Shown here: in pieces, positions 1 through 36,717 of the stretch
Position numbering within the stretch: position 1 is the stretch's first letter
Layout: the number at the start of each line of letters is the position of its first letter
DNA from: Escherichia phage Mu
Length of the DNA: 36,717 bases
Sequence record: NC_000929.1
Direction: 5' to 3' (one strand)
The notes under the pieces: generated by a model
Seen by the model: the letters and a program-made list of their open reading frames with translations, nothing else
Told to the model about the DNA's origin: nothing
The model's database searches: none
Program-made: the position numbers and the translations under genes

Positions 1-5
1 TGTAT

Positions 6-172
6 TGATTCACTTGAAGTACGAAAAAAACCGGGAGGACATTGGATTATTCGGGATCTGATGGGATTAGATTTGGTGGGGCTTGCAAGCCTGTAGTGCA
101 AATTTTAGTCGTTAATCAATGAAACGCGAAAGATAGTAAAAAATTGCTTTTGTTTCATTGAAAATACGAAAA
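6..172 (+). repeat. Left-end transposase binding sites L1 (6-27), L2 (111-132), L3 (151-172)
   Basis: Three direct copies of a ~22-bp motif ending in CGAAA(A/G): tgattcacttgaagtacgaaaa, gttaatcaatgaaacgcgaaag, tgtttcattgaaaatacgaaaa. Matches the known MuA end-site layout. Confidence 0.85.
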
Positions 173-338
173 ACAAAAACACTGCAAATCATTTCAATAA
201 CAGCTTCAAAAAACGTTCAAAACCGATAACAACCAAGCTGTCACCAAATGACTCATATCACAAATCAGCTTATGCCGTTTAGGTATGTTACATGTGTGAT
301 TATGTGAGGTGAAGTATGTTTTAGCTGGTTCATGGTTG

Positions 339-929
339 TTATACGGCTTTTTTTACCTCCTGTGGTTCCTGTGAAGGTACTACAACACTTTCCTGTTCAT
401 GAATCCCATACTTTGACAAAATCTCTTTGCGTTTTTCTTCAGGTAATGCATCTAGCATCATCAACGTCTGAATACTTTGCTGTGAAAATCCTATAAAGCT
501 GTAAAGTTTCTGTTCATTAAATACAAGAGGCATTAACGCCAACAACCCCCCTTTACTTAAAAGTTTCAGTGCCTTGCGTGCTTCATCTGGTTCCAGCTCT
601 TCAATCATATTGATTAAGGTTGTGGTTAATTTGTTTATCAGTTCCGAAGAATCCTGTTTCTCATTGGCTTGAGCACCAGTATCCGGTGTGGATAACCCCA
701 AGTGCGCAATAACTTGCTCTCGTTCTTTGGTGGGCATCGACATCACATCGTATTCAACAGCTTTCCCCCCCTTGACACCTTCCTTTTTTTGCTTCGTCCA
801 GCCTTGAACATTTGCTCGATAGTGAACACCAGCAACAGATCCAGGCATACCATCAGCAGCCATAATTTCTTGCGGCGAACACCAAATTGACTTTTCAGTA
901 TTATTCTTTTCTATAAAGTTACTTTTCAA
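339..929 (-). CDS. c: Repressor c (lysogeny repressor, 196 aa)
   Basis: 196-aa ORF beginning MKSNFIEKNNTEKSIW, divergent from ner across the operator region; I recognise it as the Mu repressor. The start codon as read here is TTG. Confidence 0.9.
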   Translation of the reverse strand: MKSNFIEKNNTEKSIWCSPQEIMAADGMPGSVAGVHYRANVQGWTKQKKEGVKGGKAVEYDVMSMPTKEREQVIAHLGLSTPDTGAQANEKQDSSELINKLTTTLINMIEELEPDEARKALKLLSKGGLLALMPLVFNEQKLYSFIGFSQQSIQTLMMLDALPEEKRKEILSKYGIHEQESVVVPSQEPQEVKKAV

Positions 930-1098
930 AATTTAAACTCCTTATTTATCAACGCGTTAATCAGTAATCAAAGGAATTTACCAAAAAGCAGCTTTACAAA
1001 AAGCTTTTCAGTAATTATCTTTTTAGTAAGCTAGCTAAGTTTTTACACTTAGTTAAATTGCTAACTTTATAGATTACAAAACTTAGGAGGGTTTTTAA
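930..1098. promoter_or_regulatory. Early operator/promoter region (Pe rightward, Pc leftward, operators O1-O3, IHF site, transposition enhancer)
   Basis: 169-bp AT-rich divergent intergenic region between c and ner, ending in the AGGAGG ribosome-binding site of ner. The functional assignment is from established Mu biology; individual operator boundaries were not resolved by eye. Confidence 0.7.
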
Positions 1099-1326
1099 AT
1101 GTGTTCCAACGAAAAGGCCCGTGATTGGCATCGTGCGGATGTGATTGCGGGACTTAAGAAAAGAAAGCTCTCTTTATCAGCTCTTTCCCGGCAGTTTGGT
1201 TATGCGCCAACTACATTAGCTAATGCGCTAGAACGACACTGGCCAAAGGGTGAGCAGATTATTGCTAACGCCTTAGAAACTAAACCGGAAGTAATCTGGC
1301 CTAGCCGATATCAAGCAGGTGAATAA
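1099..1326 (+). CDS. ner: Ner, small DNA-binding negative regulator of early transcription (75 aa)
   Basis: 75-aa ORF ([25 protein letters not shown]...) immediately downstream of the operator region with an AGGAGG RBS; recognised as Mu Ner. Confidence 0.92.
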
Positions 1327-1327
1327 C

Positions 1328-3319
1328 ATGGAACTTTGGGTATCACCGAAAGAGTGTGCGAATCTTCCTGGTTTGCCGAAAACATCGGCTGGTGTGATTT
1401 ATGTTGCTAAAAAGCAAGGATGGCAAAACCGCACTAGAGCAGGTGTCAAAGGTGGTAAAGCAATTGAATACAATGCGAACTCTTTACCTGTTGAAGCGAA
1501 AGCGGCGTTATTGCTGAGACAAGGAGAGATTGAAACAAGCCTGGGGTATTTTGAAATCGCCCGCCCCACGCTGGAAGCCCATGATTATGATCGTGAGGCA
1601 CTGTGGAGCAAATGGGATAACGCCAGCGATTCCCAGCGCAGACTTGCTGAAAAATGGTTGCCTGCGGTTCAGGCTGCAGACGAAATGCTGAACCAGGGGA
1701 TTTCAACGAAAACGGCTTTTGCGACCGTTGCAGGGCATTACCAGGTCAGCGCATCCACTTTGCGGGACAAGTATTACCAGGTACAGAAGTTTGCGAAGCC
1801 TGACTGGGCGGCTGCACTTGTTGATGGACGTGGAGCATCCCGTCGCAATGTTCACAAAAGTGAATTTGACGAGGATGCCTGGCAGTTTCTGATTGCAGAT
1901 TATCTGCGACCGGAAAAACCCGCTTTCCGCAAATGTTATGAGCGTCTGGAACTGGCAGCCCGCGAGCATGGCTGGAGTATTCCCTCCCGTGCCACGGCCT
2001 TTCGCCGGATTCAGCAACTGGACGAGGCAATGGTTGTTGCCTGTCGTGAAGGTGAACATGCACTGATGCATCTGATACCGGCACAGCAGCGAACTGTGGA
2101 ACACCTGGACGCCATGCAGTGGATCAACGGCGACGGTTATCTGCATAACGTCTTTGTACGCTGGTTTAACGGTGATGTGATCCGTCCGAAAACATGGTTC
2201 TGGCAGGATGTGAAAACCCGAAAAATTCTGGGCTGGCGCTGCGATGTGAGCGAGAACATTGATTCAATTCGCCTCTCGTTCATGGATGTTGTGACTCGCT
2301 ACGGTATCCCGGAGGATTTTCACATCACCATTGATAACACCCGTGGTGCTGCGAATAAATGGCTGACGGGAGGCGCGCCCAATCGCTACCGCTTTAAGGT
2401 AAAAGAGGACGATCCAAAAGGACTGTTTTTACTGATGGGGGCGAAAATGCACTGGACAAGCGTTGTTGCCGGTAAAGGCTGGGGCCAGGCAAAACCTGTT
2501 GAACGTGCTTTCGGTGTTGGTGGGCTTGAGGAATACGTTGATAAGCATCCGGCACTGGCTGGCGCATATACGGGGCCAAATCCGCAGGCAAAACCTGATA
2601 ACTATGGCGACCGCGCTGTTGATGCAGAGCTGTTTCTGAAAACCCTTGCCGAAGGTGTGGCGATGTTCAATGCCAGAACAGGCCGTGAAACAGAAATGTG
2701 CGGGGGCAAACTCTCGTTTGATGATGTTTTCGAGCGTGAATACGCCAGAACGATTGTGCGTAAGCCAACCGAAGAACAAAAACGGATGCTGTTACTGCCT
2801 GCCGAGGCGGTGAACGTTTCACGCAAAGGCGAGTTTACGCTTAAAGTTGGCGGCTCCCTTAAAGGCGCGAAAAACGTTTATTACAACATGGCATTAATGA
2901 ATGCCGGCGTGAAAAAAGTTGTGGTCAGGTTTGATCCGCAGCAGCTACACAGCACGGTTTATTGCTACACCCTGGACGGTCGGTTTATCTGTGAAGCGGA
3001 ATGTCTGGCACCTGTTGCATTTAATGATGCTGCGGCAGGCCGTGAATATCGCCGCCGCCAGAAACAACTGAAATCTGCGACGAAAGCAGCCATTAAGGCG
3101 CAGAAACAAATGGACGCGCTGGAAGTTGCTGAACTGCTGCCGCAGATAGCCGAACCAGCAGCACCAGAATCACGAATTGTTGGTATTTTCCGGCCTTCCG
3201 GTAATACGGAACGGGTGAAGAATCAGGAGCGTGATGATGAATACGAAACTGAGCGTGATGAATATCTGAATCATTCGCTGGATATTCTGGAACAGAACAG
3301 ACGTAAAAAAGCCATTTAA
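1328..3319 (+). CDS. A: Transposase MuA (DDE transposase, 663 aa)
   Basis: ATG at 1328 gives 663 aa beginning [18 protein letters not shown]; the ORF-track start at 1319 is a GTG just upstream. Size and sequence match MuA. Confidence 0.95.
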
Positions 3320-3357
3320 TTAACGTTTAAACAAAATTTAATTACGAGGTTATTCAG

Positions 3358-4296
3358 ATGAATATTTCCGATATTCGCGCAGGACTGCGCACGCTTGTAG
3401 AAAATGAAGAAACCACCTTTAAACAAATTGCTCTTGAGAGCGGGCTTTCTACCGGAACTATCAGTAGTTTTATCAATGATAAGTACAACGGGGATAACGA
3501 GCGTGTTTCACAAATGCTGCAACGCTGGCTGGAAAAATATCATGCAGTGGCAGAACTACCTGAACCGCCCCGCTTTGTGGAAACGCAGACGGTAAAACAA
3601 ATCTGGACAAGTATGCGTTTTGCCAGCCTGACTGAAAGTATTGCTGTTGTATGTGGCAATCCTGGTGTGGGCAAAACCGAAGCGGCCCGTGAATATCGCC
3701 GCACCAATAACAATGTCTGGATGATCACCATTACGCCATCCTGTGCCAGCGTTCTGGAATGTCTTACTGAACTGGCGTTTGAGCTGGGAATGAATGACGC
3801 ACCACGCCGTAAAGGGCCGCTCTCCCGCGCCCTGCGACGTCGCCTTGAAGGTACACAGGGGCTGGTTATCATCGACGAAGCTGATCATCTTGGTGCCGAA
3901 GTTCTGGAAGAACTCCGCCTGTTACAGGAATCAACCCGTATTGGCCTTGTGCTGATGGGAAATCACCGGGTTTATTCAAATATGACGGGGGGTAACAGAA
4001 CGGTTGAATTTGCCCGTCTGTTTTCCCGTATTGCAAAGCGCACTGCAATTAATAAAACCAAAAAAGCCGATGTAAAAGCTATTGCGGATGCCTGGCAGAT
4101 TAACGGCGAAAAAGAACTGGAGTTATTACAGCAGATTGCGCAGAAACCAGGTGCGCTTCGCATTCTGAATCATTCACTTCGCCTTGCAGCCATGACGGCT
4201 CACGGTAAAGGTGAGCGTGTTAACGAAGATTATCTGCGTCAGGCTTTCCGTGAATTAGACCTGGACGTTGATATTTCAACGCTGCTGCGTAATTAA
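3358..4296 (+). CDS. B: MuB, ATP-dependent target DNA activator (312 aa)
   Basis: 312-aa ORF with a Walker A motif (GNPGVGKTEA) and Walker B-like IIDEADHL; follows A as in Mu. Confidence 0.95.
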   Translation: MNISDIRAGLRTLVENEETTFKQIALESGLSTGTISSFINDKYNGDNERVSQMLQRWLEKYHAVAELPEPPRFVETQTVKQIWTSMRFASLTESIAVVCGNPGVGKTEAAREYRRTNNNVWMITITPSCASVLECLTELAFELGMNDAPRRKGPLSRALRRRLEGTQGLVIIDEADHLGAEVLEELRLLQESTRIGLVLMGNHRVYSNMTGGNRTVEFARLFSRIAKRTAINKTKKADVKAIADAWQINGEKELELLQQIAQKPGALRILNHSLRLAAMTAHGKGERVNEDYLRQAFRELDLDVDISTLLRN

Positions 4297-4311
4297 GAAG
4301 GAGAAGAAATT

Positions 4312-4539
4312 ATGATGGCCCGAAATATAAAAATGGCAACGGATGCGCAGAACTGGTTACAGGCGCGCGGGAGTCATGTAAATGAATCATATCTCGGCGT
4401 GGCGCGTCCGATTCTTGAAATCACTTACCCACCGGTGGAACTGGTAAAAAACGCGGTCAGAATTATGGAGCATAAGTCCGGGGTGGCCCGTTCTGTATGG
4501 ACGGCCCGTCTTAATGGTTGCCAGATTATCTGGAGATAA
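4312..4539 (+). CDS. kil: Small early protein, probably Kil (host-killing/cell-division inhibitor)
   Basis: 75-aa ORF directly after B with an AAGGAG RBS; position and size fit Mu kil (~74 aa). Naming rests on position and size only. Confidence 0.6.
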
Positions 4540-4541
4540 CG

Positions 4542-4772
4542 ATGTGTATTAAAGCTGAAAAATATATTGAATGGGTTAAACACTGTCAGTGCCACGGGGT
4601 GCCGCTGACGACATATAAATGCCCCGGATGTGGTGAACAGATTATGACGCAATGCTCACCCGAAAAGGAAATTCGGGATTCCCTGACATGTTGTCCGTGG
4701 TGCAGCGCAGTTTTCTTTAAACAGGTAAAAGGCGCGAAGGTAAAAGCCAGCGCGGTTATTCAGAATCAATAA
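4542..4772 (+). CDS. Early small Cys-rich protein (putative zinc-ribbon), function unknown
   Basis: ATG at 4542 follows the kil stop (TAA 4537-4539) with a GGAGA RBS; the product contains C-x-C ... CPGC ... CC-x2-C. The ORF-track start at 4518 overlaps kil and is less likely. Confidence 0.65.
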   Translation: MCIKAEKYIEWVKHCQCHGVPLTTYKCPGCGEQIMTQCSPEKEIRDSLTCCPWCSAVFFKQVKGAKVKASAVIQNQ

Positions 4773-4783
4773 GGTGAAACAAA

Positions 4784-5047
4784 ATGGCAAAAGTAATTAT
4801 TGAAATTAAAAATACAGTATCTGGAATTAAAGGACGGAATTTGCGCACCAGCATTGCGGTGGACGGTAGTGCGGAACTGGACGGTGATGAGGGTACACTT
4901 GCTGGCATGGTGGCGTTACTGGTGCTTAATAAAAGCCAGAAAATAATTAATGAGTCAGCCCATGAAGCTATTGAGATTTTGAAAAACGATGGTGTCATCA
5001 CCAGTGGTCGTGTCACTGAAATGGCTGTTGAAAAAACATGTCACTGA
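4784..5047 (+). CDS. Early hypothetical protein (87 aa)
   Basis: ORF with an AAGGTGA RBS, tightly packed in the early operon; no recognisable domain. Confidence 0.6.
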   Translation: MAKVIIEIKNTVSGIKGRNLRTSIAVDGSAELDGDEGTLAGMVALLVLNKSQKIINESAHEAIEILKNDGVITSGRVTEMAVEKTCH

Positions 5048-5061
5048 AAGGAACGCTGACA

Positions 5062-5481
5062 ATGAATGTCAAAATCCGAAATGAAATTCAGGCATTAATC
5101 CGAATTCAGGAACGCAATAACAACGGTGGTGAATTACGCGAGTTTATTTGTGCGCGTGAAGTTGATGGCTATGGTGAAAAAACTTACCTGATTACTTTCG
5201 ACCATTACAGCATCTGTGCGCGTTATTGCGGCGAAAGCATATCCCGCGCCATTGCGTCTGGCGATGCGTTTAACGTGGATTTATGGGAGTACGTCATGGA
5301 CCGGGAATACATCTGCGCATCAGACCCTGAAGCCCGTGAAATGTGGCAGCGTATCTGGCGCGATTACCGGTTAATGGCAAAAGGCTGGGCGCGCTGCTGT
5401 TATTCCTCGCTTGCCCTGAAAGCGGTTCAGTTATCGCTGCGGCATATTCCGGCATCACTGCGCGAGCCTCTGCTGTACTGA
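5062..5481 (+). CDS. Early hypothetical protein (139 aa; alternative start 5038)
   Basis: In-frame ATG at 5062 preceded by AAGGAAC; the ORF-track start at 5038 overlaps the previous gene. Confidence 0.6.
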   Translation: MNVKIRNEIQALIRIQERNNNGGELREFICAREVDGYGEKTYLITFDHYSICARYCGESISRAIASGDAFNVDLWEYVMDREYICASDPEAREMWQRIWRDYRLMAKGWARCCYSSLALKAVQLSLRHIPASLREPLLY

Positions 5482-5493
5482 ATGGTGACTGAC

Positions 5494-5781
5494 ATGAAGT
5501 GTAATCGTAAGCGCTGGTCACGCGAAGACCGGGAATTTATCGAAGCCAACGTCGGGAAAATGACCGTTGAAGAAATGGCGGAAAAACTGAAAGTCGCCAC
5601 AACCGCCCTCCGGGCACATGCCAGAAGGCACGGAATATCATTGTGTGTATACCGAATCAGTGAACACGACAAATATTTATGTCGTGAACTTTATAAAGAA
5701 GGACTGGATATTCATGTTATTGCCCGAAAGATGGAATTAAGCAATCGAGCTGTATCCAGCATTGTATACAGCGGATATTAA
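5494..5781 (+). CDS. Early hypothetical protein with a helix-turn-helix-like segment (95 aa; alternative start 5482)
   Basis: ATG at 5494 preceded by GGTGA; the product contains MTVEEMAEKLKVATTALRAHARRHG, which looks HTH-like. Confidence 0.55.
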   Translation: MKCNRKRWSREDREFIEANVGKMTVEEMAEKLKVATTALRAHARRHGISLCVYRISEHDKYLCRELYKEGLDIHVIARKMELSNRAVSSIVYSGY

Positions 5782-5800
5782 TTAACAGGAGCTTTAATTT

Positions 5801-6325
5801 ATGGCTAAACCAGCAAAACGTATCAAGAGTGCCGCAGCGGCTTATGTGCCACAAAACCGCGATGCGGTGATTACCGATATTAAACGCATCGGGGATTTAC
5901 AGCGCGAAGCATCACGTCTGGAAACGGAAATGAATGATGCCATCGCGGAAATTACGGAGAAATTTGCGGCCCGGATTGCACCGATTAAAACCGATATTGA
6001 AACCCTTTCAAAAGGCGTTCAGGGATGGTGTGAAGCGAACCGCGACGAACTGACGAACGGCGGCAAAGTGAAGACGGCGAATCTTGTCACCGGTGATGTA
6101 TCGTGGCGGGTCCGTCCACCATCAGTAAGTATTCGTGGTATGGATGCAGTGATGGAAACGCTGGAGCGTCTTGGCCTGCAACGCTTTATTCGCACGAAGC
6201 AGGAAATCAACAAGGAAGCGATTTTACTGGAACCGAAAGCGGTCGCAGGCGTTGCCGGAATTACAGTTAAATCAGGCATTGAGGATTTTTCTATTATTCC
6301 ATTTGAACAGGAAGCCGGTATTTAA
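5801..6325 (+). CDS. gam: Gam, Ku-like DNA-end binding protein protecting linear DNA from host nuclease (174 aa)
   Basis: 174-aa ORF (MAKPAKRIKSAAAAYVPQNRDAVITDIKRIGD...) with an AGGAG RBS; recognised as Mu Gam. Confidence 0.9.
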   Translation: MAKPAKRIKSAAAAYVPQNRDAVITDIKRIGDLQREASRLETEMNDAIAEITEKFAARIAPIKTDIETLSKGVQGWCEANRDELTNGGKVKTANLVTGDVSWRVRPPSVSIRGMDAVMETLERLGLQRFIRTKQEINKEAILLEPKAVAGVAGITVKSGIEDFSIIPFEQEAGI

Positions 6326-6423
6326 TACCACCATTAATATTTAATTAATTCACATTCTTTTAATTATGGCGCGATACGTCAGGAGATTGCTCGCGCCTGA
6401 AACAGATTACTGAGGAATAAAAC

Positions 6424-6954
6424 ATGGTTGATGCAAAAATTCTGAATGGTGTCAGCACATTATTACGGGCTTACGGACGCCTGACCTGCGGAGTTCTGGC
6501 TGAAAAAATGAATATGCTGCCCTCGTCAATGGTGTATTTCCTGCGTGATGCGGTTGATGCCGGAGTGCTCACCGAATGCAACGGATTTTATGACGTTCCG
6601 CGCCCGCGTCCGACGCCGCCTGTAAGACGAAACGCAACTGAGCAGCCTGCTGTTGATGATGCGGTGTGGTGCAACTGGCGTCGCTCATTACCCTGGGTGG
6701 AAGGTAATACCATCCCCGCGCTGGCAAAAGAGTTTGCGACGGGCGTGCTGACCTGTGAGTCAGTCCACATTGTTGCTGAGGTGGATAACAGAATGTGCGA
6801 ACAGGGAATGCCCCGTTTTGTGATGGCTTATATCGATATCCGGCTGGGGCGTTTTATTTGCAGTTCAAGCGTCTGGAATATCACCGACCATGTACTGCGT
6901 TATCTCATTCTTGATTGTTCTCCGGCTCCCGCAGCGGTGCAGGAGGTGGCGTGA
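6424..6954 (+). CDS. Early hypothetical protein (176 aa), possible winged-helix N-terminus
   Basis: ORF with a GAGGA RBS; the N-terminus resembles a small DNA-binding fold; function unknown. Confidence 0.6.
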   Translation: MVDAKILNGVSTLLRAYGRLTCGVLAEKMNMLPSSMVYFLRDAVDAGVLTECNGFYDVPRPRPTPPVRRNATEQPAVDDAVWCNWRRSLPWVEGNTIPALAKEFATGVLTCESVHIVAEVDNRMCEQGMPRFVMAYIDIRLGRFICSSSVWNITDHVLRYLILDCSPAPAAVQEVA

Positions 6955-7484
6955 TGTTTTTTAAAACGTCAAATCCCGCAGCACTGCTGGCGTGGGACCA
7001 GTTTATGGCGGACTGTCTGAAACTACGCGAAGAAGCCCGCCATCTTGATAAGGTTCTGGGTTGTGGTTGCCGGTCAGTATTCAGCACAAGTATTGGTGGG
7101 CGTTATTTTCATGGTGTGAACTTTCCGGGGAATGAGCGCCCTTTCTCGCGGGAGCTGTGGACCGTACAACGGCCCGCATCAGGTAACAGTTGCAGGCCCA
7201 GAACTTCGCGGATACCTGCTCATCTCAGGGAGCAGGCAAGAGAGCTGGCGAAAATATGGCAGGAGAATATTCCGGTCACTTACGCCCGCACAGACGCTCT
7301 TTTACCCGCACTGGGACTGGATTTCAGCGCAACAATATTCGGGCCGCTCCAGTGGTTCCGTGTTGGTGATGTGATTTACGTCATGACGGGGATGACACCC
7401 GCGCAAGGCCGCATGACTGAAATCCTTTCTGACGAATTTATCCGGGCGCAAAAACAGGCGGAGGTAAACAATGGAAAACAATAA
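6954..7484 (+). CDS. Early hypothetical protein (176 aa)
   Basis: ATG at 6954 overlaps the previous stop (TGATG) and is preceded by AGGAGGTGG; the ORF-track start at 6915 is upstream in the same frame. Confidence 0.65.
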   Translation: MFFKTSNPAALLAWDQFMADCLKLREEARHLDKVLGCGCRSVFSTSIGGRYFHGVNFPGNERPFSRELWTVQRPASGNSCRPRTSRIPAHLREQARELAKIWQENIPVTYARTDALLPALGLDFSATIFGPLQWFRVGDVIYVMTGMTPAQGRMTEILSDEFIRAQKQAEVNNGKQ

Positions 7485-7653
7485 AACATCGTATTCGTGG
7501 CTGGGGAAATTCACCACGGTGAAACAGGAATGCCCGACCTGCGGTAATGAATCCCCTGAATATCTGAAAGAGTGCCCTCATTGTGGCGGGCTGAAATGCA
7601 ACCACTGCGATATGGGCGATGACACAGCGTGCATGAATTGTGAAGGTGAATAA
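7471..7653 (+). CDS. Early small Cys-rich protein (60 aa, putative zinc ribbon)
   Basis: GGAGGT RBS; product has CPTCG ... CPHCG ... C-x2-C ... C-x2-C, i.e. four CxxC pairs. Confidence 0.65.
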   Translation: MENNKTSYSWLGKFTTVKQECPTCGNESPEYLKECPHCGGLKCNHCDMGDDTACMNCEGE

Positions 7654-7654
7654 T

Positions 7655-7957
7655 ATGAATAATGAAACTAAATTTACTCCCCTTAATATTGATAACGTCA
7701 TGGCTGAAAAAGGGATGCTGGAACGTGTTCGCGCTATCGTTGAATATGGTATTAAGCATAATCTCACCGCCAGAGAAGTCCGTGACATTATCAACCGCGA
7801 AATGAATCGTCTGGAAACAGTAGTGGCACTGCAAAATGAAACAGCCCGCGAGGAGTACATCCGCCGCAGGCTGGGGCTATCAGACCAGGATATTGTTACT
7901 GACGCTCATGTGTTTGAGGCTTTTGAGATCCGTCAGCATCTGGGTCTAACGAACTGA
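7655..7957 (+). CDS. Early hypothetical protein (100 aa)
   Basis: ATG at 7655 immediately after the previous stop (TAA 7651-7653) with a GAAGGTGAA RBS; the ORF-track start at 7640 is a GTG. Confidence 0.6.
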   Translation: MNNETKFTPLNIDNVMAEKGMLERVRAIVEYGIKHNLTAREVRDIINREMNRLETVVALQNETAREEYIRRRLGLSDQDIVTDAHVFEAFEIRQHLGLTN

Positions 7958-8162
7958 TAATGTCTTCCATGATCTTTGACAGTTGCAGTTTTTCGCGGCG
8001 GCTTGTTCTCATTGCAGGCGCATCTTTTAAAATCTCTGCTGAAGAGCTGAAAATGGCTTTGCCCTCTTCTGCGGTGATGATCGCCTTCTTCACCAGAAGG
8101 CGCACCAGTGCTGATGCAATCGCATAACCTGCAACATCATAAGGTTGTACATTATTTTCCAT
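7896..8162 (-). CDS. Candidate antisense small ORF (88 aa), status uncertain
   Basis: Minus-strand ATG at 8162 is preceded on that strand by AGAGG with ~5-nt spacing. About 68 codons lie in the otherwise ORF-free 275-bp gap between the last early ORF and gemA; the 3' end overlaps the plus-strand gene. I do not recall an annotated gene here. Confidence 0.25.
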   Translation of the reverse strand: MENNVQPYDVAGYAIASALVRLLVKKAIITAEEGKAIFSSSAEILKDAPAMRTSRREKLQLSKIMEDIISSLDPDADGSQKPQTHERQ

Positions 8163-8232
8163 AAAATCCTCTCTGATTGATGTGTAAATTCAGGCGGTGT
8201 TGCAGCACCGCCCCCTTTCCGGAGGTACGATC

Positions 8233-8784
8233 ATGAGTCGCACATCCCTGATTAAATTAATCCATGTCGCCCGTCGGGAGCTACAACTCGACGACGACAC
8301 TTACCGCGCTTTTCTGATGCAGAAAACGGGCAAAATCAGTTGCCGCGAGCTGACGGTCACGCAACTGGAACAGGTGCTCGGTGCCATGAAAGAACGCGGC
8401 TTTAAGAAGCAGAATAAATACCCCCGTCGCCGCTTTAAGGGGCATGTCACGCCCCGTGAGAAGGTGTATAAAATCTGGCAGCAGATGGCAGAAGACGGTT
8501 TTATTACCGATGGCGGTGATGTGGCGCTGGATAAATATGTTCAGCGCCTGACCGCGAAACGCAACGGCGGACAGGGCGTTTCCACACTGGCGTGGTGTCA
8601 TGGCGACACGCTGCTGACAGTCCTCGAAACACTCAAGCAGTGGCACATCCGCTGTATTCGTGAAGCCTTTTCCCGTCACGGGCTTCCATTGCCGGTCAGT
8701 CCGTCCGGTCGTGAACTGCGCGGCTATGATGCCATGACGGCGGCTTATGCCCATGCCAGAAAGACACGGAGGATGGCACAATGA
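8233..8784 (+). CDS. gemA: GemA, early host-modulating protein (183 aa)
   Basis: ATG at 8233 preceded by GGAGG; product MSRTSLIKLIHVARRELQLDDDTYRAFLMQKTG...; position just upstream of mor as in Mu. The ORF-track start at 8197 is a GTG inside a hairpin. Confidence 0.8.
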   Translation: MSRTSLIKLIHVARRELQLDDDTYRAFLMQKTGKISCRELTVTQLEQVLGAMKERGFKKQNKYPRRRFKGHVTPREKVYKIWQQMAEDGFITDGGDVALDKYVQRLTAKRNGGQGVSTLAWCHGDTLLTVLETLKQWHIRCIREAFSRHGLPLPVSPSGRELRGYDAMTAAYAHARKTRRMAQ

Positions 8785-9170
8785 CGGAAGATTTATTTGG
8801 TGATTTGCAGGATGACACCATCCTGGCACATCTTGACAATCCCGCCGAGGATACGTCACGCTTTCCGGCACTGCTGGCGGAGCTGAACGATTTACTGCGC
8901 GGGGAATTGTCCCGGCTGGGTGTTGATCCTGCCCATTCACTGGAGATTGTTGTGGCTATCTGTAAGCATCTGGGCGGCGGTCAGGTCTACATTCCACGCG
9001 GTCAGGCTCTGGACTCGCTGATTCGGGATTTGCGTATCTGGAATGATTTTAACGGTCGCAACGTCAGCGAACTGACCACCCGTTATGGTGTCACTTTCAA
9101 TACGGTGTACAAAGCCATTCGCCGGATGCGACGGCTGAAATACCGCCAGTACCAGCCCTCACTTCTGTAA
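8781..9170 (+). CDS. mor: Mor, activator of the middle promoter (129 aa)
   Basis: 129-aa ORF overlapping the gemA stop; clear paralog of C at 9963 (shared ...GG-Q-YIP-G ... FNGRN--EL ... Y ... IY-I). Confidence 0.9.
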   Translation: MTEDLFGDLQDDTILAHLDNPAEDTSRFPALLAELNDLLRGELSRLGVDPAHSLEIVVAICKHLGGGQVYIPRGQALDSLIRDLRIWNDFNGRNVSELTTRYGVTFNTVYKAIRRMRRLKYRQYQPSLL

Positions 9171-9176
9171 ACAGTA

Positions 9177-9200
9177 AAGCCGGTTAATCCGGCTTTTTTT
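9177..9200 (+). terminator. Rho-independent terminator ending the early operon
   Basis: Stem AAGCCGG / CCGGCTT with loop TTAAT, followed by a run of seven T, 7 nt after the mor stop codon. Confidence 0.8.
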
Positions 9201-9247
9201 ACGTCCTCAATATCCTGTGATGAATAACCGTACCGGGGAAAATCATC
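9201..9247 (+). promoter_or_regulatory. Probable middle promoter Pm region (Mor-dependent)
   Basis: Placed by inference: it lies between the early terminator and the first middle-operon ORF, and Mor is known to activate a middle promoter driving C. The Mor site may extend upstream into the terminator. Exact -10/-35 not resolved. Confidence 0.35.
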
Positions 9248-9466
9248 ATGGGTAAAGGCTGGAATGCATCCTTTCATCTTGGCAGACGTGAGCGGCTGCG
9301 TCAGGAGGTTTTGCACCGTGTCGCCGGTGGGCCACGTCCTGCGCCCCGCGACTATACCGGTCATGATGGCACCCACGGCAGTTATTACATGAAAGGCTGG
9401 CAGTCAGTTGATATGCCGGAAATTCTTCATCATTGCCTGCTTTACAGGGAGAAACATTATGTCTGA
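9248..9466 (+). CDS. Middle-operon hypothetical protein (72 aa)
   Basis: ORF with GGGGAAAA upstream of the ATG; first ORF after the early terminator. Confidence 0.55.
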   Translation: MGKGWNASFHLGRRERLRQEVLHRVAGGPRPAPRDYTGHDGTHGSYYMKGWQSVDMPEILHHCLLYREKHYV

Positions 9467-9821
9467 GCGTTCTGCTCGTCAGTGGCCTGATTTTTTATCG
9501 GTGGTGTTACTGGCGCTGTTATTGTGGATAAGTCTGTTTTGTGGCTGGCGCGCGCTGATGTTTTGCTGTGCCTCGGTTTTCAGTGTTGCTTTATGTGTTG
9601 CCGCTGATTGTCTGGATGCGCTGATAATGAGCTGCCGGGTGCCTGAACATTTTGCCCGGTTCGTCTGGCCTCTGACCTGGCTGGGGAGTCTGTCCGGGCT
9701 GGGATTAGCCGTGATGGCAACGTCTCAACTGAAAACGGGTCCTGAGCATGTCATCTGGGCGCTGGCCGGATTGCTGACGTTCTGGCTCTCATTTCGTTTT
9801 CGCGCTCGTCTGTTCGGGTAA
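9459..9821 (+). CDS. Middle-operon predicted membrane protein (120 aa)
   Basis: ATG at 9459 preceded by AGGGAGAAA; the product has several hydrophobic stretches (VVLLALLLWISLF, GLGLAVMA, WALAGLLTFWL). Confidence 0.6.
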   Translation: MSERSARQWPDFLSVVLLALLLWISLFCGWRALMFCCASVFSVALCVAADCLDALIMSCRVPEHFARFVWPLTWLGSLSGLGLAVMATSQLKTGPEHVIWALAGLLTFWLSFRFRARLFG

Positions 9822-9830
9822 AGGGGCACC

Positions 9831-9950
9831 ATGTACAGAAAATTCAGTGATGAATGTTTCGGGCCGTCCACGCTGATTAATGCGATAAAAGTGATTGCCC
9901 TTGTGGTTCTGATAACCATCAGTGCCGTGGTGTATCTTTCTGTCTGTTAA
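9831..9950 (+). CDS. Middle-operon small membrane peptide (39 aa)
   Basis: ATG at 9831 preceded by AAAGGGG; translates to MYRKFSDECFGPSTLINAIKVIALVVLITISAVVYLSVC with one hydrophobic helix. Below the 60-aa cutoff of the ORF track. Confidence 0.45.
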   Translation: MYRKFSDECFGPSTLINAIKVIALVVLITISAVVYLSVC

Positions 9951-9962
9951 CCGGGGGAAAAT

Positions 9963-10385
9963 ATGCAGCATGATTTATTTGAACACGATCCGGCAATTCG
10001 CCAGTTAATCGGACATATTGATAACATCCCGGCCCCGGAACTGGAATCACGCTGGCCCCGTTCGGTGGTTGATCTGATTGATGTTCTGGAAAACGAACTG
10101 AAACGCCAGAACGTCAGCAATCCCCGTGAACTTGCCCGTAAACAGGCCGTTGCCCTGTCCTGTTTTCTGGGTGGACGGCAGTTTTACATCCCCTGCGGCG
10201 ATACGATCCTGACCGCGTTACGCGACGATTTGCTTTACTGCCAGTTTAATGGTCGTAACATGGAAGAACTGCGTCGCCAGTACCGCCTGTCCCAGCCGCA
10301 GATCTACCAGATTATTGCCCGCCAGAGAAAGCTGCATACACGACGTCATCAGCCTGATCTGTTCTCACCTGAAACCCCAAAATAA
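9963..10385 (+). CDS. C: C, late transcription activator (140 aa)
   Basis: 140-aa ORF with GGGGGAAAA upstream; paralog of Mor; position before the lysis and morphogenesis genes. Confidence 0.9.
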   Translation: MQHDLFEHDPAIRQLIGHIDNIPAPELESRWPRSVVDLIDVLENELKRQNVSNPRELARKQAVALSCFLGGRQFYIPCGDTILTALRDDLLYCQFNGRNMEELRRQYRLSQPQIYQIIARQRKLHTRRHQPDLFSPETPK

Positions 10386-10406
10386 CCGGCATCCTGCCGG
10401 TTATTT
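10384..10406 (+). terminator. Probable terminator of the middle transcript
   Basis: Stem AACCGGC / GCCGGTT with loop ATCCT overlapping the C stop codon, followed by ATTT; the T-tail is weaker than at the early terminator. Confidence 0.55.
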
Positions 10407-10476
10407 CCTGTCACCATAATCCCGCACCTGCCACCTGATTTTTTAGACTGCCATCAGAGAATTTTTTCAGGGAAGC
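10407..10476 (+). promoter_or_regulatory. Probable C-dependent late promoter Plys
   Basis: Intergenic region upstream of lys containing ATAATCCCGCACCTG (10416-10430). The 9-mer CCCGCACCT recurs at a similar distance upstream of gene I. Confidence 0.45.
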
Positions 10477-10995
10477 ATGATGGCGGGGATACCAAAAAAA
10501 CTGAAAGCCGCACTGCTGGCTGTAACGATTGCCGGTGGCGGAGTGGGTGGTTATCAGGAAATGACCCGTCAGTCTCTGATCCACCTGGAAAATATCGCTT
10601 ATATGCCTTACCGCGATATTGCCGGTGTGCTTACGGTCTGTGTGGGACATACCGGGCCGGATATCGAAATGCGCCGTTACAGCCATGCGGAGTGTATGGC
10701 TCTCCTCGACAGTGATTTAAAACCGGTTTATGCGGCAATCGATCGTCTTGTCAGGGTGCCGCTGACGCCATATCAGAAAACGGCGCTGGCAACGTTTATT
10801 TTCAACACCGGTGTTACCGCATTCAGTAAATCAACGCTGCTGAAAAAACTCAATGCCGGTGATTACGCCGGAGCGCGTGACCAGATGGCCCGCTGGGTGT
10901 TTGCCGCAGGCCATAAATGGAAAGGACTGATGAACCGTCGCGAAGTGGAAATGGCAATCTGGAATATCAGGGGGGCGGATGACCTTCGCCAGTAA
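10477..10995 (+). CDS. lys: Endolysin with N-terminal signal-anchor-release (SAR) domain, lysozyme-like (172 aa)
   Basis: N-terminal weakly hydrophobic, Gly/Ala-rich segment (LKAALLAVTIAGGGVGGY) followed by a lysozyme-like body; recognised as Mu Lys. Confidence 0.88.
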   Translation: MMAGIPKKLKAALLAVTIAGGGVGGYQEMTRQSLIHLENIAYMPYRDIAGVLTVCVGHTGPDIEMRRYSHAECMALLDSDLKPVYAAIDRLVRVPLTPYQKTALATFIFNTGVTAFSKSTLLKKLNAGDYAGARDQMARWVFAAGHKWKGLMNRREVEMAIWNIRGADDLRQ

Positions 10996-11365
10996 AAGTT
11001 TACTACTGGCAGCCGTGTTTACCGCCGTTCTGTCCGGGGGGTTGTGGCACAGGCTGGACAGCACCCGCCACGATAACCAGACGCTGCGCCGTGAATTACA
11101 GACGGAGCAACAGGCCCGCCACACTGCTGAATGGTTGTTACACGGTCAGGAACAGACGATGCAGGTATTTTCCGCTATCCGTGCCGCAAATCGTGCCGCA
11201 CGGCTGGCAGATGAGACAGAACATCATGATGCAAAAGAAAAAATTACAACCGCCATTACTGGTGACAATTGCAGCACTCGTCCTGTGCCTGCCGTTGCTG
11301 CTGACAGGTTGCGGGAACTCGAAAAACGCACCCGTGCCATCGGTGGTGATCCTGCCCGAAATTGA
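10979..11365 (+). CDS. Inner-membrane spanin subunit (Rz-like, 128 aa)
   Basis: N-terminal transmembrane helix (LLLAAVFTAVLSGGLW) followed by a charged, probably coiled-coil periplasmic region; directly after lys. Confidence 0.75.
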   Translation: MTFASKSLLLAAVFTAVLSGGLWHRLDSTRHDNQTLRRELQTEQQARHTAEWLLHGQEQTMQVFSAIRAANRAARLADETEHHDAKEKITTAITGDNCSTRPVPAVAADRLRELEKRTRAIGGDPARN

Positions 11366-11567
11366 TACAGAACTGACGGAAGCAACGCCCGTTCCGCCCA
11401 TGCCACAGCCCCTGACGTGGGGAGCATCCCTTCTCTGGAATGCTGACCTGTTGATGGCGCTCGGGCAGTGCAACCGCGACAAGGCATCAGTCCGGGAACA
11501 GGAGATCCGAAGGAAAGAAATTTATGAACGAAGACCAGAACCGGGCGGTGGCGCTGCTGCTCGCTGA
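11226..11567 (+). CDS. Outer-membrane lipoprotein spanin subunit (Rz1-like), overlapping the inner-membrane spanin gene in another frame
   Basis: Start MMQKKK, signal peptide ending in the lipobox LLLTGC, Pro-rich mature region; begins inside the previous gene in the +1 frame and extends past it. The 3' extent is uncertain. Confidence 0.7.
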   Translation: MMQKKKLQPPLLVTIAALVLCLPLLLTGCGNSKNAPVPSVVILPEIDTELTEATPVPPMPQPLTWGASLLWNADLLMALGQCNRDKASVREQEIRRKEIYERRPEPGGGAAAR

Positions 11568-11718
11568 ACTCTGGCAGGGGGATACCCGTGATATTCCCCG
11601 CCCGGCGGCGTATGACCCGCCTGTATTGTGTGCCGGTTGCGGTCGTGAGCTGCGGCCTGATGTGCTGAGACAGCAGCCGATGGCGAACTACTGCCACTGG
11701 TGCCGTGGAGCAGAATAA
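11524..11718 (+). CDS. Small hypothetical protein with CxxC ... CxxC (64 aa)
   Basis: ORF with two CxxC pairs (CAGCG ... CHWC); function unknown. Confidence 0.55.
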   Translation: MNEDQNRAVALLLAELWQGDTRDIPRPAAYDPPVLCAGCGRELRPDVLRQQPMANYCHWCRGAE

Positions 11719-12017
11719 TGGATTTGATTTCAGTTTTAGCGTTATGGCCTTACCTGTTGCCTGTTGTGGCCGGTGGGGCCGTCTGGGCGATGCGTCGTAG
11801 TTTTGCCAGCACCGAGCGTGTGGAGCGTCTTGAAAACCGGATGACCGAAATGGAAACCCGCTACGCCAGCATCCCTGGCACAGAAGATGTACACGAAATG
11901 CGCCTGCGAATTGCAGAGCTGTCCGGCGATATCCGGGTGCTGTCCCAGCGGGTGCAGTCATTTTCCCATCAACTGGAGCTGCTGCTTGAAAACGCAGTAA
12001 ACCGGAGTAATTCATGA
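11718..12017 (+). CDS. Membrane-anchored coiled-coil protein (99 aa), candidate lysis accessory factor
   Basis: ATG at 11718 overlaps the previous stop (TAATG); N-terminal transmembrane helix (LISVLALWPYLLPVVAGGAVWA) then a coiled-coil region. Sits in the lysis cluster; I recall the equivalent Mu protein being implicated in endolysin release. Confidence 0.65.
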   Translation: MDLISVLALWPYLLPVVAGGAVWAMRRSFASTERVERLENRMTEMETRYASIPGTEDVHEMRLRIAELSGDIRVLSQRVQSFSHQLELLLENAVNRSNS

Positions 12018-12304
12018 TTAACGATATTCTGACCGAAGACCGTCGTCTGGTCATCCTGCGTTCCCTGATGGACTGCAATAACGAAGCAAACGAATCCATC
12101 CTTCAGGACTGTCTGGATGCATACGGACACAACGTTTCCCGCGATGTGGTTCGCGGCCAGATTGACTGGCTGGCAGAGCAGCAACTGGTCACCGTGGAAA
12201 ACCTGCGCGGCTTTTATGTCGTAACGCTGACCTCCCGAGGTCAGGATGTGGCAGAAGGTCGTGCCCGCGTTGCCGGTGTCAAGCGTCCTCGTCCCCGTGC
12301 ATGA
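12014..12304 (+). CDS. Hypothetical protein (96 aa)
   Basis: ATGA start/stop overlap with the previous gene; GGAG RBS. Confidence 0.65.
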   Translation: MINDILTEDRRLVILRSLMDCNNEANESILQDCLDAYGHNVSRDVVRGQIDWLAEQQLVTVENLRGFYVVTLTSRGQDVAEGRARVAGVKRPRPRA

Positions 12305-12891
12305 CAGGAGGCGTGATGGACAGGAAAACACGGGGCCGGGCTTCAAAAGTGGATTTACTGCCGGAAAACGTACGTAAAACGCTGCATGAAATGCTGCGTG
12401 ATAAAGCGATCCCACAGGCCCGCATTCTGGAAGAAATTAACGCACTGATTGAAGACGCAGGCCTGCCGGATGAGATGAAACTCTCCCGTTCCGGTCTGAA
12501 TCGTTACGCGACGAACGTCGAGCAGGTAGGCCATAACCTGCGACAGATGCGTGAAATGACGTCAGCACTGACCGCAGAACTTGGCGACAAGCCAATGGGA
12601 GAAACCACAAAGCTGATTCTGGAAATGGCCCGCAGCCAGCTTTTTAAGGCCATGATGCGGCAAATCGAAAACCCGGAATCTGACGTGGATATTGACCTGC
12701 TGAAAAATGCCATGCTGGCGGCACAGCGTCTGGAATCCACGGCAATGTCCAGCCACCGGCGCGAGAAAGAAATCCGCCAGGCATTCGCAGAAGAAGCGGC
12801 AAACGCCGTCAGTGAAGAACTGCGCGGGCAGGATGGCATCAGCGAAGAGCTGGAGCAGCGTATCCGTGATGTACTGCTGGGTAAGGCATGA
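12301..12891 (+). CDS. D: Probable terminase small subunit / DNA-packaging protein (alternative start 12316)
   Basis: Located immediately upstream of the terminase large subunit; ATGA overlap with the previous gene. The gene letter D is assigned from memory and is less certain. Confidence 0.65.
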   Translation: MTGGVMDRKTRGRASKVDLLPENVRKTLHEMLRDKAIPQARILEEINALIEDAGLPDEMKLSRSGLNRYATNVEQVGHNLRQMREMTSALTAELGDKPMGETTKLILEMARSQLFKAMMRQIENPESDVDIDLLKNAMLAAQRLESTAMSSHRREKEIRQAFAEEAANAVSEELRGQDGISEELEQRIRDVLLGKA

Positions 12892-12898
12892 GAGGGTT

Positions 12899-14554
12899 AT
12901 GAACACCAGAGAAAACAACCTTAAAGCCCTTCATGCGCCCCGCAAAATCAACCTGCGTGAGGAAGCCGGACTGCTCGGCGTGGATATCGTGACCGATATC
13001 GGGGAAGCACAGCCCCGCAATGAACCGGTTTTTCTGGGCTATCAGCGCCGCTGGTTTGAGGATGAAAGCCAGATTTGTATTGCTGAAAAATCCCGTCGTA
13101 CTGGCCTGACGTGGGCCGAAGCAGGCCGCAATGTCATGACGGCAGCGAAGCCGAAGCGTCGCGGTGGTCGCAATGTCTTTTATGTGGGTTCCCGTCAGGA
13201 AATGGCGCTGGAATACATCGCCGCCTGTGCCCTGTTTGCCCGCGCCTTTAACCAGCTGGCAAAGGCTGATGTCTGGGAGCAGACCTTCTGGGACAGCGAT
13301 AAAAAAGAAGAAATCCTCACTTATATGATCCGCTTTCCGAACAGCGGATTTAAGATACAGGCGCTGTCAAGCCGCCCGTCTAACCTGCGTGGTTTGCAGG
13401 GGGACGTGGTGATTGATGAGGCGGCATTCCATGAAGCCCTGGACGAACTCCTGAAAGCGGCCTTTGCACTAAACATGTGGGGTGCCAGCGTGCGCATCAT
13501 ATCGACACATAACGGCGTCGATAATTTGTTTAATCAGTACATTCAGGATGCGCGCGAGGGGCGCAAGGATTACAGCGTTCACCGCATCACGCTGGATGAT
13601 GCCATCGCTGACGGGTTATACCGACGTATCTGTTACGTCACGAATCAGCCGTGGTCGCCGGAAGCGGAAAAAGCCTGGCGTGATGGCCTGTACCGGAATG
13701 CGCCGAATAAAGAGAGTGCCGACGAGGAATACGGCTGCATTCCTAAAAAATCCGGGGGCGCTTATCTGTCACGCGTGCTGATTGAAGCCGCCATGACGCC
13801 AGCGCGGGATATCCCGGTTCTGCGTTTTGAAGCCCCGGACGATTTTGAATCGCTGACACCACAAATGCGCCACGGCATCGTTCAGGACTGGTGTGAACAG
13901 GAGCTGCTCCCGTTGCTCGATGCGCTGTCGCCGCTCAATAAACACGTACTGGGCGAAGACTTTGCACGCCGTGGCGACCTGACGGTGTTTGTGCCGCTTG
14001 CCATCACGCCTGACTTACGCAAACGCGAATGTTTCCGCGTGGAGCTGCGTAATGTGACCTATGACCAGCAGCGACAAATCCTTTTATTCATTCTGTCCCG
14101 TTTGCCCCGTTTTACCGGCGCTGCATTTGATGCCACCGGTAACGGCGGTTATCTGGCAGAGGCCGCCCGTCTGATTTATGGCCCGGAGATGATCGACTGC
14201 ATCAGTCTGACCCCCGCCTGGTATCAGGAGTGGATGCCAAAACTGAAAGGCGAGTTTGAAGCGCAGAACATCACGATTGCCAGGCATCAGACCACACTTG
14301 ATGACCTGCTTCATATCAAGGTGGATAAGGGGATCCCGCAGATTGACAAGGGGCGCACAAAAGATGAAGGCGGTAAAGGCCGACGACATGGCGACTTTGC
14401 CGTGGCGCTCTGTATGGCTGTCAGGGCGTCTTATATGAATGGTTTTGTTATCGACGAGGACAGCATACAGGCGCTGCCACCACGCCACCGTGGTGATGAT
14501 GTTGATAACGATGATTTTGATGATTATCACCAGTTTGAACGAGGGGGCTGGTAA
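12899..14554 (+). CDS. E: Terminase large subunit (551 aa)
   Basis: ATG at 12899 preceded by GAGAGGG and following the upstream stop (TGA 12889-12891). Position before the portal gene. The ORF-track start at 12707 is an in-frame upstream extension overlapping the previous gene. Gene letter E assigned from memory. Confidence 0.85.
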   Translation: MNTRENNLKALHAPRKINLREEAGLLGVDIVTDIGEAQPRNEPVFLGYQRRWFEDESQICIAEKSRRTGLTWAEAGRNVMTAAKPKRRGGRNVFYVGSRQEMALEYIAACALFARAFNQLAKADVWEQTFWDSDKKEEILTYMIRFPNSGFKIQALSSRPSNLRGLQGDVVIDEAAFHEALDELLKAAFALNMWGASVRIISTHNGVDNLFNQYIQDAREGRKDYSVHRITLDDAIADGLYRRICYVTNQPWSPEAEKAWRDGLYRNAPNKESADEEYGCIPKKSGGAYLSRVLIEAAMTPARDIPVLRFEAPDDFESLTPQMRHGIVQDWCEQELLPLLDALSPLNKHVLGEDFARRGDLTVFVPLAITPDLRKRECFRVELRNVTYDQQRQILLFILSRLPRFTGAAFDATGNGGYLAEAARLIYGPEMIDCISLTPAWYQEWMPKLKGEFEAQNITIARHQTTLDDLLHIKVDKGIPQIDKGRTKDEGGKGRRHGDFAVALCMAVRASYMNGFVIDEDSIQALPPRHRGDDVDNDDFDDYHQFERGGW

Positions 14555-16092
14555 TGGGCCGTATTCTGGATATTTCCGGGCAGCCGTTTGATTTTGACGA
14601 TGAAATGCAGAGCCGCAGCGATGAGCTGGCAATGGTCATGAAGCGCACGCAGGAGCATCCTTCCAGTGGTGTGACGCCGAACCGGGCCGCGCAGATGCTG
14701 CGTGATGCCGAACGCGGTGATCTGACAGCACAGGCTGACCTGGCCTTTGATATGGAAGAAAAGGACACCCACCTTTTTTCCGAACTGAGCAAACGCCGCC
14801 TTGCCATTCAGGCGCTGGAATGGCGCATCGCTCCGGCACGTGATGCCAGCGCACAGGAGAAAAAAGACGCCGACATGCTGAATGAATATCTGCATGATGC
14901 GGCGTGGTTTGAAGATGCCCTGTTTGATGCCGGTGATGCCATTCTCAAGGGCTATTCCATGCAGGAGATTGAATGGGGCTGGCTGGGGAAAATGCGCGTG
15001 CCGGTGGCGCTGCATCATCGCGATCCGGCGCTGTTCTGCGCGAACCCCGACAATCTGAACGAATTACGCCTGCGTGATGCGTCTTATCACGGGCTGGAGC
15101 TGCAACCGTTCGGCTGGTTTATGCACCGGGCCAAATCCCGCACCGGGTATGTCGGCACCAATGGCCTTGTGCGCACGCTTATCTGGCCTTTTATTTTTAA
15201 AAACTATTCCGTGCGTGATTTTGCAGAGTTTCTGGAAATTTACGGACTCCCCATGCGCGTCGGTAAATATCCGACCGGCTCAACGAACCGCGAGAAAGCC
15301 ACGCTGATGCAGGCCGTGATGGATATCGGGCGACGTGCCGGTGGCATTATTCCGATGGGGATGACGCTGGATTTTCAGAGCGCCGCAGATGGTCAGTCAG
15401 ACCCTTTTATGGCGATGATTGGCTGGGCAGAAAAAGCGATTTCAAAAGCCATTCTGGGCGGCACCCTGACCACAGAGGCTGGCGATAAAGGTGCGCGGTC
15501 GCTGGGTGAAGTGCATGATGAGGTTCGCCGGGAAATCCGTAACGCGGATGTGGGCCAGCTTGCCCGCAGTATTAACCGTGACCTGATTTATCCCCTGCTG
15601 GCACTGAACAGTGACAGCACCATTGATATTAACCGCCTGCCGGGCATTGTATTTGATACCAGTGAAGCGGGTGATATTACGGCACTGTCTGACGCCATTC
15701 CGAAACTGGCGGCGGGAATGCGTATTCCGGTCTCCTGGATACAGGAAAAACTTCATATTCCACAGCCGGTCGGTGATGAAGCCGTGTTTACTATACAACC
15801 GGTTGTCCCGGATAACGGTTCGCAGAAAGAGGCCGCATTATCCGCTGAAGATATCCCGCAGGAGGATGATATCGACCGGATGGGCGTCTCACCGGAAGAC
15901 TGGCAGCGTTCGGTTGACCCCCTGCTGAAACCCGTCATTTTTTCTGTGCTGAAAGATGGCCCGGAAGCCGCCATGAACAAAGCCGCTTCATTATATCCGC
16001 AGATGGATGATGCAGAACTTATCGACATGCTGACCCGTGCCATTTTTGTTGCCGATATATGGGGGCGTCTGGATGCCGCAGCAGACCATTGA
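14554..16092 (+). CDS. H: Portal protein (512 aa)
   Basis: TAATG overlap with the terminase stop; 512-aa ORF in the expected position between terminase and head morphogenesis genes. Confidence 0.88.
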   Translation: MGRILDISGQPFDFDDEMQSRSDELAMVMKRTQEHPSSGVTPNRAAQMLRDAERGDLTAQADLAFDMEEKDTHLFSELSKRRLAIQALEWRIAPARDASAQEKKDADMLNEYLHDAAWFEDALFDAGDAILKGYSMQEIEWGWLGKMRVPVALHHRDPALFCANPDNLNELRLRDASYHGLELQPFGWFMHRAKSRTGYVGTNGLVRTLIWPFIFKNYSVRDFAEFLEIYGLPMRVGKYPTGSTNREKATLMQAVMDIGRRAGGIIPMGMTLDFQSAADGQSDPFMAMIGWAEKAISKAILGGTLTTEAGDKGARSLGEVHDEVRREIRNADVGQLARSINRDLIYPLLALNSDSTIDINRLPGIVFDTSEAGDITALSDAIPKLAAGMRIPVSWIQEKLHIPQPVGDEAVFTIQPVVPDNGSQKEAALSAEDIPQEDDIDRMGVSPEDWQRSVDPLLKPVIFSVLKDGPEAAMNKAASLYPQMDDAELIDMLTRAIFVADIWGRLDAAADH

Positions 16093-17392
16093 TCTGGCGT
16101 ATGCCGCGCGCCTCCCGCCAAAGGAGGCTGTCGCGTATTTCCGCGCCAAAGGCTACAACATCACCTGGAACTGGTACGAACAACTGGCAGACGCGCACGC
16201 CCGCGCCTTTACCGTTGCCAAAGCCACCCGGATGGATGTCCTGACCACAATCCGTGAGGAAGTGGAGCGGGCTGTCAGTGAAGGCATCACCCGTGAGGAA
16301 TTTACCCGCACACTGGCCCCCCGGCTGCAAAAACTCGGATGGTGGGGAAAACAAATCATCGTGGATGCAGAGGGAAACGCGAAGGAAATCGAACTGGGCA
16401 GTCCGCGTCGTCTGGCAACCATTTATAACGTCAATACCCGTACGGCGTATGGGGCAGGACGTTATGCGCAGATGATGAATACCGCCGATTTGTACCCGTA
16501 CTGGCAGTACGTTGCCGTTATGGATGGCAGAACACGCCCGGAACATGCGCGGCTGCACAATATGGTTTTCCAGTATGACGACATTTTCTGGCAGACGCAT
16601 TACCCGCCCAATGGCTGGAACTGCCGCTGTCGCGTCCGGGCGCTGTCTGCGGCCCGCATGAAAGAACTGGGGCTACAGGTCAGTTATGGTGCGTCATTCA
16701 TGAATACCCGCGAAGTGGATGCCGGTACGGATGAAAGCACCGGAGAGATTTTCCGCACATCGTCAACCACGTTTGACAACGGTCGGGTAAAAATGACGCC
16801 AGATGTGGGCTGGTCATATAACCCCGGTTCGGCGGCATTTGGTACGGATCAGGCACTGATTCGAAAACTGGTGGAAGTTCGTGACGCGCAGCTGCGTGAG
16901 CAGGTTGTTCAGACGCTGAATAACAGCCGGGAGCGTCAGCTTGCTTTTTCCCTCTGGCTTAAACGCCTGGCAGGATCACGTCAGACCGGTCATGAAATCC
17001 GGGCGCTGGGGTTTATGACGGGATCCGTGGCTGAAGCCGTATATCAGCGCACCGGGAATATGCCAGCCCGTCTGCTTGTAATGAACGGGAAAAGTCTGGC
17101 GACCACTGCTGATGCCGCCCTGAAACCGGAGGATTTACAGCGTCTGCCGTCGCTGATGGCAAAACCACAGGCGGTATTGTGGGACAGGGAGAACCACCAG
17201 TTGCTGTATGTTGTGGCAACCCGTGACGGCACGGCCCGGATTGTGGTCAGAACATCACAGACAGTCGGCAGGCAGAATGACCGGGCGGATGTGCTGGTCA
17301 GTATCAGCCGCGTATCTGCACAGTCGCTTGAAGCCGCGATTGCTGACGGGATGATTGACGTACTGGAGGGGCATGTGGAGGTGAATAAGTGA
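16073..17392 (+). CDS. F: Head morphogenesis / virion protein F (439 aa)
   Basis: ATG at 16073 overlaps the portal 3' end by 20 nt; the ORF-track start at 16037 is a GTG. Confidence 0.82.
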   Translation: MPQQTIDLAYAARLPPKEAVAYFRAKGYNITWNWYEQLADAHARAFTVAKATRMDVLTTIREEVERAVSEGITREEFTRTLAPRLQKLGWWGKQIIVDAEGNAKEIELGSPRRLATIYNVNTRTAYGAGRYAQMMNTADLYPYWQYVAVMDGRTRPEHARLHNMVFQYDDIFWQTHYPPNGWNCRCRVRALSAARMKELGLQVSYGASFMNTREVDAGTDESTGEIFRTSSTTFDNGRVKMTPDVGWSYNPGSAAFGTDQALIRKLVEVRDAQLREQVVQTLNNSRERQLAFSLWLKRLAGSRQTGHEIRALGFMTGSVAEAVYQRTGNMPARLLVMNGKSLATTADAALKPEDLQRLPSLMAKPQAVLWDRENHQLLYVVATRDGTARIVVRTSQTVGRQNDRADVLVSISRVSAQSLEAAIADGMIDVLEGHVEVNK

Positions 17393-17859
17393 GTCTTGAT
17401 ATGAACGTTGCCGTGGATGTGCGACGTATTCAGCTTGCGCTGGATGAACTGGGAACCGTCACACGTGACCGCGCCATTCCCCGAGTGATGGCTGCGGCGC
17501 TGCTGTCATCCACGGAACAGGCATTTGAACGGCAGGCAGACCCGGATACAGGGAAAGGCTGGGAAGCGTGGAGCGATTCGTGGCTGGCATGGCGTCAGGA
17601 TCATGGTTTTGTTCCGGGCAGTATCCTTACCCTGCATGGCGATCTGGCACGCAGTATTACCACCGATTATGGACAGGATTATGCCCTGATTGGTTCGCCA
17701 AAAATTTATGCTGCCATTCATCAGTGGGGCGGTACACCCGATATGGCACCCCGCCCGGCAGGCGTTCCTGCGCGTCCTTATATGGGGCTGGATAAGACCG
17801 GGGAACAGGAAATTTTTGATGCCATCAGAAAACGCGTCAGCGCCGCTCTGAGGCAATAA
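17389..17859 (+). CDS. G: Virion morphogenesis protein G (156 aa)
   Basis: GTG start at 17389 overlapping the F stop, with GGAGG 7 nt upstream; an alternative ATG lies at 17401. Confidence 0.78.
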   Translation: MSLDMNVAVDVRRIQLALDELGTVTRDRAIPRVMAAALLSSTEQAFERQADPDTGKGWEAWSDSWLAWRQDHGFVPGSILTLHGDLARSITTDYGQDYALIGSPKIYAAIHQWGGTPDMAPRPAGVPARPYMGLDKTGEQEIFDAIRKRVSAALRQ

Positions 17860-18055
17860 ACAGAATCAGGCATAAAATCAGCCGCACAGATTTTTTAAAA
17901 CGCGCCACGGGATTTTTAAACCGGTATTTAACGGTGTATGAATCCCGTTTTATCTTCCTTTCACTTTCTTTCTCCAGTACTCAAATAGCATAACCCCAGA
18001 TTTTCCCGCACCTCCCGCAAACTGACTGCTCACAAACCATGATGAGCAGCAGGAC
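17860..18055 (+). promoter_or_regulatory. G-I intergenic region: probable late promoter P_I and the central strong gyrase site
   Basis: 196-bp non-coding gap at the middle of the genome. Contains ATAACCCC (17990-17997) and CCCGCACCT (18005-18013), the same 9-mer as upstream of lys. The gyrase-site assignment is from recalled Mu biology (central site near 18 kb), not from sequence. Confidence 0.5.
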
Positions 18056-19141
18056 ATGAAAAAACACGCGATTGGCATTGCCGCACTGAATGCGCTGTCC
18101 ATTGACGATGACGGCTGGTGCCAGCTATTGCCTGCCGGTCATTTCAGTGCCCGTGATGGTCGTCCGTTTGATGTGACAGGCGGTCAGGGGTGGTTCATCG
18201 ACGGTGAGATTGCCGGGCGTCTGGTTGAAGGCGTTCGCGCGCTCAACCAGGACGTGCTGATTGATTACGAGCATAACCAGCTACGTAAGGACAAAGGATT
18301 ACCCCCGGAACAACTCGTCGCGGCTGGCTGGTTTAACGCCGATGAAATGCAGTGGCGTGAAGGTGAAGGGTTATTTATCCACCCACGCTGGACGGCGGCG
18401 GCCCAGCAGCGCATCGATGACGGCGAATTTGGTTATCTCTCTGCGGTTTTTCCGTATGACACCGCCACCGGTGCGGTGCTGCAAATCCGCCTTGCTGCGC
18501 TGACCAATGACCCCGGTGCCACCGGCATGAAAAAGCTGACCGCACTGGCGGCAGACCTTCCCGACATCCTTCAACAGGAGAACAAACCCATGAATGAAAC
18601 GCTGCGCAAGCTGCTTGCGCGTCTTGGGGTGACGGTCCCCGAAAATGCAGACATCACCGATGAACAGGCAACAGCGGCACTGACCGCGCTGGACACGCTG
18701 GAAATTAATGCCGGGAAAGTGGCGGCGTTGTCTGCCGAACTGGAAAAGGCACAGAAAGCCGCCGTTGACCTGACGAAATACGTCCCGGTGGAAAGCTACA
18801 ACGCCCTGCGTGATGAACTGGCACAGGCGACTGCACAAAGCGCCACAGCCAGCCTGAGCGCCGTTCTGGACAAGGCGGAACAGGAAGGCCGCATTTTCAA
18901 AAGCGAACGCACTTACCTGGAACAGCTTGGCGGTCAGATTGGCGTGGCGGCACTGTCGGCACAGCTTGAGAAAAAACAGCCCATCGCTGCGTTATCTGCC
19001 ATGCAGACCACCACAGCGAAAATTCCGTCGCAGGAAAAAACGGCGGTGGCGGTGCTGTCTGCTGATGAACAGGCAGCAGTGAAGGCGCTCGGCATTACAG
19101 AGGCTGAGTATCTGAAAATGAAACAGGAACAAGAAAAATGA
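18056..19141 (+). CDS. I: Head protease / scaffold protein I (361 aa)
   Basis: 361-aa ORF whose C-terminal half is Ala/Gln/Leu/Glu-rich and helical, as expected for a scaffold; immediately upstream of the major capsid gene. Confidence 0.85.
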   Translation: MKKHAIGIAALNALSIDDDGWCQLLPAGHFSARDGRPFDVTGGQGWFIDGEIAGRLVEGVRALNQDVLIDYEHNQLRKDKGLPPEQLVAAGWFNADEMQWREGEGLFIHPRWTAAAQQRIDDGEFGYLSAVFPYDTATGAVLQIRLAALTNDPGATGMKKLTALAADLPDILQQENKPMNETLRKLLARLGVTVPENADITDEQATAALTALDTLEINAGKVAALSAELEKAQKAAVDLTKYVPVESYNALRDELAQATAQSATASLSAVLDKAEQEGRIFKSERTYLEQLGGQIGVAALSAQLEKKQPIAALSAMQTTTAKIPSQEKTAVAVLSADEQAAVKALGITEAEYLKMKQEQEK

Positions 19142-20055
19142 TTGTCACCCCGGCATCCATTAAAGCCCTGATGACCTCCTGGCGTAAGGATTTTCAGGGC
19201 GGTCTTGAAGACGCCCCGTCGCAGTACAACAAAATTGCAATGGTGGTGAACTCTTCCACCCGCAGTAATACGTATGGCTGGCTGGGTAAATTCCCGACCC
19301 TGAAAGAATGGGTGGGTAAGCGAACCATTCAGCAAATGGAAGCGCATGGCTACTCCATCGCCAATAAAACGTTTGAAGGCACCGTGGGTATTTCCCGTGA
19401 TGACTTCGAGGATGACAATCTGGGTATTTATGCGCCGATTTTTCAGGAGATGGGCCGTTCTGCGGCAGTTCAGCCGGATGAGCTGATTTTTAAACTTCTG
19501 AAAGATGGCTTTACCCAGCCCTGCTATGACGGTCAGAACTTCTTCGACAAGGAGCATCCGGTATATCCGAATGTGGATGGCACGGGCAGCGCGGTTAATA
19601 CCTCCAACATCGTTGAGCAGGACAGCTTCAGCGGTCTGCCATTCTATCTGCTGGACTGCTCCCGCGCAGTCAAACCGCTGATTTTCCAGGAGCGCCGCAA
19701 ACCGGAACTGGTCGCACGTACCCGTATCGATGACGACCACGTTTTTATGGATAACGAGTTCCTGTTTGGTGCCAGCACCCGCCGTGCTGCCGGTTACGGC
19801 TTCTGGCAGATGGCTGTCGCGGTAAAAGGCGATCTGACGCTGGATAACCTCTGGAAGGGCTGGCAACTGATGCGCTCTTTTGAAGGTGATGGCGGTAAGA
19901 AACTGGGCCTGAAGCCGACGCATATCGTTGTACCGGTCGGGCTGGAAAAAGCCGCAGAGCAACTGCTTAACCGTGAACTGTTCGCGGATGGCAATACCAC
20001 CGTCTCCAACGAGATGAAGGGCAAGCTGCAACTGGTTGTCGCTGACTACCTGTAA
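19138..20055 (+). CDS. T: Major capsid protein T (305 aa)
   Basis: ATGA overlap with I; 305-aa ORF followed by a strong terminator, as typical for a highly expressed capsid gene. Confidence 0.88.
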   Translation: MIVTPASIKALMTSWRKDFQGGLEDAPSQYNKIAMVVNSSTRSNTYGWLGKFPTLKEWVGKRTIQQMEAHGYSIANKTFEGTVGISRDDFEDDNLGIYAPIFQEMGRSAAVQPDELIFKLLKDGFTQPCYDGQNFFDKEHPVYPNVDGTGSAVNTSNIVEQDSFSGLPFYLLDCSRAVKPLIFQERRKPELVARTRIDDDHVFMDNEFLFGASTRRAAGYGFWQMAVAVKGDLTLDNLWKGWQLMRSFEGDGGKKLGLKPTHIVVPVGLEKAAEQLLNRELFADGNTTVSNEMKGKLQLVVADYL

Positions 20056-20063
20056 CCGTCATT

Positions 20064-20088
20064 AAAAGGCGGTTCAGACCGCCTTTTA
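20064..20088 (+). terminator. Rho-independent terminator/attenuator after the capsid gene
   Basis: Stem AAAGGCGGT / ACCGCCTTT with loop TCAG, followed by T residues. Confidence 0.75.
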
Positions 20089-20121
20089 ACCTGATTTAAA
20101 GGAAAAGGAGGAGCATGTGTT

Positions 20122-20532
20122 ATGTCAGGCACTTCGCTTAATTCACAACGGCTGGACACTTCTCGCATCACTTGCACGGCGATTATTAAATGCCTTCGTC
20201 CGGTCTACCGCCGCGCCGGAATCGCCTTTACGCGTGGCGAAAACACCGTGGAAGTCACCGAAGAACAACTGGCGATCATTCGTGCCGACAGCGTGCTGTC
20301 TGTGGTATCTGCATCGTCAGCAGAAACGCTCGCTGAGGCTGGGGGGCTGGACGTTCTGGGTGTGGGCGATCTGAATACCCGTATCCGTGCGACCGTTGCC
20401 GGTCTGGATAAGGCAAACCCGGAGCACTTTACCGCAGGGGGAGAACCCAAAGTGAAAGCCGTCAGTGCGGCGCTGGGGGAACCGGTGAGCAGTGCGCAAA
20501 TCAAAGCGGCGCTGGCTGAGGCGGATGCATGA
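20122..20532 (+). CDS. Hypothetical head-associated protein (136 aa)
   Basis: ATG at 20122 preceded by AGGAGGAG; sits between the capsid and head-completion genes. Confidence 0.7.
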   Translation: MSGTSLNSQRLDTSRITCTAIIKCLRPVYRRAGIAFTRGENTVEVTEEQLAIIRADSVLSVVSASSAETLAEAGGLDVLGVGDLNTRIRATVAGLDKANPEHFTAGGEPKVKAVSAALGEPVSSAQIKAALAEADA

Positions 20533-20954
20533 ATTACGCGACGGTAAATGACCTGTGCGCCCGCTATACACGTACGCGGCTGGATATTCTCACCCGCCCT
20601 AAAACAGCGGACGGGCAGCCGGATGATGCCGTGGCAGAACAGGCACTGGCAGATGCTTCGGCCTTTATTGATGGCTATCTCGCCGCGCGCTTTGTTCTGC
20701 CGCTTACCGTCGTCCCCTCACTGCTGAAACGGCAGTGTTGCGTGGTGGCCTGGTTTTATCTGAATGAATCACAACCCACCGAGCAGATCACCGCAACTTA
20801 CAGGGACACGGTGCGCTGGCTGGAACAGGTGCGCGATGGCAAAACAGATCCCGGCGTGGAAAGCAGAACGGCAGCGTCGCCGGAGGGAGAGGATCTTGTG
20901 CAGGTTCAGTCTGATCCGCCTGTTTTTTCACGAAAACAGAAGGGGTTTATCTGA
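20529..20954 (+). CDS. J: Head completion / head-tail joining protein J (141 aa)
   Basis: ATGA overlap with the previous gene; position fits the Mu gene order. Confidence 0.75.
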   Translation: MNYATVNDLCARYTRTRLDILTRPKTADGQPDDAVAEQALADASAFIDGYLAARFVLPLTVVPSLLKRQCCVVAWFYLNESQPTEQITATYRDTVRWLEQVRDGKTDPGVESRTAASPEGEDLVQVQSDPPVFSRKQKGFI

Positions 20955-21502
20955 TGCTGGAAGAAACCGAAGCCGCACTGCTGGCGCGCGTTCGTGAGTT
21001 GTTTGGGGCAACCCTGCGGCAGGTGGAACCCCTTACCGGCACATGGACTAATGAGGATGTGCACCGTCTCTTTCTGGCCCCGCCATCGGTATTTCTGGCA
21101 TGGATGGGCTGTGGTGAGGGGCGTACGCGTCGGGAAGTTGAAAGTCGCTGGGCATTTTTTGTCGTGGCGGAGTTGCTGAACGGGGAACCGGTAAACCGGC
21201 CCGGTATTTATCAGATTGTGGAGCGACTGATTGCCGGTGTTAACGGTCAGACGTTTGGCCCGACCACCGGGATGAGGCTGACGCAGGTCAGAAATCTTTG
21301 TGACGACAACCGTATCAATGCCGGTGTGGTGCTTTACGGCGTTCTGTTCAGTGGCACAACCCCGCTGCCGTCCGTAGTGGACCTGGATTCGCTGGATGAT
21401 TACGAGCGTCACTGGCAGACCTGGAAATTCCCGGACGAAACCCCGGAATTTGCCGCACATATCAATGTGAATCAGGAAAAGGATCATGATGCTGAAAATT
21501 AA
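20954..21502 (+). CDS. K: Tail-associated / neck protein K (182 aa)
   Basis: TGATG overlap with J; position fits the Mu gene order. Confidence 0.75.
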   Translation: MLEETEAALLARVRELFGATLRQVEPLTGTWTNEDVHRLFLAPPSVFLAWMGCGEGRTRREVESRWAFFVVAELLNGEPVNRPGIYQIVERLIAGVNGQTFGPTTGMRLTQVRNLCDDNRINAGVVLYGVLFSGTTPLPSVVDLDSLDDYERHWQTWKFPDETPEFAAHINVNQEKDHDAEN

Positions 21503-21692
21503 ACCCGCAGCGGGAAAAGCCATCCGTGACCCGCTCACGATGAAATTACTGGCGTCTGAGGGAGAAGAAAAGCCCCGTAACAGTTTCTGGATACGTCGCC
21601 TTGCAGCCGGTGATGTGGTTGAAGTCGGGAGCACCGAAAACACGGCGGATGATACCGACGCTGCGCCGAAAAAACGGAGTAAATCGAAATGA
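21486..21692 (+). CDS. Small hypothetical protein (68 aa)
   Basis: Short ORF overlapping K at its 5' end and L at its 3' end (ATGA). Confidence 0.6.
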
Positions 21693-23176
21693 GCGATATT
21701 TCATTTAACGCGATCCCGTCAGATGTTCGCGTTCCTCTGACGTATATCGAATTTGATAACAGCAATGCCGTCAGCGGAACACCGGCTCCCCGTCAGCGCG
21801 TGCTGATGTTCGGGCAAAGCGGAAGTAAAGCCAGTGCGGCACCAAACGTGCCTGTCCGTATCCGTTCCGGCTCACAGGCCAGTGCGGCGTTTGGTCAGGG
21901 TTCCATGCTGGCACTGATGGCAGATGCATTCCTGAACGCTAACCGCGTGGCGGAGCTGTGGTGTATTCCGCAGGGGAACGGCACCGGTAATGCTGCTGTC
22001 GGTGAAATTTCACTGTCAGGAACGGCAGGCGAAAACGGCTCGCTTGTGACTTACATTGCCGGTCAGCGACTGGCGGTATCTGTCGCAGCAGGTGCAACGG
22101 GAGCGGCGCTGGCTGACCTGCTGGTTGCCCGAATCAAAGGCCAGCCTGATTTACCGGTGACGGCAGAAGTTCGCGCAGACAGCGGGGATGATGACACCCA
22201 TGCAGATGTGGTTCTGAGTGCAAAATTTACGGGTGCATTATCTGCCGTGGACGTGCGCTGGAACTATTACGCGGGTGAAACGACCCCTTACGGGATTATC
22301 ACGGCATTCAAAGCCGCCTCCGGGAAAAATGGCAACCCGGATATCAGCGCAAGTATCGCGGGAATGGGCGATCTGCAATATAAATATATTGTGATGCCCT
22401 ATACCGATGAACCGAACCTGAATCTGTTACGCACTGAATTGCAGGAACGCTGGGGACCGGTCAATCAGGCTGATGGCTTTGCCGTGACAGTGCTGTCCGG
22501 CACGTATGGGGACATTTCCACGTTTGGTGTCAGCCGTAATGACCATCTGATTTCCTGTATGGGGATTGCCGGTGCACCGGAACCGTCATATCTGTACGCC
22601 GCCACACTGTGTGCCGTTGCCAGCCAGGCGCTTTCCATCGACCCGGCGCGTCCACTCCAGACGCTGACGTTGCCCGGAAGAATGCCGCCTGCGGTGGGGG
22701 ATCGTTTCACCTGGTCAGAACGTAATGCGCTGCTGTTTGACGGCATCTCCACGTTTAACGTGAATGATGGTGGTGAAATGCAGATTGAACGCATGATCAC
22801 GATGTACCGCACAAACAAGTACGGTGACAGTGATCCGTCTTATCTGAACGTGAATACCATCGCCACGCTGAGTTATCTGCGTTATTCGCTGCGAACCCGC
22901 ATCACGCAGAAATTCCCGAACTACAAGCTGGCAAGTGATGGCACCCGCTTTGCCACCGGTCAGGCCGTGGTGACGCCATCCGTGATCAAAACGGAGCTGC
23001 TGGCACTGTTTGAAGAATGGGAAAACGCCGGACTGGTCGAGGATTTCGACACGTTCAAAGAGGAGCTGTATGTGGCACGTAACAAGGACGACAAAGACCG
23101 TCTTGATGTGCTGTGCGGCCCGAATCTGATTAACCAGTTCCGCATTTTCGCGGCACAAGTTCAGTTCATTCTGTAA
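21689..23176 (+). CDS. L: Contractile tail sheath protein L (495 aa)
   Basis: 495-aa ORF immediately upstream of the tube gene; size and position typical of a myovirus sheath. Confidence 0.88.
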
Positions 23177-23185
23177 GGAGCATTT

Positions 23186-23542
23186 ATGGCTGGAAATCAG
23201 CGTCAGGGGGTGGCGTTCATCCGTGTCAATGGCATGGAGCTTGAATCAATGGAAGGTGCCTCCTTCACGCCTTCCGGCATCACCCGTGAAGAAGTGACCG
23301 GCTCGCGGGTTTATGGCTGGAAAGGTAAACCTCGTGCCGCAAAAGTGGAATGCAAAATTCCGGGCGGTGGTCCCATCGGGCTGGATGAAATTATCGACTG
23401 GGAAAACATCACCGTCGAATTCCAGGCTGATACCGGTGAAACCTGGATGCTGGCGAATGCCTGGCAGGCGGATGAACCGAAAAACGACGGCGGCGAAATT
23501 TCGCTGGTACTGATGGCAAAACAAAGCAAACGCATTGCATAA
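23186..23542 (+). CDS. M: Tail tube protein M (118 aa)
   Basis: 118-aa ORF following the sheath gene with an AAGGAG RBS. Confidence 0.85.
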   Translation: MAGNQRQGVAFIRVNGMELESMEGASFTPSGITREEVTGSRVYGWKGKPRAAKVECKIPGGGPIGLDEIIDWENITVEFQADTGETWMLANAWQADEPKNDGGEISLVLMAKQSKRIA

Positions 23543-23551
23543 GGGGAAACA

Positions 23552-23986
23552 ATGGACGAAATGAATTTAGGTCCTGAAGCACAGGAACTGCATGACAGCA
23601 TTGTGGCAGAAATTCAGTCCGGCGTGCTGAAACTGAAAGACGGCCTGCCGTTCGGCACCGGTGACGAGACTGAAATGCAGTATGACGTGACGCTGCGTGA
23701 ACTGACCGCAGGCGATATGATTGATGCACAGGCGGCTGCTGAAAAGCTGGTAATGAGCAAGGAAGGTCCGGTGCTGGTCAGTTCCCCGTCCCGGATGGGA
23801 CTGGAAATGCTGCGCCGACAGATTGCCAGCGTGGGCTGCATCAAAGGCCCGTTGTCGATGGCGCTGATTCGTAAACTGTCTGTCGATGACTTCCAGCGTC
23901 TGTCGCTGGCCACAGAAATGTACGACATGGCTGTGGCGGCATCGCTGACACAAGAACGGGGGCGAGTGGCTGCGGTGCCGGAATGA
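23552..23986 (+). CDS. Y: Tail assembly chaperone Y (144 aa)
   Basis: Sits between the tube and tape-measure genes, the conserved chaperone position; GGGGAAAC upstream of the ATG. Confidence 0.78.
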   Translation: MDEMNLGPEAQELHDSIVAEIQSGVLKLKDGLPFGTGDETEMQYDVTLRELTAGDMIDAQAAAEKLVMSKEGPVLVSSPSRMGLEMLRRQIASVGCIKGPLSMALIRKLSVDDFQRLSLATEMYDMAVAASLTQERGRVAAVPE

Positions 23987-24116
23987 TATTGAGAAAGCGG
24001 CGACAGCGATTGGCGTTATTCTGAAAAGTGGCCCGGAATGGGCCTTGTCTCTCCCGCTGTCCCGCTTTTTCCGGCACTGCCAGCAGGCTAAAACCCTCTC
24101 TCAATATCACCGTTAA
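23949..24116 (+). other. Candidate frameshift-extension frame of the tail chaperone
   Basis: A stop-free frame of 55 codons overlaps the last 12 codons of Y and fills the Y-N gap, ending 15 nt before the N start codon. A GGGGG run at 23958-23962 lies inside the overlap. Translated by hand. Confidence 0.4.
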
Positions 24117-24130
24117 ATCAGGAAATATCT

Positions 24131-26203
24131 ATGACCGGGAAACGCTTAAAGGCGTCTGTCATTATTGATCTTAATGGCAATCTTTCCCGGCGTTCCCGCC
24201 AGTATTCGAACCAGATAAACGCCCTGTCCCGTAGCGGGCAAAGTTCCCTTCGTGCCCTGCGTATGGAGGTTGTGCGCGTTTCTGGTGCCATTGACAGAAT
24301 GGGTTCACTGTCAACCCGTACATTCCGAATGCTGTCAGCCGGGGCGCTGGGTATCGCTGGCGTGGGTTACACCGCCAATAAACTGTTTATTGGTGCAGCC
24401 GCCCAGCGTGAGCAGCAGATCATCGCCATGAACTCGCTGTATCACGGCGATAAGGTCAGAGCGCAGGCCATGATGGCCTGGGCGAAGCAGAACGCGAAGG
24501 ACACCACGTGGGGGCTGAGTGGTGTTCTGGATGAGATCCGTTCGTCGAAAGGCTTCGGCATGACGGATGAACAGACGAAACAGTTCATCACCATGTTGCA
24601 GGATCAGGGGGCCATGCACGGCTGGGATTTACCCACTGCACAGGGTGCCTCACTGCAACTGAAACAGATGTTTGCCCGCCAGCAAATCACAGCGGCGGAT
24701 GCCAACCTGCTGACCGGTTACGGTATCAACGTTTATCAGGCGCTGGCGGATGCAACGGGAACGGACGTTAAAAAAATCCGTGATCTGGGTACAAAGGGCA
24801 AGCTGGGCATGAAATCCATTCTGACGGTATTCAGAACGCTGTCAGAACAGTCAAAAGGTGCACAGGCCAGTGCGATGAACTCCTGGGACGGGATGTTCGC
24901 CCAGATGGAAGCCAACCTGCTTGAATTTCGCATAAAGGTGGCAAACAGCGGCCCCTTTGAAGAAATCAAGAACGAGATGCGCCGGGTGCTTAACTGGCAC
25001 GACATGGCGGATAAATCCGGGGAACTTGACGCACTGGCAGAAAACATTGGTCAGAAATTTCTGACCACGTTCAGAACGGTAAAAATCTCGGCGCAGGAAT
25101 TATGGCGCTGGCTGAAACCGGGTAAAGATGCGCTGGCATGGGTTGACCAGAATATTGTCAGCCTGAAAAAACTGGCTGCTGTTCTGGTGTCTGTCTGGCT
25201 TGCCAATAAAGCCCTGAGAGCAGGCTGGGCCGTGGCAAAACCCTCATGGCAGGTTGCCAGTTATCCGTTTAAAACCGGGCGTCGTATGTGGCGCTGGATG
25301 CGAAACCGCAAACGTGGGCAGGCAGGTCTGCCGGTCCCGGATGCCATGACGTCTGAGACGCTGTTGCAGGGTATCGGCATTCAGCGTGTGTTTGTCATCA
25401 ACTGGCCCCGTGGATTTGGTGACTACGGGAGTGGCGGCGGTCGTCGTGTACGGAGCGGCGGAAGAATGGCCCCGCTGTTACCCCGCCAGCCGTTATTGCT
25501 GTCCGGGCCACAGCCGCTGGCATTACCTGCACCACGCCCTGTACTGGCATTACCCCCACCCGGCGTACCGGTAACGGCACGGCCTGCACCATTACCTTTA
25601 CCCGGTAAATCCGGTCTTCTGAGCAGGCTTGCAGGCAGTGCTGCCGGGCAACTGGTTACGGGAACGGTCGGAAAGCTGGCTGATGCCGGGCGTGCCGTTG
25701 GCGGGTGGTTTTCCGGTATCGGAAACAAACTTGCAGGCAGTGCGATCGGTCGGGTTGTGACAAAAGGTGCCGGGGCGCTGGGCTGGATGGGGAAAGGTGC
25801 CGGTCGTGCGTTGTCACGTCTGGGGGGCCCGGTAATGGGGGCACTCCAGCTTGCCCCCGTCCTGATGGATGAGCAGGCGTCAACCCATGAAAAAGCAGGC
25901 GCAATTGGCAGTACAGCCGGTGCATGGCTCGGCGGTGCCGTTGGCAGCCTTGCCGGACCGCTGGGTACGGTTGCTGGTGCCACGCTGGGCAGTGTCGCCG
26001 GGGAGTATCTGGGCGGTTTTGTAACCGACCTGTATCAGAAATGGACGGCCACGGATAAGGAACCGCAGGAACAAAAAGTCAATGCGGAAGCCTCGCTGCG
26101 CGTCGAACTCGGCGAGGGGTTACGTCTGACCAGTTCCCGCGTCACCGAGGATGGTATGGGGCTGAATATTTACGCGGGCGATAACTACATTACGGGCTGG
26201 TAA
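24131..26203 (+). CDS. N: Tail tape measure protein N (690 aa)
   Basis: Large ORF after the chaperone; Ala/Gly-rich with a Pro-rich tract and Gly-rich C-terminal segments. Confidence 0.88.
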
Positions 26204-26207
26204 GACC

Positions 26208-27695
26208 ATGTTTGAAGATGCTTTAAATGCCGTTAATGCTGTCCGGGATAAAACCGGTGGAGGCAGGAAAACAACCGGCAAAGGCACGTTCCGTAACGTG
26301 CCGTTTCTCGTCATCGAGGAGCAAAAACAGGCTGGCGGACGTCGCCTGGTTAAACGCGAGTACCCGTTACGTGATACCGGCGGCGTCAATGACCTGGGGA
26401 AAAAGCTTCGCTCCCGTACATTCAGCGCCTGCATTCTGAACAGCAACGCAGAAACAGCCAGAGATGAAGCGGGTGCGCTGATGGATGCTCTTGATGCTCC
26501 GGGTAGCGGTGAGCTGGTACATCCTGATTTCGGCACTGTGGACGTCATGGTGGATTCATGGGAATGCCGCACTAAAGCGGATGAACTGAATTATTACGCG
26601 TTCACCGTTACCGTTTATCCGTCGTTGCAGGATACTGCCCCGGACGCAGAGACAGACACCAGTGCAGCCGTACCGGCACAGGCCGTTGCTGTAACCGGTT
26701 CTCTGGGAGATACGCTGTCCTCTGTCTGGCAAACCGTAAAAGATGGCACTGCGGCGGCAACCGCCGTGATGGAAGCTGTAACCGGTGTCATCGATGATAT
26801 CAGTGATGCGGTGGACAATCTGGGGGTTACGCAGACTGTCAGCGGTCTGATGGGATCGCTTTCTGCGATGAAAGGCTCTGTGACCAGCCTGATTAACCAG
26901 CCTGCCATGCTGGCCTCCTCGCTGATGGGGGCGCTGTCCGGCGTTTCATCGTTATGCGATACCCGGACAGCATTTTCCACATGGAACCGTCTGGCGCAGC
27001 GATTCGAACGTCGCCATGCCGCCACCGCAGGCAGACAGGGGACAATCACAACCTCGTACAACAGTCCGGTTGCAGAAAAAAATATTGCCACACTGAACTA
27101 CGTCATGCTGGCAGCGGCGCAGACATACCGGGCAGAAGCTGCCAGCCAGGCACTGACTGCGGCACTGGATTTCAGTCGCCGGATGGATAATGCCGCCCGT
27201 GCACCTGTACTGGATGCCCCGTCCACCACAACCGGCACAGCCAGCGGGGCCAGCAGCACATCTGCTACCGTCACACAGGGACAGTTACAGTTAACTGCCA
27301 TAACCCCGGACGGCGGCTTTTCACAGGTATCCTTTTCAGACAGTGGTACAGCCACGCCCCCGGTATTTGAAAGTGTGTCCGATATCGAAAAAACCACTGC
27401 CATGCTGGGGGCGGCGCTGGATAGCGTCATTCTGACGGCATCTGAGCAGGGTTTTTCGACAGACAGTGTTCAGCTTACGCAACTGCGTCTGCTGGTTGTT
27501 GCCGACCTGGAAAAACGCGGGCTGCAACTGGCGGGTAGTGAATCACACCACCTGCCAGAAACGCTCCCGGCAATGGTTGCACTGTACCGGTTCACCGGAA
27601 ACAGCCGGAACTGGCAACGGCTGGCCCGCAGGAACGGTATCAGCAACCCGTTATTTGTTCCCGGTGGTGTCAGTATTGAGGTGATTAATGAGTAA
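26208..27695 (+). CDS. P: Tail/baseplate protein P (495 aa)
   Basis: ORF immediately after the tape measure gene; the Mu-order letter assignment is from memory. Confidence 0.8.
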
Positions 27696-28827
27696 TACCG
27701 TCACACTGCGAGCGGATGGCAGGCTGTTTACCGGCTGGACGTCAGTCTCTGTCACCCGCTCGATTGAATCCGTAGCCGGATATTTTGAGCTGGGGGTGAA
27801 CGTGCCACCGGGCACGGATTTATCCGGGCTGGCTCCGGGGAAGAAGTTCACGCTGGAAATCGGGGGGCAGATTGTCTGCACCGGTTATATCGATTCACGG
27901 CGACGCCAGATGACCGCTGACAGTATGAAAATCACTGTCGCCGGACGTGACAAAACGGCTGACCTGATTGACTGTGCTGCCGTTTACAGTGGCGGACAGT
28001 GGAAAAACCGCACACTGGAGCAGATTGCGCGTGACCTGTGCGCTCCTTATGGCGTTACCGTTCGCTGGGAGCTTTCCGATAAGGAAAGTTCGGCAGCTTT
28101 TCCCGGCTTCACGCTGGACCATTCAGAAACCGTTTATGAGGCGCTGGTGCGTGCCTCCCGCGCACGCGGTGTACTGATGACCAGCAATGCCGCCGGAGAG
28201 CTGGTATTCAGCCGGGCTGCCAGCACAGCCACTGATGAGCTGGTTCTCGGAGAAAATCTGCTGACACTGGATTTTGAGGAAGACTTCCGCGACCGGTTCA
28301 GCGAATACACCGTCAAGGGGTATGCCCGCGCAAATGGTGCTGAGGGTGATGATATTGATGCGAAAAGTATCGTATCCCGGAAAGGGACCGCCACTGACAG
28401 TGATGTGACCCGTTACAGACCGATGATCATCATTGCTGACAGCAAGATTACGGCGAAGGATGCACAGGCCCGCGCCCTGCGTGAGCAACGCCGCAGACTG
28501 GCAAAATCCATCACCTTTGAGGCAGAAATTGACGGATGGACTCGCAAGGACGGGCAACTCTGGATGCCGAACCTGCTGGTCACTATTGATGCCTCGAAAT
28601 ATGCCATCAAAACCACGGAATTACTGGTCAGCAAAGTCACCCTGATACTGAATGACCAGGACGGGCTGAAAACCCGCGTCAGCCTTGCACCACGCGAAGG
28701 CTTTCTGGTGCCGGTTGAAAGCGACCGTAAAAACAGGAAAGGCGGCGACAGTAACGGCGGTATTGATGCGCTGGTTGAAGATTATTATCGCAGACACCCG
28801 GAGAAAACGCCGCCGTGGAAAGAGTAA
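27688..28827 (+). CDS. Q: Baseplate hub protein Q (379 aa)
   Basis: Overlaps the end of P; position within the baseplate gene block. Confidence 0.78.
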
Positions 28828-29408
28828 ATGATTCCGCCTTGAACCGCCTGCTGACGCCGCTGATGCGTCGTGTGCGCCTGATGCTTGCGCGCGCTGTTGT
28901 TAACGTGATTAACGACGGGCGAAAGGTTCAGAACCTGCAGGTCGGTCTGCTGGATGATGAGGAATCCGATGAAGTGGAGCGCCTGCAAAATTACGGGCAT
29001 TTCAGCGTTCCCCTGCCGGGCGCAGAGGCGCTGATTGCCTGTGTAGGCGCACAACGTGATCAGGGGATTGCTGTTGTGGTGGAAGACCGCCGCTACCGCC
29101 CGACAAATCTTGAACCGGGTGATGCAGGCATTTACCACCACGAGGGGCATCGTATCAGGCTGACAAAGGACGGACGCTGCATCATTACCTGTAAAACGGT
29201 TGAGGTTTACGCTGATGAAAGTATGACCGTTGACACACCCAGAACCACGTTTACCGGCGACGTTGAGATCCAGAAAGGTCTGGGCGTTAAAGGTAAAAGC
29301 CAGTTCGACAGCAATATTACTGCCCCGGATGCCATCATCAATGGCAAATCGACGGATAAGCATATCCACCGTGGCGACAGCGGCGGAACCACAGGGCCGA
29401 TGCAATGA
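28815..29408 (+). CDS. V: Baseplate central spike protein V (197 aa; alternative ATG start at 28863)
   Basis: GTG start at 28815 overlapping the Q 3' end; the first in-frame ATG is at 28863. Confidence 0.75.
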   Translation: MERVNDSALNRLLTPLMRRVRLMLARAVVNVINDGRKVQNLQVGLLDDEESDEVERLQNYGHFSVPLPGAEALIACVGAQRDQGIAVVVEDRRYRPTNLEPGDAGIYHHEGHRIRLTKDGRCIITCKTVEVYADESMTVDTPRTTFTGDVEIQKGLGVKGKSQFDSNITAPDAIINGKSTDKHIHRGDSGGTTGPMQ

Positions 29409-29842
29409 CCGATTTAGCCATTATCTGGACGAACGGACGCGGCGATATTGCGCAGGATGGTATTGATATGCTGACCGACGACAGCCTGACAACCGATGTG
29501 ACAATCTCTCTGTTTACCGACCGGCGCGCGCTGGATTCTGACACGCTGCCGGATGGTTCAGATGATCGCCGTGGATGGTGGGGTGACAGTTACCGCGACC
29601 GCCCCATCGGTTCGCGGTTGTGGCTGTTATCACGTGAAAAAGCCACGCCGGATACGCTGGAACGCGCCAGAGGGTATGCCGAAGAGGCGCTGGAATGGCT
29701 GAAAACAGCGGGCCGGGTAAGTGCGATTAACGTCAGAGCGGAACAGTTACATCAGGGCTGGTTATACCTCTACATTGCACTGACATTACCGGATGGTTCC
29801 GTTATTCCTTATGAGTTTAAAGCAGCATTTAACGGGGTTTAA
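29405..29842 (+). CDS. W: Baseplate protein W (145 aa)
   Basis: ATGA overlap with V; small baseplate protein in the expected position. Confidence 0.78.
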   Translation: MTDLAIIWTNGRGDIAQDGIDMLTDDSLTTDVTISLFTDRRALDSDTLPDGSDDRRGWWGDSYRDRPIGSRLWLLSREKATPDTLERARGYAEEALEWLKTAGRVSAINVRAEQLHQGWLYLYIALTLPDGSVIPYEFKAAFNGV

Positions 29843-30925
29843 ATGGCTTATTCACCACCGACATTATCATCGCTGATTGCCCGTACAGAACAGAATATTG
29901 AACAGCGCCTGCCGGGTAGCTGGCCTCAGGCCCGTGAAAAAACGCTGAGTGCCATTGCTTATGCTCAGGCGGGCCTTGCTGCCGGTTGTCACGAGCATAT
30001 TTCATGGGTTGGACGGCAGATTATCCCGTCGACAGCAGATGAAGATGAGTTGCTGGAGCACTGCCGGTTCTGGGGCGTGCGCCGCAAACAGGCGACAGCC
30101 GCCAGCGGCCCGCTGACTGTCACCACATCGGCAGCGACCACCATTCCTGCCGGTACACGCTGGCAGCGTGCTGATGGTGTGGTTTACAGCCTGGCTGATA
30201 CCATTGTGATTGACCGTGCAGGAACGACGGAAATTACCGTTACCGCACTGGCTGCCGGTGAAGCAGGAAATACCGGTGAGAATACCCTTTTAACGTTGAT
30301 CACCCCGGTTGCCTGTGTTGTTTCCGATGCCATCACTGTAAAAGGGTTTTCCGGTGGAGCTGATATTGAGAGTGCAGCGGAGCTGCTGTCACGGCTGGAA
30401 TATCGTGTCCAGTATCCTCCGTTCGGCGGTAATCAGTTTGATTACGTTCGCTGGGCACGTGAAGTCAGCGGTGTTACCCGTGCCTGGTGTTTTCCGACAT
30501 GGAAAGGCGGTGGCACAGTCGGGGTGACGTTTGTTATGGATAACCGGAGCAATATTTTTCCGCAACCGGCAGACGTGGAACGCGTGGCGGATTATATCGC
30601 CGGTCATACTGACCCGATCACTGGTCTGATTGTCGGACAGCCTGACGGTGTAAATGTCACGGTATTTGCGCCAAAGGCAAAGCCGGTAAATCCACGGATT
30701 TATATATCACCGAAGACAGCCGAACTGAAACAGGCTATTACCAACGCCATTAATACCATGTTTTTTAATGAGGTGATGCCGGGCGGCGCACTTGCCCCCT
30801 CCCGTATTATCCGTGCGGTGGCAGGTGTTACCGGTCTGGATGATTTTGAAGTGCGTTTCCCGACAGAGATCCAGCGTTCGGAGAATACGGAACTCTTAAC
30901 AGCGGGGACAATTGAATGGCTGTAA
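29843..30925 (+). CDS. R: Baseplate wedge protein R (360 aa)
   Basis: ATG directly after the W stop codon; position in the baseplate block. Confidence 0.78.
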   Translation: MAYSPPTLSSLIARTEQNIEQRLPGSWPQAREKTLSAIAYAQAGLAAGCHEHISWVGRQIIPSTADEDELLEHCRFWGVRRKQATAASGPLTVTTSAATTIPAGTRWQRADGVVYSLADTIVIDRAGTTEITVTALAAGEAGNTGENTLLTLITPVACVVSDAITVKGFSGGADIESAAELLSRLEYRVQYPPFGGNQFDYVRWAREVSGVTRAWCFPTWKGGGTVGVTFVMDNRSNIFPQPADVERVADYIAGHTDPITGLIVGQPDGVNVTVFAPKAKPVNPRIYISPKTAELKQAITNAINTMFFNEVMPGGALAPSRIIRAVAGVTGLDDFEVRFPTEIQRSENTELLTAGTIEWL

Positions 30926-31458
30926 CACCCTGGCAGACGGCCTTTCTGCAATTACTGCCGTCAGGGCTTGCCTGGAATAAAAGCCCCGACAGCAAATTAT
31001 CTGCGCTGGCGCAGGCCATCAGCGACGTGATTGCCACTGCGGCGGATGATGCGCGGCAAATGCTGCGGGAGCGTTTCCCGTCCACATCCCGCTGGTATCT
31101 GGGGGAGTGGGAATCATTTCTGGGGTTGCCGGACTGTACCAGCGAAAACGGCACCCTGTCCGAACGCCAGCGGGCTGCCGCGAATAAAATGCGTATGACC
31201 GGCAATCTGAGTCGGCGCTTTTATGAATGGCTGGCTGCGCAGTACGGTTTTACCGTCAGGCTGACGGATTCCACAGAAGGCCAGTGGGTTACGCAGGTCA
31301 ATATTTACGGTATTAAAAATTATCGCAACGCAACGGTGCTGGATAATGTTCTGACGCCGTTACGTGTTTATGAATCGGGTGCGCTGGAATGTTTACTGGA
31401 GAAATATAAACCCGCGCATCAGATTTATAAATTTGTTTACCATGACGGAGATAACTAA
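30916..31458 (+). CDS. Baseplate wedge / tail-fibre attachment protein (180 aa)
   Basis: Overlaps R at its 5' end and S at its 3' end (TAATG). Confidence 0.75.
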   Translation: MAVTPWQTAFLQLLPSGLAWNKSPDSKLSALAQAISDVIATAADDARQMLRERFPSTSRWYLGEWESFLGLPDCTSENGTLSERQRAAANKMRMTGNLSRRFYEWLAAQYGFTVRLTDSTEGQWVTQVNIYGIKNYRNATVLDNVLTPLRVYESGALECLLEKYKPAHQIYKFVYHDGDN

Positions 31459-32972
31459 TGTTTTATATTGATAACGACAGCGGCGTAACCGTCATGCCGC
31501 CCGTATCCGCCCAGCGTAGTGCTATCGTTCGCTGGTTTTCAGAAGGTGACGGGAATAATGTTATCACATGGCCCGGCATGGACTGGTTTAATATTGTGCA
31601 GGCGGAGTTATTAAACACGCTGGAAGAAGCCGGTATTCAACCGGATAAAACAAAATTAAACCAGCTTGCACTGTCCATTAAAGCCATTATGAGCAATAAC
31701 GCGCTGCTGATAAAAAATAACCTCAGCGAAATTAAAACTGCCGGGGCATCAGCACAGCGTACAGCACGTGAAAATCTGGATATCTATGATGCCAGCCTGA
31801 ACAAAAAAGGACTCGTTCAGCTAACCAGTGCCACTGACAGCCCCAGTGAAACGCTGGCAGCCACCGCAAAAGCGGTGAAAATTGCAATGGATAATGCCAA
31901 TGCCCGTCTGGCAAAAGACCGGAACGGAGCAGATATTCCCAATAAGCCGCTGTTTATCCAAAACCTCGGTTTACAGGAAACGGTAAACAGGGCTAGGAAC
32001 GCCGTGCAAAAGAATGGCGATACCTTGTCCGGTGGGCTTACTTTTGAAAACGACTCAATCCTTGCCTGGATTCGAAATACTGACTGGGCAAAGATTGGAT
32101 TTAAAAATGATGCCGACAGCGACACTGATTCATACATGTGGTTTGAAACAGGCGACAACGGCAATGAATATTTCAAATGGAGAAGCAAACAAAGCACCAC
32201 AACAAAAGACCTGATGAATCTTAAATGGGATGCTTTGTCTGTTCTTGTCAATGCCATTGTAAATGGCGAAGTCATATCAAAATCAGCAAACGGCCTCCGT
32301 ATTGCTTATGGTAATTACGGATTCTTTATTCGTAATGATGGTTCAAATACATACTTCATGTTGACAAACTCCGGTGACAACATGGGGACTTATAACGGAT
32401 TAAGGCCATTATGGATTAATAACGCTACTGGCGCTGTTTCGATGGGGCGTGGTCTTAATGTTTCAGGGGATACACTTTCAGACCGTTTTGCTATTAACAG
32501 CAGTAATGGTATGTGGATTCAGATGCGCGATAACAACGCTATCTTTGGGAAAAATATAGTTAACACTGATAGCGCTCAGGCGTTGCTTCGCCAGAATCAC
32601 GCCGACCGCAAATTTATGATTGGCGGTCTGGGAAATAAGCAATTTGGCATCTACATGATTAATAACTCAAGGACAGCCAATGGCACCGATGGTCAGGCGT
32701 ACATGGATAATAACGGAAACTGGTTATGCGGTGCTCAGGTCATTCCGGGAAATTACGCCAACTTTGACTCCCGCTACGTGCGTGACGTTCGGCTGGGAAC
32801 TCAGTCACTGACTGGCGGCTTGTCTCGTGATTACAAGGCGCCATCCGGTCATGTTATTACAGGTTTTCATACCAATGGCGACTGGGAAATGCAGGGAGGG
32901 GATGACAAGGTTTATATCCGTCCGGTTCAGAAGAATATCAACGGTACCTGGTATAATGTAGCGAGCGCCTGA
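31458..32972 (+). CDS. S: Tail fibre protein S (504 aa): constant part (31458-31953) fused to the variable part inside the G segment
   Basis: The ORF crosses the left inverted repeat at 31954; the peptide [11 protein letters not shown] is encoded by the repeat and is shared with the minus-strand S' ORF. Confidence 0.9.
31954..31987 (+). repeat. Left 34-bp inverted repeat of the G segment (Gin recombination site)
   Basis: ttatccaaaacctcggtttacaggaaacggtaaa; its exact reverse complement is at 35004-35037. Confidence 0.9.
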
Positions 32973-32974
32973 TT

Positions 32975-33502
32975 ATGATGCATCTGAAAAACATTAAGTC
33001 AGAAAATCCAAAAACTAAAGAGCAATATCAGCTAACAAAGAATTTTGATGTTATCTGGTTATGGTCCGAAGACGGGAAAAACTGGTATGAAGAAGTAAAT
33101 AACTTTCAGGACGACACCATAAAGATTGTATACGACGAAAATAATATTATTGTTGCCATAACCAAAGATGCCTCAACGCTTAATCCCGAAGGCTTTAGCG
33201 TCGTTGAGATTCCAGATATAACAGCCAACCGCCGCGCTGATGATTCAGGAAAGTGGATGTTTAAGGATGGAGCTGTAGTTAAACGGATTTATACGGCAGA
33301 CGAACAGCAACAACAAGCCGAATCACAAAAGGCCGCATTGCTTTCCGAAGCTGAATCAGTCATCCAGCCGCTGGAACGCGCTGTCAGGCTGAATATGGCG
33401 ACGGATGAGGAACGCGCACGACTGGAGTCATGGGAACGCTACAGTGTTCTGGTCAGCCGTGTGGATACGGCAAATCCCGAATGGCCACAAAAGCCTGAAT
33501 AA
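32975..33502 (+). CDS. U: Tail fibre assembly protein U (175 aa)
   Basis: Starts [22 protein letters not shown]; clear paralog of the minus-strand U' ORF ([22 protein letters not shown]). Confidence 0.88.
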
Positions 33503-33507
33503 AAATT

Positions 33508-33527
33508 AAGGCCCGATAGCGGGCCTT
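33508..33527. terminator. Bidirectional hairpin terminator between convergent U and U'
   Basis: Stem AAGGCCCG / CGGGCCTT with loop ATAG, lying between the two convergent stop codons. Confidence 0.7.
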
Positions 33528-33530
33528 CTC

Positions 33531-34064
33531 TCATTCTGGTTGTTCTGGAAACGTTACTGGCAGGCTGGAGGTGTCTGTGGATTCGACCTTCTGCGCGTAG
33601 AGCATCCACTCTGTTAATTTTTGTTTATTCTCGTCGGAAATGATGCCCAGCCGTAGCTGTGAGTCCCATAGCTGTGTTTTATCCCTGACGAGCTGTAGCA
33701 GGCTTTGCTTTTCATTTTCCGCTTGTTGCCTCTGCTCTTCCTCGGTATAAGTTCGCTTTATCACTACACCATCTTTGAACATCCATTTACCCGAAATATC
33801 AGCCCGGCGATTTGCTGTAATATCAGGAACCTCAACGACGTTTGCGCCTTCTGGATTAATTGCTGAAACATCCTTTTCAATACAAATAATAACGCCGTTG
33901 TGGTCATAGACCATTTTCAACGTATCAGGCTGAAAGTTCTTTTGTTCCTCATACCAGTTTTTCCCATCCTCTGTATAAAGCCATTTGATGTTAAATTGTT
34001 TCGTTAGCTGGTATTGCTCTTTTGTTTTAGGGTTGCCAGCAGTAATATTTTTTAAGTGCATCAT
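33531..34064 (-). CDS. U': Alternative tail fibre assembly protein U' (177 aa)
   Basis: Paralog of U on the opposite strand inside the G segment. Confidence 0.88.
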   Translation of the reverse strand: MMHLKNITAGNPKTKEQYQLTKQFNIKWLYTEDGKNWYEEQKNFQPDTLKMVYDHNGVIICIEKDVSAINPEGANVVEVPDITANRRADISGKWMFKDGVVIKRTYTEEEQRQQAENEKQSLLQLVRDKTQLWDSQLRLGIISDENKQKLTEWMLYAQKVESTDTSSLPVTFPEQPE

Positions 34065-34066
34065 AA

Positions 34067-35037
34067 TTAAATACTCCCCGCGTTATACCACGTTCCATTA
34101 ATGCAATACTGAATTGGCCTTGCCTGAGTTGTATCAATTAATTCATCACGGTTTCCGTTAACTGAACCCGTAACGACATAACCTGACCTGTCAGACCAGC
34201 CGGGACCATTCCATGTCTGAACAGATGACAGACCGCCAAGACGAATACCTGTAATAAACCTTGAGTTACATTCTGCCTGCGTATATGCACCAACATCTCC
34301 CGCTGATGGCTTACGTGTTGTGGTGTAAATTTCTGACCAGTCAGCTTCGAATCCGTAACCATCACGCGCTGAACGATAAAAAATACCGCCGTTCCTGTAA
34401 TTCACACGGAACTGTACGGCAGGGCAACTCCCCGTATTCATATTGAAGTGGAGGATTAATGTCGATGCGCCACCAATATTTGCGTTATAGACCCCGCTAT
34501 TCCAGTTCCAGCCAACAGCTTTATCATTTCCGACAGTGCTTCCTGTTTGTCCTAAAGCAAATGCAGGCTGCTGGTTTTTCGTGTTGTAGTCTCGTCGCCA
34601 GCCAGGAGCATAAGCATCACCATGATTAATATAAGTGAATTGAGCGTTAGTGATTCCGCCGCCGCTGGACGTACTCGGCGTAGTAACGCGTATGGTCATT
34701 GCGCCGCGAGTGCCAATAACTTCCACCACAGCACCTGCAAGACAAATATTTCCGCAACCTGTATCTGTAATGACCTTATTGTTTGCATAAGCCCATGAGC
34801 CTTTGCACATCCAGTAAGGATGGTTAAATGCCCCCTGACTCTCCAGCCACGAAATAAATTGTGCGGTTGTCCAGACCTGACTATCGCCACCAATATTCAG
34901 CCATGCGCTATATGCGCGACAGGCCCCAATATTTTTGGTGAAGGTATCTTTTCCTGGAATATCTGCGCCGTTCTGGTTTTGCTGTAATGCGCCAGAAGCC
35001 TGATTTACCGTTTCCTGTAAACCGAGGTTTTGGATAA
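34067..35037 (-). CDS. S': Alternative tail-fibre variable part S' (promoterless here; fuses to the constant part of S after inversion)
   Basis: The minus-strand ORF shares the repeat-encoded [12 protein letters not shown] with S and then diverges. The ORF-track 5' extension beyond 35037 runs outside the G segment and is not expected to be translated. Confidence 0.8.
35004..35037 (+). repeat. Right 34-bp inverted repeat of the G segment (Gin recombination site)
   Basis: tttaccgtttcctgtaaaccgaggttttggataa, the reverse complement of 31954-31987. Confidence 0.9.
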
Positions 35038-35091
35038 TGGTCGATTTTGGCACGCATGGCATGATTGGCGCTTTTAAACAGGAGATCCAGA

Positions 35092-35673
35092 GTGCTGATT
35101 GGCTATGTAAGGGTATCAACAAATGACCAGAATACAGACCTGCAACGAAACGCTCTTGTTTGTGCAGGATGTGAACAAATATTTGAAGATAAATTAAGCG
35201 GAACAAGGACAGACCGACCGGGATTAAAACGCGCTTTAAAGCGCCTTCAAAAAGGTGACACACTGGTTGTCTGGAAACTGGATCGCCTCGGGCGAAGCAT
35301 GAAACATTTGATTTCTCTCGTAGGGGAATTACGAGAGCGAGGGATTAATTTTCGCAGTCTTACTGACAGTATTGATACGTCATCTCCAATGGGGCGTTTT
35401 TTCTTCCACGTTATGGGTGCCCTGGCTGAAATGGAACGAGAACTAATTATCGAGCGAACGATGGCTGGACTTGCTGCCGCCAGAAATAAAGGCCGTATTG
35501 GTGGGCGACCACCTAAACTAACCAAAGCGGAATGGGAGCAGGCCGGGCGTTTATTAGCACAAGGAATCCCCCGCAAGCAGGTTGCATTGATCTACGATGT
35601 GGCCCTGTCAACTCTGTATAAAAAACACCCCGCGAAACGAGCGCATATAGAAAACGACGATCGAATCAATTAA
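35092..35673 (+). CDS. gin: Gin, serine-recombinase DNA invertase (193 aa)
   Basis: GTG start at 35092 gives MLIGYVRVSTNDQNTDLQ with the catalytic-serine motif of resolvase/invertase enzymes and a C-terminal HTH; GGAG upstream. The ORF-track start at 35065 is a TTG. Confidence 0.92.
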   Translation: MLIGYVRVSTNDQNTDLQRNALVCAGCEQIFEDKLSGTRTDRPGLKRALKRLQKGDTLVVWKLDRLGRSMKHLISLVGELRERGINFRSLTDSIDTSSPMGRFFFHVMGALAEMERELIIERTMAGLAAARNKGRIGGRPPKLTKAEWEQAGRLLAQGIPRKQVALIYDVALSTLYKKHPAKRAHIENDDRIN

Positions 35674-35767
35674 ATCGATCGGTAATACAGATCGATTATG
35701 CCCCAATAACCACACTCAACCCATGATGTTTTTTAAGATAGTGGCGAATTGATGCAAAGGAGGTGAG
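35659..35767 (+). promoter_or_regulatory. mom operon control region: three GATC (Dam) sites and the C-dependent promoter Pmom
   Basis: GATC at 35659-35662, 35677-35680 and 35690-35693, followed by TTATGCCCCAATAACCACACTCAACCC and the com RBS AAAGGAGGTGAG. The regulatory roles are from established Mu biology. Confidence 0.7.
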
Positions 35768-35956
35768 ATGAAATCAATTCGCTGTAAAAACTGCAACAAA
35801 CTGTTATTTAAGGCGGATTCCTTTGATCACATTGAAATCAGGTGTCCGCGTTGCAAACGTCACATCATAATGCTGAATGCCTGCGAGCATCCCACGGAGA
35901 AACATTGTGGGAAAAGAGAAAAAATCACGCATTCTGACGAAACCGTGCGTTATTGA
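35768..35956 (+). CDS. com: Com, zinc-finger translational activator of mom (62 aa)
   Basis: [33 protein letters not shown] with two CxxC pairs; overlaps the 5' end of mom. Confidence 0.9.
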
Positions 35957-36602
35957 GTATGAAGGCCAGATTGTTGGCTATGGTTCAAAGGAGCTGCGCG
36001 TTGAAACCATATCCTGCTGGCTGGCCCGCACAATTATTCAGACAAAGCACTATTCCCGCCGTTTTGTGAATAACTCTTACCTTCACCTGGGGGTATTCAG
36101 CGGACGCGATCTGGTTGGCGTTCTCCAGTGGGGATATGCCCTTAACCCCAACTCAGGTCGTCGTGTCGTGCTTGAAACGGATAACCGGGGCTATATGGAG
36201 TTGAACCGCATGTGGCTACACGACGACATGCCCCGCAACTCTGAATCACGGGCCATCAGCTACGCGCTGAAAGTTATCAGATTACTGTATCCGTCAGTGG
36301 AGTGGGTTCAGTCCTTTGCAGATGAACGCTGCGGACGCGCAGGCGTTGTGTATCAGGCGTCGAATTTTGATTTTATTGGCAGTCATGAAAGTACGTTCTA
36401 CGAGCTGGATGGTGAGTGGTATCACGAGATAACGATGAACGCGATTAAGCGAGGTGGACAACGAGGCGTGTATTTACGGGCTAATAAAGAGCGTGCCGTG
36501 GTACACAAATTTAATCAGTATCGCTACATCAGATTCCTGAACAAACGAGCAAGGAAGCGGCTAAATACCAAACTATTCAAGGTTCAGCCATACCCTAAGT
36601 GA
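35877..36602 (+). CDS. mom: Mom, DNA adenine modification enzyme conferring anti-restriction (alternative GTG start at 35907)
   Basis: 241-aa ORF from the ATG at 35877, overlapping the 3' end of com by 80 nt; last gene before the right end. Which start is used is uncertain. Confidence 0.85.
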
Positions 36603-36640
36603 TCCCCATGTAATGAATAAAAAGCAGTAATTAATACATC

Positions 36641-36717
36641 TGTTTCATTTGAAGCGCGAAAGCTAAAGTTTTCGCATTTATCGTGAAACGCTTTCGCGTT
36701 TTTCGTGCGCCGCTTCA
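36641..36717 (+). repeat. Right-end transposase binding sites R3 (36641-36662), R2 (~36667-36690, inverted), R1 (36695-36717, inverted)
   Basis: tgtttcatttgaagcgcgaaag in direct orientation; the reverse complements cgtttcacgataaatgcgaaaac and tgaagcggcgcacgaaaaacgcg match the end-site motif seen at the left end; the window ends in ...CA. Confidence 0.85.

Follow-up and report, generated by a model that had tools for sequence, protein, structure and literature searches.

The 36,717-nucleotide stretch of DNA analyzed here (the window) has the layout of a Mu-type transposable phage. This raises the question of whether it is bacteriophage Mu itself, a relative or a new element, and, if Mu, which form of it. 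Our comparisons indicate that the window is almost certainly bacteriophage Mu (Muvirus mu) in full, trimmed exactly to the two ends of the transposon, and that it belongs to the Mu cts62 lineage of the laboratory, the form deposited as the reference.

Genome identity and lineage

As proxies for the Mu reference, we used the prophage copies in Escherichia coli W and S17-1 and partial GenBank records of phage Mu. The W genome paper (PMC3032704) gives the name Mu to the E. coli W prophage and cites Morgan et al. 2002 for the Mu reference genome AF083977 / NC_000929; elsewhere NC_000929 is referred to as 'Mu cts62' (PMC4406740). An ungapped comparison of all 36,717 positions with the W prophage ('WMu', NC_017664.1 292800-329516), which has the same length, revealed 3 mismatches and no insertion or deletion (36,714/36,717 bases shared, 99.99%). 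The S17-1 copy was equally close, with 4 mismatches and no indel over the full 36,717 nt. Seven partial Mu records (M64097, AF007792, M11195, AB000833, V01464, X06796, and AF466696) were 98.5–100% identical to the window, and the Mu reference record is presumably also 36,717 bp long. The first-pass annotation had judged the window to be most likely phage Mu itself and not a new element, and had named less than ~90% identity to Mu, or large insertions or deletions, as signs to the contrary; the values above uphold its judgment. From the prophage copies and partial records, together with a matching lineage marker, we infer that the window would be identical to the deposited AF083977 / NC_000929. 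It is a well-known transposable phage, and no sign of a new element, gene or mechanism was seen.

The lineage marker lies in the c repressor gene (339..929, minus strand; 196 codons from a TTG start; Pfam PF02316, E = 5e-54). The window differs from the W prophage at 790, 19272, and 29509, where it carries T, G, and T, respectively. The first of these falls in repressor codon 47, which is CAA (Gln) in the window and CGA (Arg) in both W and S17-1; the two others are synonymous changes in T and gp46, leaving repressor residue 47 as the sole amino-acid difference from the W prophage. Repressor residues 13–81 equal those of PDB 1QPM/1G4D save for Q47 in place of R47, and the Gln47 base is common to the window and the old Mu left-end record M64097. 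Gln47 for Arg47 would be the cts62 heat-sensitive allele, reportedly described in work on Mu repressor mutants by Vogel et al. in 1991; a statement of the residue change in cts62 was not found in the literature searched. The presence of Gln47 agrees with an origin from Mu cts62, the heat-inducible phage used in the laboratory and the source of the reference genome.

Other readings of the same differences were considered. It is very unlikely that the window comes from another, slightly different isolate of the laboratory phage, with the synonymous changes at 19272 and 29509, or some departure from the reference, as signs of a sub-lineage not yet described. Also very unlikely is an origin from a chromosome assembly, the sequence being that of the Mu prophage naturally carried by E. 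coli W or by an S17-1-type strain. The prophage of NC_017664.1 would suit such an origin, being 99.99% identical, equal in length and in the same G(+) orientation as the window, but all prophage copies examined carry Arg47 in the repressor as well as the two synonymous differences, whereas the Gln47 base of the window recurs in M64097.

There is scarcely any chance that the window represents another Muvirus member, such as D108, SfMu or a Yersinia Mu-like phage, even though these are 96–98% identical to it over most of the length. The immunity region (c, ner, and operators) is of the Mu type and not the D108 type; V01464 and M64097 match it at 99.8–99.9%, and M64097 has the same gene order and immunity region. 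Phage D108 (GQ357916) shares the gene order, has 96–98% identity over about 34 kb, and carries a MuA-site motif of the same type annotated at both ends. However, it is not alignable to the window at 360-1518, 4817-5046, 7681-8192, and 36599-36717. These intervals comprise a differing immunity region (c, ner, and the A N-terminus), two divergent early patches, and a divergent right end, the last accompanied by the extra gene 56. Shigella phage SfMu (KP010268) is colinear with the window at about 96% identity, with an almost identical right end and conserved left-end MuA sites, but its immunity region differs, and the matches of both SfMu and D108 start only at about 1508-1510. The best Yersinia phages reached 95% query coverage at 98.2% identity, compared with 100% coverage and 99.99% for the Mu copies. 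The immunity-region comparison rules out a different Muvirus. An engineered derivative (a mini-Mu, a Mud, or a Mu with a resistance marker) is just as improbable: laboratory derivatives of Mu cts62 are common, but the gap-free full-length comparison rules this out, since not one base is inserted or deleted relative to the two natural prophage copies, and the ORF and Pfam survey of the window revealed no marker gene.

The value of this assignment is one of bookkeeping only, namely that the window is labelled phage Mu (cts62 type). Its sub-features (the end sites, the enhancer and operators, the central gyrase site, the G inversion, and the com/mom control region) are to be weighed against a very large Mu literature before any is called new.

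Transposon ends and chromosomal boundaries

The window begins with 5'-TGTATTGATTCAC and finishes with GCGCCGCTTCA-3', so that the genome termini read 5'-TG...CA-3'. A search with the 22-nt MuA-site consensus YGTTTCAYTNNAARYRCGAAAR, allowing at most 3 mismatches, gave four matches, at 6-27 (+), 151-172 (+), 36641-36662 (+), and 36669-36690 (-), against 0.12 expected; four matches were reached in 0/100 shuffles. The site R1 at 36691-36712 (-) has 4 mismatches to this consensus, and L2 matches it in the right half only. The window contains exactly six copies of the conserved 11-nt half-site AARYRCGAAAR, all of them within MuA sites, whereas 0.51 were expected by chance; six were likewise reached in 0/100 shuffles. 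The occurrences lie at 17-27, 122-132, and 162-172 (all +) in the left end and at 36652-36662 (+), 36669-36679 (-), and 36691-36701 (-) in the right end.

The six half-sites and the full-site matches together define three MuA sites per end. The left end (attL, 1..172, +) contains the terminal TG followed by L1 (6-27), L2 (~111-132, from the half-site at 122-132), and L3 (151-172), with spacers of 83 nt between L1 and L2 and 18 nt between L2 and L3, and is conserved in D108 and SfMu. The right end (attR, 36641..36717) contains R3 (36641-36662), R2 (36669-36690), and R1 (36691-36712), then the terminal CA. L1–L3 and R3 are on the plus strand and R2 and R1 on the minus strand. This arrangement, with three sites at each end, inverted R1 and R2, a TG start, and a CA end, is the one noticed on first reading, and it agrees with the ends of Mu as described in PMC3145075. 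In D108 and SfMu the half-sites themselves are unchanged; it is the intervening spacers that vary.

Homology to both prophage copies, that of W and that of S17-1, runs exactly from window base 1 to base 36717, and beyond these bases the two host contexts are unlike each other. The earlier observation that the window has no flanking host DNA therefore holds. The W copy lies within the Flag-2 locus and has the 5-bp duplication GCCGC directly next to Mu on either side. The S17-1 copy is located between an RP4 remnant and mhp and has no matching 5-bp duplication, as would be expected had a replicon fusion of RP4::Mu, mediated by Mu, given rise to it; its flanks are consistent with a transposition-mediated rearrangement. 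Natural copies of the window sequence thus occupy different chromosomal places. On the other hand, the description of the window as a packaged-genome-style sequence does not stand. Mu DNA in the virion has host DNA at both ends, 50–150 bp on the left and up to 2–3 kb on the right (PMC5977238), so a sequence that stops exactly at TG...CA is no packaged molecule but a reference that has been edited and trimmed.

On the basis of established Mu biology, MuA monomers bound to L1–L3 and R1–R3 would be brought together, on a supercoiled molecule, with the enhancer, which would lie in the operator region near 0.95 kb. HU acting in the 83-nt L1–L2 spacer, IHF, and the central gyrase site would presumably assist assembly. 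MuA would then nick the 3' CA ends and join them to MuB-captured target DNA with a 5-bp stagger. Infection would lead to non-replicative integration and lytic growth to replicative transposition, and headful packaging would start at the left end, with host DNA taken up on both sides.

Regulatory and early genes

The operators, divergent promoters, and transpositional enhancer would all lie in the control region between c and ner (930..1098). This region contains the sole match to the IHF consensus in the window (947-959) and a promoter-like site at 993-1021 (+). The function of this region was assigned from established Mu knowledge and PMC3820752. The early negative regulator gene ner follows at 1099..1326 (+; Pfam HTH_35, E = 1.5e-27) and is so named in M64097.

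The A gene (1328..3319, +) encodes the 663-aa DDE transposase MuA, with Pfam domains DDE_2 (E = 2e-136), HTH_Tnp_Mu_1, HTH_Tnp_Mu_2, and Mu-transpos_C and PDB matches to 4FCY, 1BCM, 2EZK, 2EZH, and 1TNS. PF02316 matches both the repressor and the MuA N-terminus, and this shared DNA-binding domain would explain how the repressor blocks early transcription as well as use of the enhancer. The B gene (3358..4296, +) encodes the AAA+ target-capture protein MuB (Pfam Phage-MuB_C and AAA_22), and a MuA-type DDE transposase with an adjoining MuB-type AAA+ partner is thus present. The semi-essential early region (4312..8784, +) comprises kil (4312-4539), gp6–gp9, gam (5801-6325; Pfam Phage_Mu_Gam), gp11–gp14, and gemA (8233-8784), with names taken from M64097 and D108 and the W annotation mapped onto the window. 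The activator region (8781..10385, +) contains mor, gp18, gp19, and C in that order; the middle activator mor (8781-9170, +) and the late activator C (9963-10385, +) both belong to the Pfam Mor family.

The first-pass annotation had found the canonical Mu gene order, and this is confirmed by Pfam and by colinearity with D108 and SfMu, whose genes are named. Pfam or PDB matches cover MuA, MuB, c, ner, Gam, Mor, C, Lys, portal, F, I, T, L, tape measure, N, P, gp47, Gin, and Mom.

Late genes, G segment and mom operon

The lysis region (10480..12304, +), assigned by Pfam Phage_lysozyme and the RefSeq annotation of the W copy, contains the endolysin gene lys (10480-10995), an Rz-like gene (10979-11365), the embedded Rz1-like lysC (11262-11567), and gp24–gp26. 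The head genes follow at 12316..20055 (+; Pfam Portal_Mu, Phage_Mu_F, Mu-like_Pro, and Mu-like_gpT) and comprise gp27 (12316-12891), gp28 for the terminase large subunit (12899-14554), gp29 for the portal (14554-16092), F/gp30 (16073-17392), G (17389-17859), I for the protease with a nested scaffold (18056-19141), and T for the major head protein (19138-20055). Between G and I is a non-coding gap (17860..18055), ~0.3–0.5 kb left of the midpoint at 18358. A central strong gyrase site (SGS) has been described for Mu (PMC3820752); it is expected to lie in this gap, its position being given by the gap only.

The tail and baseplate genes (20122..31458, +; Pfam sheath domains, TMP_3, DNA_circ_N, GpP domains, and Baseplate_J) consist of gp35–gp38, the sheath gene L (21689-23176), the tube gene (23186-23542), gp41 (23552-23986), the tape measure gene gp42 (24131-26203), N (26208-27695), P (27688-28827), and gp45–gp48 (28815-31458). 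No slippery heptamer of the form XXXYYYZ, a sign of tail-chaperone frameshifting, was found in 23850-23990 at the end of gp41, and scans of the window with Rfam (gathering threshold) and for tRNAs gave no matches.

The tail-fibre gene S (31458..32972, +) is a continuous 504-codon ORF that reads through the left G boundary, which places the window in the G(+) orientation. The invertible G segment (31954..35037) is bounded by inverted repeats at 31954-31994 and 34997-35037 (41 nt, 93% complementary). Within it, the plus strand encodes the variable part of S together with U (32975-33502), and the minus strand encodes U' (33531-34064) together with S' (34067-35062). The serine invertase gene gin lies beyond it at 35092..35673 (+; Pfam Resolvase and HTH_7). 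In a second E. coli W assembly, NC_017635.1, the G segment is inverted at 100% identity. An invertase, inverted repeats, alternative fibre and assembly genes, and both orientations were thus all found, which identifies a tail-fibre switch of the Gin/Hin/Cin type. The mom operon (35659..36602, +; Pfam Mom, E = 2.4e-75) consists of a GATC cluster at 35659, 35677, and 35690, com (35768-35956), and mom (35877-36602), which overlaps com.

Identity of the window with Mu records and prophage copies

Comparison with Mu was based on seven partial "phage Mu" records and on prophage copies as proxies. The partial records showed 98.5–100% identity: M64097 (99.8%, window 1-10663), AF007792 (100%, 10300-14648), M11195 (100%, 1021-4263), V01464 (99.9%, 1-1592), AB000833 (99.9%, 21243-24337), X06796 (99.7%, about 26042-28942), and AF466696 (98.5%, G segment). 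Among complete Escherichia coli genomes, about a dozen records contained the full query at a rounded identity of 100.0%; these were E. coli W, apparent W derivatives or re-sequencings (grouped by strain name or common coordinates), S17-1, and ST18. Two copies were laid against the window ungapped and compared at every position. The W prophage (minus strand of NC_017664.1 292800-329516) differed at 3 of the 36,717 positions and the S17-1 copy at 4, with no indels over the full length in either. These results agree with the first-pass annotation, which took the window to be most likely Mu itself, an element already known in full detail. Identity with both copies ran from base 1 through base 36717, bearing out the earlier statement that host flanks are absent.

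The W copy has GCCGC on either side, a 5-bp target duplication of the kind that Mu transposition should leave. In the W genome paper this element is listed as a Mu prophage and placed in non-coding sequence of the Flag-2 locus (PMC3032704). At the S17-1 junctions (positions 2000/2001 and 38717/38718 of the locus from NZ_CP040667.1), the flanking 5-mers are GCCGG and GCGGG and so do not form a duplication. The neighbours of this copy are RP4 remnants (trfA and a tetR fragment) at one end and the mhp operon at the other, a setting that would be expected had RP4::Mu reached the chromosome via a Mu-mediated rearrangement. A second Mu-matching place was present in the same record.

The sister phage D108 (GQ357916) showed 96–98% identity to the window over 1519-4816, 5047-7680, and 8193-36598, and only 80% over 1-359. 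No D108 alignment was obtained over 360-1518 (c, ner, and the A N-terminus), 4817-5046, 7681-8192, and the final 119 nt, and D108 has an extra gene, 56, compared with the window. The match of SfMu (KP010268) to the window begins only at about 1508. The DNA-binding domain of the window repressor (residues 13-81) was identical to the Mu repressor structure (PDB 1QPM/1G4D) except for residue 47. Judged from these alignments, the window represents Mu itself, as opposed to a sister phage. The Yersinia pestis phages vB_YpM_23 and vB_YpM_3 matched from window base 1 at about 98%; unlike in D108 and SfMu, the match covers the Mu-type immunity region, and these phages seem to have Mu immunity in common with the window.

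Repressor residue 47 and the old left-end record

Two of the three differences from W, in T codon 45 and in gp46 codon 35, were synonymous. The third lay in c codon 47 (window 789-791, minus strand), which is CGA (Arg) in W and CAA (Gln) in the window; Gln47 is thus the sole amino-acid difference between the two. Arg47 was found in the wild-type structure (PDB 1QPM/1G4D) and in the W and S17-1 prophages, and M64097, an old Mu left-end record, has the same codon-47 base as the window. We take cts62 to be the Arg47-to-Gln change of the repressor, and Gln47 is probably this heat-sensitive allele. A published paper (PMC4406740) refers to the reference NC_000929 as 'Mu cts62'. With the Gln47 marker, the window is therefore read as the laboratory heat-inducible Mu cts62. 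An origin of the window as a chromosome excerpt is disfavoured, since the prophage copies carry Arg47 and the window Gln47 as in M64097.

Compared with the window, the 1980s-era M64097 showed 18 mismatches and 2 single-base gaps, and a 176-codon ORF (window 6424-6954) is broken into three small ORFs (E10, E11, and E12) in that record. Two independent modern assemblies side with the window there, which marks the M64097 differences as old sequencing errors.

MuA-binding sites, transposition and inversion

A 22-nt MuA-site consensus of the published type, YGTTTCAYTNNAARYRCGAAAR, served as a search lead. At up to 3 mismatches, four matches were found in the whole window against 0.12 expected (0 of 100 shuffles reached four): 6-27 (+), 151-172 (+), 36641-36662 (+), and 36669-36690 (-). 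With the cut-off loosened to 5 mismatches, 36691-36712 (-) was also detected, at 4 mismatches, along with two scattered intragenic matches at 5 mismatches each, which are regarded as noise. The better-conserved half-site, AARYRCGAAAR, occurred exactly six times in the entire window against 0.51 expected, and no shuffle gave six. Three lay at the left end (17-27, 122-132, and 162-172, all +) and three at the right end [36652-36662 (+), 36669-36679 (-), and 36691-36701 (-)]. This layout equals the L1, L2, L3 / R3, R2, R1 arrangement reported for Mu, whose ends carry three MuA-binding sites each at differing spacings (PMC3145075). The spacers were 83 nt (L1-L2), 18 nt (L2-L3), 6 nt (R3-R2), and 0 nt (R2-R1). 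R3 has the orientation of L1-L3, and R1 and R2 are inverted; L2 fits the consensus in its right half only, and the left half of R1 is degenerate. In comparison with D108 and SfMu, the half-sites were invariant, and the L2-L3 spacer and the spacers around R2 varied, the pattern that functional sites should show. The earlier description of three sites per end with R1 and R2 inverted was thus recovered, as were the TG start and CA finish, the window beginning with TGTATTGATTCAC and ending with GCGCCGCTTCA.

In addition to the site arrays at both ends, the window encodes a transposase and its AAA+ partner, and the same element is inserted at unrelated loci, in one case with a 5-bp duplication. PF02316 was found in both the repressor and the MuA N-terminus, which have this DNA-binding domain in common, and PDB 1TNS matched the repressor (E = 2.9e-12). 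From established Mu biology (PMC3820752, PMC3145075, PMC5977238), MuA would assemble on L1-L3, R1-R3, and the enhancer in supercoiled DNA, aided by HU, IHF, and a central gyrase site, and would nick at the terminal CA before strand transfer into MuB-bound target DNA. Replicative transposition would drive lytic growth, and headful packaging would start at the left end, taking in host DNA at both ends (50-150 bp at the left, up to 2-3 kb at the right). Since packaged Mu carries host flanks, the window, which has none, is a reference-style sequence that has been trimmed and not, as the first-pass annotation had it, a packaged-genome-style one.

The G segment (31954-35037) has the G(+) orientation here, and S reads through. 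It was inverted at 100% identity in NC_017635.1 (locus L005, 1781-4864), a second assembly of E. coli W, compared with the other W assembly; opposite orientations in two assemblies of one strain indicate that Gin-mediated inversion was caught directly.

Gene content and control sites

For the gene map, RefSeq features of the W copy and gene names from D108 and M64097 were projected onto the window; the map follows the canonical Mu order noted earlier. It runs from c (339-929, minus strand), ner, A, and B through the early block (kil to gemA), the activators mor and C, and lys with spanin-like genes to the head genes (gp27, gp28, portal gp29, F, G, I/Z, and T). Next come the tail and baseplate genes (gp35-38, L, the tube protein, gp41, the tape measure, N, P, and gp45-48), the pair S and U, the minus-strand pair U' and S', and finally gin, com, and mom. 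Pfam gave strong scores for 19 of the 20 proteins scanned; gp28, the remaining one, had no Pfam match and is labelled terminase large subunit by RefSeq in related prophages. MuA matched the transpososome structure 4FCY and separate domain structures. Scans of the window detected no Rfam families or tRNA genes. No canonical XXXYYYZ slippery heptamer was found at the gp41 end (23850-23990), where D108 has a small overlapping gene, 41.5, annotated; a tail-chaperone frameshift there, if one exists, would lack the textbook motif. An 88-codon ORF (7896-8162, minus strand) lies on the opposite strand within the early operon, inside the patch (7681-8192) where D108 and Mu do not align. Both prophage copies, W and S17-1, have it in their RefSeq annotation, and its SfMu counterpart is SfMu_16.

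The IHF consensus WATCAANNNNTTR had a single match in the whole window, at 947-959 within the c-ner control region; the count is not significant (1.57 expected), and the location alone is suggestive. The 196-nt G-I gap (17860-18055) is non-coding, rich in A/T, and contains phased T runs. Its distance from the exact midpoint (18358) is 0.3-0.5 kb to the left, and it is where the central strong gyrase site is expected. Three GATC sequences (35659, 35677, and 35690) fall inside 32 nt at the gin end, just upstream of com/mom, a location known for Dam-dependent mom control. The mom gene begins (35877) within com (35768-35956), so that the two overlap.

Follow-up and report, generated by a model that had tools for sequence, protein, structure and literature searches.

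The repressor gene c of phage Mu (339 to 929, minus strand; 591 nt, 196 aa) opens with a TTG codon at 929-927, which raises the questions of whether translation of the repressor indeed begins at this codon and whether non-ATG starts are a property of Mu regulators in particular. The analysis covered the whole stretch of 36,717 nucleotides in which the gene lies, referred to here as the window. Its length, its gene order and the matches to Mu proteins deposited in the PDB (repressor, gp45 and Gin) identify the window as the phage Mu genome. Bases 1 to 3000 are 99.9% identical to M64097.1 ("Bacteriophage Mu left end") and show 98.6% identity with Mu-like Yersinia phages. In a preliminary description of this DNA, four genes had been assigned non-ATG starts, namely c (TTG 929-927, minus strand), gin (GTG 35092), G (GTG 17389) and, tentatively, gp45 (GTG 28815). 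All four positions are right. A fifth gene, mom, was absent from that list and also starts with GTG.

Annotated starts were taken from two partial Mu records (M64097.1 and V01464.1) and from the annotated relatives vB_YpM_3, D108 and SfMu, whose starts were mapped onto the Mu sequence, while the relatives used for the start-codon comparisons of gin, G and gp45 were drawn from IMG/VR viral contigs. The Mu reference annotation lists c with 196 aa, G with 156 aa, gp45 with 197 aa, Gin with 193 aa and Mom with 231 aa, and does not differ from the starts derived here for c, G, gp45 and gin. The starts of G, gp45 and gin are placed at the GTG codons of Mu in vB_YpM_3, D108 and SfMu alike. Derived lengths and N-termini also agree with the PDB-deposited sequences of the Mu repressor, gp45 and Gin, which are depositors' constructs or database entries and do not prove independently where the natural protein begins. 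Each of the five non-ATG starts is preceded by a Shine-Dalgarno sequence, with spacers of about 4 to 11 nt and duplex energies of -6.6 to -13.6 kcal/mol. In c, G and gp45 no other possible start lies between the in-frame stop and the non-ATG codon, and for gin and mom the sole upstream candidates (TTG 35065 and ATG 35877, respectively) have no Shine-Dalgarno sequence. A literature search for N-terminal sequencing or mass-spectrometry data on c, Gin and G returned none. Taken jointly with the account of their translation given below, the TTG of c and the GTGs of G, gp45, gin and mom are very probably the true initiation codons. As such, the five starts are ordinary and already known, being part of the accepted Mu annotation.

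Gene G (17389 to 17859, plus strand; 156 aa) encodes a protein of the Phage_tail_S family, for which no solved structure was found. Its GTG is the first codon past an in-frame TAA. It is preceded at a spacing of about 4 to 6 nt by the Shine-Dalgarno sequence GGAGGTGA, which together with the GTGA overlap spans 17378 to 17392 on the plus strand (stop codon TGA of F at 17390-17392; duplex energy -13.6 kcal/mol). In distant relatives of G (55-57% identical), ATG is found at the same codon in six out of six cases, and the alternative start Met5 is replaced by Leu or Ala in these six proteins.

The baseplate spike gene gp45 (28815 to 29408, plus strand; 197 aa) has its Shine-Dalgarno sequence GGAG at 28800 to 28803 on the same strand, with a spacer of 11 nt at the long end of the range and a duplex energy of -6.6 kcal/mol. 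The gene begins before P has ended, overlapping it by 13 nt (P stop at 28825-28827), and its GTG is replaced by ATG in two of the 19 gp45 relatives. Residues 3-197 of the 197 residues of gp45 are covered in the cryo-EM model of the virion baseplate (PDB 9KI1; PMC11915804, Table S2), so that neither the TTG at codon 9 nor the ATG at codon 17, both further downstream, can be the start. Two simple reasons for the use of GTG in these genes were considered and rejected. An overlap with F or P does not force the codon, since the G to A change at the start codon is synonymous in the upstream gene (AAG to AAA in F for G, CCG to CCA in P for gp45) and occurs naturally among the gp45 relatives. Nor does GTG track a low virion copy number: gp45 is present in three copies per virion, but so are gp42 and gp44, which start with ATG.

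The DNA invertase gene gin (35092 to 35673, plus strand; 193 aa) has the Shine-Dalgarno sequence AGGAG at 35080 to 35084 on the same strand, with a 7-nt spacer. A promoter scan near gin gave no match. Its product carries the features of a serine DNA invertase, i.e. a Resolvase catalytic domain (PF00239, E=6.7e-50) with an N-terminal Ser in a YVRVS motif and a C-terminal HTH_7 domain (PF02796, E=2.4e-17). The crystal structures PDB 3UJ3 and 4M6F match Gin residues 1-193, and position 2 of the Pfam Resolvase profile aligns to Gin residue 3. Among 79 gin relatives from IMG/VR, 69 have ATG at the homologous codon, and these ATG-start invertases are 76-82% identical to Mu Gin. The Pin/Cin/Hin-type invertases of viral contigs have the N-terminus MLIGYVRVSTND, the Resolvase and HTH_7 architecture and a G-rich Shine-Dalgarno sequence at similar distance in common with Gin. 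They differ from it in the first codon, which is ATG in 69 of 69 cases, whereas GTG is confined to Mu-type gin (10 of 10 copies). An exchange of Val for Met that is restricted to the first codon is what is expected of a start codon.

The gene mom (35907 to 36602, plus strand; 231 aa, GTG start) is preceded by the Shine-Dalgarno sequence GGAG at 35896-35899 (plus strand, 7-nt spacer). Both the GTG and the GGAG are kept in 42 of the 42 relatives scored (85-99% identity). In the records of D108 and SfMu, mom begins at an upstream ATG, equivalent to position 35877 of the window. This start was rejected, since the ATG has no Shine-Dalgarno sequence and both the literature and the position of the GGAG favour GTG 35907; the start of mom is thus GUG, and Mom is probably annotated 10 residues too long in these two records. 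The GUG, named as the start in the literature, lies within a hairpin regulated by Com (PMC6483171). The Com-dependent translation of mom therefore provides another GUG start in the Mu genome that is used under translational control (PMC6483171), and it is the best-documented case of such control in this genome. More than the codon is at work in this case, as the control relies on Com itself and on the hairpin, by which the start region is masked.

Overlaps between stop and start codons are frequent in the window. Out of 49 same-strand junctions 21 overlap, comprising six ATGA, one GTGA (F/G), three TAATG, two TGATG and nine longer overlaps of 8 to 50 nt. Among the late-gene junctions the share is 16 of 27, which bears out the earlier statement that ATGA and TAATG overlaps occur across the late operons. 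Overlaps of 4 nt and 1 nt are more common than any other type in the operons of bacteria and phages. The overlaps seen in the sequence are consistent with translational coupling and fall short of proving it. Translation of G and gp45 is probably coupled to the upstream cistron, because both genes start within overlapping junctions (GTGA in F/G, 13 nt in P/gp45).

A census of the start codons in the window allows regulators to be compared with other genes. The 53 Mu genes comprise 48 ATG, four GTG and one TTG start, so that non-ATG codons account for 9.4% (5/53). In E. coli approximately 83% of the starts are AUG, 14% GUG and 3% UUG, and the corresponding values for well-annotated bacterial genomes are 81.8%, 13.8% and 4.35% (10.1101/063800). 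The non-ATG share in Mu is hence slightly below the background of about 17-18% (binomial P(X>=5)=0.97). Two of the seven clear regulators (c and gin) have non-ATG starts compared to three of the 46 other genes (Fisher p=0.12), and with a broader definition of regulators the p value for enrichment is 0.07. The preliminary description had presented non-ATG starts as a feature of several key regulators. This holds for c and gin, but not for G (Phage_tail_S, virion morphogenesis) or gp45 (spike), and in each of the regulatory genes ner, mor, C, com and gemA an ATG start is combined with a strong Shine-Dalgarno sequence. Non-ATG starts in Mu are not enriched as a class and are not specific to regulators; the choice of start codon carries no statistical signal of regulator-specific tuning, and the finding is of little consequence other than for correct annotation.

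In the reading preferred here, the Shine-Dalgarno sequence would position the ribosome at each of the five starts and the initiator tRNA would read the near-cognate GUG or UUG as fMet. The weaker codon probably lowers the translation of c, Gin and Mom somewhat, products that would be needed in small amounts, and G and gp45 probably owe their translation to ribosomes passed on from F and P by coupling. Weak starts are found in regulatory genes of E. coli, e.g. lacI (GTG) and infC (AUU), in which the weak codon presumably restricts or controls synthesis. Mu c and gin resemble lacI and infC in that a regulatory protein is made from a non-AUG codon; the infC codon, however, belongs to an IF3 feedback loop that has been demonstrated, while neither such a loop nor reporter data were found for c and gin. 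In E. coli reporters, GUG and UUG, read by the initiator tRNA, give 10-100% of the initiation obtained with AUG, and IF3 acts as the gatekeeper of initiation at these codons (10.1101/063800). Some drop in expression is plausible on account of this range.

It is also quite possible that the non-ATG codons are neutral, with ATG, GTG and TTG interchanging by drift wherever a good Shine-Dalgarno sequence or coupling is given. The range of initiation just cited is in line with neutrality, as are the lack of enrichment in Mu or its regulators, the synonymous nature of the change to ATG in the overlapping F and P and the ATG starts of gp42 and gp44 at the same copy number as gp45. Relatives of gin, G and gp45 in which this codon is ATG point in the same direction, and for this reason the weak codon cannot be regarded as a requirement conserved among them. 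Against neutrality stand c and mom. The TTG is kept in all copies of c of the Mu immunity type that were examined (89-100% identical), including variants of 89-91% identity in which the upstream operator DNA is different, and the GTG of mom is likewise retained in every relative scored, the most distant being 85% identical. As evidence of selection this carries little weight, since the sequences are mostly closely related.

A more specific form of selection, in which the combination of UUG with strong Shine-Dalgarno pairing is maintained in the Mu-immunity c lineage and makes repressor synthesis sensitive to IF3 or to the growth state, seems improbable. If it were true, the maintenance of lysogeny would be tied to the translation physiology of the host. 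The AAGGAG of c is kept with small variations in the variants that are 89-91% identical to Mu c, despite their different upstream (operator) DNA. In D108-type repressors the start is an ATG with a weak Shine-Dalgarno sequence (TAGGA, TGGGA or similar), as opposed to TTG with the strong AAGGAG in Mu-type c, and the two arrangements may be two routes to a modest initiation rate. In the D108-type repressor loci (L188-L201), the Shine-Dalgarno-like sequence (TAGGA/TGGGA) is located about 20 nt upstream of the start.

For c itself, initiation at TTG has to be weighed against the in-frame ATG at codon 23 (861 to 863, minus strand), the start used in old records. If c began at this ATG, the protein would have 174 aa and the TTG would have no meaning beyond being the first codon in the open frame that resembles a start, a reading that is very unlikely. 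The gene is annotated in this way (339..863) in M64097.1 and V01464.1, the c proteins of D108 and SfMu likewise have 174 aa, and the Pfam model HTH_Tnp_Mu_1 (PF02316, E=5e-54) begins exactly at Met23, covering residues 23-165 (435-863 of the window, minus strand). The ATG at 863, however, has no Shine-Dalgarno sequence at a usable distance, whereas AAGGAG (938 to 943, minus strand) is located 8 nt before the TTG and forms a duplex of -8.8 kcal/mol with the 16S 3' end. An in-frame TAA (935-933) is separated from the TTG by a single codon (ATT), so that the TTG is the second codon after the stop.

The protein sequence also argues for the longer form. The DNA-binding domain of the Mu repressor in PDB 1QPM and 1G4D spans residues 13-81, the constructs beginning at residue 13, and the homologous domain I-alpha of MuA aligns from c residue 14 onwards. 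Trp16 is invariant in an alignment of c with D108, SfMu, two other repressor types and MuA. A protein beginning at Met23 would lose this residue together with residues 13-22 of the solved domain, and the Met23 column itself holds Gly, Ala or Asn in the aligned homologues, not Met. The Pfam model seems to carry over the truncated annotation, because the solved domain and the invariant Trp16 begin upstream of Met23; its start at residue 23 thus probably reflects the older, shorter form of c. The 174-aa proteins of the D108 type do not correspond to a truncated Mu c either, as their own Met1 aligns near residue 8-9 of Mu c. These and other Mu-like repressors share the winged-helix N-terminal domain with the invariant Trp16 and start a few codons upstream of it; in other Mu-like immunity types, an ATG start lies 6-9 codons before Trp16 and not at the identical codon of Mu. 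A profile scan of genome contigs with the repressor alignment found no relatives.

Sequence variation between the two candidate codons points to translation of the intervening stretch. In Mu-type variants of 89-91% identity, the frame is uninterrupted from the TTG to ATG 863 and the substitutions within it are in-frame, with synonymous changes at codons 14 and 15. RefSeq gives the same 591-nt, 196-aa coding sequence in four E. coli prophages, and vB_YpM_3 also annotates the 196-aa form. A literature search found neither a published N-terminal sequence of the Mu repressor nor an explicit statement of a TTG or UUG start. The 196-aa form initiated at TTG is right and the 174-aa form initiated at ATG, still present in old GenBank records, is wrong.

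Just as unlikely is the production of two proteins, full-length c from the TTG and a truncated form from ATG 863 via an internal transcript, in which the latter, having lost part of the DNA-binding domain, would modulate repression: a sigma-70-like match (TTGAAA-18-AATAAT, 10/12) does lie at 929 to 900 on the minus strand, its -35 hexamer consisting of the TTG codon and the next codon, so that a transcript starting from it would not contain the TTG, but shuffled sequence of this AT-rich region gives 0.8 +/- 0.8 such matches (not significant), ATG 863 has no Shine-Dalgarno sequence, and no support for a second product was found in this analysis.

With the full-length repressor initiated at TTG as the reference, the window and the structures 1QPM and 1G4D are identical over residues 13-81 save for residue 47. 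Codon 47 (789-791, minus strand) encodes Gln in the window, where Arg is present in the two structures and in a variant of 91% identity with Mu c. We take Q47 to be the thermo-inducible cts62 allele (R47Q), in which case the sequenced phage would be Mu cts62. A literature search returned no paper naming cts62 together with R47Q.

Three further regions of the window are occupied by reading frames with unusual first codons. Two small extra ORFs of D108, "41.5" and "31.5", map to 23970-24116 and 17865-17993, where the first codons are CTG and ATC, respectively. The "41.5" region lies immediately before the tape-measure gene and overlaps gp41 at its end; "41.5" may be a frameshift product of a tail chaperone instead of an independent gene. 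The tail-fibre segment S' in the invertible G region (34067-34960, minus strand) lacks its own start codon, with ATT as the first codon mapped. This is consistent with expression of S' only after inversion has fused it to the constant part of S.

Follow-up and report, generated by a model that had tools for sequence, protein, structure and literature searches.

The early pL genes of phage lambda (gam, kil, ral, sieB and their neighbours) are largely dispensable and encode small host-modulating proteins. The genes of the semi-essential (SE) early region of phage Mu have been named and described for decades, with roles established only for Kil and Gam. Expression of Mu kil makes Escherichia coli cells spherical (PMC3961180), Gam shields DNA ends from RecBCD (PMC3809393), and Gabija is described in the literature as being licensed by Mu Gam-type end binders. 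Upon deletion of the SE region, host viability after MuBam infection rises from ~20% to 100%, and lysogen recovery is restored as well (PMC3325207). These published experiments show that the SE region as a whole is toxic to the host, with Kil disturbing cell shape and killing the cell and Gam capping ends against RecBCD-type nucleases. An earlier note, made from the letters of the DNA alone, had proposed a role of the region in host takeover, and at the level of the region only this proposal is borne out by the restored viability, the rounding of cells by Kil and the blocking of RecBCD by Gam.

Gene content and coding status of the region

The window analysed here is the whole 36,717-nt stretch of Escherichia phage Mu DNA (NC_000929.1). 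Positions 4312–8232 match the Mu left end sequence M64097.1 with 99.6% nucleotide identity over 3921 nt and are identified by this comparison as the SE early region, an already known textbook locus; the genes and their order are the same as in the reference locus, and biologically there is no difference. In M64097 the region is annotated with kil, gp6–gp9, gam and gp11–gp15, and the proteins match GPn_BPMU entries of UniProt exactly (including GP7, GP8 and GP11–GP15_BPMU). An identical SE block (100%) is carried by prophages of E. coli W, LY180 and S17-1. The M64097 record of 1991 differs from the present sequence in that gp11 is split into three ORFs (E10, E11 and E12) and the reverse ORF is extended to 134 aa, compared with the 88-aa gp15 found here; both differences look like old sequencing errors.

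The region lies between B (3358–4296, plus strand) on its left and gemA (8233–8784, plus strand) on its right, the latter being followed by mor (8781–9170, plus strand) and a terminator-like hairpin of the early operon (9176–9196), and it is on the same strand as this operon. Within the early (Pe) operon it occupies the part distal to the promoter, the operon structure being taken from published work; a scan for promoter and terminator consensus sequences returned nothing beyond the chance level. Ten co-oriented small proteins and one antisense gene, gp15, are encoded. The earlier note had rightly identified the locus as a semi-essential early region in a transposable phage and had also named the landmarks B, Gam, Kil and gemA correctly, and the ten tightly packed plus-strand ORFs that it placed between the end of B (4296) and the start of gemA (8233) are confirmed. 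Its count was incomplete, as the eleventh gene on the minus strand (gp15, 7896–8162) had been missed, and its description of many overlapping start and stop codons was overstated. With the annotated starts, gp11/gp12 (1 nt) and gp12/gp13 (14 nt) are the only plus-strand pairs that overlap, and the remaining plus-strand junctions are gaps of 1–19 nt plus two larger gaps of 98 and 275 nt. The 98-nt spacer (6326–6423) contains an AT-rich stretch and then a GGCGCGA...TCGCGCC hairpin; its fold is only modest (minimum free energy, −17.8 kcal/mol; z, −1.9), and it matched no Rfam family. A GC-rich hairpin with an 8-bp stem, GGCGGTGTTGCAGCACCGCC (8193–8212), is located between the start of gp15 and that of gemA and is kept in both Mu and D108, next to reverse-ORF cassettes that are otherwise unrelated.

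Relative to SfMu, D108 and the Yersinia Mu-like phages, the substitutions in all ten plus-strand ORFs are mostly in the third codon position and mostly synonymous; judged from this bias, the ten ORFs are real genes. That some small SE ORFs are chance open frames in a compact operon is very improbable, given these coding-type patterns, the fact that each plus-strand ORF forms its own PHROG family with E < 1e-40 (5e-29 for the match of gp9 to phrog_323) and the presence of homologues with 40–70% identity for several of them. What can be said for chance frames comes from the Mu genome, in which antisense and alternative-frame ORFs of 80–220 aa are common, and from gp15 (88 aa; GP15_BPMU), which is antisense to the early operon and overlaps the 3′ end of gp14 by 62 nt: its non-overlapping part contains five polymorphic sites only, which do not discriminate between its minus-strand frame and a plus-strand 55-aa frame. 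However, gp15 is preceded by a Shine–Dalgarno sequence (GAGAGGA), fills the otherwise empty 275-nt gap and has a PHROG core (phrog_32893) in common with the 119-aa reverse ORF of D108, which is unrelated to it at the DNA level (E = 6e-4 for Mu gp15 and 5e-7 for the D108 ORF). It is also annotated by PGAP in E. coli W.

Conserved core and exchangeable cassettes

Comparison with related loci, which is new in this analysis, showed the SE region to be a mosaic of a conserved core and swappable cassettes. The core comprises gam (or a DUF3164 gene in its place), the adjacent pair gp11–gp12 and the gene for the zinc mini-protein gp13, and was shown to be retained by strong purifying selection in the Mu-like prophages of enterobacteria; kil, gp6, gp7, gp8, gp9, gp14 and the reverse gp15 slot are lineage-specific or swappable cassettes. 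SfMu, D108, Mu_3F6, PhiR68_1 and the Yersinia vB_YpM phages have the same order, i.e. B, kil, small ORFs, gam, gp11, (gp12), (gp13), a variable slot, gemA and mor. Compared with Mu, SfMu, YpM_3 and Tongde carry an extra DUF5420 gene after gam, PhiR68_1 contains 222-aa and 113-aa genes instead of gp13–gp15, D108 and Mu_3F6 possess a different reverse ORF in the gp15 slot (a third, unrelated one being found in locus L110), and Muvirus relatives have alternative gp6 and gp7 alleles. In the SfMu genome paper, ORF6, ORF7 and ORF9 were reported to be divergent and ORF11 and ORF14 to be extra genes (PMC4406740).

The earlier assignments of Kil and Gam were upheld. The host-killing protein Kil (gp5; 4312–4539, plus strand; 75 aa, basic, pI 10.2) matches phrog_2743 ‘Kil protein’ over its full length (E = 2.8e-43), its gene is 99–100% identical in close relatives, and PF26843 (Kil in newer Pfam releases) marks the homologous gene in related prophages. 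Gam (gp10; 5801–6325, plus strand; 174 aa), a Ku-like inhibitor of host nucleases that binds to the ends of double-stranded DNA, matches PF07352 over residues 21–166 (E = 4e-42; 144.1 bits vs a cut-off of 28.3) and phrog_491 (E = 3e-74).

Two mini-proteins with four CxxC pairs each had been described in the earlier note; this holds for gp13 (7471–7653) but not for gp6 (4542–4772, plus strand; 76 aa; phrog_3786), which contains nine Cys with two CxxC pairs only (CPGC and CPWC) and appears to be a single zinc-ribbon-like protein (C27xxC30 ... C51xxC54). Its zinc-ribbon matches (FmdB and ECs_2282) are weak and below the cut-offs, an RpoP-like match is also weak, and its C15-x-C17-H18 (CxCH) motif is missing in the SfMu-type allele. 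Gp6 occurs as two alleles, the form found in SfMu, YpM_5 and PhiR68_1 being 78% identical, with 17 nonsynonymous versus 8–10 synonymous codon changes between them. The cassette-like gp7 (4784–5047, plus strand; 87 aa; phrog_10252, E = 8e-57) gives way in D108, YpM_5, Mu_3F6 and PhiR68_1 to an 89-aa protein of phrog_2230 with only distant similarity to gp7 (gp7 vs phrog_2230, E = 0.009; common N-terminus, MAKVI.E..NT). Gp14 (7655–7957, plus strand; 100 aa; phrog_6075, E = 3e-54), judged to be helical from reading its sequence, is likewise cassette-like: the allele in D108 and Mu_3F6 is only 37–38% identical, and an additional gene, belonging to phrog_1988, is found upstream of it in SfMu and YpM_5.

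Homologues of gp8 (5062–5481, plus strand; 139 aa; alternative ATG at 5038; phrog_3690, E = 3e-95) were found in Enterobacterales only, nearly all with at least 73% identity; third-position substitutions predominate in this gene, and its product had no PDB or Pfam match. Gp9 (5494–5781, plus strand; 95 aa, basic; alternative ATG at 5482) probably binds DNA and has two HTH-like segments. It matches phrog_323 ‘transcriptional regulator, D5-like’ (E = 5e-29). Matches to HTH or sigma-70 region 4 models, ten in Pfam and four in NCBIfam, are all below the cut-offs (best E = 8e-4). The gene is part of a DNA stretch (~5515–6935) for which many divergent Mu-like prophages of E. coli retain ~87% identity.

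Because gp6, gp7, gp14 and the gp15 slot behave as swappable accessory cassettes, they fit a reading in terms of host takeover or anti-defence. It is possible, though doubtful, that several SE ORFs encode dedicated anti-defence proteins directed against restriction, abortive infection, CBASS-type or other immune systems. The region is early-expressed, bears a name that marks only partial need for growth and already holds a genuine counter-nuclease, Gam; its small proteins, some of them acidic, show no enzymatic domain. In addition, nonsynonymous codon changes outnumber synonymous ones between the gp6 alleles, and, between closely related phages, gp7, gp14 and the gp15 slot are exchanged for genes that are unrelated or highly divergent, as is typical of accessory and counter-defence loci. 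Against this stand the lack of a sequence match to any of the solved structures, among which are many anti-defence proteins, the lack of any published phenotype found for the SE ORFs in question, and the slow evolution of gp11, gp12 and gp13, which are the best conserved among these ORFs and change at a lower rate than B, GemA and Mor. The eight plus-strand ORFs besides kil and gam had no match in PADLOC, in Pfam or NCBIfam above the cut-offs or to any PDB sequence; as the databases were searched without an anti-defence family library, a missing match is weak evidence either way. No experiment assigning a function to gp6–gp9 or gp11–gp15 was found in the searchable literature, and the ‘undescribed biology’ expected here in the earlier note pertains to the functions and not to the genes, which have long been described and named.

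Conservation of gp11, gp12 and gp13

Gp11 (6424–6954, plus strand; 176 aa) consists of a winged helix (residues 1–58), a linker and a Gp11_C alpha/beta domain (residues ~91–165). In the predicted structure, its N-terminal three-helix bundle and beta-hairpin wing superpose on solved wHTH domains, and gp11 is confidently predicted to be a winged-helix protein; of the two proteins in which HTH or winged-helix-like segments had been suspected, gp11 is supported by a predicted structure, and gp9 remains HTH-like through phrog_323 and below-cut-off Pfam matches. No fold match could be obtained for the C-terminal domain of gp11, since the structure search was swamped by winged-helix matches. Gp12 (6954–7484, plus strand; 176 aa, basic, pI 9.3), shares 1 nt at its start with the gp11 stop. 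Its fold is predicted with confidence and matched no solved structure in PDB.

In the core comparison set (~50 IMG/VR loci and one Citrobacter prophage), gp11 and gp12 are found together in nearly all loci, side by side wherever gene calls were inspected. The identities in this set are 59–69% for gp11 and 51–68% for gp12, compared with 44–49% for B, 41–48% for GemA and 26–32% for Mor, and the dN/dS values of gp11 and gp12 are 0.13–0.30. Relatives of the pair were found almost only in Mu-like contexts, the exceptions being two loci with 28–29% identity, and gp12 is missing where gp11 is present in vB_YpM_3 and Tongde.

Gp13 (7471–7653, plus strand; 60 aa, acidic), which overlaps the 3′ end of gp12 by 14 nt, contains eight Cys in four CxxC pairs (C21, C24, C35, C38, C43, C46, C54 and C57), all invariant among 16 distinct homologues. 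Its core (residues 21–57), in which 23 of the 37 positions are invariant among the 16 distinct sequences, is 76–92% identical in divergent prophages, where B is 44–49% identical. Across divergent lineages, pN of the core is 0.03–0.16 and pS is 0.76–0.89; in the comparison with B, pN is 0.03–0.04 for the gp13 core and ~0.37 for B, with pS saturated. In the divergent lineages, gp13 is located ~0.9–2 kb downstream of gp12 and is not adjacent to it, and in L108–L111 it forms a fusion with the protein present in place of gp12 (a 170-aa domain). In these comparisons, the transposition protein B is less conserved than gp11, gp12 and gp13, and these three do not look like arms-race cargo.

Another explanation is that gp9, gp11, gp12 and gp13 serve the DNA transactions or regulation of the phage, such as replicative transposition, early-to-middle regulation or the organisation of Mu DNA, and do not act on the host. 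Although this seems rather unlikely, it would accommodate the basic gp9 with its HTH-like segments, the confidently predicted winged helix of gp11, the basic gp12 and the finding that gp11 and gp12 hold their place alongside B, GemA and Mor in every Mu-like lineage sampled. Classical genetics presumably places the ‘arm’ (amplified replication of Mu), ‘cim’, ‘sot’ and ‘lig’ phenotypes in the SE region, which would also agree with such roles. On the other hand, no DNA target or repeated binding site for these proteins was identified, and two Yersinia Mu-like phages do without gp12.

Proposed early module and comparison with known systems

The best explanation for the data as a whole, to which we assign a probability of roughly 80%, is that this locus is the Mu SE region, organised as a mosaic of core and cassettes with a proposed gp11–gp12–gp13 early module. 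Gp11 would bind nucleic acid via its winged helix. Together with gp12, which is basic and has a novel predicted fold, and the putative two-zinc protein gp13, it would probably act as a single early module; the basis for joint action is the adjacency of the genes, their 1-nt and 14-nt overlaps and the one lineage with the fusion (L108–L111), and nothing further. The target of the module would be conserved and could be a host machine, for DNA transactions or for housekeeping, or else the replicating DNA of Mu itself; the module does not have the look of a rapidly evolving inhibitor directed against a single defence system. Host-range or anti-defence functions would more likely reside in the variable cassettes.

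A more specific form of this model is offered tentatively. The 40-residue, two-zinc gp13 and the coupled gp11/gp12 might form an unrecognised early module that binds a conserved host machine or immune sensor, and the gp15 slot might be a lysogen-expressed moron site for interchangeable host-benefit or exclusion genes. If this is true, the conserved target would account for the several-fold lower evolutionary rate of the module compared with B. Gp11–gp12–gp13 represents a testable lead within a known region. As a separate observation, an inhibitor of a conserved host sensor would be conserved too, and the conserved core may still be anti-defence.

Among known proteins, gp13 resembles the DnaJ cysteine-rich and zinc-ribbon mini zinc fingers in its four CxxC(G) motifs, the spacing of which fits two interleaved zinc sites (predicted). 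Weak matches, below curated thresholds, were obtained with DnaJ_CXXCXGXG, DZR and Zn_Ribbon_1 of Pfam and with the RadA N-terminal zinc finger. Unlike DnaJ-type proteins, gp13 has no J-domain or other partner domain; it is a free-standing protein of 46–60 aa, predicted from its sequence to bind zinc and confined to enterobacterial Mu-like prophages.

As for the region as a whole, no counterpart of lambda Ral was identifiable in the Mu SE region. The pL segment of lambda is like the SE region in that it combines a RecBCD antagonist named Gam with a killing function named Kil, whereas the early proteins of the two phages share neither sequence nor mechanism: the Gam protein of lambda binds to RecBCD itself and that of Mu to DNA ends (PMC3809393), and lambda Kil blocks FtsZ, giving rise to filaments, whereas Mu Kil gives rise to spherical cells (PMC3961180).

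Identity and gene content of the semi-essential early region

At its left end, the window (36,717 bases) carries the genes for the Mu repressor, Ner, transposase A, and the B protein. The segment between B and gemA (4312-8232) aligns from end to end with GenBank M64097.1 ('Bacteriophage Mu left end') at 99.6% identity; the values are 93-97% for SfMu, D108, Mu_3F6, PhiR68_1, and a number of Mu-like phages of Yersinia, and 100% for prophage sequences in E. coli strains W, LY180, and S17-1. These identities define it as the classical semi-essential early (SE) region of phage Mu, and several of its proteins have exact matches in UniProt (GP7_BPMU, GP8_BPMU, and GP11_BPMU to GP15_BPMU). The segment is already known as an annotated region of the best-studied transposable phage and, given this textbook match, is no longer a discovery. 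The SE region is transcribed from Pe as the distal portion of a long early transcript (PMC3820752), and few of its ~14 ORFs show a phenotype (PMC3325207). Host viability after infection rises from ~20 to 100% once the region is deleted from replication-defective MuBam (PMC3325207), and published work identifies the SE region as a whole as the source of most host killing after infection. It is an early, co-oriented, host-toxic accessory block, two products of which have known modes of action. Mu is a founding model of transposition, yet for >30 years about nine early-operon genes have lacked an assigned function; in the literature examined, no functional paper was found for gp6-gp9 or gp11-gp15.

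The earlier note had described a packed block of ten ORFs between B and gemA, an observation that is correct in the main but wrong in three details. The ten plus-strand ORFs (kil, gp6-gp9, gam, and gp11-gp14) lie essentially where it placed them. All are real genes, as the differences from seven related phages are mostly synonymous and at third codon positions in each, and each has its own PHROG family (E < 1e-40; 5e-29 for gp9 with phrog_323); spurious ORFs can essentially be excluded among these ten. The assignments of Gam (PF07352, E 4e-42) and Kil (phrog_2743, E 3e-43) were confirmed, and gp13 does contain four CxxC pairs; only two of the four claimed for gp6 were counted. Overlaps, said to be numerous, are restricted with the annotated starts to gp11/gp12 (1 nt) and gp12/gp13 (14 nt), and the remaining junctions are gaps of 1-19 nt, apart from two large ones, 98 nt between gam and gp11 and 275 nt between gp14 and gemA. 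The count of ten was itself incomplete, because the 275-nt gap contains an overlooked minus-strand gene of 88 codons, gp15.

Existing records annotate the region differently. The 1991 record M64097.1 breaks gp11 into three short ORFs, E10, E11, and E12 (6424-6962 of that record), and lengthens the reverse ORF to 134 aa; frameshift errors in that older sequence could account for these differences. In the E. coli W prophage, gp6 (1100-1345 of that locus) was left unannotated by PGAP despite an identical sequence, which is an example of small-gene under-annotation.

When every SE ORF was searched against Pfam, NCBIfam, and PADLOC, the only matches above threshold were Gam and Gp11_C, the C-terminal alpha/beta domain of gp11. 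None of the SE proteins of unassigned function resembled a PADLOC model, and a sequence search of the PDB with Kil, gp6, gp7, gp8, gp9, gp11, gp12, gp13, and gp14 gave nothing significant. Beta-clamp-binding motifs of the kind reportedly described for MuC and Mor in 2026 were absent from the SE proteins; such motifs were found only in C (9963-10385; QHDLF at the N-terminus and QPDLF at the C-terminus) and Mor (8781-9170; DLF at residue 4). Over 4000-9400, promoter, terminator, and Rfam scans stayed at chance level apart from the known terminator downstream of mor, a strong hairpin and T-run (9176-9196) that resembles an intrinsic terminator and agrees with where the Mu early transcript is known to end; the fold z-scores of intergenic hairpins were unremarkable. 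The host-takeover reading proposed in the earlier note is partly supported, at the level of the region, by the published SE toxicity, and its proposal of anti-defence functions in the ORFs of unassigned function found no family match. That several of these ORFs encode dedicated anti-defence proteins is a tentative possibility supported by no match.

Kil, Gam, and exchangeable genes

Expression of Mu kil produces spherical cells (PMC3961180), which suggests that Kil disturbs cell elongation, not septation, despite the PHROG label. The name 'Protein cim' is given in one source to a truncated, 68-aa member of the Kil cluster. Mu Gam resembles Ku: it binds the ends of double-stranded DNA and blocks RecBCD (PMC3809393), and end binders of its family were recently reported to sensitise phages to Gabija (PMC12407980). 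Gam was undetected in a group of Salmonella and Citrobacter Mu-like prophages (L020, L021, L037-L041, L043-L044, and L089). Gene calls were inspected for L020 alone, where a DUF3164 protein (L020:3611-4249) occupies the Gam-equivalent position and gp11, gp12, GemA, and Mor are retained. The presence of DUF3164 at this position, with the rest kept, suggests that it is a functional alternative to Gam. The gp8 family is confined to Enterobacterales, and gp9 is a basic protein with two HTH-like segments, whose PHROG match is labelled 'transcriptional regulator' and whose Pfam and NCBIfam matches all fall under the cut-offs.

Several genes are variable among close relatives of Mu. Two alleles of gp6, 78% identical, differ by more nonsynonymous than synonymous codon changes, and the SfMu-type allele lacks the extra CxCH motif, suggesting that gp6 is probably a single two-knuckle zinc ribbon. 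In D108, YpM_5, Mu_3F6, and PhiR68_1, gp7 is swapped for a very distant relative (phrog_2230). The D108-type allele (2973-3242 in comparison locus L003) matched RraB, which regulates RNase E activity, only below threshold (PF06877, E 0.0098); the RraB-like reading was rejected at this E-value, and the match is a possible lead too weak to rely on. The gp14 allele of D108 and Mu_3F6 is only 37% identical, SfMu-type phages carry extra genes after gam (DUF5420) and before gp14 (phrog_1988), and PhiR68_1 has two unrelated genes in place of gp13-gp15. Because gp6, gp7, gp14, and gp15 are swappable, they are the SE genes likeliest to influence host range, exclusion, or counter-defence, roles for which they are the better candidates.

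The reverse-oriented slot upstream of gemA

In Mu, gp15 (7896-8162, minus strand; 88 aa, phrog_8747) is preceded by a good Shine-Dalgarno sequence and carries annotations from both UniProt and PGAP. Its slot, immediately before gemA, recurrently holds a reverse-oriented gene whose family differs from phage to phage: a 119-aa ORF of phrog_38610 in D108 and Mu_3F6 (L003:6094-6453, minus strand) and a 138-aa ORF of phrog_585 in an IMG/VR contig (L110:4440-4856, minus strand); in vB_YpM_3, the slot gene is mostly deleted. A coding test of gp15 from polymorphisms had too few sites, with two candidate frames sharing third positions, and direct comparison of the Mu and D108 reverse ORFs by BLASTP and Smith-Waterman was not significant (p ~0.06). 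The two genes are unrelated at the DNA level, and their products both match phrog_32893 over the same core (E 6e-4 and 5e-7, respectively), which argues for homology. This common match is the best evidence that the antisense ORFs are genuine genes, and a spurious gp15 is unlikely. The slot, a residual lead not found in the literature examined, resembles a site where morons insert antisense to the early operon. Lying antisense to the lytic operon, gp15 could be expressed in the lysogen as morons are, which is speculation because no promoter consensus was found in the scan.

A GC-rich hairpin, GGCGGTGTTGCAGCACCGCC (8193-8212), lies between the starts of gp15 and gemA and is kept in D108, where it adjoins an otherwise unrelated cassette; conservation in this setting suggests that it may mark a recombination boundary or be a regulatory or RNA-stability element. 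In the gam-gp11 spacer (6326-6423), unusually long for this operon, an AT-rich run precedes a 7-bp GC hairpin (GGCGCGA...TCGCGCC) with a fold z-score of only -1.9 and no Rfam match.

The constrained gp11-gp12-gp13 core

The gp12 family is likewise confined to Enterobacterales. A scan of GTDB species representatives gave a single Citrobacter locus, and the set of relatives comprised 70 IMG/VR loci and one Citrobacter locus. In two divergent tiers of Mu-like prophages, with B proteins 44-49% identical to Mu B, GemA is 41-48% and Mor 26-32% identical, and Gam is 54-59% identical or replaced by DUF3164, whereas gp11 and gp12 still show 59-69% and 51-68% identity, respectively. In the same tiers, kil and gp6-gp9 are essentially undetectable, with isolated weak matches only. 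gp11 and gp12 occur together in almost every locus and are neighbours where the gene calls were inspected. Residues 21-57 of gp13, its putative zinc core, keep 76-92% identity in those lineages, with pN of 0.03-0.16 at a saturated pS of 0.76-0.89 (pN ~0.37 for B). Among 16 distinct gp13 sequences, all eight cysteines and 23 of the 37 core positions are invariant (C..CGNE.PE.LKEC..CG..KC..CD.GDDT.C..C). In one prophage lineage (L108-L111; e.g. L110:3473-4165), a complete gp13 forms the C-terminus of a 231-aa phrog_6418 protein located in the place of gp12, and the N-terminal domain of this protein in L110 shows no similarity to gp12. Along with the 14-nt overlap of gp12 and gp13 in Mu, this fusion hints at a joint function of gp13 and the product of the gene immediately before it.

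A fold search with gp11 resolved only the N-terminal winged helix, the C-terminal domain being without a match. Zalpha domains topped these matches; Z-DNA binding was not accepted, because such a match is typical of minimal winged helix-turn-helix domains and the key Zalpha contact residues could not be aligned by eye. The fold of gp12 is confidently predicted by modelling and has no solved relative, which makes it another lead absent from the literature examined.

The strong constraint on gp11, gp12, and above all the eight-cysteine gp13 was not found in the literature examined, and these proteins are the likeliest of the block to have one conserved molecular target. gp11, binding nucleic acid via its predicted winged helix, may act with gp12 and gp13 as one module on this target, for which the candidates are a host machine for DNA transactions or housekeeping and the replicating DNA of Mu itself. 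That the three evolve slowly speaks against arms-race inhibitors directed at a single variable defence system but would still be compatible with inhibition of a conserved sensor. A role of the conserved proteins in Mu replication or regulation, which would presumably fit the 'arm' phenotype of classical genetics, is as tentative a possibility as dedicated anti-defence. With gp11-gp12-gp13 as a candidate module on a conserved target, the comparative results turn a vague block of genes into a ranked list for experiments. If gp13 binds a host protein, it would be among the smallest phage effectors known and could, like Mu Gam today, serve as a useful tool.

Follow-up and report, generated by a model that had tools for sequence, protein, structure and literature searches.

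Organization of the gap downstream of gam

Does the non-coding gap that follows gam in the early operon of bacteriophage Mu harbor a functional element and, if so, of what kind? An initial annotation had described this gap as AT-rich, had located in it a stem-loop formed by two short complementary sequences, and had proposed that it may mark an internal regulatory or processing site. We examined the locus in the window (the whole stretch of DNA analyzed, which is the phage Mu genome, 36,717 bp), the early region of which matches the GenBank entry "Bacteriophage Mu left end" at 99.6%.

The description of the gap was borne out. The gam stop is at 6325 and Mup11 starts at 6424, leaving 98 non-coding nucleotides (6326-6423) with an AT content of 64%, compared with 48% genome-wide; the first 42 nt (6326-6367) reach 83% AT and rank within the top 0.06% of windows of this length. 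GGCGCGA (6368-6374) pairs perfectly with TCGCGCC (6391-6397) over 7 bp, and the intervening 16-nt loop holds AGGAG. Sizeable gaps are indeed few in the early operon: in the D108 annotation, the gaps measure 0-38 nt, except for those between gam and gene 11 (98 nt) and between gene 14 and gemA (376 nt), so that only the gap preceding gemA is larger than the one under study. The features of the locus are as follows.

5801-6325, + strand: gam, the upstream gene, encoding a host-nuclease inhibitor (open reading frame; Pfam PF07352, 144 bits)
6326-6367, + strand: AT-rich tract, 83% AT, predicted to be mostly unstructured (composition and folds)
6363-6403, + strand: match of the complete element to covariance model R1 (51.2 bits, E = 2e-14)
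6368-6374, + strand: 5' arm of the lower stem, GGCGCGA (core GGCGC nearly invariant)
6375-6390, + strand: loop region, 16 nt, TACGTCAGGAGATTGC (AGGAG at 6381-6385)
6391-6397, + strand: 3' arm of the lower stem, TCGCGCC, the exact complement of the 5' arm
6398-6405, + strand: conserved 3' flank UGAAACAG (WWWCAG in most types, from alignments)
6406-6423, + strand: gene-specific spacer with the Mup11 Shine-Dalgarno sequence GAGGA (6412-6416)
6424-6954, + strand: Mup11 (gp11), the downstream gene in Mu, 176 aa (open reading frame; Pfam PF25754 Gp11_C)

Some further observations concern the neighboring early region. Perfect 7-bp stems (8082-8102 and 8193-8212) also occur in the early operon's largest non-coding gap (window 7958-8196; 376 nt in D108), where a minus-strand open reading frame of 88 aa is located as well (7896-8162). 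In M64097, the old Mu left-end entry (L001, 1825-2363), the single 176-aa Mup11 reading frame is split into E10, E11, and E12, presumably owing to old frameshift errors; the same entry has C where window position 6412 has G, immediately before the Shine-Dalgarno sequence.

Predicted fold of the gap

RNAfold predicted the 7-bp lower stem (six G-C pairs) together with a 3-bp upper stem, in which GUC (6378-6380) pairs with GAU (6385-6387) and closes the apical loop AGGA (6381-6384). The 40-nt hairpin segment has a predicted ΔG of -14.8 kcal/mol (z = -2.9 versus shuffles), and for the whole gap, z was -1.94 (+ strand) and -0.40 (- strand). When the gap was dinucleotide-shuffled 5000 times, a perfect GC-rich stem of 7 bp arose in only 7 cases. 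Comparable stems are not enriched across the Mu genome (20 versus 14.4 ± 4.6 in whole-genome shuffles); the stem alone is therefore within chance, and it is conservation, rather than the stem itself, that sets the gap hairpin apart. The lack of enrichment is what would be expected if the hairpin were a functionless product of chance, conserved through recent shared ancestry or gene conversion at a recombination junction.

A hairpin with a ΔG of -14 to -22 kcal/mol and a z of about -3 was predicted in every lineage. We dropped a strand call based on fold energies because the lineages were divided, approximately six favoring the + strand and five the - strand. Early transcription of Mu runs rightward from Pe and yields a transcript that also encodes Mor, the gene for which is located further downstream (PMC2582627). 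Early transcription must therefore cross the gap, and the RNA that carries the gap is the + strand early mRNA.

Distribution of the hairpin among Mu-like phages

Post-gam regions were gathered from annotated phages, including D108, SfMu, and Yersinia Mu-like phages, as well as from 47 bacterial genomes and 80 viral contigs; a match was present in 128 of 5,426 E. coli genomes. In all phages with a Gam at least 90% identical to that of Mu, the AT tract and the hairpin are almost unchanged. Diverged enterobacterial relatives and one Aeromonas prophage carry a recognizable hairpin with altered stem bases, and 44 distinct hairpin variants were distinguished among Mu-like phages and prophages.

The covariance model of the element (R1) was built from 17 variants. 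Its sole strong match in the Mu genome is at 6363-6403 (51.2 bits), the next best scoring 16 bits and the - strand 7.6, and each related locus (2-14 kb) contains exactly one + strand match. We found neither extra copies nor a repeat family of the element in the Mu genome. The order of parts is constant across loci: a stop codon, an AT-rich tract of 28-51 nt, the hairpin, 12-26 nt containing a Shine-Dalgarno sequence, and ATG. The tract keeps its sequence within the Mu type, and distant types retain only its AT-richness and length. The searchable literature yielded no mention of the hairpin element and no transcript-end, cleavage, reporter, or decay data for the gap; a 2026 paper on a prophage sRNA, in which the Mu-like prophage Sp18 is named, proved irrelevant. 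In Mu-like prophages of Gilliamella and Orbaceae, a conserved open reading frame of approximately 45 aa begins 2-3 nt past the gam stop, where Mu has the gap (L014-L019, L025, L028, L029, L033, and L034).

Selection on the hairpin

An earlier selection test compared the gap with fourfold sites of the whole of gam in close relatives (91-96% versus 60-68%). This test overstated conservation, because gam is mosaic and its 3' end is highly conserved in close relatives, and distant lineages with local reference sites were used instead. In relatives whose Gam is 90-94% identical, third-codon identity within gam is 46% at 5876-5950 and 85-89% at 6176-6322, a pattern that suggests a recombination breakpoint within the gene. 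In these relatives, the gap is conserved no more than the third positions of the last 150 nt of gam (85-89%); part of its conservation among close relatives is thus regional. The conservation peak also reaches into both genes flanking the hairpin.

For the local test, the third positions of fourfold boxes in the last 60 codons of gam in distant lineages served as the neutral reference. The hairpin (approximately 30 nt) is 71% identical among distant lineages, compared with 33% at these fourfold sites (pooled and saturated). The equal conservation of adjacent synonymous sites in close relatives agrees with the absence of a function; nevertheless, the hairpin remains conserved where adjacent fourfold sites are saturated, persists beside a non-homologous upstream gene, and keeps its stem and a loop G-run in all 44 variants. 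The distant-lineage fourfold comparison alone already largely refutes a functionless hairpin, and we regard that reading as very improbable. On the basis of these comparisons, we are confident that the hairpin is a single-copy element kept by selection at the junction of exchanged modules. Because it is conserved across Mu-like phages despite differing flanking genes, it probably represents a genuine control element of the early mRNA.

Base pairing and the conserved loop

The 5-bp core GGCGC/GCGCC is almost invariant across the variants; hence, RNAalifold supports five pairs only, and the covariation in the alignment is real but modest. When the entire stem of 9-10 pairs was considered, 80-81% of the cells were paired, versus 28-50% when the partners were slid by 1-3 columns. 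Pair 11-48 covaries among the 44 variants (C-G in 31, U-A in 11, and U-G in 2), and pair 6-53 is C-G in 27, A-U in 1, and U-A in 1, with U·U in the Mu type. Read on the + strand, the alignment holds four G·U intermediates versus two A·C or C·A mismatches. The core has been lengthened differently in each lineage: by two inner pairs in Mu, by three outer pairs in the Kluyvera type, and by up to 10-11 pairs in L108, L109, L134, L268, and the Aeromonas prophage. Many variants also form a small upper stem, GUC/GAC or GCC/GGC.

Loop length ranges from 9 to 16 nt across the variants. The 5' half of the loop is conserved (CGUCAGG in Mu; GCGUCAGGG or GCGCCGUGGG in variants), the G-run is universal, and together they form the most conserved part of the element. 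The modest covariation and the five RNAalifold pairs leave room for a sequence-specific reader of DNA or RNA, and the conserved loop suggests an additional, trans-acting reader of this type. CGTCAGGRGA with one mismatch occurs at 10 sites in Mu, versus 2.9 expected from shuffles; this enrichment was set aside, since the other nine sites (for example, 9299-9308 and 23201-23210) lie inside coding sequence and appear to reflect a CGT-CAG codon-pair effect.

Exchange of the flanking genes

Both neighbors of the hairpin vary. Downstream, at least eight unrelated genes were found, including Mup11-like and DUF5420-annotated genes, and in phages with another downstream gene the similarity ends approximately 7-9 nt past the stem, just after the 3' flank. 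Upstream, the neighbor is gam or, alternatively, a DUF3164 gene unrelated to it. Scanning viral contigs for the pattern and filtering the results with the model yielded five loci in which the hairpin follows a 205-aa DUF3164 gene (290 bits) that holds the gam position, after A, B, and a kil-like gene. A query with the DUF3164 protein retrieved 41 loci, and the element is present in all 26 whose protein shares at least 79% identity with the query; the listed relatives that are at most 72% identical have neither the gap nor the element. The hairpin stays with the downstream gene in these exchanges and is thus not tied to the upstream gene. The clade with DUF3164 in the gam position comprises enterobacterial Mu-like prophages (L203, L154, L137, L190 [oriented 4539-5156], L191, and L256-L281), and the DUF3164 protein may be a functional substitute for Gam.

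The hairpin type does not follow the gam phylogeny: between the L107 and PhiKM types, 87% of the hairpin but 68% of Gam is shared, whereas the figures for the Kluyvera and L107 types are 63% for the hairpin and 98% for Gam. In PhiKM (L006, 1731-1952), a deposited minus-strand coding sequence spans the gap and hairpin and is probably a mis-call; the + strand reading frame MIFKCIQCE..., which has a good Shine-Dalgarno sequence, lacks annotation.

This mosaic setting bears on whether the element acts as DNA, either as a short conserved linker supplying homology for two-sided module exchange or as the binding site of a conserved phage or host DNA-binding protein. The breaks in similarity directly flank the hairpin on both sides, its type is decoupled from the gam phylogeny, the conservation peak runs into both flanking genes, and sequence is retained, with little covariation, in the core arms and in the 5' half of the loop. 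Nevertheless, the C-G to U-A compensation, the U-G intermediates, and the lineage-specific stem extensions favor pairing over a fixed DNA word. Recombination homology would be a consequence of conservation and not its cause, and the element, compared by eye, does not match the MuA site consensus provided in the D108 record. We therefore consider an element acting at the DNA level unlikely.

Repeated elements at cassette boundaries offer a further comparison. T4-type PeSLs are promoter-early stem-loops that border variable genes in many copies per genome. The Mu-type element resembles them as a short conserved unit of an AT-rich tract and a stem-loop located where accessory genes swap, but it lacks a detectable or conserved promoter and has one R1 match in Mu and one per locus. 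With a single copy per genome, the hairpin does not flank cassettes in the manner of PeSLs or integron attC sites. Resemblances to MuA sites and attC were likewise rejected on inspection by eye.

Relation to translation of the downstream gene

The element might instead be a translation-initiation module for the next cistron, its hairpin marking the 5' edge of the ribosome-binding site. The G-run loop (AGGAG in Mu) would then recruit or park the 30S subunit, or bind CsrA jointly with the Shine-Dalgarno GGA, thereby setting translation of the next gene across an uncoupled gap of 98 nt. The 3' end of the hairpin is 12-26 nt (mode 23) from the start codon, whichever gene follows; the loop G-run occurs in 44/44 variants, and in 42 of these, if G·U pairing is permitted, a 4-mer can base-pair with the anti-Shine-Dalgarno sequence CCUCC. 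However, the tight spacing may simply result from genome compaction, as every incoming gene carries a Shine-Dalgarno sequence of its own directly past the junction, and the Shine-Dalgarno-like motif in the loop has no start codon at a usable distance.

CsrA-regulated leaders carry a GGA in a hairpin loop and another in the Shine-Dalgarno sequence with a similar spacing of approximately 30 nt. Mu has such a pair, one GGA in the loop (6382-6384) and one in the Shine-Dalgarno sequence (6414-6416), separated by approximately 30 nt; about half of the variants share this arrangement, with the first GGA in the apical loop. The universal loop feature is the G-run, however, whereas a loop GGA is present in only 24 of the 44 variants and missing from 20, and therefore CsrA cannot account for the conservation; a CsrA site pair was rejected on this ground. 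The pairing of the U-rich tract with the Shine-Dalgarno sequence in the minimum-energy fold of Mu was also discarded: over 33 variants, its value was 0.44 for the native and 0.44 for shuffled tracts, and the native tract exceeded the shuffled ones in 12. Taken together, a translation-initiation module appears rather doubtful.

In a broader proposal, the element would be a portable entry point for accessory genes. Its conserved G-rich loop would be read by a specific trans-acting factor, either the 30S subunit or a conserved phage or host RNA-binding protein, switching on or protecting variable, possibly anti-defence genes, and the conserved 50 nt would supply homology for swaps on both sides. 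We consider this proposal speculative and improbable.

Comparison with terminators and other known elements

The GC-rich hairpin at the end of a gene (7-bp stem, ΔG of -14.8 kcal/mol) resembles an intrinsic terminator, and at the same position unrelated Mu-like phages carry hairpins that look like terminators. Unlike an intrinsic terminator, however, the Mu stem is followed by UGAAACAGAUUACUG and has no U-tract, a terminator scan was empty in the gap, and genes essential for the next phase, mor among them, lie downstream on the same transcript. An intrinsic terminator was thus rejected.

A weaker version holds that the hairpin is a terminator-derived pause site or weak attenuator that slows or partly stops RNA polymerase after gam, either lowering distal transcription or giving a ribosome time to load on the next cistron before Rho acts. 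Consistent with this version, the unrelated Mu-like loci L037, L111, and L038 have a terminator-like hairpin followed by a U-run at the same position, and an untranslated gap of 98 nt would otherwise uncouple transcription from translation. The Mu-type hairpin, by contrast, is followed by UGAAACAG, at which the scan found no terminator. Moreover, mor is essential for the middle phase and is located downstream on the early transcript (PMC2582627); termination at the hairpin therefore cannot be strong. A pause site or attenuator is, in our judgment, quite unlikely.

Hairpins occur after gam beyond the Mu type. Among unrelated Mu-like loci with a true post-gam gap, 10 of 14 carry a strong hairpin of unrelated sequence (z ≤ -2.4). 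One of these is a betaproteobacterial-type family, found in the first approximately 65 nt after gam (L037, L111, L114, and L118; GAUGGCGUUAAAnCUAGCGCCAUC); it has a covarying stem and a conserved loop, and some copies are followed by a U-run, as in intrinsic terminators. Other unrelated post-gam hairpins are present in L023, L024, L038/L129, L039/L053, and L132.

Several other classes were considered. No sigma-70 promoter-like site was found on either strand of 5000-8000, and hexamers sought by eye (-35/-10 with 16-18 bp spacing) were poor and not conserved between element types. The Rfam search of the whole genome gave no match at the gathering score, and only noise at E ≤ 10 within 6250-6500. 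A 15-aa open reading frame or leader peptide (ATG at 6366 to TGA at 6413) was rejected, as neither its frame nor its length is conserved: it is disrupted by a 1-nt deletion in L005 and a 1-nt insertion in L074, has GTG in L100, ends at different stops in YpM_3 and SfMu, and shows mainly non-synonymous substitutions.

Two further signals were also rejected. The RfaH ops consensus is GGCGGTAGnnTG; at its G5 and T6 positions, comparison by eye revealed disagreement in Mu (GGCGCGAUACGU) and a C at position 5 in the best relative, L104 (GGCGCTAGCGTC). A lambda-type nut site consists of boxA (CGCUCUUA) upstream of a short hairpin (boxB) with a purine-rich pentaloop. The gap offers a loose U-rich likeness to boxA (UUCUUUUAA), which is lost in distant types, and the loops of the element measure 9-16 nt.

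A possible processing and stability site

The anatomy of the gap corresponds most closely to intercistronic processing and stability sites of the papBA and malEF type. In papBA, RNase E cleaves upstream of a hairpin, which protects the downstream mRNA (PMC5927463). Dar and Sorek (2018) reported that in 7 of 10 E. coli operons with an RNase E site upstream of a stabilized gene, an unstructured AU-rich stretch with the RNase E motif consensus RN|WUU precedes a stable structure (PMC5927463). The Mu gap resembles this arrangement: it lies between cistrons of one polycistronic mRNA, inside the early operon, and its AU-rich tract, predicted to be mostly unstructured, contains two RN|WUU-type matches (AU|AUU at 6337-6341 and AC|AUU at 6352-6356) and adjoins a stable, evolutionarily conserved hairpin, which ends approximately 20-25 nt ahead of the next start codon. 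Such matches, however, are expected in any AU-rich tract. The element also differs from papBA in that its loop sequence is conserved, a feature that the papBA model does not call for, and that it is situated at a mosaic junction of a phage operon. The malE-malF gap (cited in PMC5927463) offers a second parallel, with a GC-rich stable hairpin that follows a gene and lacks a U-tract. In Mu, the hairpin is 42 nt past the stop codon, and terminating ribosomes should thus not melt it. Unlike in malE-malF, the element includes an AU-rich spacer of 28-51 nt and a conserved loop, neither of which a barrier requires.

We tentatively, and with low confidence, favor the possibility that the hairpin is a site of this type on the early transcript. 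RNase E would cut the AU tract closely upstream of the hairpin. The distal mRNA, which carries the variable accessory genes, would then have its 5' end capped by the hairpin, or the hairpin would block 3'-5' exonucleases, or both. In either case, accessory-gene expression would no longer be coupled to expression of the transposition-gam segment. The location of the gap on the rightward early transcript, the stable, well-paired hairpin in every lineage, its conservation relative to fourfold sites in distant lineages, its independence of its neighbors as a single-copy element, and the separate strong hairpins in most of the unrelated gapped loci are consistent with such a processing and stability site. 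Nevertheless, conservation is highest in the G-run and the 5' half of the loop, whereas a hairpin serving as a barrier or cap would not require its loop to be conserved. The fold energies, moreover, exhibit no clear preference for the + strand, the modest covariation is compatible with a sequence-specific reader, and in close relatives the gap is no more conserved than the 3' third positions of gam. The initial proposal of an internal regulatory or processing site holds as far as a cis-acting element is concerned (44 variants, saturated neighboring sites, some compensatory changes, and swapped flanking genes), whereas processing is what we infer from the anatomy of the gap.

Implications for the Mu early operon

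The hairpin appears to be an intercistronic cis-acting element of a known general kind that is undescribed in the searchable literature. Mu is a reference phage, and, to our knowledge, post-transcriptional regulation of its early operon of approximately 8 kb is largely unstudied. The conserved transposition-gam segment lies on one side of the hairpin and the variable accessory genes on the other. Should the hairpin control how strongly one part is expressed relative to the other, this would explain how Mu-like phages can swap accessory genes without disturbing essential early functions, and mutational tests would have a defined target of 40 nt. Inclusion of the motif in RNA family databases would improve the annotation of Mu-like prophages, and its interest lies mainly with specialists in phage Mu and RNA motifs.

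Follow-up and report, generated by a model that had tools for sequence, protein, structure and literature searches.

The locus raises a simple question: is the open reading frame that runs leftward through the spacer ahead of gemA, antisense to the early operon of phage Mu, a gene? The window analyzed was the whole stretch of 36,717 nucleotides from Escherichia phage Mu (NC_000929.1), and all coordinates refer to it unless another record is named. A sequence-only reading of this window had proposed a possible unannotated antisense gene at this place and had allowed that the frame might equally have arisen by chance. The analysis reported here indicates that the frame is very probably a real gene under selection, namely the already annotated gene 15 of Mu.

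Location of the leftward frame

The list of open reading frames in the window contained the leftward frame as it had been described: 88 codons, beginning with ATG, at 7896..8162 on the minus strand. Its Shine-Dalgarno sequence (GAGAGG/AGAGG) occupies 8168..8173 on the same strand. The AGAGG portion, which is the complement of 8168-8172, lies 5 nt ahead of the start codon, and the minus-strand sequence upstream reads ...CAGAGAGGATTTT-ATG.

The surrounding genes are all rightward (plus strand): Mup13 (7471-7653), Mup14 (7655-7957), gemA (8233-8784) and mor (8781-9170). The product of gemA matches the Pfam family GemA (E 3.8e-31). The leftward frame ends inside Mup14 (7655..7957), as had been noted, and the antisense overlap covers 7896-7957 on both strands. 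In these 62 nt, the last 20 codons of the leftward frame lie opposite the last codons of Mup14. The gap between Mup14 and gemA extends from 7958 to 8232 and is 275 bp long, in agreement with the earlier figure. The accompanying statement that the gap is devoid of plus-strand reading frames needs to be qualified; an ATG-initiated frame of 55 aa is present at 7960..8127, and what stands is that all three plus frames score negative for coding.

The Mup13 product (60 aa) has four CxxC pairs and gave weak matches to zinc-ribbon and DnaJ-CXXCXGXG models. These features make zinc binding a probable property of this small protein.

Earlier records of gene 15

The description of the frame as unannotated did not hold. 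An exact-sequence look-up showed the protein to be the UniProt entry GP15_BPMU (“Uncharacterized protein gp15”), the sequence of which occurs on at least 1000 contigs, Salmonella among them. The protein (gp15, or Mup15) also matches phrog_8747 over its full length (residues 1-88 of 88, E 6.6e-60). In the RefSeq record of SfMu, gene 15 is ACQ86_gp16, on the minus strand; the gene is also annotated in the Yersinia phages vB_YpM_5 and Tongde, and it is called by PGAP in E. coli prophages (WP_000431116, WP_021578945). Four leftward ORFs have been described in SfMu, and the largest overlap, that of orfs 15 and 16, is 62 bp (PMC4406740). The prophage of E. coli W, LY180, KO11FL and S17-1 is 100% identical to Mu over 7655-8784. 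In the record of phage D108, gene 14 and gemA are given NP_050618 and NP_050620, respectively, as their Mu counterparts, and the intervening number, NP_050619, is not used. This omission fits gene 15 as a Mu entry without a D108 counterpart, and NP_050619 would then be Mup15.

A record of 1991, M64097 (“Bacteriophage Mu left end”), matches the window at 99.8% over 7400-8800 and lists a leftward “putative F-134” ORF (AAA32405, 134 aa) over gene 15. At window position 8192, M64097 has G and all other copies have A, and with the G an in-frame TGA upstream of gene 15 is lost. F-134 is longer than gene 15 because of the removal of this stop codon. Since every other copy has A, a sequencing error probably accounts for the G.

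The public entries for Mu gp15 (GP15_BPMU, phrog_8747, ACQ86_gp16 of SfMu and the PGAP calls) are the same as the frame considered here in sequence, coordinates, strand and overlap; they state neither a function nor a family relationship and contain no data on expression. Because gene 15 is already catalogued, its recovery is a confirmation and no discovery. It has been part of the public Mu annotation for decades, and it has no importance as a discovery.

Codon usage and selection

A codon log-odds score was trained on 25 long rightward Mu genes and was computed for gene 15 on the part outside Mup14 (7958-8162). The comparison with Mu genes that the sequence-only reading had proposed came out in favor of the gene: the frame of gene 15 scored +0.405 bits per codon and was the sole positive frame of the six. 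For comparison, the neighboring genes scored 0.463 (Mup14), 0.323 (mor) and 0.279 (gemA). When this score was used to rank every minus-strand ORF of the genome that starts with ATG and has 60 aa or more, gene 15 was first of 48. Ranks 2-4 were occupied by real minus-strand genes, identified with Pfam as the repressor (by its DNA-binding domain), a tail-fiber assembly protein and a tail-fiber C-terminal domain; both tail-fiber genes are located in the 33.5-35.1 kb region.

Substitution patterns were compared at two depths of divergence. Between Mu and an E. coli relative with 52% identity (L017), pS was 0.52, pN was 0.29 and omega was 0.41 (Fisher p = 0.001). Between a Klebsiella-type member (L015) and the D108 type, omega was 0.18 (p = 5e-7). 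In the Mu-L017 pair, the 52% identity of gp15 is lower than that of GemA (81%) and Mup14 (71%), and gp15 thus evolves faster than either. Among copies of gene 15 that are near-identical (at least 96%), just 7 sites vary; 3 of the changes are synonymous and 4 are non-synonymous, which is too few to inform. One frameshifted allele (P0004) was encountered.

The gp15 family and its synteny

Word-based searches retrieved copies of gp15 that were at least 94% identical and nothing more distant. Mu gp15 and a 119-aa ORF of D108 both match phrog_32893 in the same register; a BLASTP comparison of the two was not significant, and the relationship is seen through profiles only. A HMMER profile that combined the Mu and D108 types was searched against 1.84 billion representatives, where it found relatives of 60-91 aa, down to ca. 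20% identity, and retrieved 11 representatives at E <= 1e-3. A profile search of a 5.8-billion-protein set yielded about 24 clusters from Escherichia, Klebsiella, Citrobacter and Salmonella, with relatives of 79-119 aa; none of the clusters bears a name. The wider family was defined as phrog_8747, phrog_32893 and phrog_38610, and phrog_32893 was matched by 14 of the 15 family members. The N-terminal core (approximately residues 8-50) has the pattern F/Y-D-x-A-G-F/Y-x-L-x-G/S-x-L-x-x-x-L-V-x-K-G-V/I-I-x-x-x-E/D-A/G-x-x-I, and a second conserved helix is C-terminal to it. As judged from these sequences, the family is fast-evolving and is confined to Mu-type prophages of Enterobacteriaceae.

For the study of synteny, contigs were fetched for eight family clusters, and 15 loci had enough flanking sequence to be judged. 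A relative that is divergent from gemA was present in all 15, and the same position is taken in Mu, SfMu, vB_YpM_5, Tongde, D108 and Mu_3F6. The spacer between the relative and the gemA start measures 66-74 nt at the family loci (70 nt in Mu). Relative to the early operon, which extends from the transposase gene to mor, the family members are antisense, and they overlap the preceding early gene by 36-98 nt. In every family lineage, a purine-rich Shine-Dalgarno sequence (AAAGGAA, AGAGGAA or CAGGAGA) is situated 5-8 nt ahead of the ATG. Both the frame and its ribosome-binding site are therefore conserved across Mu-like prophages, a point that had been put forward as a check on the gene.

Two observations bear on the annotation of relatives. 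In the RefSeq record of D108 (NC_013594), the gap between gene 14 and gemA is unannotated and contains the 119-aa leftward ORF (L003 1994-2353, minus strand; approximately 7853-8212 of the record); this ORF (phrog_38610) is annotated in Mu_3F6. For P0035 (Citrobacter, L031 2001-2339) and P0039 (Salmonella), the starts given in the database (“MIVPP...” and “MSVPQERGG...”) are too far upstream. Overlong calls of this kind run through the spacer hairpin described below and through the antisense of the gemA ribosome-binding site, and the conserved start is an internal ATG.

Predicted features of the protein

A model of gp15 was built with AlphaFold2 from the 15-sequence family alignment. Helices were predicted at residues 8-25, 31-47 and 55-72, with pLDDT values of 86-92 over residues 10-40. 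The tail (residues 73-88) was predicted to be disordered, with pLDDT below 50, and corresponds to the residues encoded in the Mup14 overlap. Members of the family have pI values of 4.3-6.0; they are mostly acidic and not clearly membrane-spanning.

Scans of Mu gp15 and its relatives with Pfam, NCBIfam and PADLOC gave nothing above threshold; the PADLOC defense models matched neither Mu gp15 nor four relatives nor a 138-aa gene found at the same site elsewhere (see below). A sequence profile search of the PDB with gp15 returned noise only (E > 0.1), and when the AlphaFold2 model was compared with the PDB and BFVD by Foldseek, the only match was gp15 itself, in the form of the old 134-aa Mu entry. 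In these searches gp15 thus had no match to any defense, anti-defense or characterized family.

Sub-threshold matches to the SHOCT-like family PF22746 were obtained for five of the 15 family members (best 18.6 bits, against a threshold of 27), and Mu gp15 itself had no PF22746 match in Pfam. SHOCT is a short oligomerizing helical module. In these five members, the motif L-x-x-L-V-x-K-G-I-I-T-x-E-E, at the junction of helix 1, turn and helix 2, matches the PF22746 profile in the same register. A SHOCT-like relationship of the family is accordingly treated as a lead suggested by sequence, and not as membership.

A dispensable and exchangeable cassette

Comparison of related phages delimited a present/absent cassette of 223 bp at 7959..8181. 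It is bordered by a TGAT direct repeat and contains the Shine-Dalgarno sequence, the start codon and codons 1-68 of gene 15. The segment 7959-8181 is cleanly missing from the Yersinia phages vB_YpM_3 and vB_YpM_23 and from E. coli OZ040490, and this deletion of 223 bp brings the Mup14 stop codon beside the hairpin. In D108 and Mu_3F6, the cassette is swapped for a different one. FDAARGOS_1058 is without Mup14 and most of gene 15; in PhiR68_1 and others, unrelated rightward genes take the place of gene 15. The gene is absent from PhiR68_1 and also from the E. coli prophages L013, L014, L023 and L024. Phages such as vB_YpM_3 function without gene 15, which is therefore dispensable.

In the prophages of E. 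coli PEC422 and MIN10, a different leftward gene of 138 aa lies at the site of gene 15, 30 nt from gemA (L025 1053-1469 and L028 1054-1470, respectively, both minus strand), and the G+C-rich hairpin is not present. The PGAP label of this gene, DUF2513, was not reproduced by a Pfam scan (E <= 1e-3), and PADLOC assigned none. In more distant GemA-encoding phages (Vibrio, BcepMu-like), no leftward gene was found before gemA.

The GC content in Mu is 0.446 for the cassette, 0.553 for gemA and 0.455 for Mup14, the cassette being below gemA but close to its neighbor Mup14. Across lineages, the values are 0.37-0.48 for the cassette, which is similar to Mup14, and about 0.55 for gemA.

An extra rightward gene of 309 nt was observed in SfMu (L002 1756-2064), vB_YpM_5 (L008 1256-1564) and vB_YpM_3 (L005 1203-1511). 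Because this gene is inserted between the homologs of Mup13 and Mup14 in SfMu and the Yersinia phages, the early region is considered to be mosaic here.

The hairpin ahead of gemA

The inverted repeat GGCGGTG/CACCGCC, which the sequence-only reading had placed at 8194-8213, exists; its arms are at 8193-8199 and 8206-8212, one base to the left. This G+C-rich stem-loop of 7-8 bp (8193..8212, plus strand) is located in the 70-nt spacer, just ahead of the gemA Shine-Dalgarno sequence (GGAGG, 8221-8225) and start codon (ATG, 8233). As plus-strand RNA, it has a predicted folding energy of -14.8 kcal/mol (z = -2.8). In an alignment of 10 lineages, 100% of the cells pair, and compensatory double changes occur in three of the seven pairs; the compensated arms are GGCCGCGC/GCGTGGCC in L021 and GGCGGCT/AGCCGCC in L031. 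One of the pairs is a G.U, which is valid on the plus strand only.

The hairpin had been noted as lying just upstream of the leftward gene, but it is not specific to this gene: it is kept in vB_YpM_3, PhiR68_1, L013, L014, L023 and L024, all of which are without gene 15. No such hairpin exists in phages that carry the 138-aa gene, nor in those in which gemA and the gene ahead of it overlap. On the plus strand, a run of five to six T's follows the hairpin in some relatives (TCTTTTTT in L019, CATTTTTT in L032 and CTTTTT in PhiR68_1), whereas the tail in Mu is only CCCTTTCC, and the terminator scan did not list the Mu hairpin. A search of 7600-8500 against Rfam gave no meaningful match.

The hairpin was assigned to the rightward RNA because it persists without gene 15, because the G.U pair is possible on the plus strand only and because the T-runs are on that strand. 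From its sequence and position, it is probably part of the gemA leader in the rightward transcript, where it may serve as a partial terminator/attenuator or as a stabilizer. An operator for a dimeric protein and a 5' stem-loop of the gene 15 mRNA were also considered; the plus-strand G.U pair and T-runs favor the rightward RNA over both, though not decisively.

Signals for leftward transcription

A consensus sigma-70 scan of 7400-9400 gave no minus-strand promoter, and no minus-strand terminator was found after gene 15 in a scan of the same interval. With relaxed settings, the minus strand yielded weak candidates only, which were forced by the context of the gemA start. The sole recurring leftward candidate is a weak -10 element over the gemA start codon, and it is inseparable from coding constraint. 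A literature search found no RNA-seq or ribosome-profiling paper on Mu.

Discussion

Three alternatives to a selected protein-coding gene were weighed. The 88 codons could be accidental, an antisense of a non-coding spacer from which no protein is made. Such an accident would be in keeping with the failure to detect a promoter, with the 3 synonymous versus 4 non-synonymous changes among close relatives, with the last 20 codons being simply antisense through Mup14 and with the fact that gene 15 can be deleted. However, the codon score is positive in the frame of gene 15 only and exceeds that of every other minus-strand ORF, frames of 79-119 codons have been kept open at less than 25% identity with the core, the Shine-Dalgarno sequence and the position conserved, and dN/dS is significantly below 1. 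An accidental frame is therefore highly improbable; codon usage, a divergent protein family, strict synteny and dN/dS below 1 bear out a leftward protein-coding gene and effectively rule out chance, which had been offered as an equal alternative. It is hardly conceivable, too, that the gap matters as a control region for gemA on the plus strand (a dedicated promoter, an attenuator or both) and that gene 15 is incidental to it. A promoter-like sequence directed toward gemA (TTCTCA-16-TAAAAT, 8006-8033, plus strand) does lie inside gene 15, and the conserved hairpin just before the gemA Shine-Dalgarno sequence, with its T-run in some relatives, would suit a control region. Sites of this promoter-like kind, though, occur at chance frequency (2 found, 2.0 expected), and this one is within the cassette, which relatives either lack or have exchanged for another. 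The hairpin cannot explain the conservation of a frame of 80-120 codons because it covers only 20 nt.

The third alternative concedes the leftward orientation and makes the peptide secondary: leftward transcription over the end of Mup14, convergent with the Pe early transcript, would by interference or as an antisense RNA tune the early transcription that reaches gemA-mor and thereby the early-to-middle switch. Several regularities would be expected of such a role, i.e. the fixed place directly before gemA-mor, always antisense to the early operon; the invariable overlap (36-98 nt) with the 3' terminal part of the early gene upstream; a conserved structured element in the same spacer; and the presence there of a different leftward gene in other prophages, as though the product mattered less than the place and direction of the gene. 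Against it stand omega values of 0.2-0.4 with saturated synonymous sites. Because conservation is at the protein level, with synonymous sites saturated and omega in this range, the amino-acid sequence of gp15 itself appears to be what is selected. Furthermore, vB_YpM_3 and PhiR68_1 are viable without any leftward gene and have the same gemA-mor arrangement, and such a gene is lacking from GemA-encoding phages that are more distant. A role in cis or as RNA is thus considered improbable, and gene 15 as a selected protein-coding gene is retained as the reading of the locus.

What gp15 does is a separate matter. Because the protein matches no characterized family, its function was approached by position and analogy. 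Gene 15 is antisense to the Pe early transcript and so needs a separate promoter, which would lie to the right of the start codon. Transcription would run leftward from this putative promoter, and a promoter of its own would in turn make gene 15 most likely an independently expressed accessory gene of the “moron” type. Expression would be best when rightward early transcription from Pe is repressed, i.e. in the lysogen. As a small oligomerizing helical protein, gp15 might act by protein-protein contact rather than by binding DNA. This reading (an independently transcribed accessory gene, expressed in the lysogen, the product of which makes protein contacts) is put forward tentatively, as one possibility suggested by analogy. 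A bolder version, in which the family would be a lysogen or constitutive factor functionally tied to the gemA-mor junction, is regarded as unlikely. In this version, a small acidic oligomer, produced from a transcript that runs into the early operon, would time Mor production or guard the lysogen against superinfection. If it were true, leftward cargo genes of enterobacterial Mu-type prophages, including the D108-type and 138-aa genes, would have a previously unrecognized hotspot before gemA.

Beyond the public entries, the present analysis adds that gene 15 is very probably real and selected, and it links to it the unannotated homolog in D108 and the relatives in Klebsiella, Citrobacter and Salmonella. 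It also adds that exchangeable leftward genes are repeatedly found at the site before gemA and that a structurally conserved hairpin is present in what is probably the gemA leader. These by-products are small, testable leads on Mu accessory genes or on early-to-middle regulation, not new kinds of biology.

Comparison with known systems

The nearest systems for comparison are within the family. The 119-aa ORF of D108 and Mu_3F6 (phrog_38610) and the relatives from Klebsiella, Citrobacter and Salmonella (phrog_32893) have the position and orientation of Mu gp15 beside gemA, and they share with it the helix-turn-helix core, the C-terminal helix, the Shine-Dalgarno sequence and the spacer hairpin. 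They differ from Mu gp15 in being only 13-25% identical to it and in having unrelated C-terminal tails. The D108 type, unlike Mu gp15, also has a very acidic N-terminal extension of 26 residues.

Outside the family, gene 15 can be compared with morons (e.g. HK97 gp15) and with the olg1/sie1 genes of Fc02, a transposable phage of Pseudomonas. Fc02 lysogens appear to transcribe genes that lie antisense to the early operon, the promoter having been identified just upstream, and one of these genes excludes superinfecting phages (PMC9936078). No promoter or terminator is identifiable at gene 15, in contrast to these systems, and the likeness drawn here is one of position and occurrence. Like morons and olg1/sie1, gene 15 is small and accessory, some close relatives having it and others not; like olg1/sie1, it belongs to a transposable phage and lies opposite in strand to the early operon, within the plastic part of the early region.

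Follow-up and report, generated by a model that had tools for sequence, protein, structure and literature searches.

A stem-loop maintained upstream of gemA in bacteriophage Mu and its relatives borders a variable slot of leftward accessory genes

Stem-loops which stabilize mRNA are known from the 5′ end of E. coli ompA, from the REP sequence of malEFG and from the intercistronic hairpins of the Rhodobacter puf operon. Hairpins or standby sites upstream of a Shine-Dalgarno sequence (SD), which insulate the ribosome-binding site (RBS), are a concept taken from translation-initiation studies and synthetic biology. As for accessory genes, the classic morons of the lambdoid phages HK97 and HK022 bring their own promoter and terminator. 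Slots for such genes with conserved sequences at their junctions belong to mosaic temperate phages more generally, and Pseudomonas Mu-like phages have accessory regions, too (PMC4378225).

The hairpin described here lies directly upstream of gemA (gene 16) in Escherichia phage Mu (sequence record NC_000929.1; the whole stretch of 36,717 nucleotides is referred to as the window). Like the mRNA stabilizers, it is a stable stem-loop in an untranslated stretch of a polycistronic mRNA, directly before an RBS, without a U-tract and free in orientation and loop; unlike those of the REP type, it is present in a single copy. As in stabilizers, pairing rather than sequence appears to matter, judging from covariation at four of eight pairs, the free loop and the existence of inverted versions. 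The likeness to weak intrinsic terminators is less close. With intrinsic terminators, such as the one at 9176-9196, it shares a G+C-rich stem of similar size (7-8 bp, six G·C pairs) and a pyrimidine-rich tail, which reaches T5-T6 in the relatives L045 and PhiR68_1. However, Mu has no U-rich tract behind the stem but the tail CCCTTTCC, and the site is located within the early unit, upstream of the essential gene mor. RBS-insulating hairpins are matched in that the stem ends 8 nt before the SD, SD and AUG are unpaired and the RBS is buffered in silico, whereas the effect in Mu is a predicted one, small and not uniform. The surroundings of the hairpin resemble moron or accessory slots, as a fixed site carries differing, oppositely oriented small genes with a sharp break of homology. 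In contrast to classic morons, no promoter is detectable in the Mu slot, and the leftward genes have the hairpin on their 5′ side.

The locus follows the semi-essential early genes and precedes gemA, mor and then C (9963..10385); the features are listed in Table 1. Positions 7600-8800 of the window are 99.8% identical to M64097 (“Bacteriophage Mu left end”) and 93-98% identical to SfMu, D108 and several Mu-like phages of Yersinia and E. coli. An inverted repeat had been reported at 8194-8213 in the initial annotation. The repeat is present, but its coordinates were one base off: the arms occupy 8193-8199 (GGCGGTG) and 8206-8212 (CACCGCC), enclosing the loop TTGCAG at 8200-8205. The reported distance of about 20 nt between a 7-bp stem and the gemA ATG agrees with a stem end at 8212 and an ATG at 8233. 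Folded as RNA of the + strand, seven Watson-Crick pairs and a U8200·G8205 wobble add up to eight pairs closed by a UGCA tetraloop (−13.8 kcal/mol, z = −3.9), and none of 200 shuffled sequences folded as well. The RNA of the − strand forms seven pairs (−12.4 kcal/mol, z = −3.2), and folding as DNA gave −8.6 and −7.7 kcal/mol for the two strands. Just before the hairpin, M64097 has a G at position 8192 where the window has an A; this G would add a ninth pair, G8192-C8213, and represents either a sequencing difference or a strain polymorphism. No feature is annotated at the position of the hairpin in M64097, D108, SfMu or the PGAP prophage records. A scan of the region against Rfam 15 with E-values up to 10 returned noise only and no family match; the sole overlapping hit, to the symR terminator, reflects a generic stem (14.2 bits compared to a gathering score of 61, E = 9.5).

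Table 1. Features at the gemA junction of phage Mu (positions in the window).
Feature	Position	Strand	Basis or remark
Leftward accessory gene, 88 aa, phrog_8747	7896..8162	−	Own SD; ATG 30 nt left of the hairpin
223-nt segment	7958..8180	.	In Mu and SfMu; absent in vB_YpM_3, L035 and L091
Stem-loop GGCGGTG / TTGCAG / CACCGCC	8193..8212	+	Sequence, folds, conservation and covariation in relatives
GTG in the 5′ arm	8197..8199	+	Where the mechanical ORF begins (E16 in M64097); gemA itself starts at the ATG
Mechanical ORF, 195 aa	8197..8784	+	ORF list
Pyrimidine-rich linker CCCTTTCC, hairpin to SD	8213..8220	+	Sequence; length and T content (T3 to T6) vary in relatives
gemA SD GGAGG (8221-8225) and ATG (8233-8235)	8221..8235	+	GGAGGTACGA conserved at about 50% GemA identity
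gemA, 183 aa	8233..8784	+	Rightward early transcript
mor	8781..9170	+	Rightward early transcript, follows gemA

The hairpin indeed includes the GTG which the ORF track had used as a start codon, as this triplet is part of the 5′ arm. Going by sequence and comparison of records, however, the true start of gemA is the ATG at 8233, and the curated records of D108, SfMu and the E. coli prophages (PGAP) begin gemA at this ATG. Even close relatives differ in the length of the C/T tract that separates the hairpin from the SD (7-9 nt), so that the frame of the GTG is not conserved. A short upstream ORF running through the hairpin to the ATGA of gemA, in the frame of D108 and SfMu, was rejected because it has no SD and its frame is unconserved. 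Within the linker, the bases CCUU can pair with GAGG of the SD (8214-8225, + strand), giving a weak helix of 4 bp that stacks on the main stem. The counterpart of this sequence in the L111 type folds into a mini-hairpin with a C(UUCG)G tetraloop, which takes in part of the SD.

Perfect 7-bp stems with a loop of 3-8 nt were found at 35 positions in the window, compared to 15.3 ± 5.1 in dinucleotide shuffles; for such stems with at least five G·C pairs, the numbers are 15 and 4.7 ± 2.5. Since about 15 stems of 7 bp are thus expected by chance per genome, a single stem is not significant alone, and consequently any case for more than chance rests on the comparative data. The motif matches only once in the window when up to two mismatches are allowed, ruling out a repeated palindrome of the REP/BIME type. 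Outside of gemA loci, the exact 20-mer was detected in two phage contexts in IMG/VR, namely between two co-directional ORFs of a GC-rich prophage (L167, L177, L184 and L189; approx. 3790-3809 of L167) and between terL and a GIY-YIG endonuclease gene (L176, 1039-1058). In both, it is located 27-37 nt upstream of the next gene and has the same orientation as that gene. A control scan using the same stem with a free loop recovered more than 95 unrelated contexts among the matches listed. Therefore, the non-gemA 20-mers were treated as near chance; the numbers suggest an occurrence close to chance, albeit with a mild excess.

For comparison, about 150 gemA loci were assembled from annotated phages, IMG/VR (63 loci), metagenomes (80 loci) and E. 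coli genomes, of which 95 of 5,426 carry the region; a scan of genome contigs with a single GemA protein yielded just nine loci, mostly distant. In most Mu-type relatives, gemA is more than 93% identical and, therefore, identity of the hairpin is uninformative there. The 20-mer is also identical, including its loop, before gemA in L111, L114, L117, L129, L130, L169, L172, L182 and L186, where GemA is 46-51% identical to that of Mu and the first 150 nt of gemA are approximately 55% identical. All 20 positions match in places where the adjoining sequence is about 55-80% identical, although the L111 type also shows good conservation over the first 60 nt of gemA. Other relatives have altered the element while keeping the pairing. 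The L041 type has the loop TTGCCG. In PhiR68_1 and L082, the hairpin reads AGCGGTG-TG(A/G)TAG-CACCGCT (loop TGATAG in PhiR68_1), so that the outer G-C pair is now A-T. L084 has two adjacent double changes (GGCGGCT-CACTTA-AGCCGCC), and L123 one compensated and one uncompensated change. An unrelated hairpin occupies the same 20-nt frame in L092, GGCTGCGC-TAAT-GCGCGGCC (as RNA GGCUGCGC-UAAU-GCGCGGCC). The loops of L052 (approx. 1161-1180) and L100 (approx. 660-680), CTGCAA and CAGCAA, are inverted with respect to TTGCAG, a pattern typical of a palindrome whose loop has been inverted. Neither the sequence of the loop nor its orientation is consequently critical.

Nine distinct variants share one 20-nt frame, in which 94.4% of the cells are paired and four of the eight pairs have changed on both sides; the covariation score of 0.385 (shuffles: 0.225 ± 0.047) was reached by one of 500 shuffles, in a set and alignment frame that had been picked because the hairpin is visible there and is subject to this ascertainment. 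Sliding the register reduces pairing to 28-69%. The distance from hairpin to ATG is steady at 16-22 nt. Based on these patterns of substitution and pairing, the hairpin is real, maintained in evolution as a structure, and linked to the gemA side of the junction. It is tied to gemA rather than to the leftward gene because it persists in three types of junction which have no leftward gene: vB_YpM_3/L035/L091, L053/L079 and PhiR68_1/L082/L087/L093. In the last of these the loop is polymorphic with the stem intact. The hairpin is missing where an upstream ORF on the + strand overlaps the gemA start (classes C and D, L060 and most distant relatives), and L149, with a gap of 42 nt before gemA, has a GC hairpin of its own. 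Class B junctions combine a leftward gene with a long untranslated stretch, yet have only a weak A/T-rich repeat and no GC hairpin; the element is, therefore, dispensable. The 50 nt before gemA fold with −14 to −21 kcal/mol where the hairpin is present and with −3 to −10 kcal/mol in other junctions. Among the distant relatives of GemA (35-44% identity; L137-L163 and L008-L014), most have the stop codon of the upstream rightward ORF overlapping the gemA ATG as ATGA.

Since Mor is produced from the rightward early transcript (PMC2582627), the + strand is transcribed at this position, and we infer that RNA of the + strand is the active form of the hairpin. The wobble pairs themselves give mixed evidence on the strand: Mu (at the inner pair), L092 and the L111 type (three extra pairs) have U·G pairs which only the + strand can form and which favor it, whereas the inner wobble of L052, L100 and L084 favors the − strand. 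Over the nine variants, approximately 68 of 72 cells pair on the + strand compared to approximately 65 of 72 on the − strand.

To the left of the hairpin, the 88-aa ORF is a real gene by the evidence of sequence and annotation; it is annotated by RefSeq in SfMu and by PGAP in E. coli prophages, and L041 has a homologue of the same length and 52% identity in the same place. D108 and Mu_3F6 carry a leftward gene of 119 aa in the slot (phrog_38610), further diverged members linked through phrog_32893 are found in L016, L052, L084 and L114, and a different leftward family (phrog_585, DUF2513-like) is present in L100, L111 and the class B junctions. The slot, which is situated inside the rightward early operon, thus accommodates two or more unrelated groups of genes (phrog_8747/38610/32893 and phrog_585), and occupants were seen in the window as well as in L002/L004, L016, L041, L052, L084, L100, L111, L114, L117 and L022. 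For the leftward proteins, searches gave no Pfam match above cut-off, no PADLOC match and no PDB relative, with PHROG families of unknown function as the only matches. At least eight unrelated left flanks meet the hairpin exactly at its first G, while hairpin, SD and the 5′ end of gemA are conserved, and each leftward ORF has its SD and ATG 25-40 nt from the hairpin. Judged by these alignments, a slot whose leftward accessory genes are hypervariable ends at the hairpin as its fixed boundary, a context which the initial annotation missed. We consider it unlikely that as the right-hand border of this previously undescribed slot the hairpin serves as a structural insulator or a recombination anchor, permitting leftward cassettes to be swapped without disturbing the expression of gemA and Mor.

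The 223-nt segment which distinguishes Mu and SfMu from vB_YpM_3, L035 and L091 is bordered by the direct repeat TGAT (7955-7958 and 8178-8181), with the hairpin outside. In the three relatives the hairpin is kept despite the absence of the segment, and the order is the stop codon of the preceding rightward gene, 12 nt, the hairpin, 19-20 nt and the gemA ATG. This arrangement suggests that the leftward gene was gained or lost by microhomology-mediated recombination at TGAT. The corresponding position in L005 is 1100-1120. The indel does not reach the final 62 nt of the leftward ORF, which run antisense to the 3′ end of the gene before it.

The initial annotation had proposed an RNA structure affecting gemA translation, and stem-disrupting and compensatory mutations as a way to check it. 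The energy needed to open the RBS (−15 to +13) was computed for ten natural variants with a wild-type, disrupted, compensatory or deleted hairpin. The mean was 9.25 kcal/mol for the wild type and 9.23 kcal/mol for compensatory double mutants, compared to 10.25 kcal/mol after disruption of the 5′ arm, 10.59 kcal/mol after disruption of the 3′ arm and 10.68 kcal/mol upon deletion. The predicted insulation thus is a small effect of approximately 1-1.4 kcal/mol on average, and a few variants (L084, L111) show the opposite. In this in silico version of the mutagenesis, disruption makes the RBS slightly less accessible and compensation restores it. Since disruption lowers accessibility, any effect on translation would be insulation, not repression. 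An operator hairpin which occludes the RBS was rejected, as the SD (8221-8225) and the ATG lie outside the stem and disruption raises the opening energy. Of the proposed structure, the part that stood is a leader structure kept by compensatory changes and replacement hairpins; SD and ATG, in contrast, are not contained in it.

The reading we favor, tentatively and with less than even confidence, is a cis-acting RNA stem-loop in the part of the early mRNA that leads into the gemA-mor translational unit, which acts largely independently of its sequence as an insulator, a stabilizer, or both. In most of the distant Mu-like phages, gemA is translationally coupled to the preceding gene via the ATGA stop/start overlap; this coupling seems to be ancestral and is interrupted by the leftward-gene slot in Mu and its enterobacterial relatives. 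As the slot breaks the coupling, the early mRNA (from Pe) carries, ahead of gemA, an A/U-rich antisense stretch of 270-420 nt that is not translated. At the end of this stretch, 8 nt before the SD of the first uncoupled RBS, the hairpin would lock its G- and C-rich arms together, which prevents them from pairing with the initiation region, and set the RBS region apart from the variable sequence upstream, so that accessibility of the RBS might be held roughly constant across differing upstream sequences. Alternatively or additionally, it could form a 5′ (or 3′) barrier guarding the distal gemA-mor or the proximal segment after endonucleolytic cleavage in the untranslated stretch, a role to which its position is equally suited. 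The hairpin may plausibly contribute to how the early mRNA is processed or how stable it is.

The sequence behind the stem raises the question of termination. The initial annotation had noted that a T-tract is missing and a terminator is unlikely, and for Mu both remarks apply: the tail CCCTTTCC has 3 T in 8, C residues follow the stem, mor is read through downstream, and a terminator scan flags the canonical early terminator after mor (9176-9196), not the hairpin. For some relatives, the remark does not hold, since their T5-T6 tails look terminator-like. The tail of L045, TCTTTTTCGG, passes a simple terminator pattern, and in PhiR68_1 and L082 CACCGC is followed by TTTTTAAA, downstream of genes on the + strand. 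Partial termination in some relatives is, therefore, possible from the look of these tails. As a general explanation, a leaky intrinsic terminator or attenuator on the + strand would stop part of the early transcripts before gemA-mor, thereby tuning Mor or ending the preceding cassette. The G+C-rich stem of 7-8 bp and −13.8 kcal/mol and a T run within 0-3 nt in every variant are consistent with it. However, the proximal C residues in Mu, the need to express mor from the early transcript (PMC2582627), the canonical early terminator further downstream and the free variation from T3 to T6 in very close relatives, which suggests that there is no selection for or against termination, make this explanation improbable. 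Far less probable still is a DNA operator, i.e., an inverted repeat bound by a dimeric regulator of the divergent genes, be it another phage-encoded protein or the leftward product. Consistent with such an operator, the inverted repeat is perfect over 7 bp, lies between divergent genes next to a small one, and has a sequence identical down to the loop in distant phages. On the other hand, the half-sites change with pairing kept in L084, L092 and PhiR68_1, which is the signature of a folded strand; compensation of this kind argues against a protein operator. The spacer is free, too, the leftward proteins match no DNA-binding domain, and in Mu no sigma-70 promoter was found on either strand, be it across the hairpin or beside it.

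Whether the element serves the leftward gene instead, either in a leftward transcript, as a stem-loop of its 5′ leader or a promoter-proximal element, or at the DNA level, as a conserved junction which anchors the exchange of leftward cassettes by recombination, is a matter on which the junctions themselves bear. That at least eight unrelated flanks abut its first G, with SD and ATG of each ORF at a similar distance and several leftward families involved (phrog_8747, 38610, 32893 and 585-like), speaks for this explanation, as do the nearly equal fold of the minus strand, the inverted versions in L052 and L100 and the placement of the two non-gemA 20-mers upstream of a gene in the gene's own orientation. 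However, three junction types have retained the hairpin although they carry no leftward gene, class B has a leftward gene but lacks the hairpin, and the two non-gemA copies are near chance by the control scan. No conserved leftward sigma-70-like promoter was found within 260 nt to the right of the hairpin in 12 variants and, consequently, the leftward transcript cannot be placed. Further, purifying selection on a hairpin beside a fast-evolving gene would produce a sharp break in homology as well. That the hairpin serves the leftward gene is thus doubtful, at a probability as low as that of the leaky terminator. The hairpin might also have no function at all, being a chance G+C-rich palindrome or the remnant of a cassette terminator which hitch-hikes with the 5′ end of gemA and is spread by recombination. 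The number of 7-bp stems expected by chance, the high identity of gemA in most relatives including its first 60 nt in the L111 type, and the junction classes which manage without a hairpin are in line with this. Double changes at four of eight pairs, different hairpins held in the same frame and a 20/20 match amid less conserved neighboring sequence, with a free loop and a kept stem, argue against it, and we regard absence of function as unlikely, if somewhat less so than a terminator or a leftward role.

If the hairpin stabilizes or insulates gemA-mor, a post-transcriptional layer would be added to the early-to-middle switch of Mu, since the time at which Pm is activated depends on the dosage of Mor. 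The presence of a leftward accessory gene inside the early operon, with this switch left intact, would be explained as well. Taken alone, the hairpin belongs to an ordinary class of elements; what the finding chiefly provides is a correction of where gemA starts and of how the region is to be read. Of more interest is the hypervariable slot beside it, which emerged as a by-product: the hairpin is an easy landmark for this slot in Mu-like prophages, and genes of unknown function, possibly involved in host interaction or anti-defense, could be harvested by means of it.

Two further sites were observed in the vicinity, besides the TTGCA of the loop, for which a sigma-54 reading (−24/−12) was rejected by eye since it does not fit on either strand. 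A promoter-like site, TTCTCA-16-TAAAAT (9/12), is located approximately 200 nt upstream of gemA (8006-8033, + strand), within the sequence antisense to the leftward gene. According to the statement in PMC3820752 which cites Paolozzi & Ghelardini 1992, the gem operon is constitutive in lysogens, and the site is a candidate source of such repressor-independent expression; if it is used, the hairpin would be situated in the 5′ leader of that transcript, too. On the minus strand, a terminator-like site is found within gemA at 8344..8329, where GGCAACTGATTTTGCC is followed by CGTTTTCTGC, and the same site was flagged in PhiR68_1 (L006, 1622..1607, minus strand). If functional, it would halt leftward antisense transcription approximately 110 nt before the hairpin and, therefore, confine any promoter of the leftward gene to 8163-8329.

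Follow-up and report, generated by a model that had tools for sequence, protein, structure and literature searches.

Does a short sequence found upstream of both lys and gene I of Escherichia phage Mu belong to the site that is recognized by C, the activator of the late promoters? An earlier note, made from the whole stretch of Mu DNA analyzed here (NC_000929.1, 36,717 nucleotides, termed the window), reported a 9-mer, CCCGCACCT, in both regions and a related element, TTCCCGCGTCACC, in what was taken to be the region upstream of P, and regarded the shared element as probably part of the C recognition site.

The four Mu late promoters contain -10 hexamers and lack typical -35 hexamers (Jiang and Howe, 2008, PMC2582627), and the C dependence of transcription from these promoters is taken here from the literature (PMC4461284, PMC2582627). 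C binds a 16-bp imperfect dyad with its centre at -43.5 (PMC2582627), for which the consensus TTAT-N5-6-ATAA has been given (PMC12867686). DNase I protection by C at the lys and mom promoters, Plys and Pmom, spans about -55 to -30, and the publications examined describe no footprint for the I promoter. Single-base substitutions, made in large number at Plys, have defined -52 to -34 and the -10 region as required; both the footprint and the mutational limits are used second-hand, as summarized by Jiang and Howe (2008, PMC2582627). The bases just 3' of the dyad also count for activation (PMC2582627). At lys, I and P, C has been reported to act after RNA polymerase binding (PMC4461284). In a 2025 cryo-EM preprint that used a Pmom scaffold, a C tetramer is placed upstream of a non-optimal -35 and contacts region 4 of sigma-70.

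Identity of the locus

The 301 bases around 10407-10476 are 100% identical to GenBank records of phage Mu and 97% identical to D108, and the gene order in the D108 annotation is the same as in the Mu window. Genes were assigned from Pfam domains, the D108 annotation and the list of open reading frames (ORFs). C occupies 9963-10385 (Mor family), lys 10477-10995 with its first ATG at 10477 (Phage_lysozyme), and I 18056-19141 (Mu-like_Pro). Further downstream are the tape-measure ORF at 24131-26203, taken from the ORF list, N at 26208-27695 (DNA_circ_N and D108 annotation) and P at 27688-28827 (GpP/Gp44 baseplate hub domains).

The stretch 10407-10476 is the known C-dependent lys promoter Plys of phage Mu, and the second copy of the shared element sits in the Mu I late promoter, PI. 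That both copies fall within C-activated late promoters, as had been expected, is confirmed by the published lys, I and P promoter oligos, which are 92-mers with 20 nt 3' of the mapped start site (PMC4461284, Table 1). The phage parts of these oligos, 86 nt each, map to 10391-10476 (lys), 17965-18050 (I) and 27275-27360 (P) in one register, which places the start sites, to within 1 nt, near 10457, 18031 and 27341. Coding constraint on the shared element was considered and rejected, as both copies are intergenic relative to the annotated genes.

Occurrence of the shared element and its chance level

The 9-mer is present exactly at 10421-10429 and 18005-18013, with no other exact match in the window, and its reported distances of 56 nt to the first lys ATG (10477) and 51 nt to the I start codon (18056) are correct. 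Identity between the two regions runs one base further 5', which yields a 10-mer, TCCCGCACCT, at 10420-10429 and 18004-18013. The same 10-bp match is already marked in the legend of Fig 1B of Swapna et al. (2015, PMC4461284); the observation is real and already published.

An exact match of at least 10 bases between two given 76-nt segments has a probability of 0.009 when the segments are drawn at random from Mu and 0.006 when the promoters are shuffled, and over the six pairs of late promoters the probability of a 10-mer match rises to about 0.04-0.05. The lys/I match is mildly unusual, only marginally beyond chance and not compelling. With one mismatch allowed, the 9-mer is not above chance in the window (11 found against 9.3 expected from shuffles). 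The core TCCCGCA occurs in three copies in Plys and PI, one of them in Plys at 10420-10426. The other two, at 18004-18010 and 18013-18019 in the PI spacer, are direct repeats spaced 9 bp apart, the second of which extends into the -10 hexamer CAAACT. In shuffled promoters, the presence of any 7-mer at least three times has P = 0.027, and TCCCGCA is found 12 times in the whole window against 6.9 expected; the tests of TCCCGCA, and of the heptamer CCCNCAC discussed below, are post hoc, the motifs having been picked after the data had been viewed, whereas the 9-mer test was defined beforehand and is negative.

Architecture of the lys promoter

All promoter elements described here and below are on the plus strand. 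The Plys C operator is the 16-bp imperfect dyad TTCCTGTCACCATAAT at 10405-10420, whose promoter-proximal half-site is the ATAA at 10416-10419. It was placed from the published centre at -43.5 and the required region from -52 to -34, with the start site at 10456/10457 taken from the oligo. The upstream half of the dyad is degenerate at both Plys and PI, which fits the published description of an imperfect dyad. Downstream of the operator, a T6 tract (10438-10443) is followed by the -10 hexamer TAGACT (10444-10449), 24 nt from ATAA.

The Plys copy of the 10-mer TCCCGCACCT (10420-10429) adjoins the C operator and fills the -35 slot. Only its first 3-4 bases lie within the dyad and the yCCC flank, and only TCCC falls on conserved columns. 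When the published limits are mapped onto the window, the C footprint (-55 to -30) covers 6-7 bases of the element, roughly TCCCGCA, and the required region (-52 to -34; figures summarized in PMC2582627) covers only its first 2-3 bases.

The upstream edge of the C footprint is overlapped by a terminator hairpin with a 12-bp stem (10380-10406), which ends the middle (C) transcript. Its RNA fold has an energy of -16.1 kcal/mol (z = -6.7), the inverted repeat lies at 10380-10391 and 10395-10406, and a rho-independent terminator is annotated in D108 at the place equivalent to 10380-10406. This terminator was missed by the terminator scan and is seen with the RNA fold and the repeat finder.

Two further repeats were noticed in Plys. 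CTGCCACCTGA (10428-10438) and CTGCCATCAGA (10448-10458) form a direct repeat with 9 of 11 positions identical, 20 bp apart, that flanks the T6 tract and the -10 hexamer. CACCTG occurs twice, at 10425-10430 and 10432-10437.

The I and mom promoters

At PI, the C operator ACTCAAATAGCATAAC (17979-17994), with ATAA at 17990-17993, keeps the register seen at Plys with respect to both the -10 hexamer and the published start. The -10 hexamer is CAAACT (18018-18023), with a start at about 18030/18031 and the I start codon at 18056. The PI copy of the 10-mer TCCCGCACCT (18004-18013) is found within the spacer, displaced 10 bp downstream relative to the Plys copy.

The I leader has two other features. 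A 7-bp inverted repeat, CTGCTCA / TGAGCAG (18026-18032 and 18043-18049), spans the start site, and a 6-codon mini-ORF, ATGATGAGCAGCAGGACATGA (18039-18059), has a stop codon that overlaps the I start codon in an ATGA arrangement.

Pmom (35696-35739) is composed of the operator TTATGCCCCAATAA (35696-35709), ACCACA, a T6 tract and the -10 hexamer TAAGAT (35734-35739). The ACCACA has been proposed as a -35 element with 19-bp spacing (PMC2582627). In place of the shared element the mom region carries ATAACCACAC (35706-35715), and the element is not identical at all four promoters, as had been pointed out. Among the four late promoters, the full consensus TTAT-N5-6-ATAA is exact only at Pmom.

The window as a whole contains eight matches to TTAT-N5-6-ATAA against 0.57 expected from shuffles, at 3470, 4463, 4526, 8152, 9519, 31687, 32409 and 35696. 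Only the last of these, at Pmom, is a known C site, and the others do not have the yCMC flank and -10 hexamer. These seven extra matches may reflect locally AT-rich DNA or unrecognized sites of the Mor/C type.

A common register for the four late promoters

The four late promoters all consist of ATAA, exactly 24 nt, and then a -10-like hexamer. The respective positions of ATAA and the -10 hexamer are 10416 and 10444 at Plys (TAGACT), 17990 and 18018 at PI (CAAACT), 27300 and 27328 at the P promoter, PP (TATCCT), and 35706 and 35734 at Pmom (TAAGAT). ATAA is invariant in these four promoters. The pattern ATAAYCM-N21-YANNNT has exactly these four matches on both strands of the window, with 0.45 expected; having been written after the sites were seen, it shows specificity and not discovery. 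The common late-promoter signature is (C)ATAA, a short yC(C/A)C flank, and a -10 hexamer 24 nt after ATAA.

In this register the 10-mer occupies about -37 to -28 at Plys and about -27 to -18 at PI. Measured from the half-site, the -10 hexamer or the start site, the 10-mer is shifted by 10 bp, about one helical turn, between the two promoters, and for this reason it is not a recognition element for C common to them. It is also found neither in PP (27275-27360) nor in Pmom, both of which are C-activated. The statement that both copies of the 9-mer are preceded by ATAA(T/C)CC is true, but it conceals this difference in register: at Plys the ATAATCC (10416-10422) overlaps the 9-mer, and at PI the ATAACCC (17990-17996) stops 8 nt short of it. 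When compared with the published C sites, the ATAA(T/C)CC proves to be the promoter-proximal half of the C operator TTAT-N5-6-ATAA together with its conserved flank, whereas the 9-mer is outside the dyad, lying 3' of it at Plys and 10 bp further 3' at PI, and has no dyad partner.

A register in which the PI 10-mer is aligned with the Plys copy was also considered. It would need GCTCAC (18028-18033) as the -10 hexamer and a start at ~18040, contradicting the published start sites, and it was rejected.

The consensus promoter scan detected no sigma-70 -35/-10 pair at Plys or PI, as expected because these promoters are activator-dependent. A weight matrix of 46 columns, derived from Plys, PI and Pmom, was tried for blind prediction of PP and ranked the true PP only 36th of ~73,000 positions. 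Because the non-conserved spacer columns had overfitted the matrix, it was replaced by the block pattern together with the published oligo.

What was found here for the -10 hexamers, the lack of -35 hexamers, the ATAA half-site and the register of the start sites agrees throughout with the published descriptions and oligos of the Mu late-promoter system. There is no sequence difference from the published promoters, and only the earlier note's reading of the C site and of the place of PP differs. The Mor-dependent promoter Pm (PMC4390567) also has a 16-bp dyad at -43.5 in place of a -35 hexamer. Its activator belongs to the same family (Pfam Mor), and it shares with the late promoters the class of architecture in which an activator dyad abuts the -35 slot. 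Pm differs from them in operator sequence and activator specificity, and has no part in the 10-mer finding.

Position of the P promoter

The related element TTCCCGCGTCACC is indeed present at 26134-26146 on the plus strand, but it is not upstream of P. It is located within the tape-measure ORF, in its 3' end and upstream of N. The supposed P start was that of the ORF starting at 26208, which is N by its DNA_circ_N domain and the D108 annotation; P starts at 27688. The block-pattern scan finds no arrangement of ATAA, 24 nt and a -10 hexamer at 26134-26146, and the best weight-matrix score in 26080-26200 is -24.6, against 49-56 at the matrix's own sites. The TTCCCGCGTCACC at 26134-26146 is no late promoter.

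The true PP spans 27289-27333 and is composed of an operator with TTAACTGCCATAA, ATAA at 27300-27303, a 24-nt spacer and the -10 hexamer TATCCT at 27328-27333, with a start at about 27340/27341. The sequence at the published location reads TTAACTGCCATAACCCCGGAC...TATCCT. PP is contained within the coding sequence of N, and P starts about 350 nt further downstream (27688). In relatives with 67-72% identity in P (L057-L060), the PP operator, the 24-nt spacing and the -10 hexamer are kept inside N, and from this conservation it follows that the bases at 27275-27345 double as coding sequence and promoter.

Variation among close relatives

A 181-nt region around PI was compared among seven distinct sequences. 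Three of its eight variable columns fall inside the 10-mer (18004, 18010 and 18013), and the other five are spread over the remaining 171 columns. D108 and L017 both have T>C at 18004, L017 also has A>C at 18010, and one E. coli prophage has T>A at 18013. This clustering of variation in the 10-mer has a hypergeometric P of 0.006, or 0.037 without L017, which was noticed because of its change. In the same alignment, the PI C box CATAACCCCAGATTT and the -10 hexamer CAAACT are invariant. At Plys, 12 of 141 columns are variable, one of them in the 10-mer (C>T at 10427 in Mu_3F6), and the operator and -10 hexamer are again invariant. The variation within the 10-mer at both promoters therefore gives no hint that the 10-mer, taken as a unit, is under purifying selection.

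The PI region was found in 41 of 5,426 E. coli genomes, all with at least 95% identity, which added little depth. Sharing of the 10-mer is limited to the close Mu/D108 clade, in which C is at least 98% identical.

Late promoters of distant relatives

Scans of IMG/VR and GTDB with C and P retrieved Mu relatives whose C is 54-67% identical, including prophages of Erwinia tracheiphila and Kluyvera. A scan of genome contigs with the C alignment gave only five loci, and most of the lineage diversity comes from IMG/VR. The regions upstream of lys, I and P in these relatives have a half-site ending in AA (ATAA, GGAA, GTAA or AGAA), the flank y-C-(C/A)-C and a total of 24 nt to the -10 hexamer. When 15 promoters from eight lineages are aligned on the -10 hexamer, the positions without variation are the AA, two C's in the flank and, within the -10 hexamer, A2 and T6; elsewhere the spacer holds next to no information.

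The 10-mer is in neither promoter of any relative with a C 54-67% identical. The 9-mer is not enriched in the spacers of the relatives, with 2 matches at up to two mismatches against 1.3-1.8 expected (P = 0.39-0.55). The heptamer CCCNCAC, chosen post hoc, recurs in the spacers of lineages D and E.

Several other features were observed in these promoters. In relatives with a C 62-67% identical (L023-L025, L028-L036), Plys and PI share an identical 19-20-bp box, TCAGATACCGGAATC(C/A)CC, which contains the near-palindrome GATACCGGAATC and has GGAA, not ATAA, as its half-site; examples are found in L023 at about 9440-9470 and about 17150-17180. These boxes are far less degenerate than those of Mu, a difference suggestive of co-evolution between C and the specificity of its operator. 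Near the 5' end of the lys homologue, the Erwinia tracheiphila prophage and one IMG/VR contig have ~8 tandem copies of CCCCAAAAG (PKS repeats), at about 10375-10450 in L024 and about 10540-10615 in L028, and the other relatives do not have them. A T-tract is present just 5' of the -10 hexamer in most of the lys promoters, those of four of six lineages, and all lys promoters have a good -10 hexamer (TAnnCT). The I promoters have G+C-rich DNA before poorer -10 hexamers (CAAACT, AAAAAT, CACACT and GAAAAT). The T-tract and good -10 hexamer of lys versus the G+C-rich DNA and poorer -10 hexamer of I looks like a promoter-specific signature that spans lineages.

Role of the shared element

The Mu late-promoter system is known, and the observation that drew attention to this locus is partly right while its interpretation is largely wrong. 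The reading preferred here, with a probability of roughly three in four, is that the 10-mer is non-positional and has no sequence-specific role as a unit, and that the real shared signal is the C half-site with its flank and the -10 hexamer. Plys and PI are sigma-70 promoters that possess a usable -10 hexamer but no hexamer at -35, and by the published work they fire only once C binds the imperfect dyad (TTAT-N5-6-ATAA) centered near -43.5. At Plys the 10-mer starts right after ATAA and takes up the -35 slot, and the PI copy stands one helical turn downstream, in the spacer. Only the TCCC of the Plys copy coincides with the conserved flank relevant to activation, and the remaining bases most likely represent fortuitous or historical identity within C-rich spacer DNA. 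The coordinates, the offset, the relatives, the natural variation and the misplacement of PP were established here, and C binding, the footprints and the mutational map come from the literature; judged from sequence, the 10-mer is most likely without function.

The proposal that CCCGCACCT is part of the sequence recognized by C at late promoters draws on the presence of both 9-mer copies in C-dependent promoters and on the published Plys footprint (about -55 to -30), which takes in the first 6-7 bases of the element. The report that bases just downstream of the dyad matter (PMC2582627) also leaves room for a contribution by the first few bases at Plys. The register of the two copies is against it, as they are 10 bp apart relative to ATAA, the -10 hexamer and the start site, and C activates PP and Pmom, from which the element is absent. 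The 9-mer is outside the dyad TTAT-N5-6-ATAA, the mutationally required region stops at -34 (PMC2582627), and the published summary implies that substitutions at -33 to -28 of Plys leave C binding and activation unchanged. The 9-mer is moreover unconserved in relatives with a homologous C and varies in D108, Mu_3F6 and prophages. A common C recognition role for the 9-mer is, on this evidence, very unlikely. Another possibility is that TCCCGCA or TCCCGCACCT acts as a functional module of the spacer whose position can move by a helical turn, and which would tune a step after recruitment (open-complex competence or promoter escape) or bind a host or phage factor. The 10-bp offset of about one helical turn would keep the module on the same DNA face in Plys and PI, and at lys, I and P the action of C reportedly follows the binding of RNA polymerase (PMC4461284). 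The nominal P of the exact 10-mer is ~0.007, three copies of TCCCGCA are present in the two promoters, with those of PI in tandem, and CCCNCAC, a post hoc choice, recurs in the spacers of lineages D and E. These enrichment statistics are, however, marginal and chosen post hoc, and neither the position nor the sequence of the module is conserved in relatives. Among natural variants, no part of PI varies more than its copy of the 10-mer, PP responds to C without the 10-mer, Pmom likewise has none, and the Mu late-promoter literature examined describes no factor or phenotype for it. Such a module is therefore regarded as unlikely.

The identity could also be a functionless relic of exchange between the two promoters, by short-patch gene conversion or duplication, in the recent Mu lineage. 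The confinement of the 10-mer to the close Mu/D108 clade (C at least 98% identical), its decay in some members of this clade and the unrelated spacers of more distant lineages are consistent with such an event. Ten bases are nevertheless very short for a conversion tract, the flanks have no extended similarity in the register of the 10-mer, and these data do not separate exchange from chance; an exchange is regarded as very unlikely.

Implications for Mu late transcription

Late transcription of Mu is a textbook activator system, with published C operators, footprints, mutational maps and cryo-EM complexes. The present results correct its annotation: the shared 9-mer should not be marked as determining C binding. 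The signature that the late promoters do have in common is (C)ATAA-yCMC followed, after 24 nt counted from ATAA, by a -10 hexamer, and the P promoter is to be placed inside gene N, near 27.3 kb, instead of ahead of the ORF whose start is at 26208. It is considered highly improbable that TCCCGCA(CCT) is a real spacer element, movable by a helical turn, that modulates the post-recruitment step of C at lys and I or is bound by a factor. If the 10-mer were functional, a small detail of the spacer would be added to a known mechanism, and such a spacer element would help to explain the differences in strength and mechanism among the late promoters.

What the first reader, a model, noticed from the sequence alone, without database searches (positions are those of the whole stretch)
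10477..12017. Lysis cassette without an obvious holin: SAR endolysin, overlapped spanin pair and a membrane-anchored coiled-coil protein
The endolysin has an N-terminal weakly hydrophobic Gly/Ala-rich segment typical of signal-anchor-release endolysins. No small protein with two or three transmembrane helices (a classic holin) sits next to it. The outer-membrane lipoprotein spanin (lipobox LLLTGC) starts inside the inner-membrane spanin gene in a different frame and extends beyond it. Two further small proteins follow: a CxxC ... CxxC peptide and a single-pass membrane protein with a coiled coil (11718-12017). The latter is a good candidate for the factor that controls endolysin release.
Basis: partly seen in the sequence, partly recalled or inferred. 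Interest (0 to 1): 0.45.

Follow-up and report, generated by a model that had tools for sequence, protein, structure and literature searches.

The report
Phage Mu holin-less lysis cassette

Summary
The window is bacteriophage Mu: 36,717 bp, 100% identical to Mu GenBank fragments.

- gp22: SAR endolysin, 10477/10480-10995.
- gp23 and gp23.1: overlapped spanin pair, 10979-11365 and 11226-11567, lipobox LLLTGC.
- gp24: CxxC...CxxC peptide, 11524-11718.
- gp25: single-pass coiled-coil DUF2730 protein, 11718-12017.

Chamblee et al. 2022 (PMC9239132) showed experimentally that Mu has no holin. They showed that gp25 is a "releasin" required for gp22 to leave the membrane, and that a 25::cam lysogen does not lyse on time. 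The upstream membrane proteins gp19 and gp20 are not holins.

My additions are minor. gp25 models as a two-helix coiled coil with no conserved Ser or His, which argues against the protease model. gp24, which that paper does not mention, is probably a diverged TraR/DksA-type C4 zinc finger. In 43 of 46 distinct DUF2730 loci a C4 zinc-finger gene abuts the DUF2730 start, and 31 of those are bona fide TraR-type. That link is suggestive, not proven.

The parts
9459..9821 (+). gp19, a 120-aa multi-TMD membrane protein of the middle operon. It looks like a holin by topology but is not one.
   Evidence: Hydropathy shows 3-4 hydrophobic segments. It matches phrog_4975, function unknown, at E 4e-72. 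PMC9239132 reports it as a middle gene that can be inactivated without effect on lysis and that shows no DNP-triggered lethality. A gp19-like ORF is absent from close relatives that keep the lys-to-gp25 block (L018, L019, L028-L033).
9831..9950 (+). gp20, a 39-aa single-TMD protein of the middle operon. It was once proposed as an antiholin and has been rejected.
   Evidence: phrog_19823; PMC9239132.
9963..10385 (+). Gene C, the late transcription activator (Mor family). It separates gp19/gp20 from the lysis genes.
   Evidence: PF08765 at E 9e-34; phrog_532; D108 annotation.
10386..10406 (+). Rho-independent terminator after C. The C-dependent late promoter Plys lies between it and lys.
   Evidence: The hairpin CCGGCATCCTGCCGG followed by a T-rich tail is read directly from the sequence. 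The equivalent site is annotated as a terminator in D108. Plys is placed upstream of lys in Fig. 1 of PMC9239132.
10477..10995 (+). lys / gp22, the SAR (signal-anchor-release) endolysin, a T4-type lysozyme. The published start is the second ATG at 10480.
   Evidence: PF00959 at E 1e-37 and phrog_7. The N-terminal segment is weakly hydrophobic and rich in Gly and Ala, preceded by K6, K7 and K9 in published numbering. Release by the phage 21 pinholin is shown in PMC9239132.
10979..11365 (+). gp23, the inner-membrane spanin subunit (i-spanin).
   Evidence: N-terminal TMD; phrog_214 'Rz-like spanin' at E 1e-34; amber phenotype in PMC9239132.
11226..11567 (+). gp23.1, the outer-membrane lipoprotein spanin subunit (o-spanin). 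It starts inside gp23 in another frame and extends 202 nt beyond it, the 'overlapped' architecture.
   Evidence: Lipobox LLLTGC, Gly at +2, and a Pro-rich mature part. PF23793 LysC/Rz1-like at E 4e-14 and phrog_3001. PMC9239132.
11524..11718 (+). gp24, a 64-aa CxxC-x17-CxxC protein. It is probably a diverged TraR/DksA-type C4 zinc finger and is not shown to act in lysis.
   Evidence: Cys at 36, 39, 57 and 60. phrog_3260, function unknown. No PF01258 hit. hhalign against TraR-type neighbours of DUF2730 gives 82% probability and E 1e-5. The best Foldseek match of the AF2 model is TraR 6n57_M. Its genomic position is syntenic with bona fide TraR-type genes.
11718..12017 (+). gp25, the releasin: a DUF2730 protein with an N-out/C-in single TMD and a cytoplasmic two-helix coiled coil. 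It is required for release of gp22 from the membrane.
   Evidence: PF10805 at 50.4 bits against a cutoff of 24.9. TMD at residues 4-25 followed by RR. AF2 helices 3-51 and 55-98. Heptad signature. 25::cam and co-expression experiments in PMC9239132. Its ATG overlaps the gp24 stop (TAATG) and its stop overlaps the gp26 ATG.
12014..12304 (+). gp26, a 96-aa protein of unknown function that always follows DUF2730. It is context only, not shown to be part of lysis.
   Evidence: phrog_436, function unknown. A homologous ORF follows DUF2730 in every related locus inspected. Orthologues give only weak, sub-threshold winged-helix hits.

Best explanation
The region is the late-operon lysis module of bacteriophage Mu, transcribed from the C-dependent Plys promoter.

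How it works:
1. gp22 is exported by Sec and stays tethered to the inner membrane, inactive, by its weakly hydrophobic N-terminal SAR helix. Basic residues K6 and K7 on the cytoplasmic side lock that helix in the bilayer.
2. Mu has no holin.
3. gp25 is a single-pass N-out/C-in membrane protein whose cytoplasmic part is a two-helix coiled coil (DUF2730). It accumulates and lets the SAR helix leave the membrane without collapsing the proton-motive force.
4. Freed gp22 refolds and degrades the peptidoglycan.
5. The gp23/gp23.1 spanin complex then disrupts the outer membrane.

Shown by published experiment: the identity and roles of gp22, gp23, gp23.1 and gp25; dependence on K6 and K7; absence of holin activity.

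My inference on how gp25 acts: it most likely works as an oligomeric, non-enzymatic, membrane-level chaperone. Its Trp-, Gly- and Pro-containing TMD and the juxtamembrane R/K-(T/S)-F-A motif would lower the barrier for the charged N-terminus of the SAR helix to cross or leave the bilayer. I think protease action or a simple acidic charge-neutralising patch is less likely.

gp24 is probably not a lysis protein. It is probably a diverged TraR/DksA-type zinc finger.
For: Identity of the window: 100% to Mu fragments AF007792.2 and M64097.1, and 99% to D108.

Family assignments: PF00959, phrog_214, PF23793 and PF10805.

Published experiments (PMC9239132):
- Pinholin release of gp22.
- Spanin amber phenotypes.
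- 25::cam abolishes timely lysis, and chloroform rescues it.
- gp22 plus gp25 are sufficient for lysis.
- K6A or K7A relieves the dependence on gp25.
- gp25 also helps release three unrelated SAR endolysins.
- DNP does not trigger gp19, gp20 or gp25, and it delays Mu lysis.

For the non-enzymatic reading:
- The AF2 model is all-helical, helices 3-51 and 55-98, pLDDT 78.
- Heptad a/d positions are 75% and 92% hydrophobic, against 36-39% overall.
- The family profile matches only coiled coils in the PDB.
- Among 71 diverse family members no Ser column exceeds 34% and no His column exceeds 59%.
- The cytoplasmic net charge averages -0.5, range -4 to +3.
- The conserved positions are structural: basic residue 27, F29, A30, P53 (99%), G70 and LLLEN 88-92.
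Against: - The molecular mechanism of gp25 is not established, and the authors leave protease, host-partner and channel models open.
- My AF2 model is a monomer with a low pTM of 0.34, and it cannot show oligomers or contacts with gp22.
- DUF2730 also occurs in Mu-like phages with soluble, non-SAR endolysins (my loci L022, L024 and L025). SAR release therefore cannot be the family's only role.
- The K6K7 pair is not conserved in the SAR endolysins of relatives that still keep DUF2730.
Confidence: 0.9

Rival explanations
1. gp19 and gp20, just upstream, are the Mu holin and antiholin. On this reading the cassette is a conventional holin-endolysin-spanin system and gp25 is accessory.
For: gp19 has 3-4 hydrophobic segments and gp20 has one TMD. 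Samanta et al. proposed the pair as holin and antiholin on topology, as cited in PMC9239132.
Against: Both genes lie in the middle operon, separated from lys by gene C and a terminator. Earlier genetics showed that inactivating them has no significant effect on lysis. Neither one, alone or together, becomes lethal on DNP treatment, and DNP delays Mu lysis rather than triggering it. A gp19-like ORF is missing from relatives that retain the lys-to-gp25 block.
Confidence: 0.03
2. gp25 is itself a single-TMD holin or pinholin that depolarises the membrane and so releases the SAR endolysin.
For: It is a small late membrane protein encoded next to the endolysin, and single-TMD holins exist (from my own knowledge, T4 gpT is one). 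SAR endolysins are normally released by pinholin-mediated depolarisation.
Against: Induced gp25 is not toxic and is not triggered to lethality by DNP. Mu lysogens are not lysed prematurely by DNP. Most of the protein is a cytoplasmic coiled coil, with only about 4 periplasmic residues.
Confidence: 0.04
3. gp25 is a membrane-tethered protease that removes the basic N-terminus of gp22.
For: The authors raise this model. Mu gp25 has 9 Ser and 2 His residues and many acidic residues in its cytoplasmic domain.
Against: The fold is a two-helix coiled coil, not a protease fold. No Ser, His or Asp position is conserved across 71 family members. gp25 acts on SAR endolysins with unrelated N-termini, which the authors say argues against specific recognition.
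Confidence: 0.05
4. The ancestral or main role of DUF2730 is not lysis. It would belong to a conserved module of TraR-type zinc finger, DUF2730, gp26 and small terminase at the start of the late or packaging region. The releasin activity would then be a specialisation, or a side effect, in the Mu clade.
For: DUF2730 is present in Mu-like phages with soluble endolysins of other enzyme classes (L022 has GH108, L025 has an amidase). In 43 of 46 distinct loci a C4 zinc-finger ORF abuts DUF2730, and a gp26-like ORF and the small terminase follow it.
Against: In Mu itself the lysis phenotype of 25::cam is strong and direct, and gp22 plus gp25 suffice for lysis. Conserved gene order alone does not prove a functional link. 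My locus sample comes from only about five seed clades.
Confidence: 0.25

Closest known systems
Phage Mu gp22/gp23/gp23.1/gp25 holin-less lysis system (Chamblee et al. 2022, mBio, PMC9239132)
   Same: It is the same sequence. The window is 100% identical to Mu records, and the genes, coordinates and features match the paper's description.
   Different: Nothing differs for the lysis genes. The paper does not discuss gp24.
Pinholin / SAR-endolysin systems (phage 21 S21-68 with R21; P1 Lyz)
   Same: The endolysin is exported and tethered by a weakly hydrophobic N-terminal signal-anchor-release helix, and it becomes active once released from the membrane. Spanins finish the job.
   Different: There is no pinholin, no release triggered by PMF collapse, and DNP does not trigger lysis. 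Release depends instead on a cytoplasm-facing coiled-coil membrane protein and on K6 and K7 of the endolysin.
Lambda Rz/Rz1 two-component spanins
   Same: An inner-membrane subunit with an N-terminal TMD is paired with an outer-membrane lipoprotein encoded in a different frame. Lambda RzRz1 complements the Mu 23.1 amber mutant (legend of Fig. 2A).
   Different: From my own knowledge, in lambda Rz1 is fully embedded within Rz. In Mu, gp23.1 starts inside gp23 and runs 202 nt past its end, the 'overlapped' architecture.
TraR / DksA C4 zinc-finger RNAP secondary-channel factors (F TraR, lambda Orf73; PMC9239242), compared with gp24
   Same: gp24 has a similar size, the same CxxC-x17-CxxC spacing and an acidic N-terminal helix. 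TraR is the best structural match. Its genomic slot is occupied by bona fide PF01258 proteins in other Mu-like phages.
   Different: gp24 does not reach the PF01258 threshold. It lacks the D3/D6 (DxxDxA) pair and the C-terminal helix. It has its own conserved W17-Q18-G19 and P25. No RNAP binding has been shown.

Membership tests
SAR endolysin (gp22) | Muralytic catalytic domain | tested here: met
   PF00959 at E 1e-37 and 129.7 bits. The E-x8-D-x5-T triad is read in the translation.
SAR endolysin (gp22) | N-terminal weakly hydrophobic, Gly/Ala/Thr-rich segment preceded by basic residues | tested here: met
   The KD19 maximum is about 1.2, against 1.6-2.8 for the true TMDs in the same region. 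The sequence is KKLKAALLAVTIAGGGVGGY.
SAR endolysin (gp22) | Membrane-tethered inactive form that can be released by a pinholin or by depolarisation | not testable with these tools
   Shown experimentally in PMC9239132, Fig. 2D and 3B.
Two-component spanin (gp23 / gp23.1) | [quoted passage not shown] | tested here: met
   TMD at residues 1-20, KD 1.61. phrog_214 at E 1e-34.
Two-component spanin (gp23 / gp23.1) | o-spanin is a lipoprotein with a lipobox Cys, encoded in another frame overlapping the i-spanin gene | tested here: met
   Lipobox LLLTGC; frame 2 against frame 1; 11226-11567 against 10979-11365. PF23793 at 52.6 bits against a cutoff of 27.
Two-component spanin (gp23 / gp23.1) | Required for outer-membrane disruption, with a spherical-cell phenotype when defective | not testable with these tools
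   Published amber phenotype and complementation by lambda RzRz1.
Releasin / DUF2730 (gp25) | Match to PF10805 above the gathering score | tested here: met
   50.4 bits against a cutoff of 24.9. The profile search finds 288 clusters at 50% identity.
Releasin / DUF2730 (gp25) | Single N-terminal TMD with N-out/C-in topology and a cytoplasmic C-terminal domain | tested here: met
   One hydrophobic segment at residues 4-25. There are no basic residues before it, and RR follows directly. The basic residue at position 27 is present in 85% of 71 homologues. Topology is inferred from the positive-inside rule and was not measured.
Releasin / DUF2730 (gp25) | Encoded within a few genes downstream of the endolysin in a transposable phage | tested here: met
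   gp25 is four genes after lys. The same layout is seen in the relatives.
Releasin / DUF2730 (gp25) | Required for release of the SAR endolysin without holin-type membrane killing | not testable with these tools
   Published: 25::cam, co-expression and DNP tests.
Holin (considered for gp19, gp20 and gp25) | Small membrane protein with one or more TMDs | tested here: met
   gp19 has 3-4 segments, gp20 has 1 and gp25 has 1.
Holin (considered for gp19, gp20 and gp25) | Expressed from the late lysis transcript | tested here: not met
   This fails for gp19 and gp20. They lie upstream of gene C and of the terminator at 10386-10406, and PMC9239132 calls them middle genes. gp25 is a late gene.
Holin (considered for gp19, gp20 and gp25) | Lethal hole formation that energy poisons can trigger prematurely | not testable with these tools
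   The published result is negative for all three, alone and together.
TraR/DksA C4 zinc finger, PF01258 (considered for gp24) | CxxC-x17-CxxC zinc-finger motif | tested here: met
   Cys at 36, 39, 57 and 60, with 17 residues between the two pairs. The motif definition comes from PMC9239242.
TraR/DksA C4 zinc finger, PF01258 (considered for gp24) | Significant match to the PF01258 profile | tested here: not met
   No PF01258 hit, even at E up to 10, for gp24 or its close relatives. Four positional counterparts score 27.7-45.9 bits against a cutoff of 24.9.
TraR/DksA C4 zinc finger, PF01258 (considered for gp24) | Remote homology and fold | tested here: inconclusive
   hhalign gives 82% probability, E 1.1e-5 over 43 columns. 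The model was built without TraR-type sequences, yet its top Foldseek hit is TraR 6n57_M (probability 0.84, E 0.087), followed by DksA fingers at rmsd 0.6-0.9 A over 30 residues. None of these values is significant on its own.
TraR/DksA C4 zinc finger, PF01258 (considered for gp24) | Conserved N-terminal acidic pair (TraR D3/D6; the DxxDxA tip) needed for activity | tested here: not met
   gp24 reads M-N-E-D-Q-N-R-A, with E3 and N6. The TraR-type neighbours of DUF2730 read DxFDRAQ.
TraR/DksA C4 zinc finger, PF01258 (considered for gp24) | Binding to the RNA polymerase secondary channel and regulation of initiation | not testable with these tools
   I found no data for gp24. Neither PMC9239132 nor PMC9239242 mentions it.

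The most novel reading that the evidence does not exclude
gp24 is a diverged member of the TraR/DksA zinc-finger family. Together with the releasin gene it forms an ancient gene pair conserved across transposable phages: a C4 zinc-finger ORF abuts the DUF2730 start in 43 of 46 distinct loci, and in Mu the gp24 stop overlaps the gp25 start. Under this reading gp24 binds RNA polymerase, or another target, late in infection to redirect host transcription. Its pairing with the membrane-tethered gp25 would reflect a functional link between transcriptional shut-off and the timing of endolysin release, in a phage that lacks a holin clock.
Probability: 0.15. Interest if true: 0.55.

Novelty: already known. 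Interest (0 to 1): 0.15.

Why it matters
The biology itself is notable. Mu is the first well-studied tailed phage shown to lyse its host without a holin, using a "releasin" to free a membrane-tethered endolysin. That result was published in 2022 on this exact sequence, so confirming it here adds nothing new. It does show that a reader working from sequence alone reached the right functional hypothesis. Two questions remain open. The first is how gp25 works, and my analysis favours a non-enzymatic coiled-coil membrane chaperone. The second is what gp24 does. It is probably TraR/DksA-like and is paired with DUF2730 across Mu-like phages, which is a small, testable lead.

Tried and rejected
- The search for related loci with the 71-sequence DUF2730 alignment failed because no stretch was conserved enough. 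A scan seeded with P0033 found nothing. The genome-contig scan gave only 6 loci. The locus census therefore rests on about five seed clades and is not a random sample of the family.
- Foldseek of the gp25 model against the PDB gave no hits. The profile search against PDB sequences gave only generic coiled coils, so no enzyme or known-function fold can be assigned.
- Pfam gave nothing meaningful for gp24, only sub-threshold NinF and zinc-ribbon hits. The profile search of PDB sequences gave only a non-significant DksA-like hit at E 0.87.
- Antisense ORFs across the cassette, including the 291-aa ORF at 11224-12099 on the minus strand, have no PHROG match. I treat them as spurious products of the GC-rich sequence.
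- Rfam found no structured RNA in 9000-12600, apart from one sub-threshold chance hit.
- The sigma-70 promoter scan found nothing upstream of lys. This is expected, because Plys is an activator-dependent late promoter.
- My hydropathy screen for holin-like ORFs with 2 or more TMDs in distant loci used a strict cut-off and missed the annotated HS6 "holin". I therefore draw no conclusion about holins in the distant phages.
Full report
**What the window is.** The window is 36,717 bp. Its segment 9300-12400 is 100% identical to the Mu GenBank fragments AF007792.2 and M64097.1, and 99% identical to the complete genome of the sister phage D108. The D108 RefSeq annotation across this stretch reads mor, terminator, 18, 19, 20, C, terminator, lys (endolysin), 23 (Rz-like spanin), 24 (hypothetical), 25 (DUF2730 family protein), 26, 27 (terminase small subunit). 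The window is bacteriophage Mu, and the finding covers its lysis genes.

**Check of the observation.** Every element is present at the stated coordinates.

- lys/gp22 runs 10477-10995. Two ATGs are adjacent, and the published numbering and the D108 annotation start at the second one, 10480.
- gp22 matches PF00959 at E 1e-37 and contains the E-x8-D-x5-T triad.
- Its N-terminal segment (MAGIPKKLKAALLAVTIAGGGVGGY) is only weakly hydrophobic. The best 19-residue Kyte-Doolittle mean is about 1.2, against 1.6 for gp23, 1.8 for gp25 and 2.8 for gp20.
- gp23 (10979-11365) has an N-terminal TMD and matches phrog_214 'Rz-like spanin' at E 1e-34.
- gp23.1 starts at ATG 11226 or 11229 inside gp23 in another frame and carries the lipobox LLLTGC. 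It runs to 11567, which is 202 nt past the gp23 stop. It matches the Rz1-like family PF23793 above threshold.
- gp24 (11524-11718, 64 aa) has Cys at 36, 39, 57 and 60.
- gp25 (11718-12017, 99 aa) has one N-terminal TMD followed by Arg-Arg and matches DUF2730 (PF10805) at 50.4 bits against a cutoff of 24.9.
- The genes are tightly packed. lys/23, 23/23.1 and 23.1/24 overlap. The gp24 stop overlaps the gp25 ATG (TAATG), and the gp25 stop overlaps the gp26 ATG.
- No ORF with two or three TMDs lies between gene C and gp26.
- Antisense ORFs have no family support, and Rfam finds no RNA element.

A multi-TMD protein (gp19, 9459-9821) and a single-TMD protein (gp20, 9831-9950) lie about 650 bp upstream, beyond gene C and a terminator at 10386-10406.

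**What is known.** Chamblee et al. 2022 (mBio, PMC9239132) studied these exact genes and reported the following.

- gp22 is a SAR endolysin, because the phage 21 pinholin releases it.
- gp23 and gp23.1 are the spanin subunits. Amber mutants give spherical cells, and lambda RzRz1 complements them.
- None of the membrane proteins gp19, gp20 or gp25 behaves as a holin. Dinitrophenol triggers no lethality, and it delays lysis of an induced Mu lysogen rather than triggering it.
- gp19 and gp20 are middle genes whose inactivation does not affect lysis.
- A 25::cam lysogen fails to lyse at the normal time of about 40 min and lyses only at about 3 h. Chloroform releases active gp22 in that mutant.
- gp22 plus gp25 lyse cells, but neither does so alone.
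- K6A or K7A in gp22 removes the need for gp25. K-to-R substitutions do not.
- gp25 also promotes release of three unrelated SAR endolysins.
- The authors named gp25 the "releasin" and noted that it defines DUF2730.

Later papers cite this as established. The finding is already known.

**What I could add on gp25.** An exhaustive profile search finds 288 clusters at 50% identity. I aligned 71 diverse full-length members and examined the alignment.

- The conserved features are structural: an N-terminal TMD, a basic residue at position 27 (85%), F/Y29 and A30, Pro53 (99%), Gly70 (83%), and L88-L-L-E-N92.
- No Ser column exceeds 34% and no His column exceeds 59%.
- The cytoplasmic net charge averages -0.5, with a range of -4 to +3.
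- AF2 with this alignment gives two long helices, 3-51 and 55-98, broken at Pro53, with mean pLDDT 78.
- Heptad a/d positions are 75% and 92% hydrophobic, against 36-39% overall.
- The family profile matches only coiled coils among PDB sequences. Foldseek finds no similar solved fold.

These results are hard to reconcile with the serine-protease model raised in the paper's discussion. They also give no family-wide support for a conserved acidic charge-neutralising surface. They fit an oligomeric, non-enzymatic, membrane-anchored coiled coil. The TMD and juxtamembrane motif of such a protein could help the charged N-terminus of a SAR helix leave the bilayer. This is inference, and the mechanism remains open.

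Two observations caution against a releasin-only view of the family. First, DUF2730 occurs with soluble endolysins of other classes: GH108 in L022, an amidase in Pasteurella AFS-2018a, and an annotated holin in HS6. The paper also noted this. Second, the K6K7 pair that makes gp22 dependent on gp25 is not conserved in the SAR endolysins of relatives that keep DUF2730. Examples are MPSIPKSLK in L032, MRKIPNTLK in L019 and MASKLPKTLS in L033.

**gp19 and gp20.** Beyond the published evidence, a gp19-like multi-TMD ORF is found only in Mu proper. It is absent from relatives that retain the whole lys-23-24-25-26 block at 60-70% protein identity (L018, L019, L028-L033). A dispensable accessory gene would show this pattern, and an essential holin would not.

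**gp24, the CxxC peptide.** The Mu lysis paper never mentions it. It has few sequence homologues, all in close Mu relatives. The evidence that it is related to the TraR/DksA family is as follows.

- In distant Mu-like phages the gene directly upstream of DUF2730 is annotated as a DksA/TraR C4 zinc finger. This is so in HS6 gp35 and in Shewanella MuM16-2 p23.
- Four such positional counterparts pass the PF01258 gathering score, at 27.7-45.9 bits against a cutoff of 24.9.
Twelve are gp24-type and 31 are TraR-type, and several cross-hit both HMMs.
- One E. coli Mu-like prophage region (L027) has the full Mu layout: Mor-family activator, SAR-like PF00959 lysozyme, spanin-like ORF, zinc finger, DUF2730, gp26-like ORF. 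There the zinc-finger slot holds a bona fide TraR-type protein.
- gp24 has the TraR Cys spacing CxxC-x17-CxxC.
- Profile-profile comparison of the gp24 group with the TraR-type group gives 82% probability and E 1.1e-5 over 43 columns.
- An AF2 model was built only from gp24-group sequences (pLDDT 80). Its best PDB match is TraR bound to RNAP (6n57_M, probability 0.84, E 0.087). DksA, DksA2 and Chlamydia Dks fingers follow at 0.6-0.9 A rmsd over 30 residues.

The evidence against full membership is as follows.

- gp24 does not reach PF01258 itself.
- It lacks the D3/D6 pair that is functionally important in TraR and lambda Orf73.
- It ends four residues after the last Cys, so it lacks the C-terminal helix of TraR.
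- It has its own conserved W17-Q18-G19 and P25.

I conclude that gp24 probably shares the TraR/DksA zinc-finger fold and ancestry. Its function cannot be transferred from that family. Nothing ties it to lysis, because gp22 plus gp25 suffice for lysis.

A dksA/traR gene in the late region of a transposable phage was noted for Burkholderia KS10 in 2008 (PMC2628397). The presence of such genes in Mu-like phages is therefore not new. I found no paper that assigns Mu gp24 to the family or that notes the near-constant pairing with DUF2730.

**Verdict.** The novelty class is "already known". Interest in the finding as given is low. The residual lead is the gp24/DUF2730 pairing and the unresolved mechanism of the releasin.

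Noticed in passing
window 11524-11718 (gp24); loci L021/L022, L024, L026, L027, L034-L093: gp24 occupies the slot that in other Mu-like phages holds a bona fide DksA/TraR C4 zinc-finger gene directly upstream of DUF2730. In 43 of 46 distinct DUF2730 loci such a zinc-finger ORF abuts the DUF2730 start. gp24 has the TraR Cys spacing and a TraR-like predicted fold, but it lacks the D3/D6 pair and the C-terminal helix.
   Followed up: yes
window 9459-9950 (gp19, gp20); L018, L019, L028-L033: The gp19/gp20 membrane-protein pair is present only in Mu proper. It is missing from relatives at 60-70% identity that keep the whole lys-to-gp26 block, which fits the published conclusion that the pair is not the holin and antiholin.
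   Followed up: partly
N-termini of gp22 homologues in L018, L019, L032, L033, L027: The K6K7 pair that makes Mu gp22 depend on gp25 is not conserved in the SAR endolysins of relatives. L032 has PKSLK, L019 has RKIPNTLK and L033 has KLPKTLS, yet all keep DUF2730. Either dependence on the releasin varies between phages, or DUF2730 has a further role.
   Followed up: no
window 12014-12304 (gp26) and the ORF after DUF2730 in every related locus: A 95-100 aa gp26-like ORF always follows DUF2730, often with overlapping stop and start codons, and precedes the small terminase gene. Orthologues give only weak, sub-threshold winged-helix hits (HTH_12, HTH_20, HTH_5; E about 1e-3). Its function is unknown.
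   Followed up: partly
window 10477 / 10480: lys begins with two adjacent ATG codons.
   Followed up: yes
L020 (D108 NC_013594.1), equivalent to window 11226-11567: The o-spanin gene 23.1 is not annotated in the D108 RefSeq record, although the sequence is 99% identical to Mu.
   Followed up: no
window 9176-9196: A strong intrinsic-terminator hairpin (AAAGCCGG-TTAAT-CCGGCTTT followed by a T run) lies directly after mor. D108 annotates a terminator at the equivalent position.
   Followed up: no
L018 545-727: A Mu relative encodes a 60-aa protein with two strong TMDs in its early region, upstream of gemA. It has no counterpart at that place in Mu, and its function is unknown.
   Followed up: no

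What the first reader, a model, noticed from the sequence alone, without database searches (positions are those of the whole stretch)
23949..24116. Candidate programmed frameshift extending the tail chaperone across the Y-N gap
A second reading frame is open for 55 codons, starting 12 codons before the Y stop codon and ending 15 nt before the tape-measure start. A run of five G (23958-23962) inside the overlap could serve as a slip site. Because the extension frame is +1 relative to Y, the shift would have to be +1 or -2, not the usual -1. This is the conserved position where tailed phages make a chaperone-extension fusion by frameshifting.
Basis: seen in the sequence. Interest (0 to 1): 0.5.

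Follow-up and report, generated by a model that had tools for sequence, protein, structure and literature searches.

The report
Phage Mu tail-chaperone −2 frameshift site
This is the already published programmed frameshift of phage Mu, where a few ribosomes slip on a run of five G at the end of tail-chaperone gene Y (gp41) and add a 51-residue tail; it is real and strongly conserved, but it is not new.

Summary
The window is the complete phage Mu genome. Gene Y/gp41 (23552-23986) is a tail assembly chaperone lying between the tail tube gene and the tape-measure gene. A +1/−2 frame is open from 23949 to 24116. A G5 run (23958-23962) sits in the overlap as CGG-GGG-CGA.

In Mu alone the open frame is barely beyond chance (P about 0.05). 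Comparison with relatives is decisive. Of 91 distinct relatives (37-100% protein identity, E. coli to Vibrio, Aeromonas and Bilophila), 87 keep an in-phase NNG-GGG-CGA and a +1 frame open to the tape-measure start. The extension shows a coding signature in that frame only.

The base before the GGG codon is G in 87 of 87 sites, although CGG and AGG make up only 16% of Arg codons elsewhere in these genes. A −2 re-pairing (GGG to GGG) needs that G. A +1 slip does not.

This is the −2 frameshift of Xu, Hendrix and Duda (2004), cited as about 2.2% efficient. Genome annotations still omit it or list the extension as an orphan ORF. No 3′ stimulatory RNA structure is supported in Mu. Distant clades show a significant hairpin 5-7 nt downstream of CGA.

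The parts
23186..23542 (+). Tail tube gene (gp40/M), the upstream neighbour
   Evidence: Pfam Tail_tube PF10618, E=2.5e-36. Annotated as tail tube protein in D108 and in the E. coli W prophage.
23552..23986 (+). Gene Y / gp41, tail assembly chaperone; the zero-frame product is 144 aa
   Evidence: ORF. Pfam Gp41_Mu PF23746 E=9e-35 and Phage_TAC_7. phrog_508 'tail assembly chaperone' E=9e-47.
23957..23965 (+). Slip site CGG-GGG-CGA (G5 run 23958-23962). Proposed event: P-site tRNA-Gly on GGG (23960-62) re-pairs 2 nt upstream on GGG (23958-60), and the next codon read is GGC (23961-63).
   Evidence: The sequence shows the site. In-phase NNG-GGG-CGA is found in 87 of 91 distinct relatives: CGG 79, AGG 5, others 3, and CGA 87 of 87. 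The footprint of allowed shift positions across relatives is 8 nt + GGG + 6 nt. The re-pairing step itself is inferred.
23961..24116 (+). Extension read after the shift: 51 codons (GEWLRCRNDIEK...SQYHR) plus TAA. The -2 fusion product is 188 aa.
   Evidence: Translation. 50% of codon differences are synonymous in this frame, against 19% and 6% in the other two frames. The peptide is conserved in relatives. It matches phrog_12783 at E=5e-30. There is no ATG or GTG in this frame in Mu.
23949..24116 (+).
24131..26203 (+). Tape-measure protein gene gp42, the downstream neighbour and presumed client of the chaperone
   Evidence: Pfam TMP_3 PF20155, E=1.9e-16. Annotated as tape measure protein in relatives.

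Best explanation
A programmed -2 ribosomal frameshift makes a minor fusion protein from gene Y/gp41. Most ribosomes read Y to its stop and make the 144-aa tail assembly chaperone. A small fraction shift when tRNA-Gly occupies the P site on GGG (23960-62) and the A site shows CGA. The tRNA slides back two bases onto the identical GGG (23958-60). Decoding resumes at GGC (23961) and runs to the TAA at 24114-16. The result is a 188-aa protein: the first 137 residues of gp41 followed by 51 new residues (...TQERG-GEWLRC...). By analogy with lambda gpG/gpGT, both forms would bind the tape-measure protein gp42 through the shared chaperone part. The rare extension would recruit the tail tube protein to start polymerisation, and neither form would end up in the virion. 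Shown here: the anatomy, the family-wide conservation of motif, phase and open frame, and the coding signature of the extension. Taken from the literature: that a fusion is made, that the shift is -2, and that efficiency is about 2%. Inferred: the P-site slippage details and the division of labour between the two products in Mu.
For: Anatomy. Gene context of tail tube, chaperone and tape measure. Conservation: 87 of 91 distinct loci at 37-100% identity keep in-phase NNG-GGG-CGA and a +1 frame open for 37-52 codons, ending within about 20 nt of the tape-measure start in most; the -1 frame is not conserved. Across relatives the shift is confined to a 17-nt window centred on the G-run. Close relatives in IMG/VR have G5 in 19 contigs and never G4 or G6. 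Coding signature of the extension in the +1 frame only. Direction: the wobble base of the preceding codon is G in 87 of 87 sites, against 16% CGG+AGG among Arg codons elsewhere in these genes. That position is not constrained by the untranslated +1 frame upstream of the shift. It gives perfect GGG-to-GGG re-pairing for -2, whereas +1 re-pairing on GGC is always imperfect. Literature: a -2 frameshift in Mu tail assembly genes, Xu et al. [quoted passage not shown] The lambda gpG/gpGT functional model is from PMC5009743.
Against: The primary paper (Xu et al. 2004) is not held, so I could not confirm that its mapped site and junction peptide match this G-run exactly. Sequence alone cannot separate -2 from +1, because both enter the same frame and differ by one Gly. 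The 87 loci are related, so the wobble-G count is not 87 independent trials. Part of the CGA invariance follows from the dual-coding constraint (GGC-GA[D/E] in the new frame). Two lineages have only G4 in phase (CAG-GGG-CGA and TCG-GGG-CGA), where -2 re-pairing would mismatch at the first codon position. No significant 3' stimulatory structure was found in Mu (z = -0.3 and +0.14). The functional roles of the two Mu products are extrapolated from lambda.
Confidence: 0.9

Rival explanations
1. A +1 ribosomal frameshift at the same site. tRNA-Gly on GGG (23960-62) slips forward one base onto GGC, or the first base of the next codon is skipped. This gives a 187-aa fusion (...QERGEWLRC...), one Gly shorter than the -2 product.
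For: The new frame is the same, so every conservation result fits equally well. The two G4 lineages (CAG-GGG-CGA and TCG-GGG-CGA) suit +1 at least as well as -2. The reporter assay in the 2025 preprint cannot tell -2 from +1. CGA in the A site could act as a slow codon, as in known +1 sites (own knowledge).
Against: The literature assigns -2. The two G upstream of the GGG codon are conserved (wobble G 87 of 87 against 16% expected), which +1 does not require. The base after GGG is always C, so +1 re-pairing is never perfect.
Confidence: 0.06
2. Transcriptional slippage by RNA polymerase on the G5 run makes a minority of mRNAs with G7 (same protein as -2) or G4 (same protein as +1). Standard translation of those mRNAs then gives the fusion.
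For: A homopolymer is present, and the predicted proteins are identical to the ribosomal products. None of the held papers reports transcript sequencing for Mu.
Against: Five bases is well below the run length at which bacterial RNA polymerase slips efficiently, which is about 8-9 and mostly A or T (own knowledge). The run is fixed at exactly five, in a fixed codon phase, with a conserved CGA next to it. Codon phase matters to ribosomes, not to polymerase. The field classifies this case as ribosomal.
Confidence: 0.02
3. The +1 frame is a separate small gene ('41.5', about 48 aa) with its own start codon, as annotated in phage D108 and collected in PHROG 12783. There is no recoding.
For: The D108 RefSeq record annotates a separate CDS 41.5. 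PHROGs holds a 54-aa family of such ORFs.
Against: In Mu this frame has no ATG or GTG, and its first canonical start (TTG) would leave only about 22 codons. No ATG or GTG occurs in the first 12 codons in 46 of 87 relatives. Conservation of the peptide begins right at the G-run (GEWLRCR...), and the invariant motif lies in the chaperone's frame. Fused forms read straight through.
Confidence: 0.015
4. A chance open frame in a non-coding spacer between Y and the tape-measure gene.
For: On Mu alone, P(55 open codons) is about 0.05, and G5 runs are common (28 in the genome).
Against: The frame stays open in 87 of 91 distinct relatives down to 37% identity. It has a synonymous-substitution excess specific to that frame, and its end is tied to the tape-measure start.
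Confidence: 0.005

Closest known systems
Phage Mu gp41 (Y) -2 programmed frameshift (Xu, Hendrix and Duda, Mol Cell 2004; Baranov et al., Trends Genet 2006)
   Same: This is the same locus in the same phage. The window has Mu's length and termini and matches the Mu fragment AB000833 at 99.7%. The frame relation (+1/-2) and the position between the chaperone and tape-measure genes are the same.
   Different: Nothing substantive. I could not read the primary paper to compare the exact mapped site.
Phage lambda gpG/gpGT -1 frameshift
   Same: A tail assembly chaperone gene just upstream of the tape-measure gene. A low-efficiency shift near its 3' end adds an extension that ends at the tape-measure gene. 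Two products are made in a fixed ratio (PMC5009743).
   Different: Lambda shifts -1 on a canonical heptamer by tandem slippage. Mu shifts -2 on a G5 run with a single re-pairing tRNA. No sequence similarity was detected: the extension hits no Pfam family.
Phage P2 gpE/gpE+E' -1 frameshift
   Same: A contractile-tailed phage. The chaperone belongs to the same Pfam family as Mu gp41 (Phage_TAC_7, 'E, or 41 or 14'), and the gene position is the same.
   Different: The direction is -1, and the reported efficiency is 2-3 fold higher than in lambda. The Mu match to Phage_TAC_7 is marginal (24.7 bits against a cutoff of 25).
Arterivirus (PRRSV) nsp2TF -2 frameshift
   Same: A -2 shift that gives access to the +1 frame and makes a C-terminally different protein (PMC5009743).
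   Different: It occurs on eukaryotic ribosomes, is about 20% efficient, and is stimulated in trans by a viral protein bound downstream. It is unrelated in sequence and function.
E. coli prfB (RF2) +1 frameshift
   Same: A single P-site tRNA slips into the +1 frame in a bacterium, and the A-site codon is poorly decoded.
   Different: RF2 uses an in-frame stop codon and an upstream Shine-Dalgarno stimulator, and it is regulatory and efficient. Mu has a sense codon (CGA), low efficiency and the opposite direction of movement.

Membership tests
G/GT-type tail assembly chaperone frameshift (Xu et al. 2004) | Located between the major tail/tube gene and the tape-measure gene | tested here: met
   Tail_tube at 23186-23542, chaperone at 23552-23986, TMP_3 at 24131-26203.
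G/GT-type tail assembly chaperone frameshift (Xu et al. 2004) | The upstream ORF is a tail assembly chaperone | tested here: met
   Pfam Gp41_Mu E=9e-35; phrog_508 'tail assembly chaperone' E=9e-47.
G/GT-type tail assembly chaperone frameshift (Xu et al. 2004) | A second frame overlaps the 3' end, lacks its own start, and runs to the tape-measure start | tested here: met
   The frame is open 23949-24116 with no ATG or GTG, and ends 14 nt before the tape-measure ATG. In relatives its end lies within about 20 nt of the tape-measure start in most loci.
G/GT-type tail assembly chaperone frameshift (Xu et al. 2004) | A slippery sequence in the overlap, conserved in relatives independently of protein similarity | tested here: met
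   NNG-GGG-CGA is in phase in 87 of 91 distinct loci at 37-100% identity. The footprint is 17 nt.
G/GT-type tail assembly chaperone frameshift (Xu et al. 2004) | A fusion protein is actually made at a low fixed ratio | not testable with these tools
   Literature only: about 2.2% (PMC3498833); 14% for the 10-mer in a cell-free system.
G/GT-type tail assembly chaperone frameshift (Xu et al. 2004) | Both products are required for tail assembly and are absent from virions | not testable with these tools
   Shown for lambda (PMC5009743). I found no such data for Mu in the held papers.
Canonical -1 programmed frameshift (X XXY YYZ) | The new frame is -1 and a heptamer allows tandem re-pairing | tested here: not met
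   The -1 frame closes 12 codons after the Y stop and is not conserved. The conserved open frame is +1/-2.
-2 programmed ribosomal frameshift | The P-site tRNA can re-pair fully two bases upstream | tested here: met
   GGG (23960-62) to GGG (23958-60). The required upstream G at the wobble position is present in 87 of 87 sites against 16% expected.
-2 programmed ribosomal frameshift | A 3' stimulatory element at a short spacer | tested here: inconclusive
   Mu shows no significant structure (z = -0.3 and +0.14) and no covariation. Distant clades show a hairpin 5-7 nt after CGA with z from -2.5 to -5.2 and modest covariation.
Transcriptional slippage | A long homopolymer (about 8-9 or more) whose position is independent of codon phase | tested here: not met
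   The run is 5 G, in a fixed phase, in 84 of 87 sites, and never G4 or G6 in 19 close IMG/VR relatives.

The most novel reading that the evidence does not exclude
The -2 site may not be peculiar to Mu. It may be an ancient, nearly invariant CGG-GGG-CGA recoding signal shared by the whole Gp41_Mu chaperone family, from Enterobacteriaceae to Vibrio, Aeromonas, Shewanella, Rheinheimera and Bilophila prophages. In the non-Mu clades it would be paired with a large hairpin of about 60-68 nt starting 5-7 nt after CGA and acting as a 3' stimulator. Mu itself would have lost or weakened that structure. Two lineages that have only G4 may have switched to +1. I do not know whether the hairpin has been described, because the primary paper could not be read.
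Probability: 0.3. Interest if true: 0.35.

Novelty: already known. Interest (0 to 1): 0.12.

Why it matters
[quoted passage not shown] For this scan its value is as a validation: a reader working from raw sequence recovered a published recoding event. Two practical points follow. First, RefSeq/PGAP leaves the 144-nt gap unannotated, while the D108 record and PHROGs list the extension as an orphan hypothetical protein, so annotation could be corrected across the family using the NNG-GGG-CGA rule. Second, the family-wide conservation and the hairpins in distant clades suggest simple experiments on what makes a ribosome move back two bases.

Tried and rejected
- The word-indexed homologue search with the 52-aa extension alone returned nothing, which is a limit of the method. 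The extension was recovered instead from DNA loci and from PHROGs.
- Pfam has no family for the extension.
- No PDB chain matches the fusion protein.
- Rfam gave only a chance snoRNA-like hit on the opposite strand.
- The primary paper (Xu et al. 2004) is not held, and none of the held papers prints the Mu slip sequence.
- RNAalifold found no meaningful consensus structure downstream of the site in the Mu clade or in the Vibrio-type clade.
- Mu's own MFE hairpin (23968-24033) is pairable in 85% of cells across its clade. However, it was derived from Mu, only 2 pairs show compensatory change, and it folds no better than shuffles. I rejected it as evidence of a stimulator.
- Homology between the extension families is only weakly supported (hhalign E=2.4e-4, probability 44%, a shared LPL[SR]RL.R motif).
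- The second GGGGGCGA, at 2437, lies in a different codon phase inside the long ORF 1295-3319 and is irrelevant.
- I did not run structure prediction of the fusion. Only three fused sequences were admissible, so the extension would have had too shallow an alignment.

Full report
**Identity of the window.** The window is 36,717 bp. It starts TGTATTGATTCACTTGAAGTACGAAAAA and ends ...CGTGCGCCGCTTCA. I recognise these as the phage Mu left and right ends, from my own knowledge. The region of the finding is 99.7% identical to the Mu fragment AB000833. It is 94-98% identical to D108, SfMu and several Yersinia Mu-like phages. It is 100% identical over 589 bp to prophages in E. coli W and other strains. 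This is the complete phage Mu genome.

**The observation.** All coordinates are correct.
- Gene Y/gp41 is 23552-23986 (144 aa).
- In the frame +1 to Y, a TGA at 23946-48 is followed by 55 open codons (23949-24113) and a TAA at 24114-16.
- The next gene starts at ATG 24131.
- GGGGG is at 23958-62 and reads CGG|GGG|CGA (R-G-R) in the Y frame.
- The -1 frame closes 12 codons after the Y stop.

On Mu alone this is weak evidence. Stops occur at 5.4% of alternative-frame codons, so 55 open codons has P of about 0.05. G5 runs occur 28 times on the + strand. GGGGGCGA occurs twice in the genome against 1.4 expected.

**Context.** The upstream gene hits Pfam Tail_tube (E=2.5e-36). Y hits Gp41_Mu (E=9e-35) and, marginally, Phage_TAC_7 ('E, or 41 or 14'). 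The 690-aa downstream gene hits TMP_3. The gene after that, at 26208-27695, corresponds to the gene that carries the DNA_circ_N family in the relative L003.

**Comparative test.** I collected Y homologues and aligned them. The R-G-R at the slip position is invariant or nearly so. I used the alignment to fetch 26 loci from bacterial genomes and 80 from viral contigs. These gave 91 distinct sequences for the region, spanning 37-100% protein identity to Mu Y. Hosts include Escherichia, Shigella, Kluyvera, Erwinia, Aeromonas, Vibrio, Photobacterium, Shewanella, Rheinheimera, Marinomonas and Bilophila.
- 87 of the 91 have NNG-GGG-CGA in the same codon phase near the end of the chaperone gene: CGG 79, AGG 5, GGG 1, CAG 1, TCG 1. 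The following codon is CGA in 87 of 87.
- In all 87 the +1 frame is open from the motif for a further 37-52 codons.
- In most loci the +1 frame ends within about 20 nt of the first start codon of the tape-measure-like ORF.
- The -1 frame shows no such conservation.
- In each genome the shift must fall between the last upstream +1-frame stop and the chaperone's own stop. Intersecting these windows across genomes leaves 8 nt, the GGG codon and 6 nt.
- Among close Mu relatives in IMG/VR the run is G5 in 19 contigs and never G4 or G6.

**The extension is translated.** I compared 31 members of the Mu-type extension family in the part downstream of the Y stop. In the +1 frame, 50% of codon differences are synonymous. 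In the other two frames the figures are 19% and 6%. The peptide is conserved from its first residues (GEWLRCRNDIEK...). Mu has no ATG or GTG anywhere in this frame. Extensions in other clades have diverged beyond easy recognition, but they keep the same length (about 47-52 residues). They also share a C-terminal LPL[SR]RL.R motif at the same position, though support for homology is weak (hhalign E=2.4e-4, probability 44%).

**Direction of the shift.** A -2 shift and a +1 shift enter the same frame and differ by one glycine: a 188-aa product ...QERGGEWL... against a 187-aa product ...QERGEWL.... The sequences offer one discriminating feature. A -2 shift of tRNA-Gly from GGG (23960-62) to 23958-60 needs G at 23958 and 23959. 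Position 23959 is the wobble base of the preceding Arg codon. It is free to vary in the Y frame, and it is not translated in the +1 frame upstream of the shift. It is G in 87 of 87 sites, although CGG plus AGG make up only 16% of Arg codons elsewhere in these same genes. The base after GGG is always C, so +1 re-pairing (on GGC) is never perfect. The loci are related, so this is not 87 independent trials, but they span many clades with abundant synonymous change elsewhere. This agrees with the literature. Part of the CGA invariance is explained by the dual-coding constraint (GGC-GA[D/E] in the new frame). The exclusive use of C rather than A at its first base is not explained that way. It fits a slow CGA in the old frame and a fast GGC in the new frame, which is an inference.

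**Literature.**
[quoted passage not shown] It cites Xu, Hendrix and Duda 2004 and Baranov et al. 2006.
- PMC5009743 lists Mu among the users of -2 frameshifting. It also gives the lambda gpG/gpGT model: both forms bind the tape-measure protein, the T part binds the major tail subunit, the ratio is 30:1, and neither is in virions.
- PMC4378225 calls the Mu -2 shift exceptional.
- A 2025 preprint used the Mu 10-mer as a positive control and measured 14% shifting in a cell-free system. Its authors note that their reporter cannot separate -2 from +1.
- The primary paper is not held.

**Stimulatory RNA.**
- In Mu, the 75-95 nt after CGA fold no better than dinucleotide shuffles (z = -0.31 and +0.14).
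- RNAalifold finds no covarying structure in the Mu clade.
- Mu's own MFE hairpin shows only 2 compensated pairs across that clade.
- Rfam has nothing here.
- Nine distant lineages tested with dinucleotide shuffles fold into a large hairpin that begins 5-7 nt after CGA and spans 60-68 nt. These are Aeromonas-type L073, L077, L066, L097, L105, L018, L080, L024 and L019. Their z-scores run from -2.5 to -5.2, with 0-2 of 200 shuffles as stable.
- The stem sequences differ between lineages (CUGAUGG/CCAUCAG, GGCGCU/AGCGUC, GGUACUG/CAGUACC).
- An explicit structure tested on 15 such sequences pairs in 69% of cells against 34-45% when slid. Its covariation score was reached by 3 of 500 shuffles. The register shifts between sub-clades, and the structure was taken from one member.
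- I regard a 3' stimulator as plausible in those clades and unsupported in Mu.

**Exceptions and annotation.** The four loci without the motif (L002, L003, L007/L055, L009) have G4. That fuses the frames in the DNA and gives ...RGEWL... proteins such as P0001, P0003 and P0031. L002 comes from an assembly whose sheath and tape-measure genes are broken into pieces. L007/L055 has a second indel just downstream. These look like homopolymer errors or decaying prophages. L003 has intact neighbouring genes, so it may be a genuine variant. In databases, RefSeq/PGAP annotates only the 144-aa form and leaves the gap empty. The D108 record lists a separate CDS '41.5'. PHROGs holds the extension as a 54-aa family of unknown function.

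**Verdict.** The feature is the published phage Mu -2 programmed frameshift in the tail assembly chaperone gene. It is already known, so interest for discovery is low. The by-products of this check are the family-wide invariance of CGG-GGG-CGA, the wobble-G argument for -2, and the downstream hairpins in distant clades.

Noticed in passing
L019:1825-1899, L080:1819-1893, L105:1819-1893, L018:1807-1881, L024:1789-1863, L066:1825-1899, L073:1798-1872, L097:1819-1893, L077:1855-1929: In distant members of the gp41 family (Vibrio, Shewanella, Rheinheimera, Aeromonas-type prophages), a large hairpin of 60-68 nt starts 5-7 nt after the conserved CGA. Its z-scores run from -2.5 to -5.2 against dinucleotide shuffles, and the stem sequences differ between lineages. 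It is a candidate 3' stimulator of the -2 shift. Mu itself shows no significant structure at 23966-24060.
   Followed up: partly
L003:3406-3416; L002:3445-3455; L007 and L055:1882-1892; L009:1900-1910 (proteins P0001, P0003, P0031): A few assemblies have G4 instead of G5 at the slip site, which fuses chaperone and extension into one 187-199 aa ORF (...RGEWLRC...). L002 and L007/L055 carry other indels nearby, so they look like homopolymer errors or decaying prophages. L003 has intact neighbouring genes and may be a genuine constitutive-fusion variant.
   Followed up: partly
L063:1861-1959, L064:1867-1965, L008:1867-1965: There are variant slip sites. Two lineages have only four G in phase (CAG-GGG-CGA and TCG-GGG-CGA), where -2 re-pairing would mismatch at the first codon position, so +1 may be used there. 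One lineage has seven G (CAG-GGG-GGG-CGA). All keep the open +1 extension.
   Followed up: no
window 23987-24130; L001:2285-2431 (D108 '41.5'); L129:1036-1179 (E. coli W prophage): Annotation is inconsistent. RefSeq/PGAP leaves the 144-nt gap between the chaperone and tape-measure genes empty. The D108 record calls the extension a separate hypothetical protein 41.5. PHROGs holds it as phrog_12783, 'unknown function'. None records the recoding.
   Followed up: yes
The gene after the gap is the tape-measure gene gp42 (TMP_3). The next gene, at 26208-27695, matches baseplate-hub and DNA-circularisation PHROG families here, and its counterpart in the relative L003 carries DNA_circ_N. That gene is N.
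   Followed up: yes
window 2437-2444: This is the only other GGGGGCGA in the genome. It lies inside the long ORF 1295-3319 in a different codon phase (AUG-GGG-GCG-AAA), and the alternative frames around it are short. It is not a second slip site.
   Followed up: yes
window 21486-21692: A 68-aa ORF overlaps the end of the 182-aa gene 20954-21502 by 17 nt in the +1 frame. It corresponds to gp38 (DUF2635) in D108. It starts with an ATG, so it looks like an ordinary overlapping gene rather than a recoding event.
   Followed up: no
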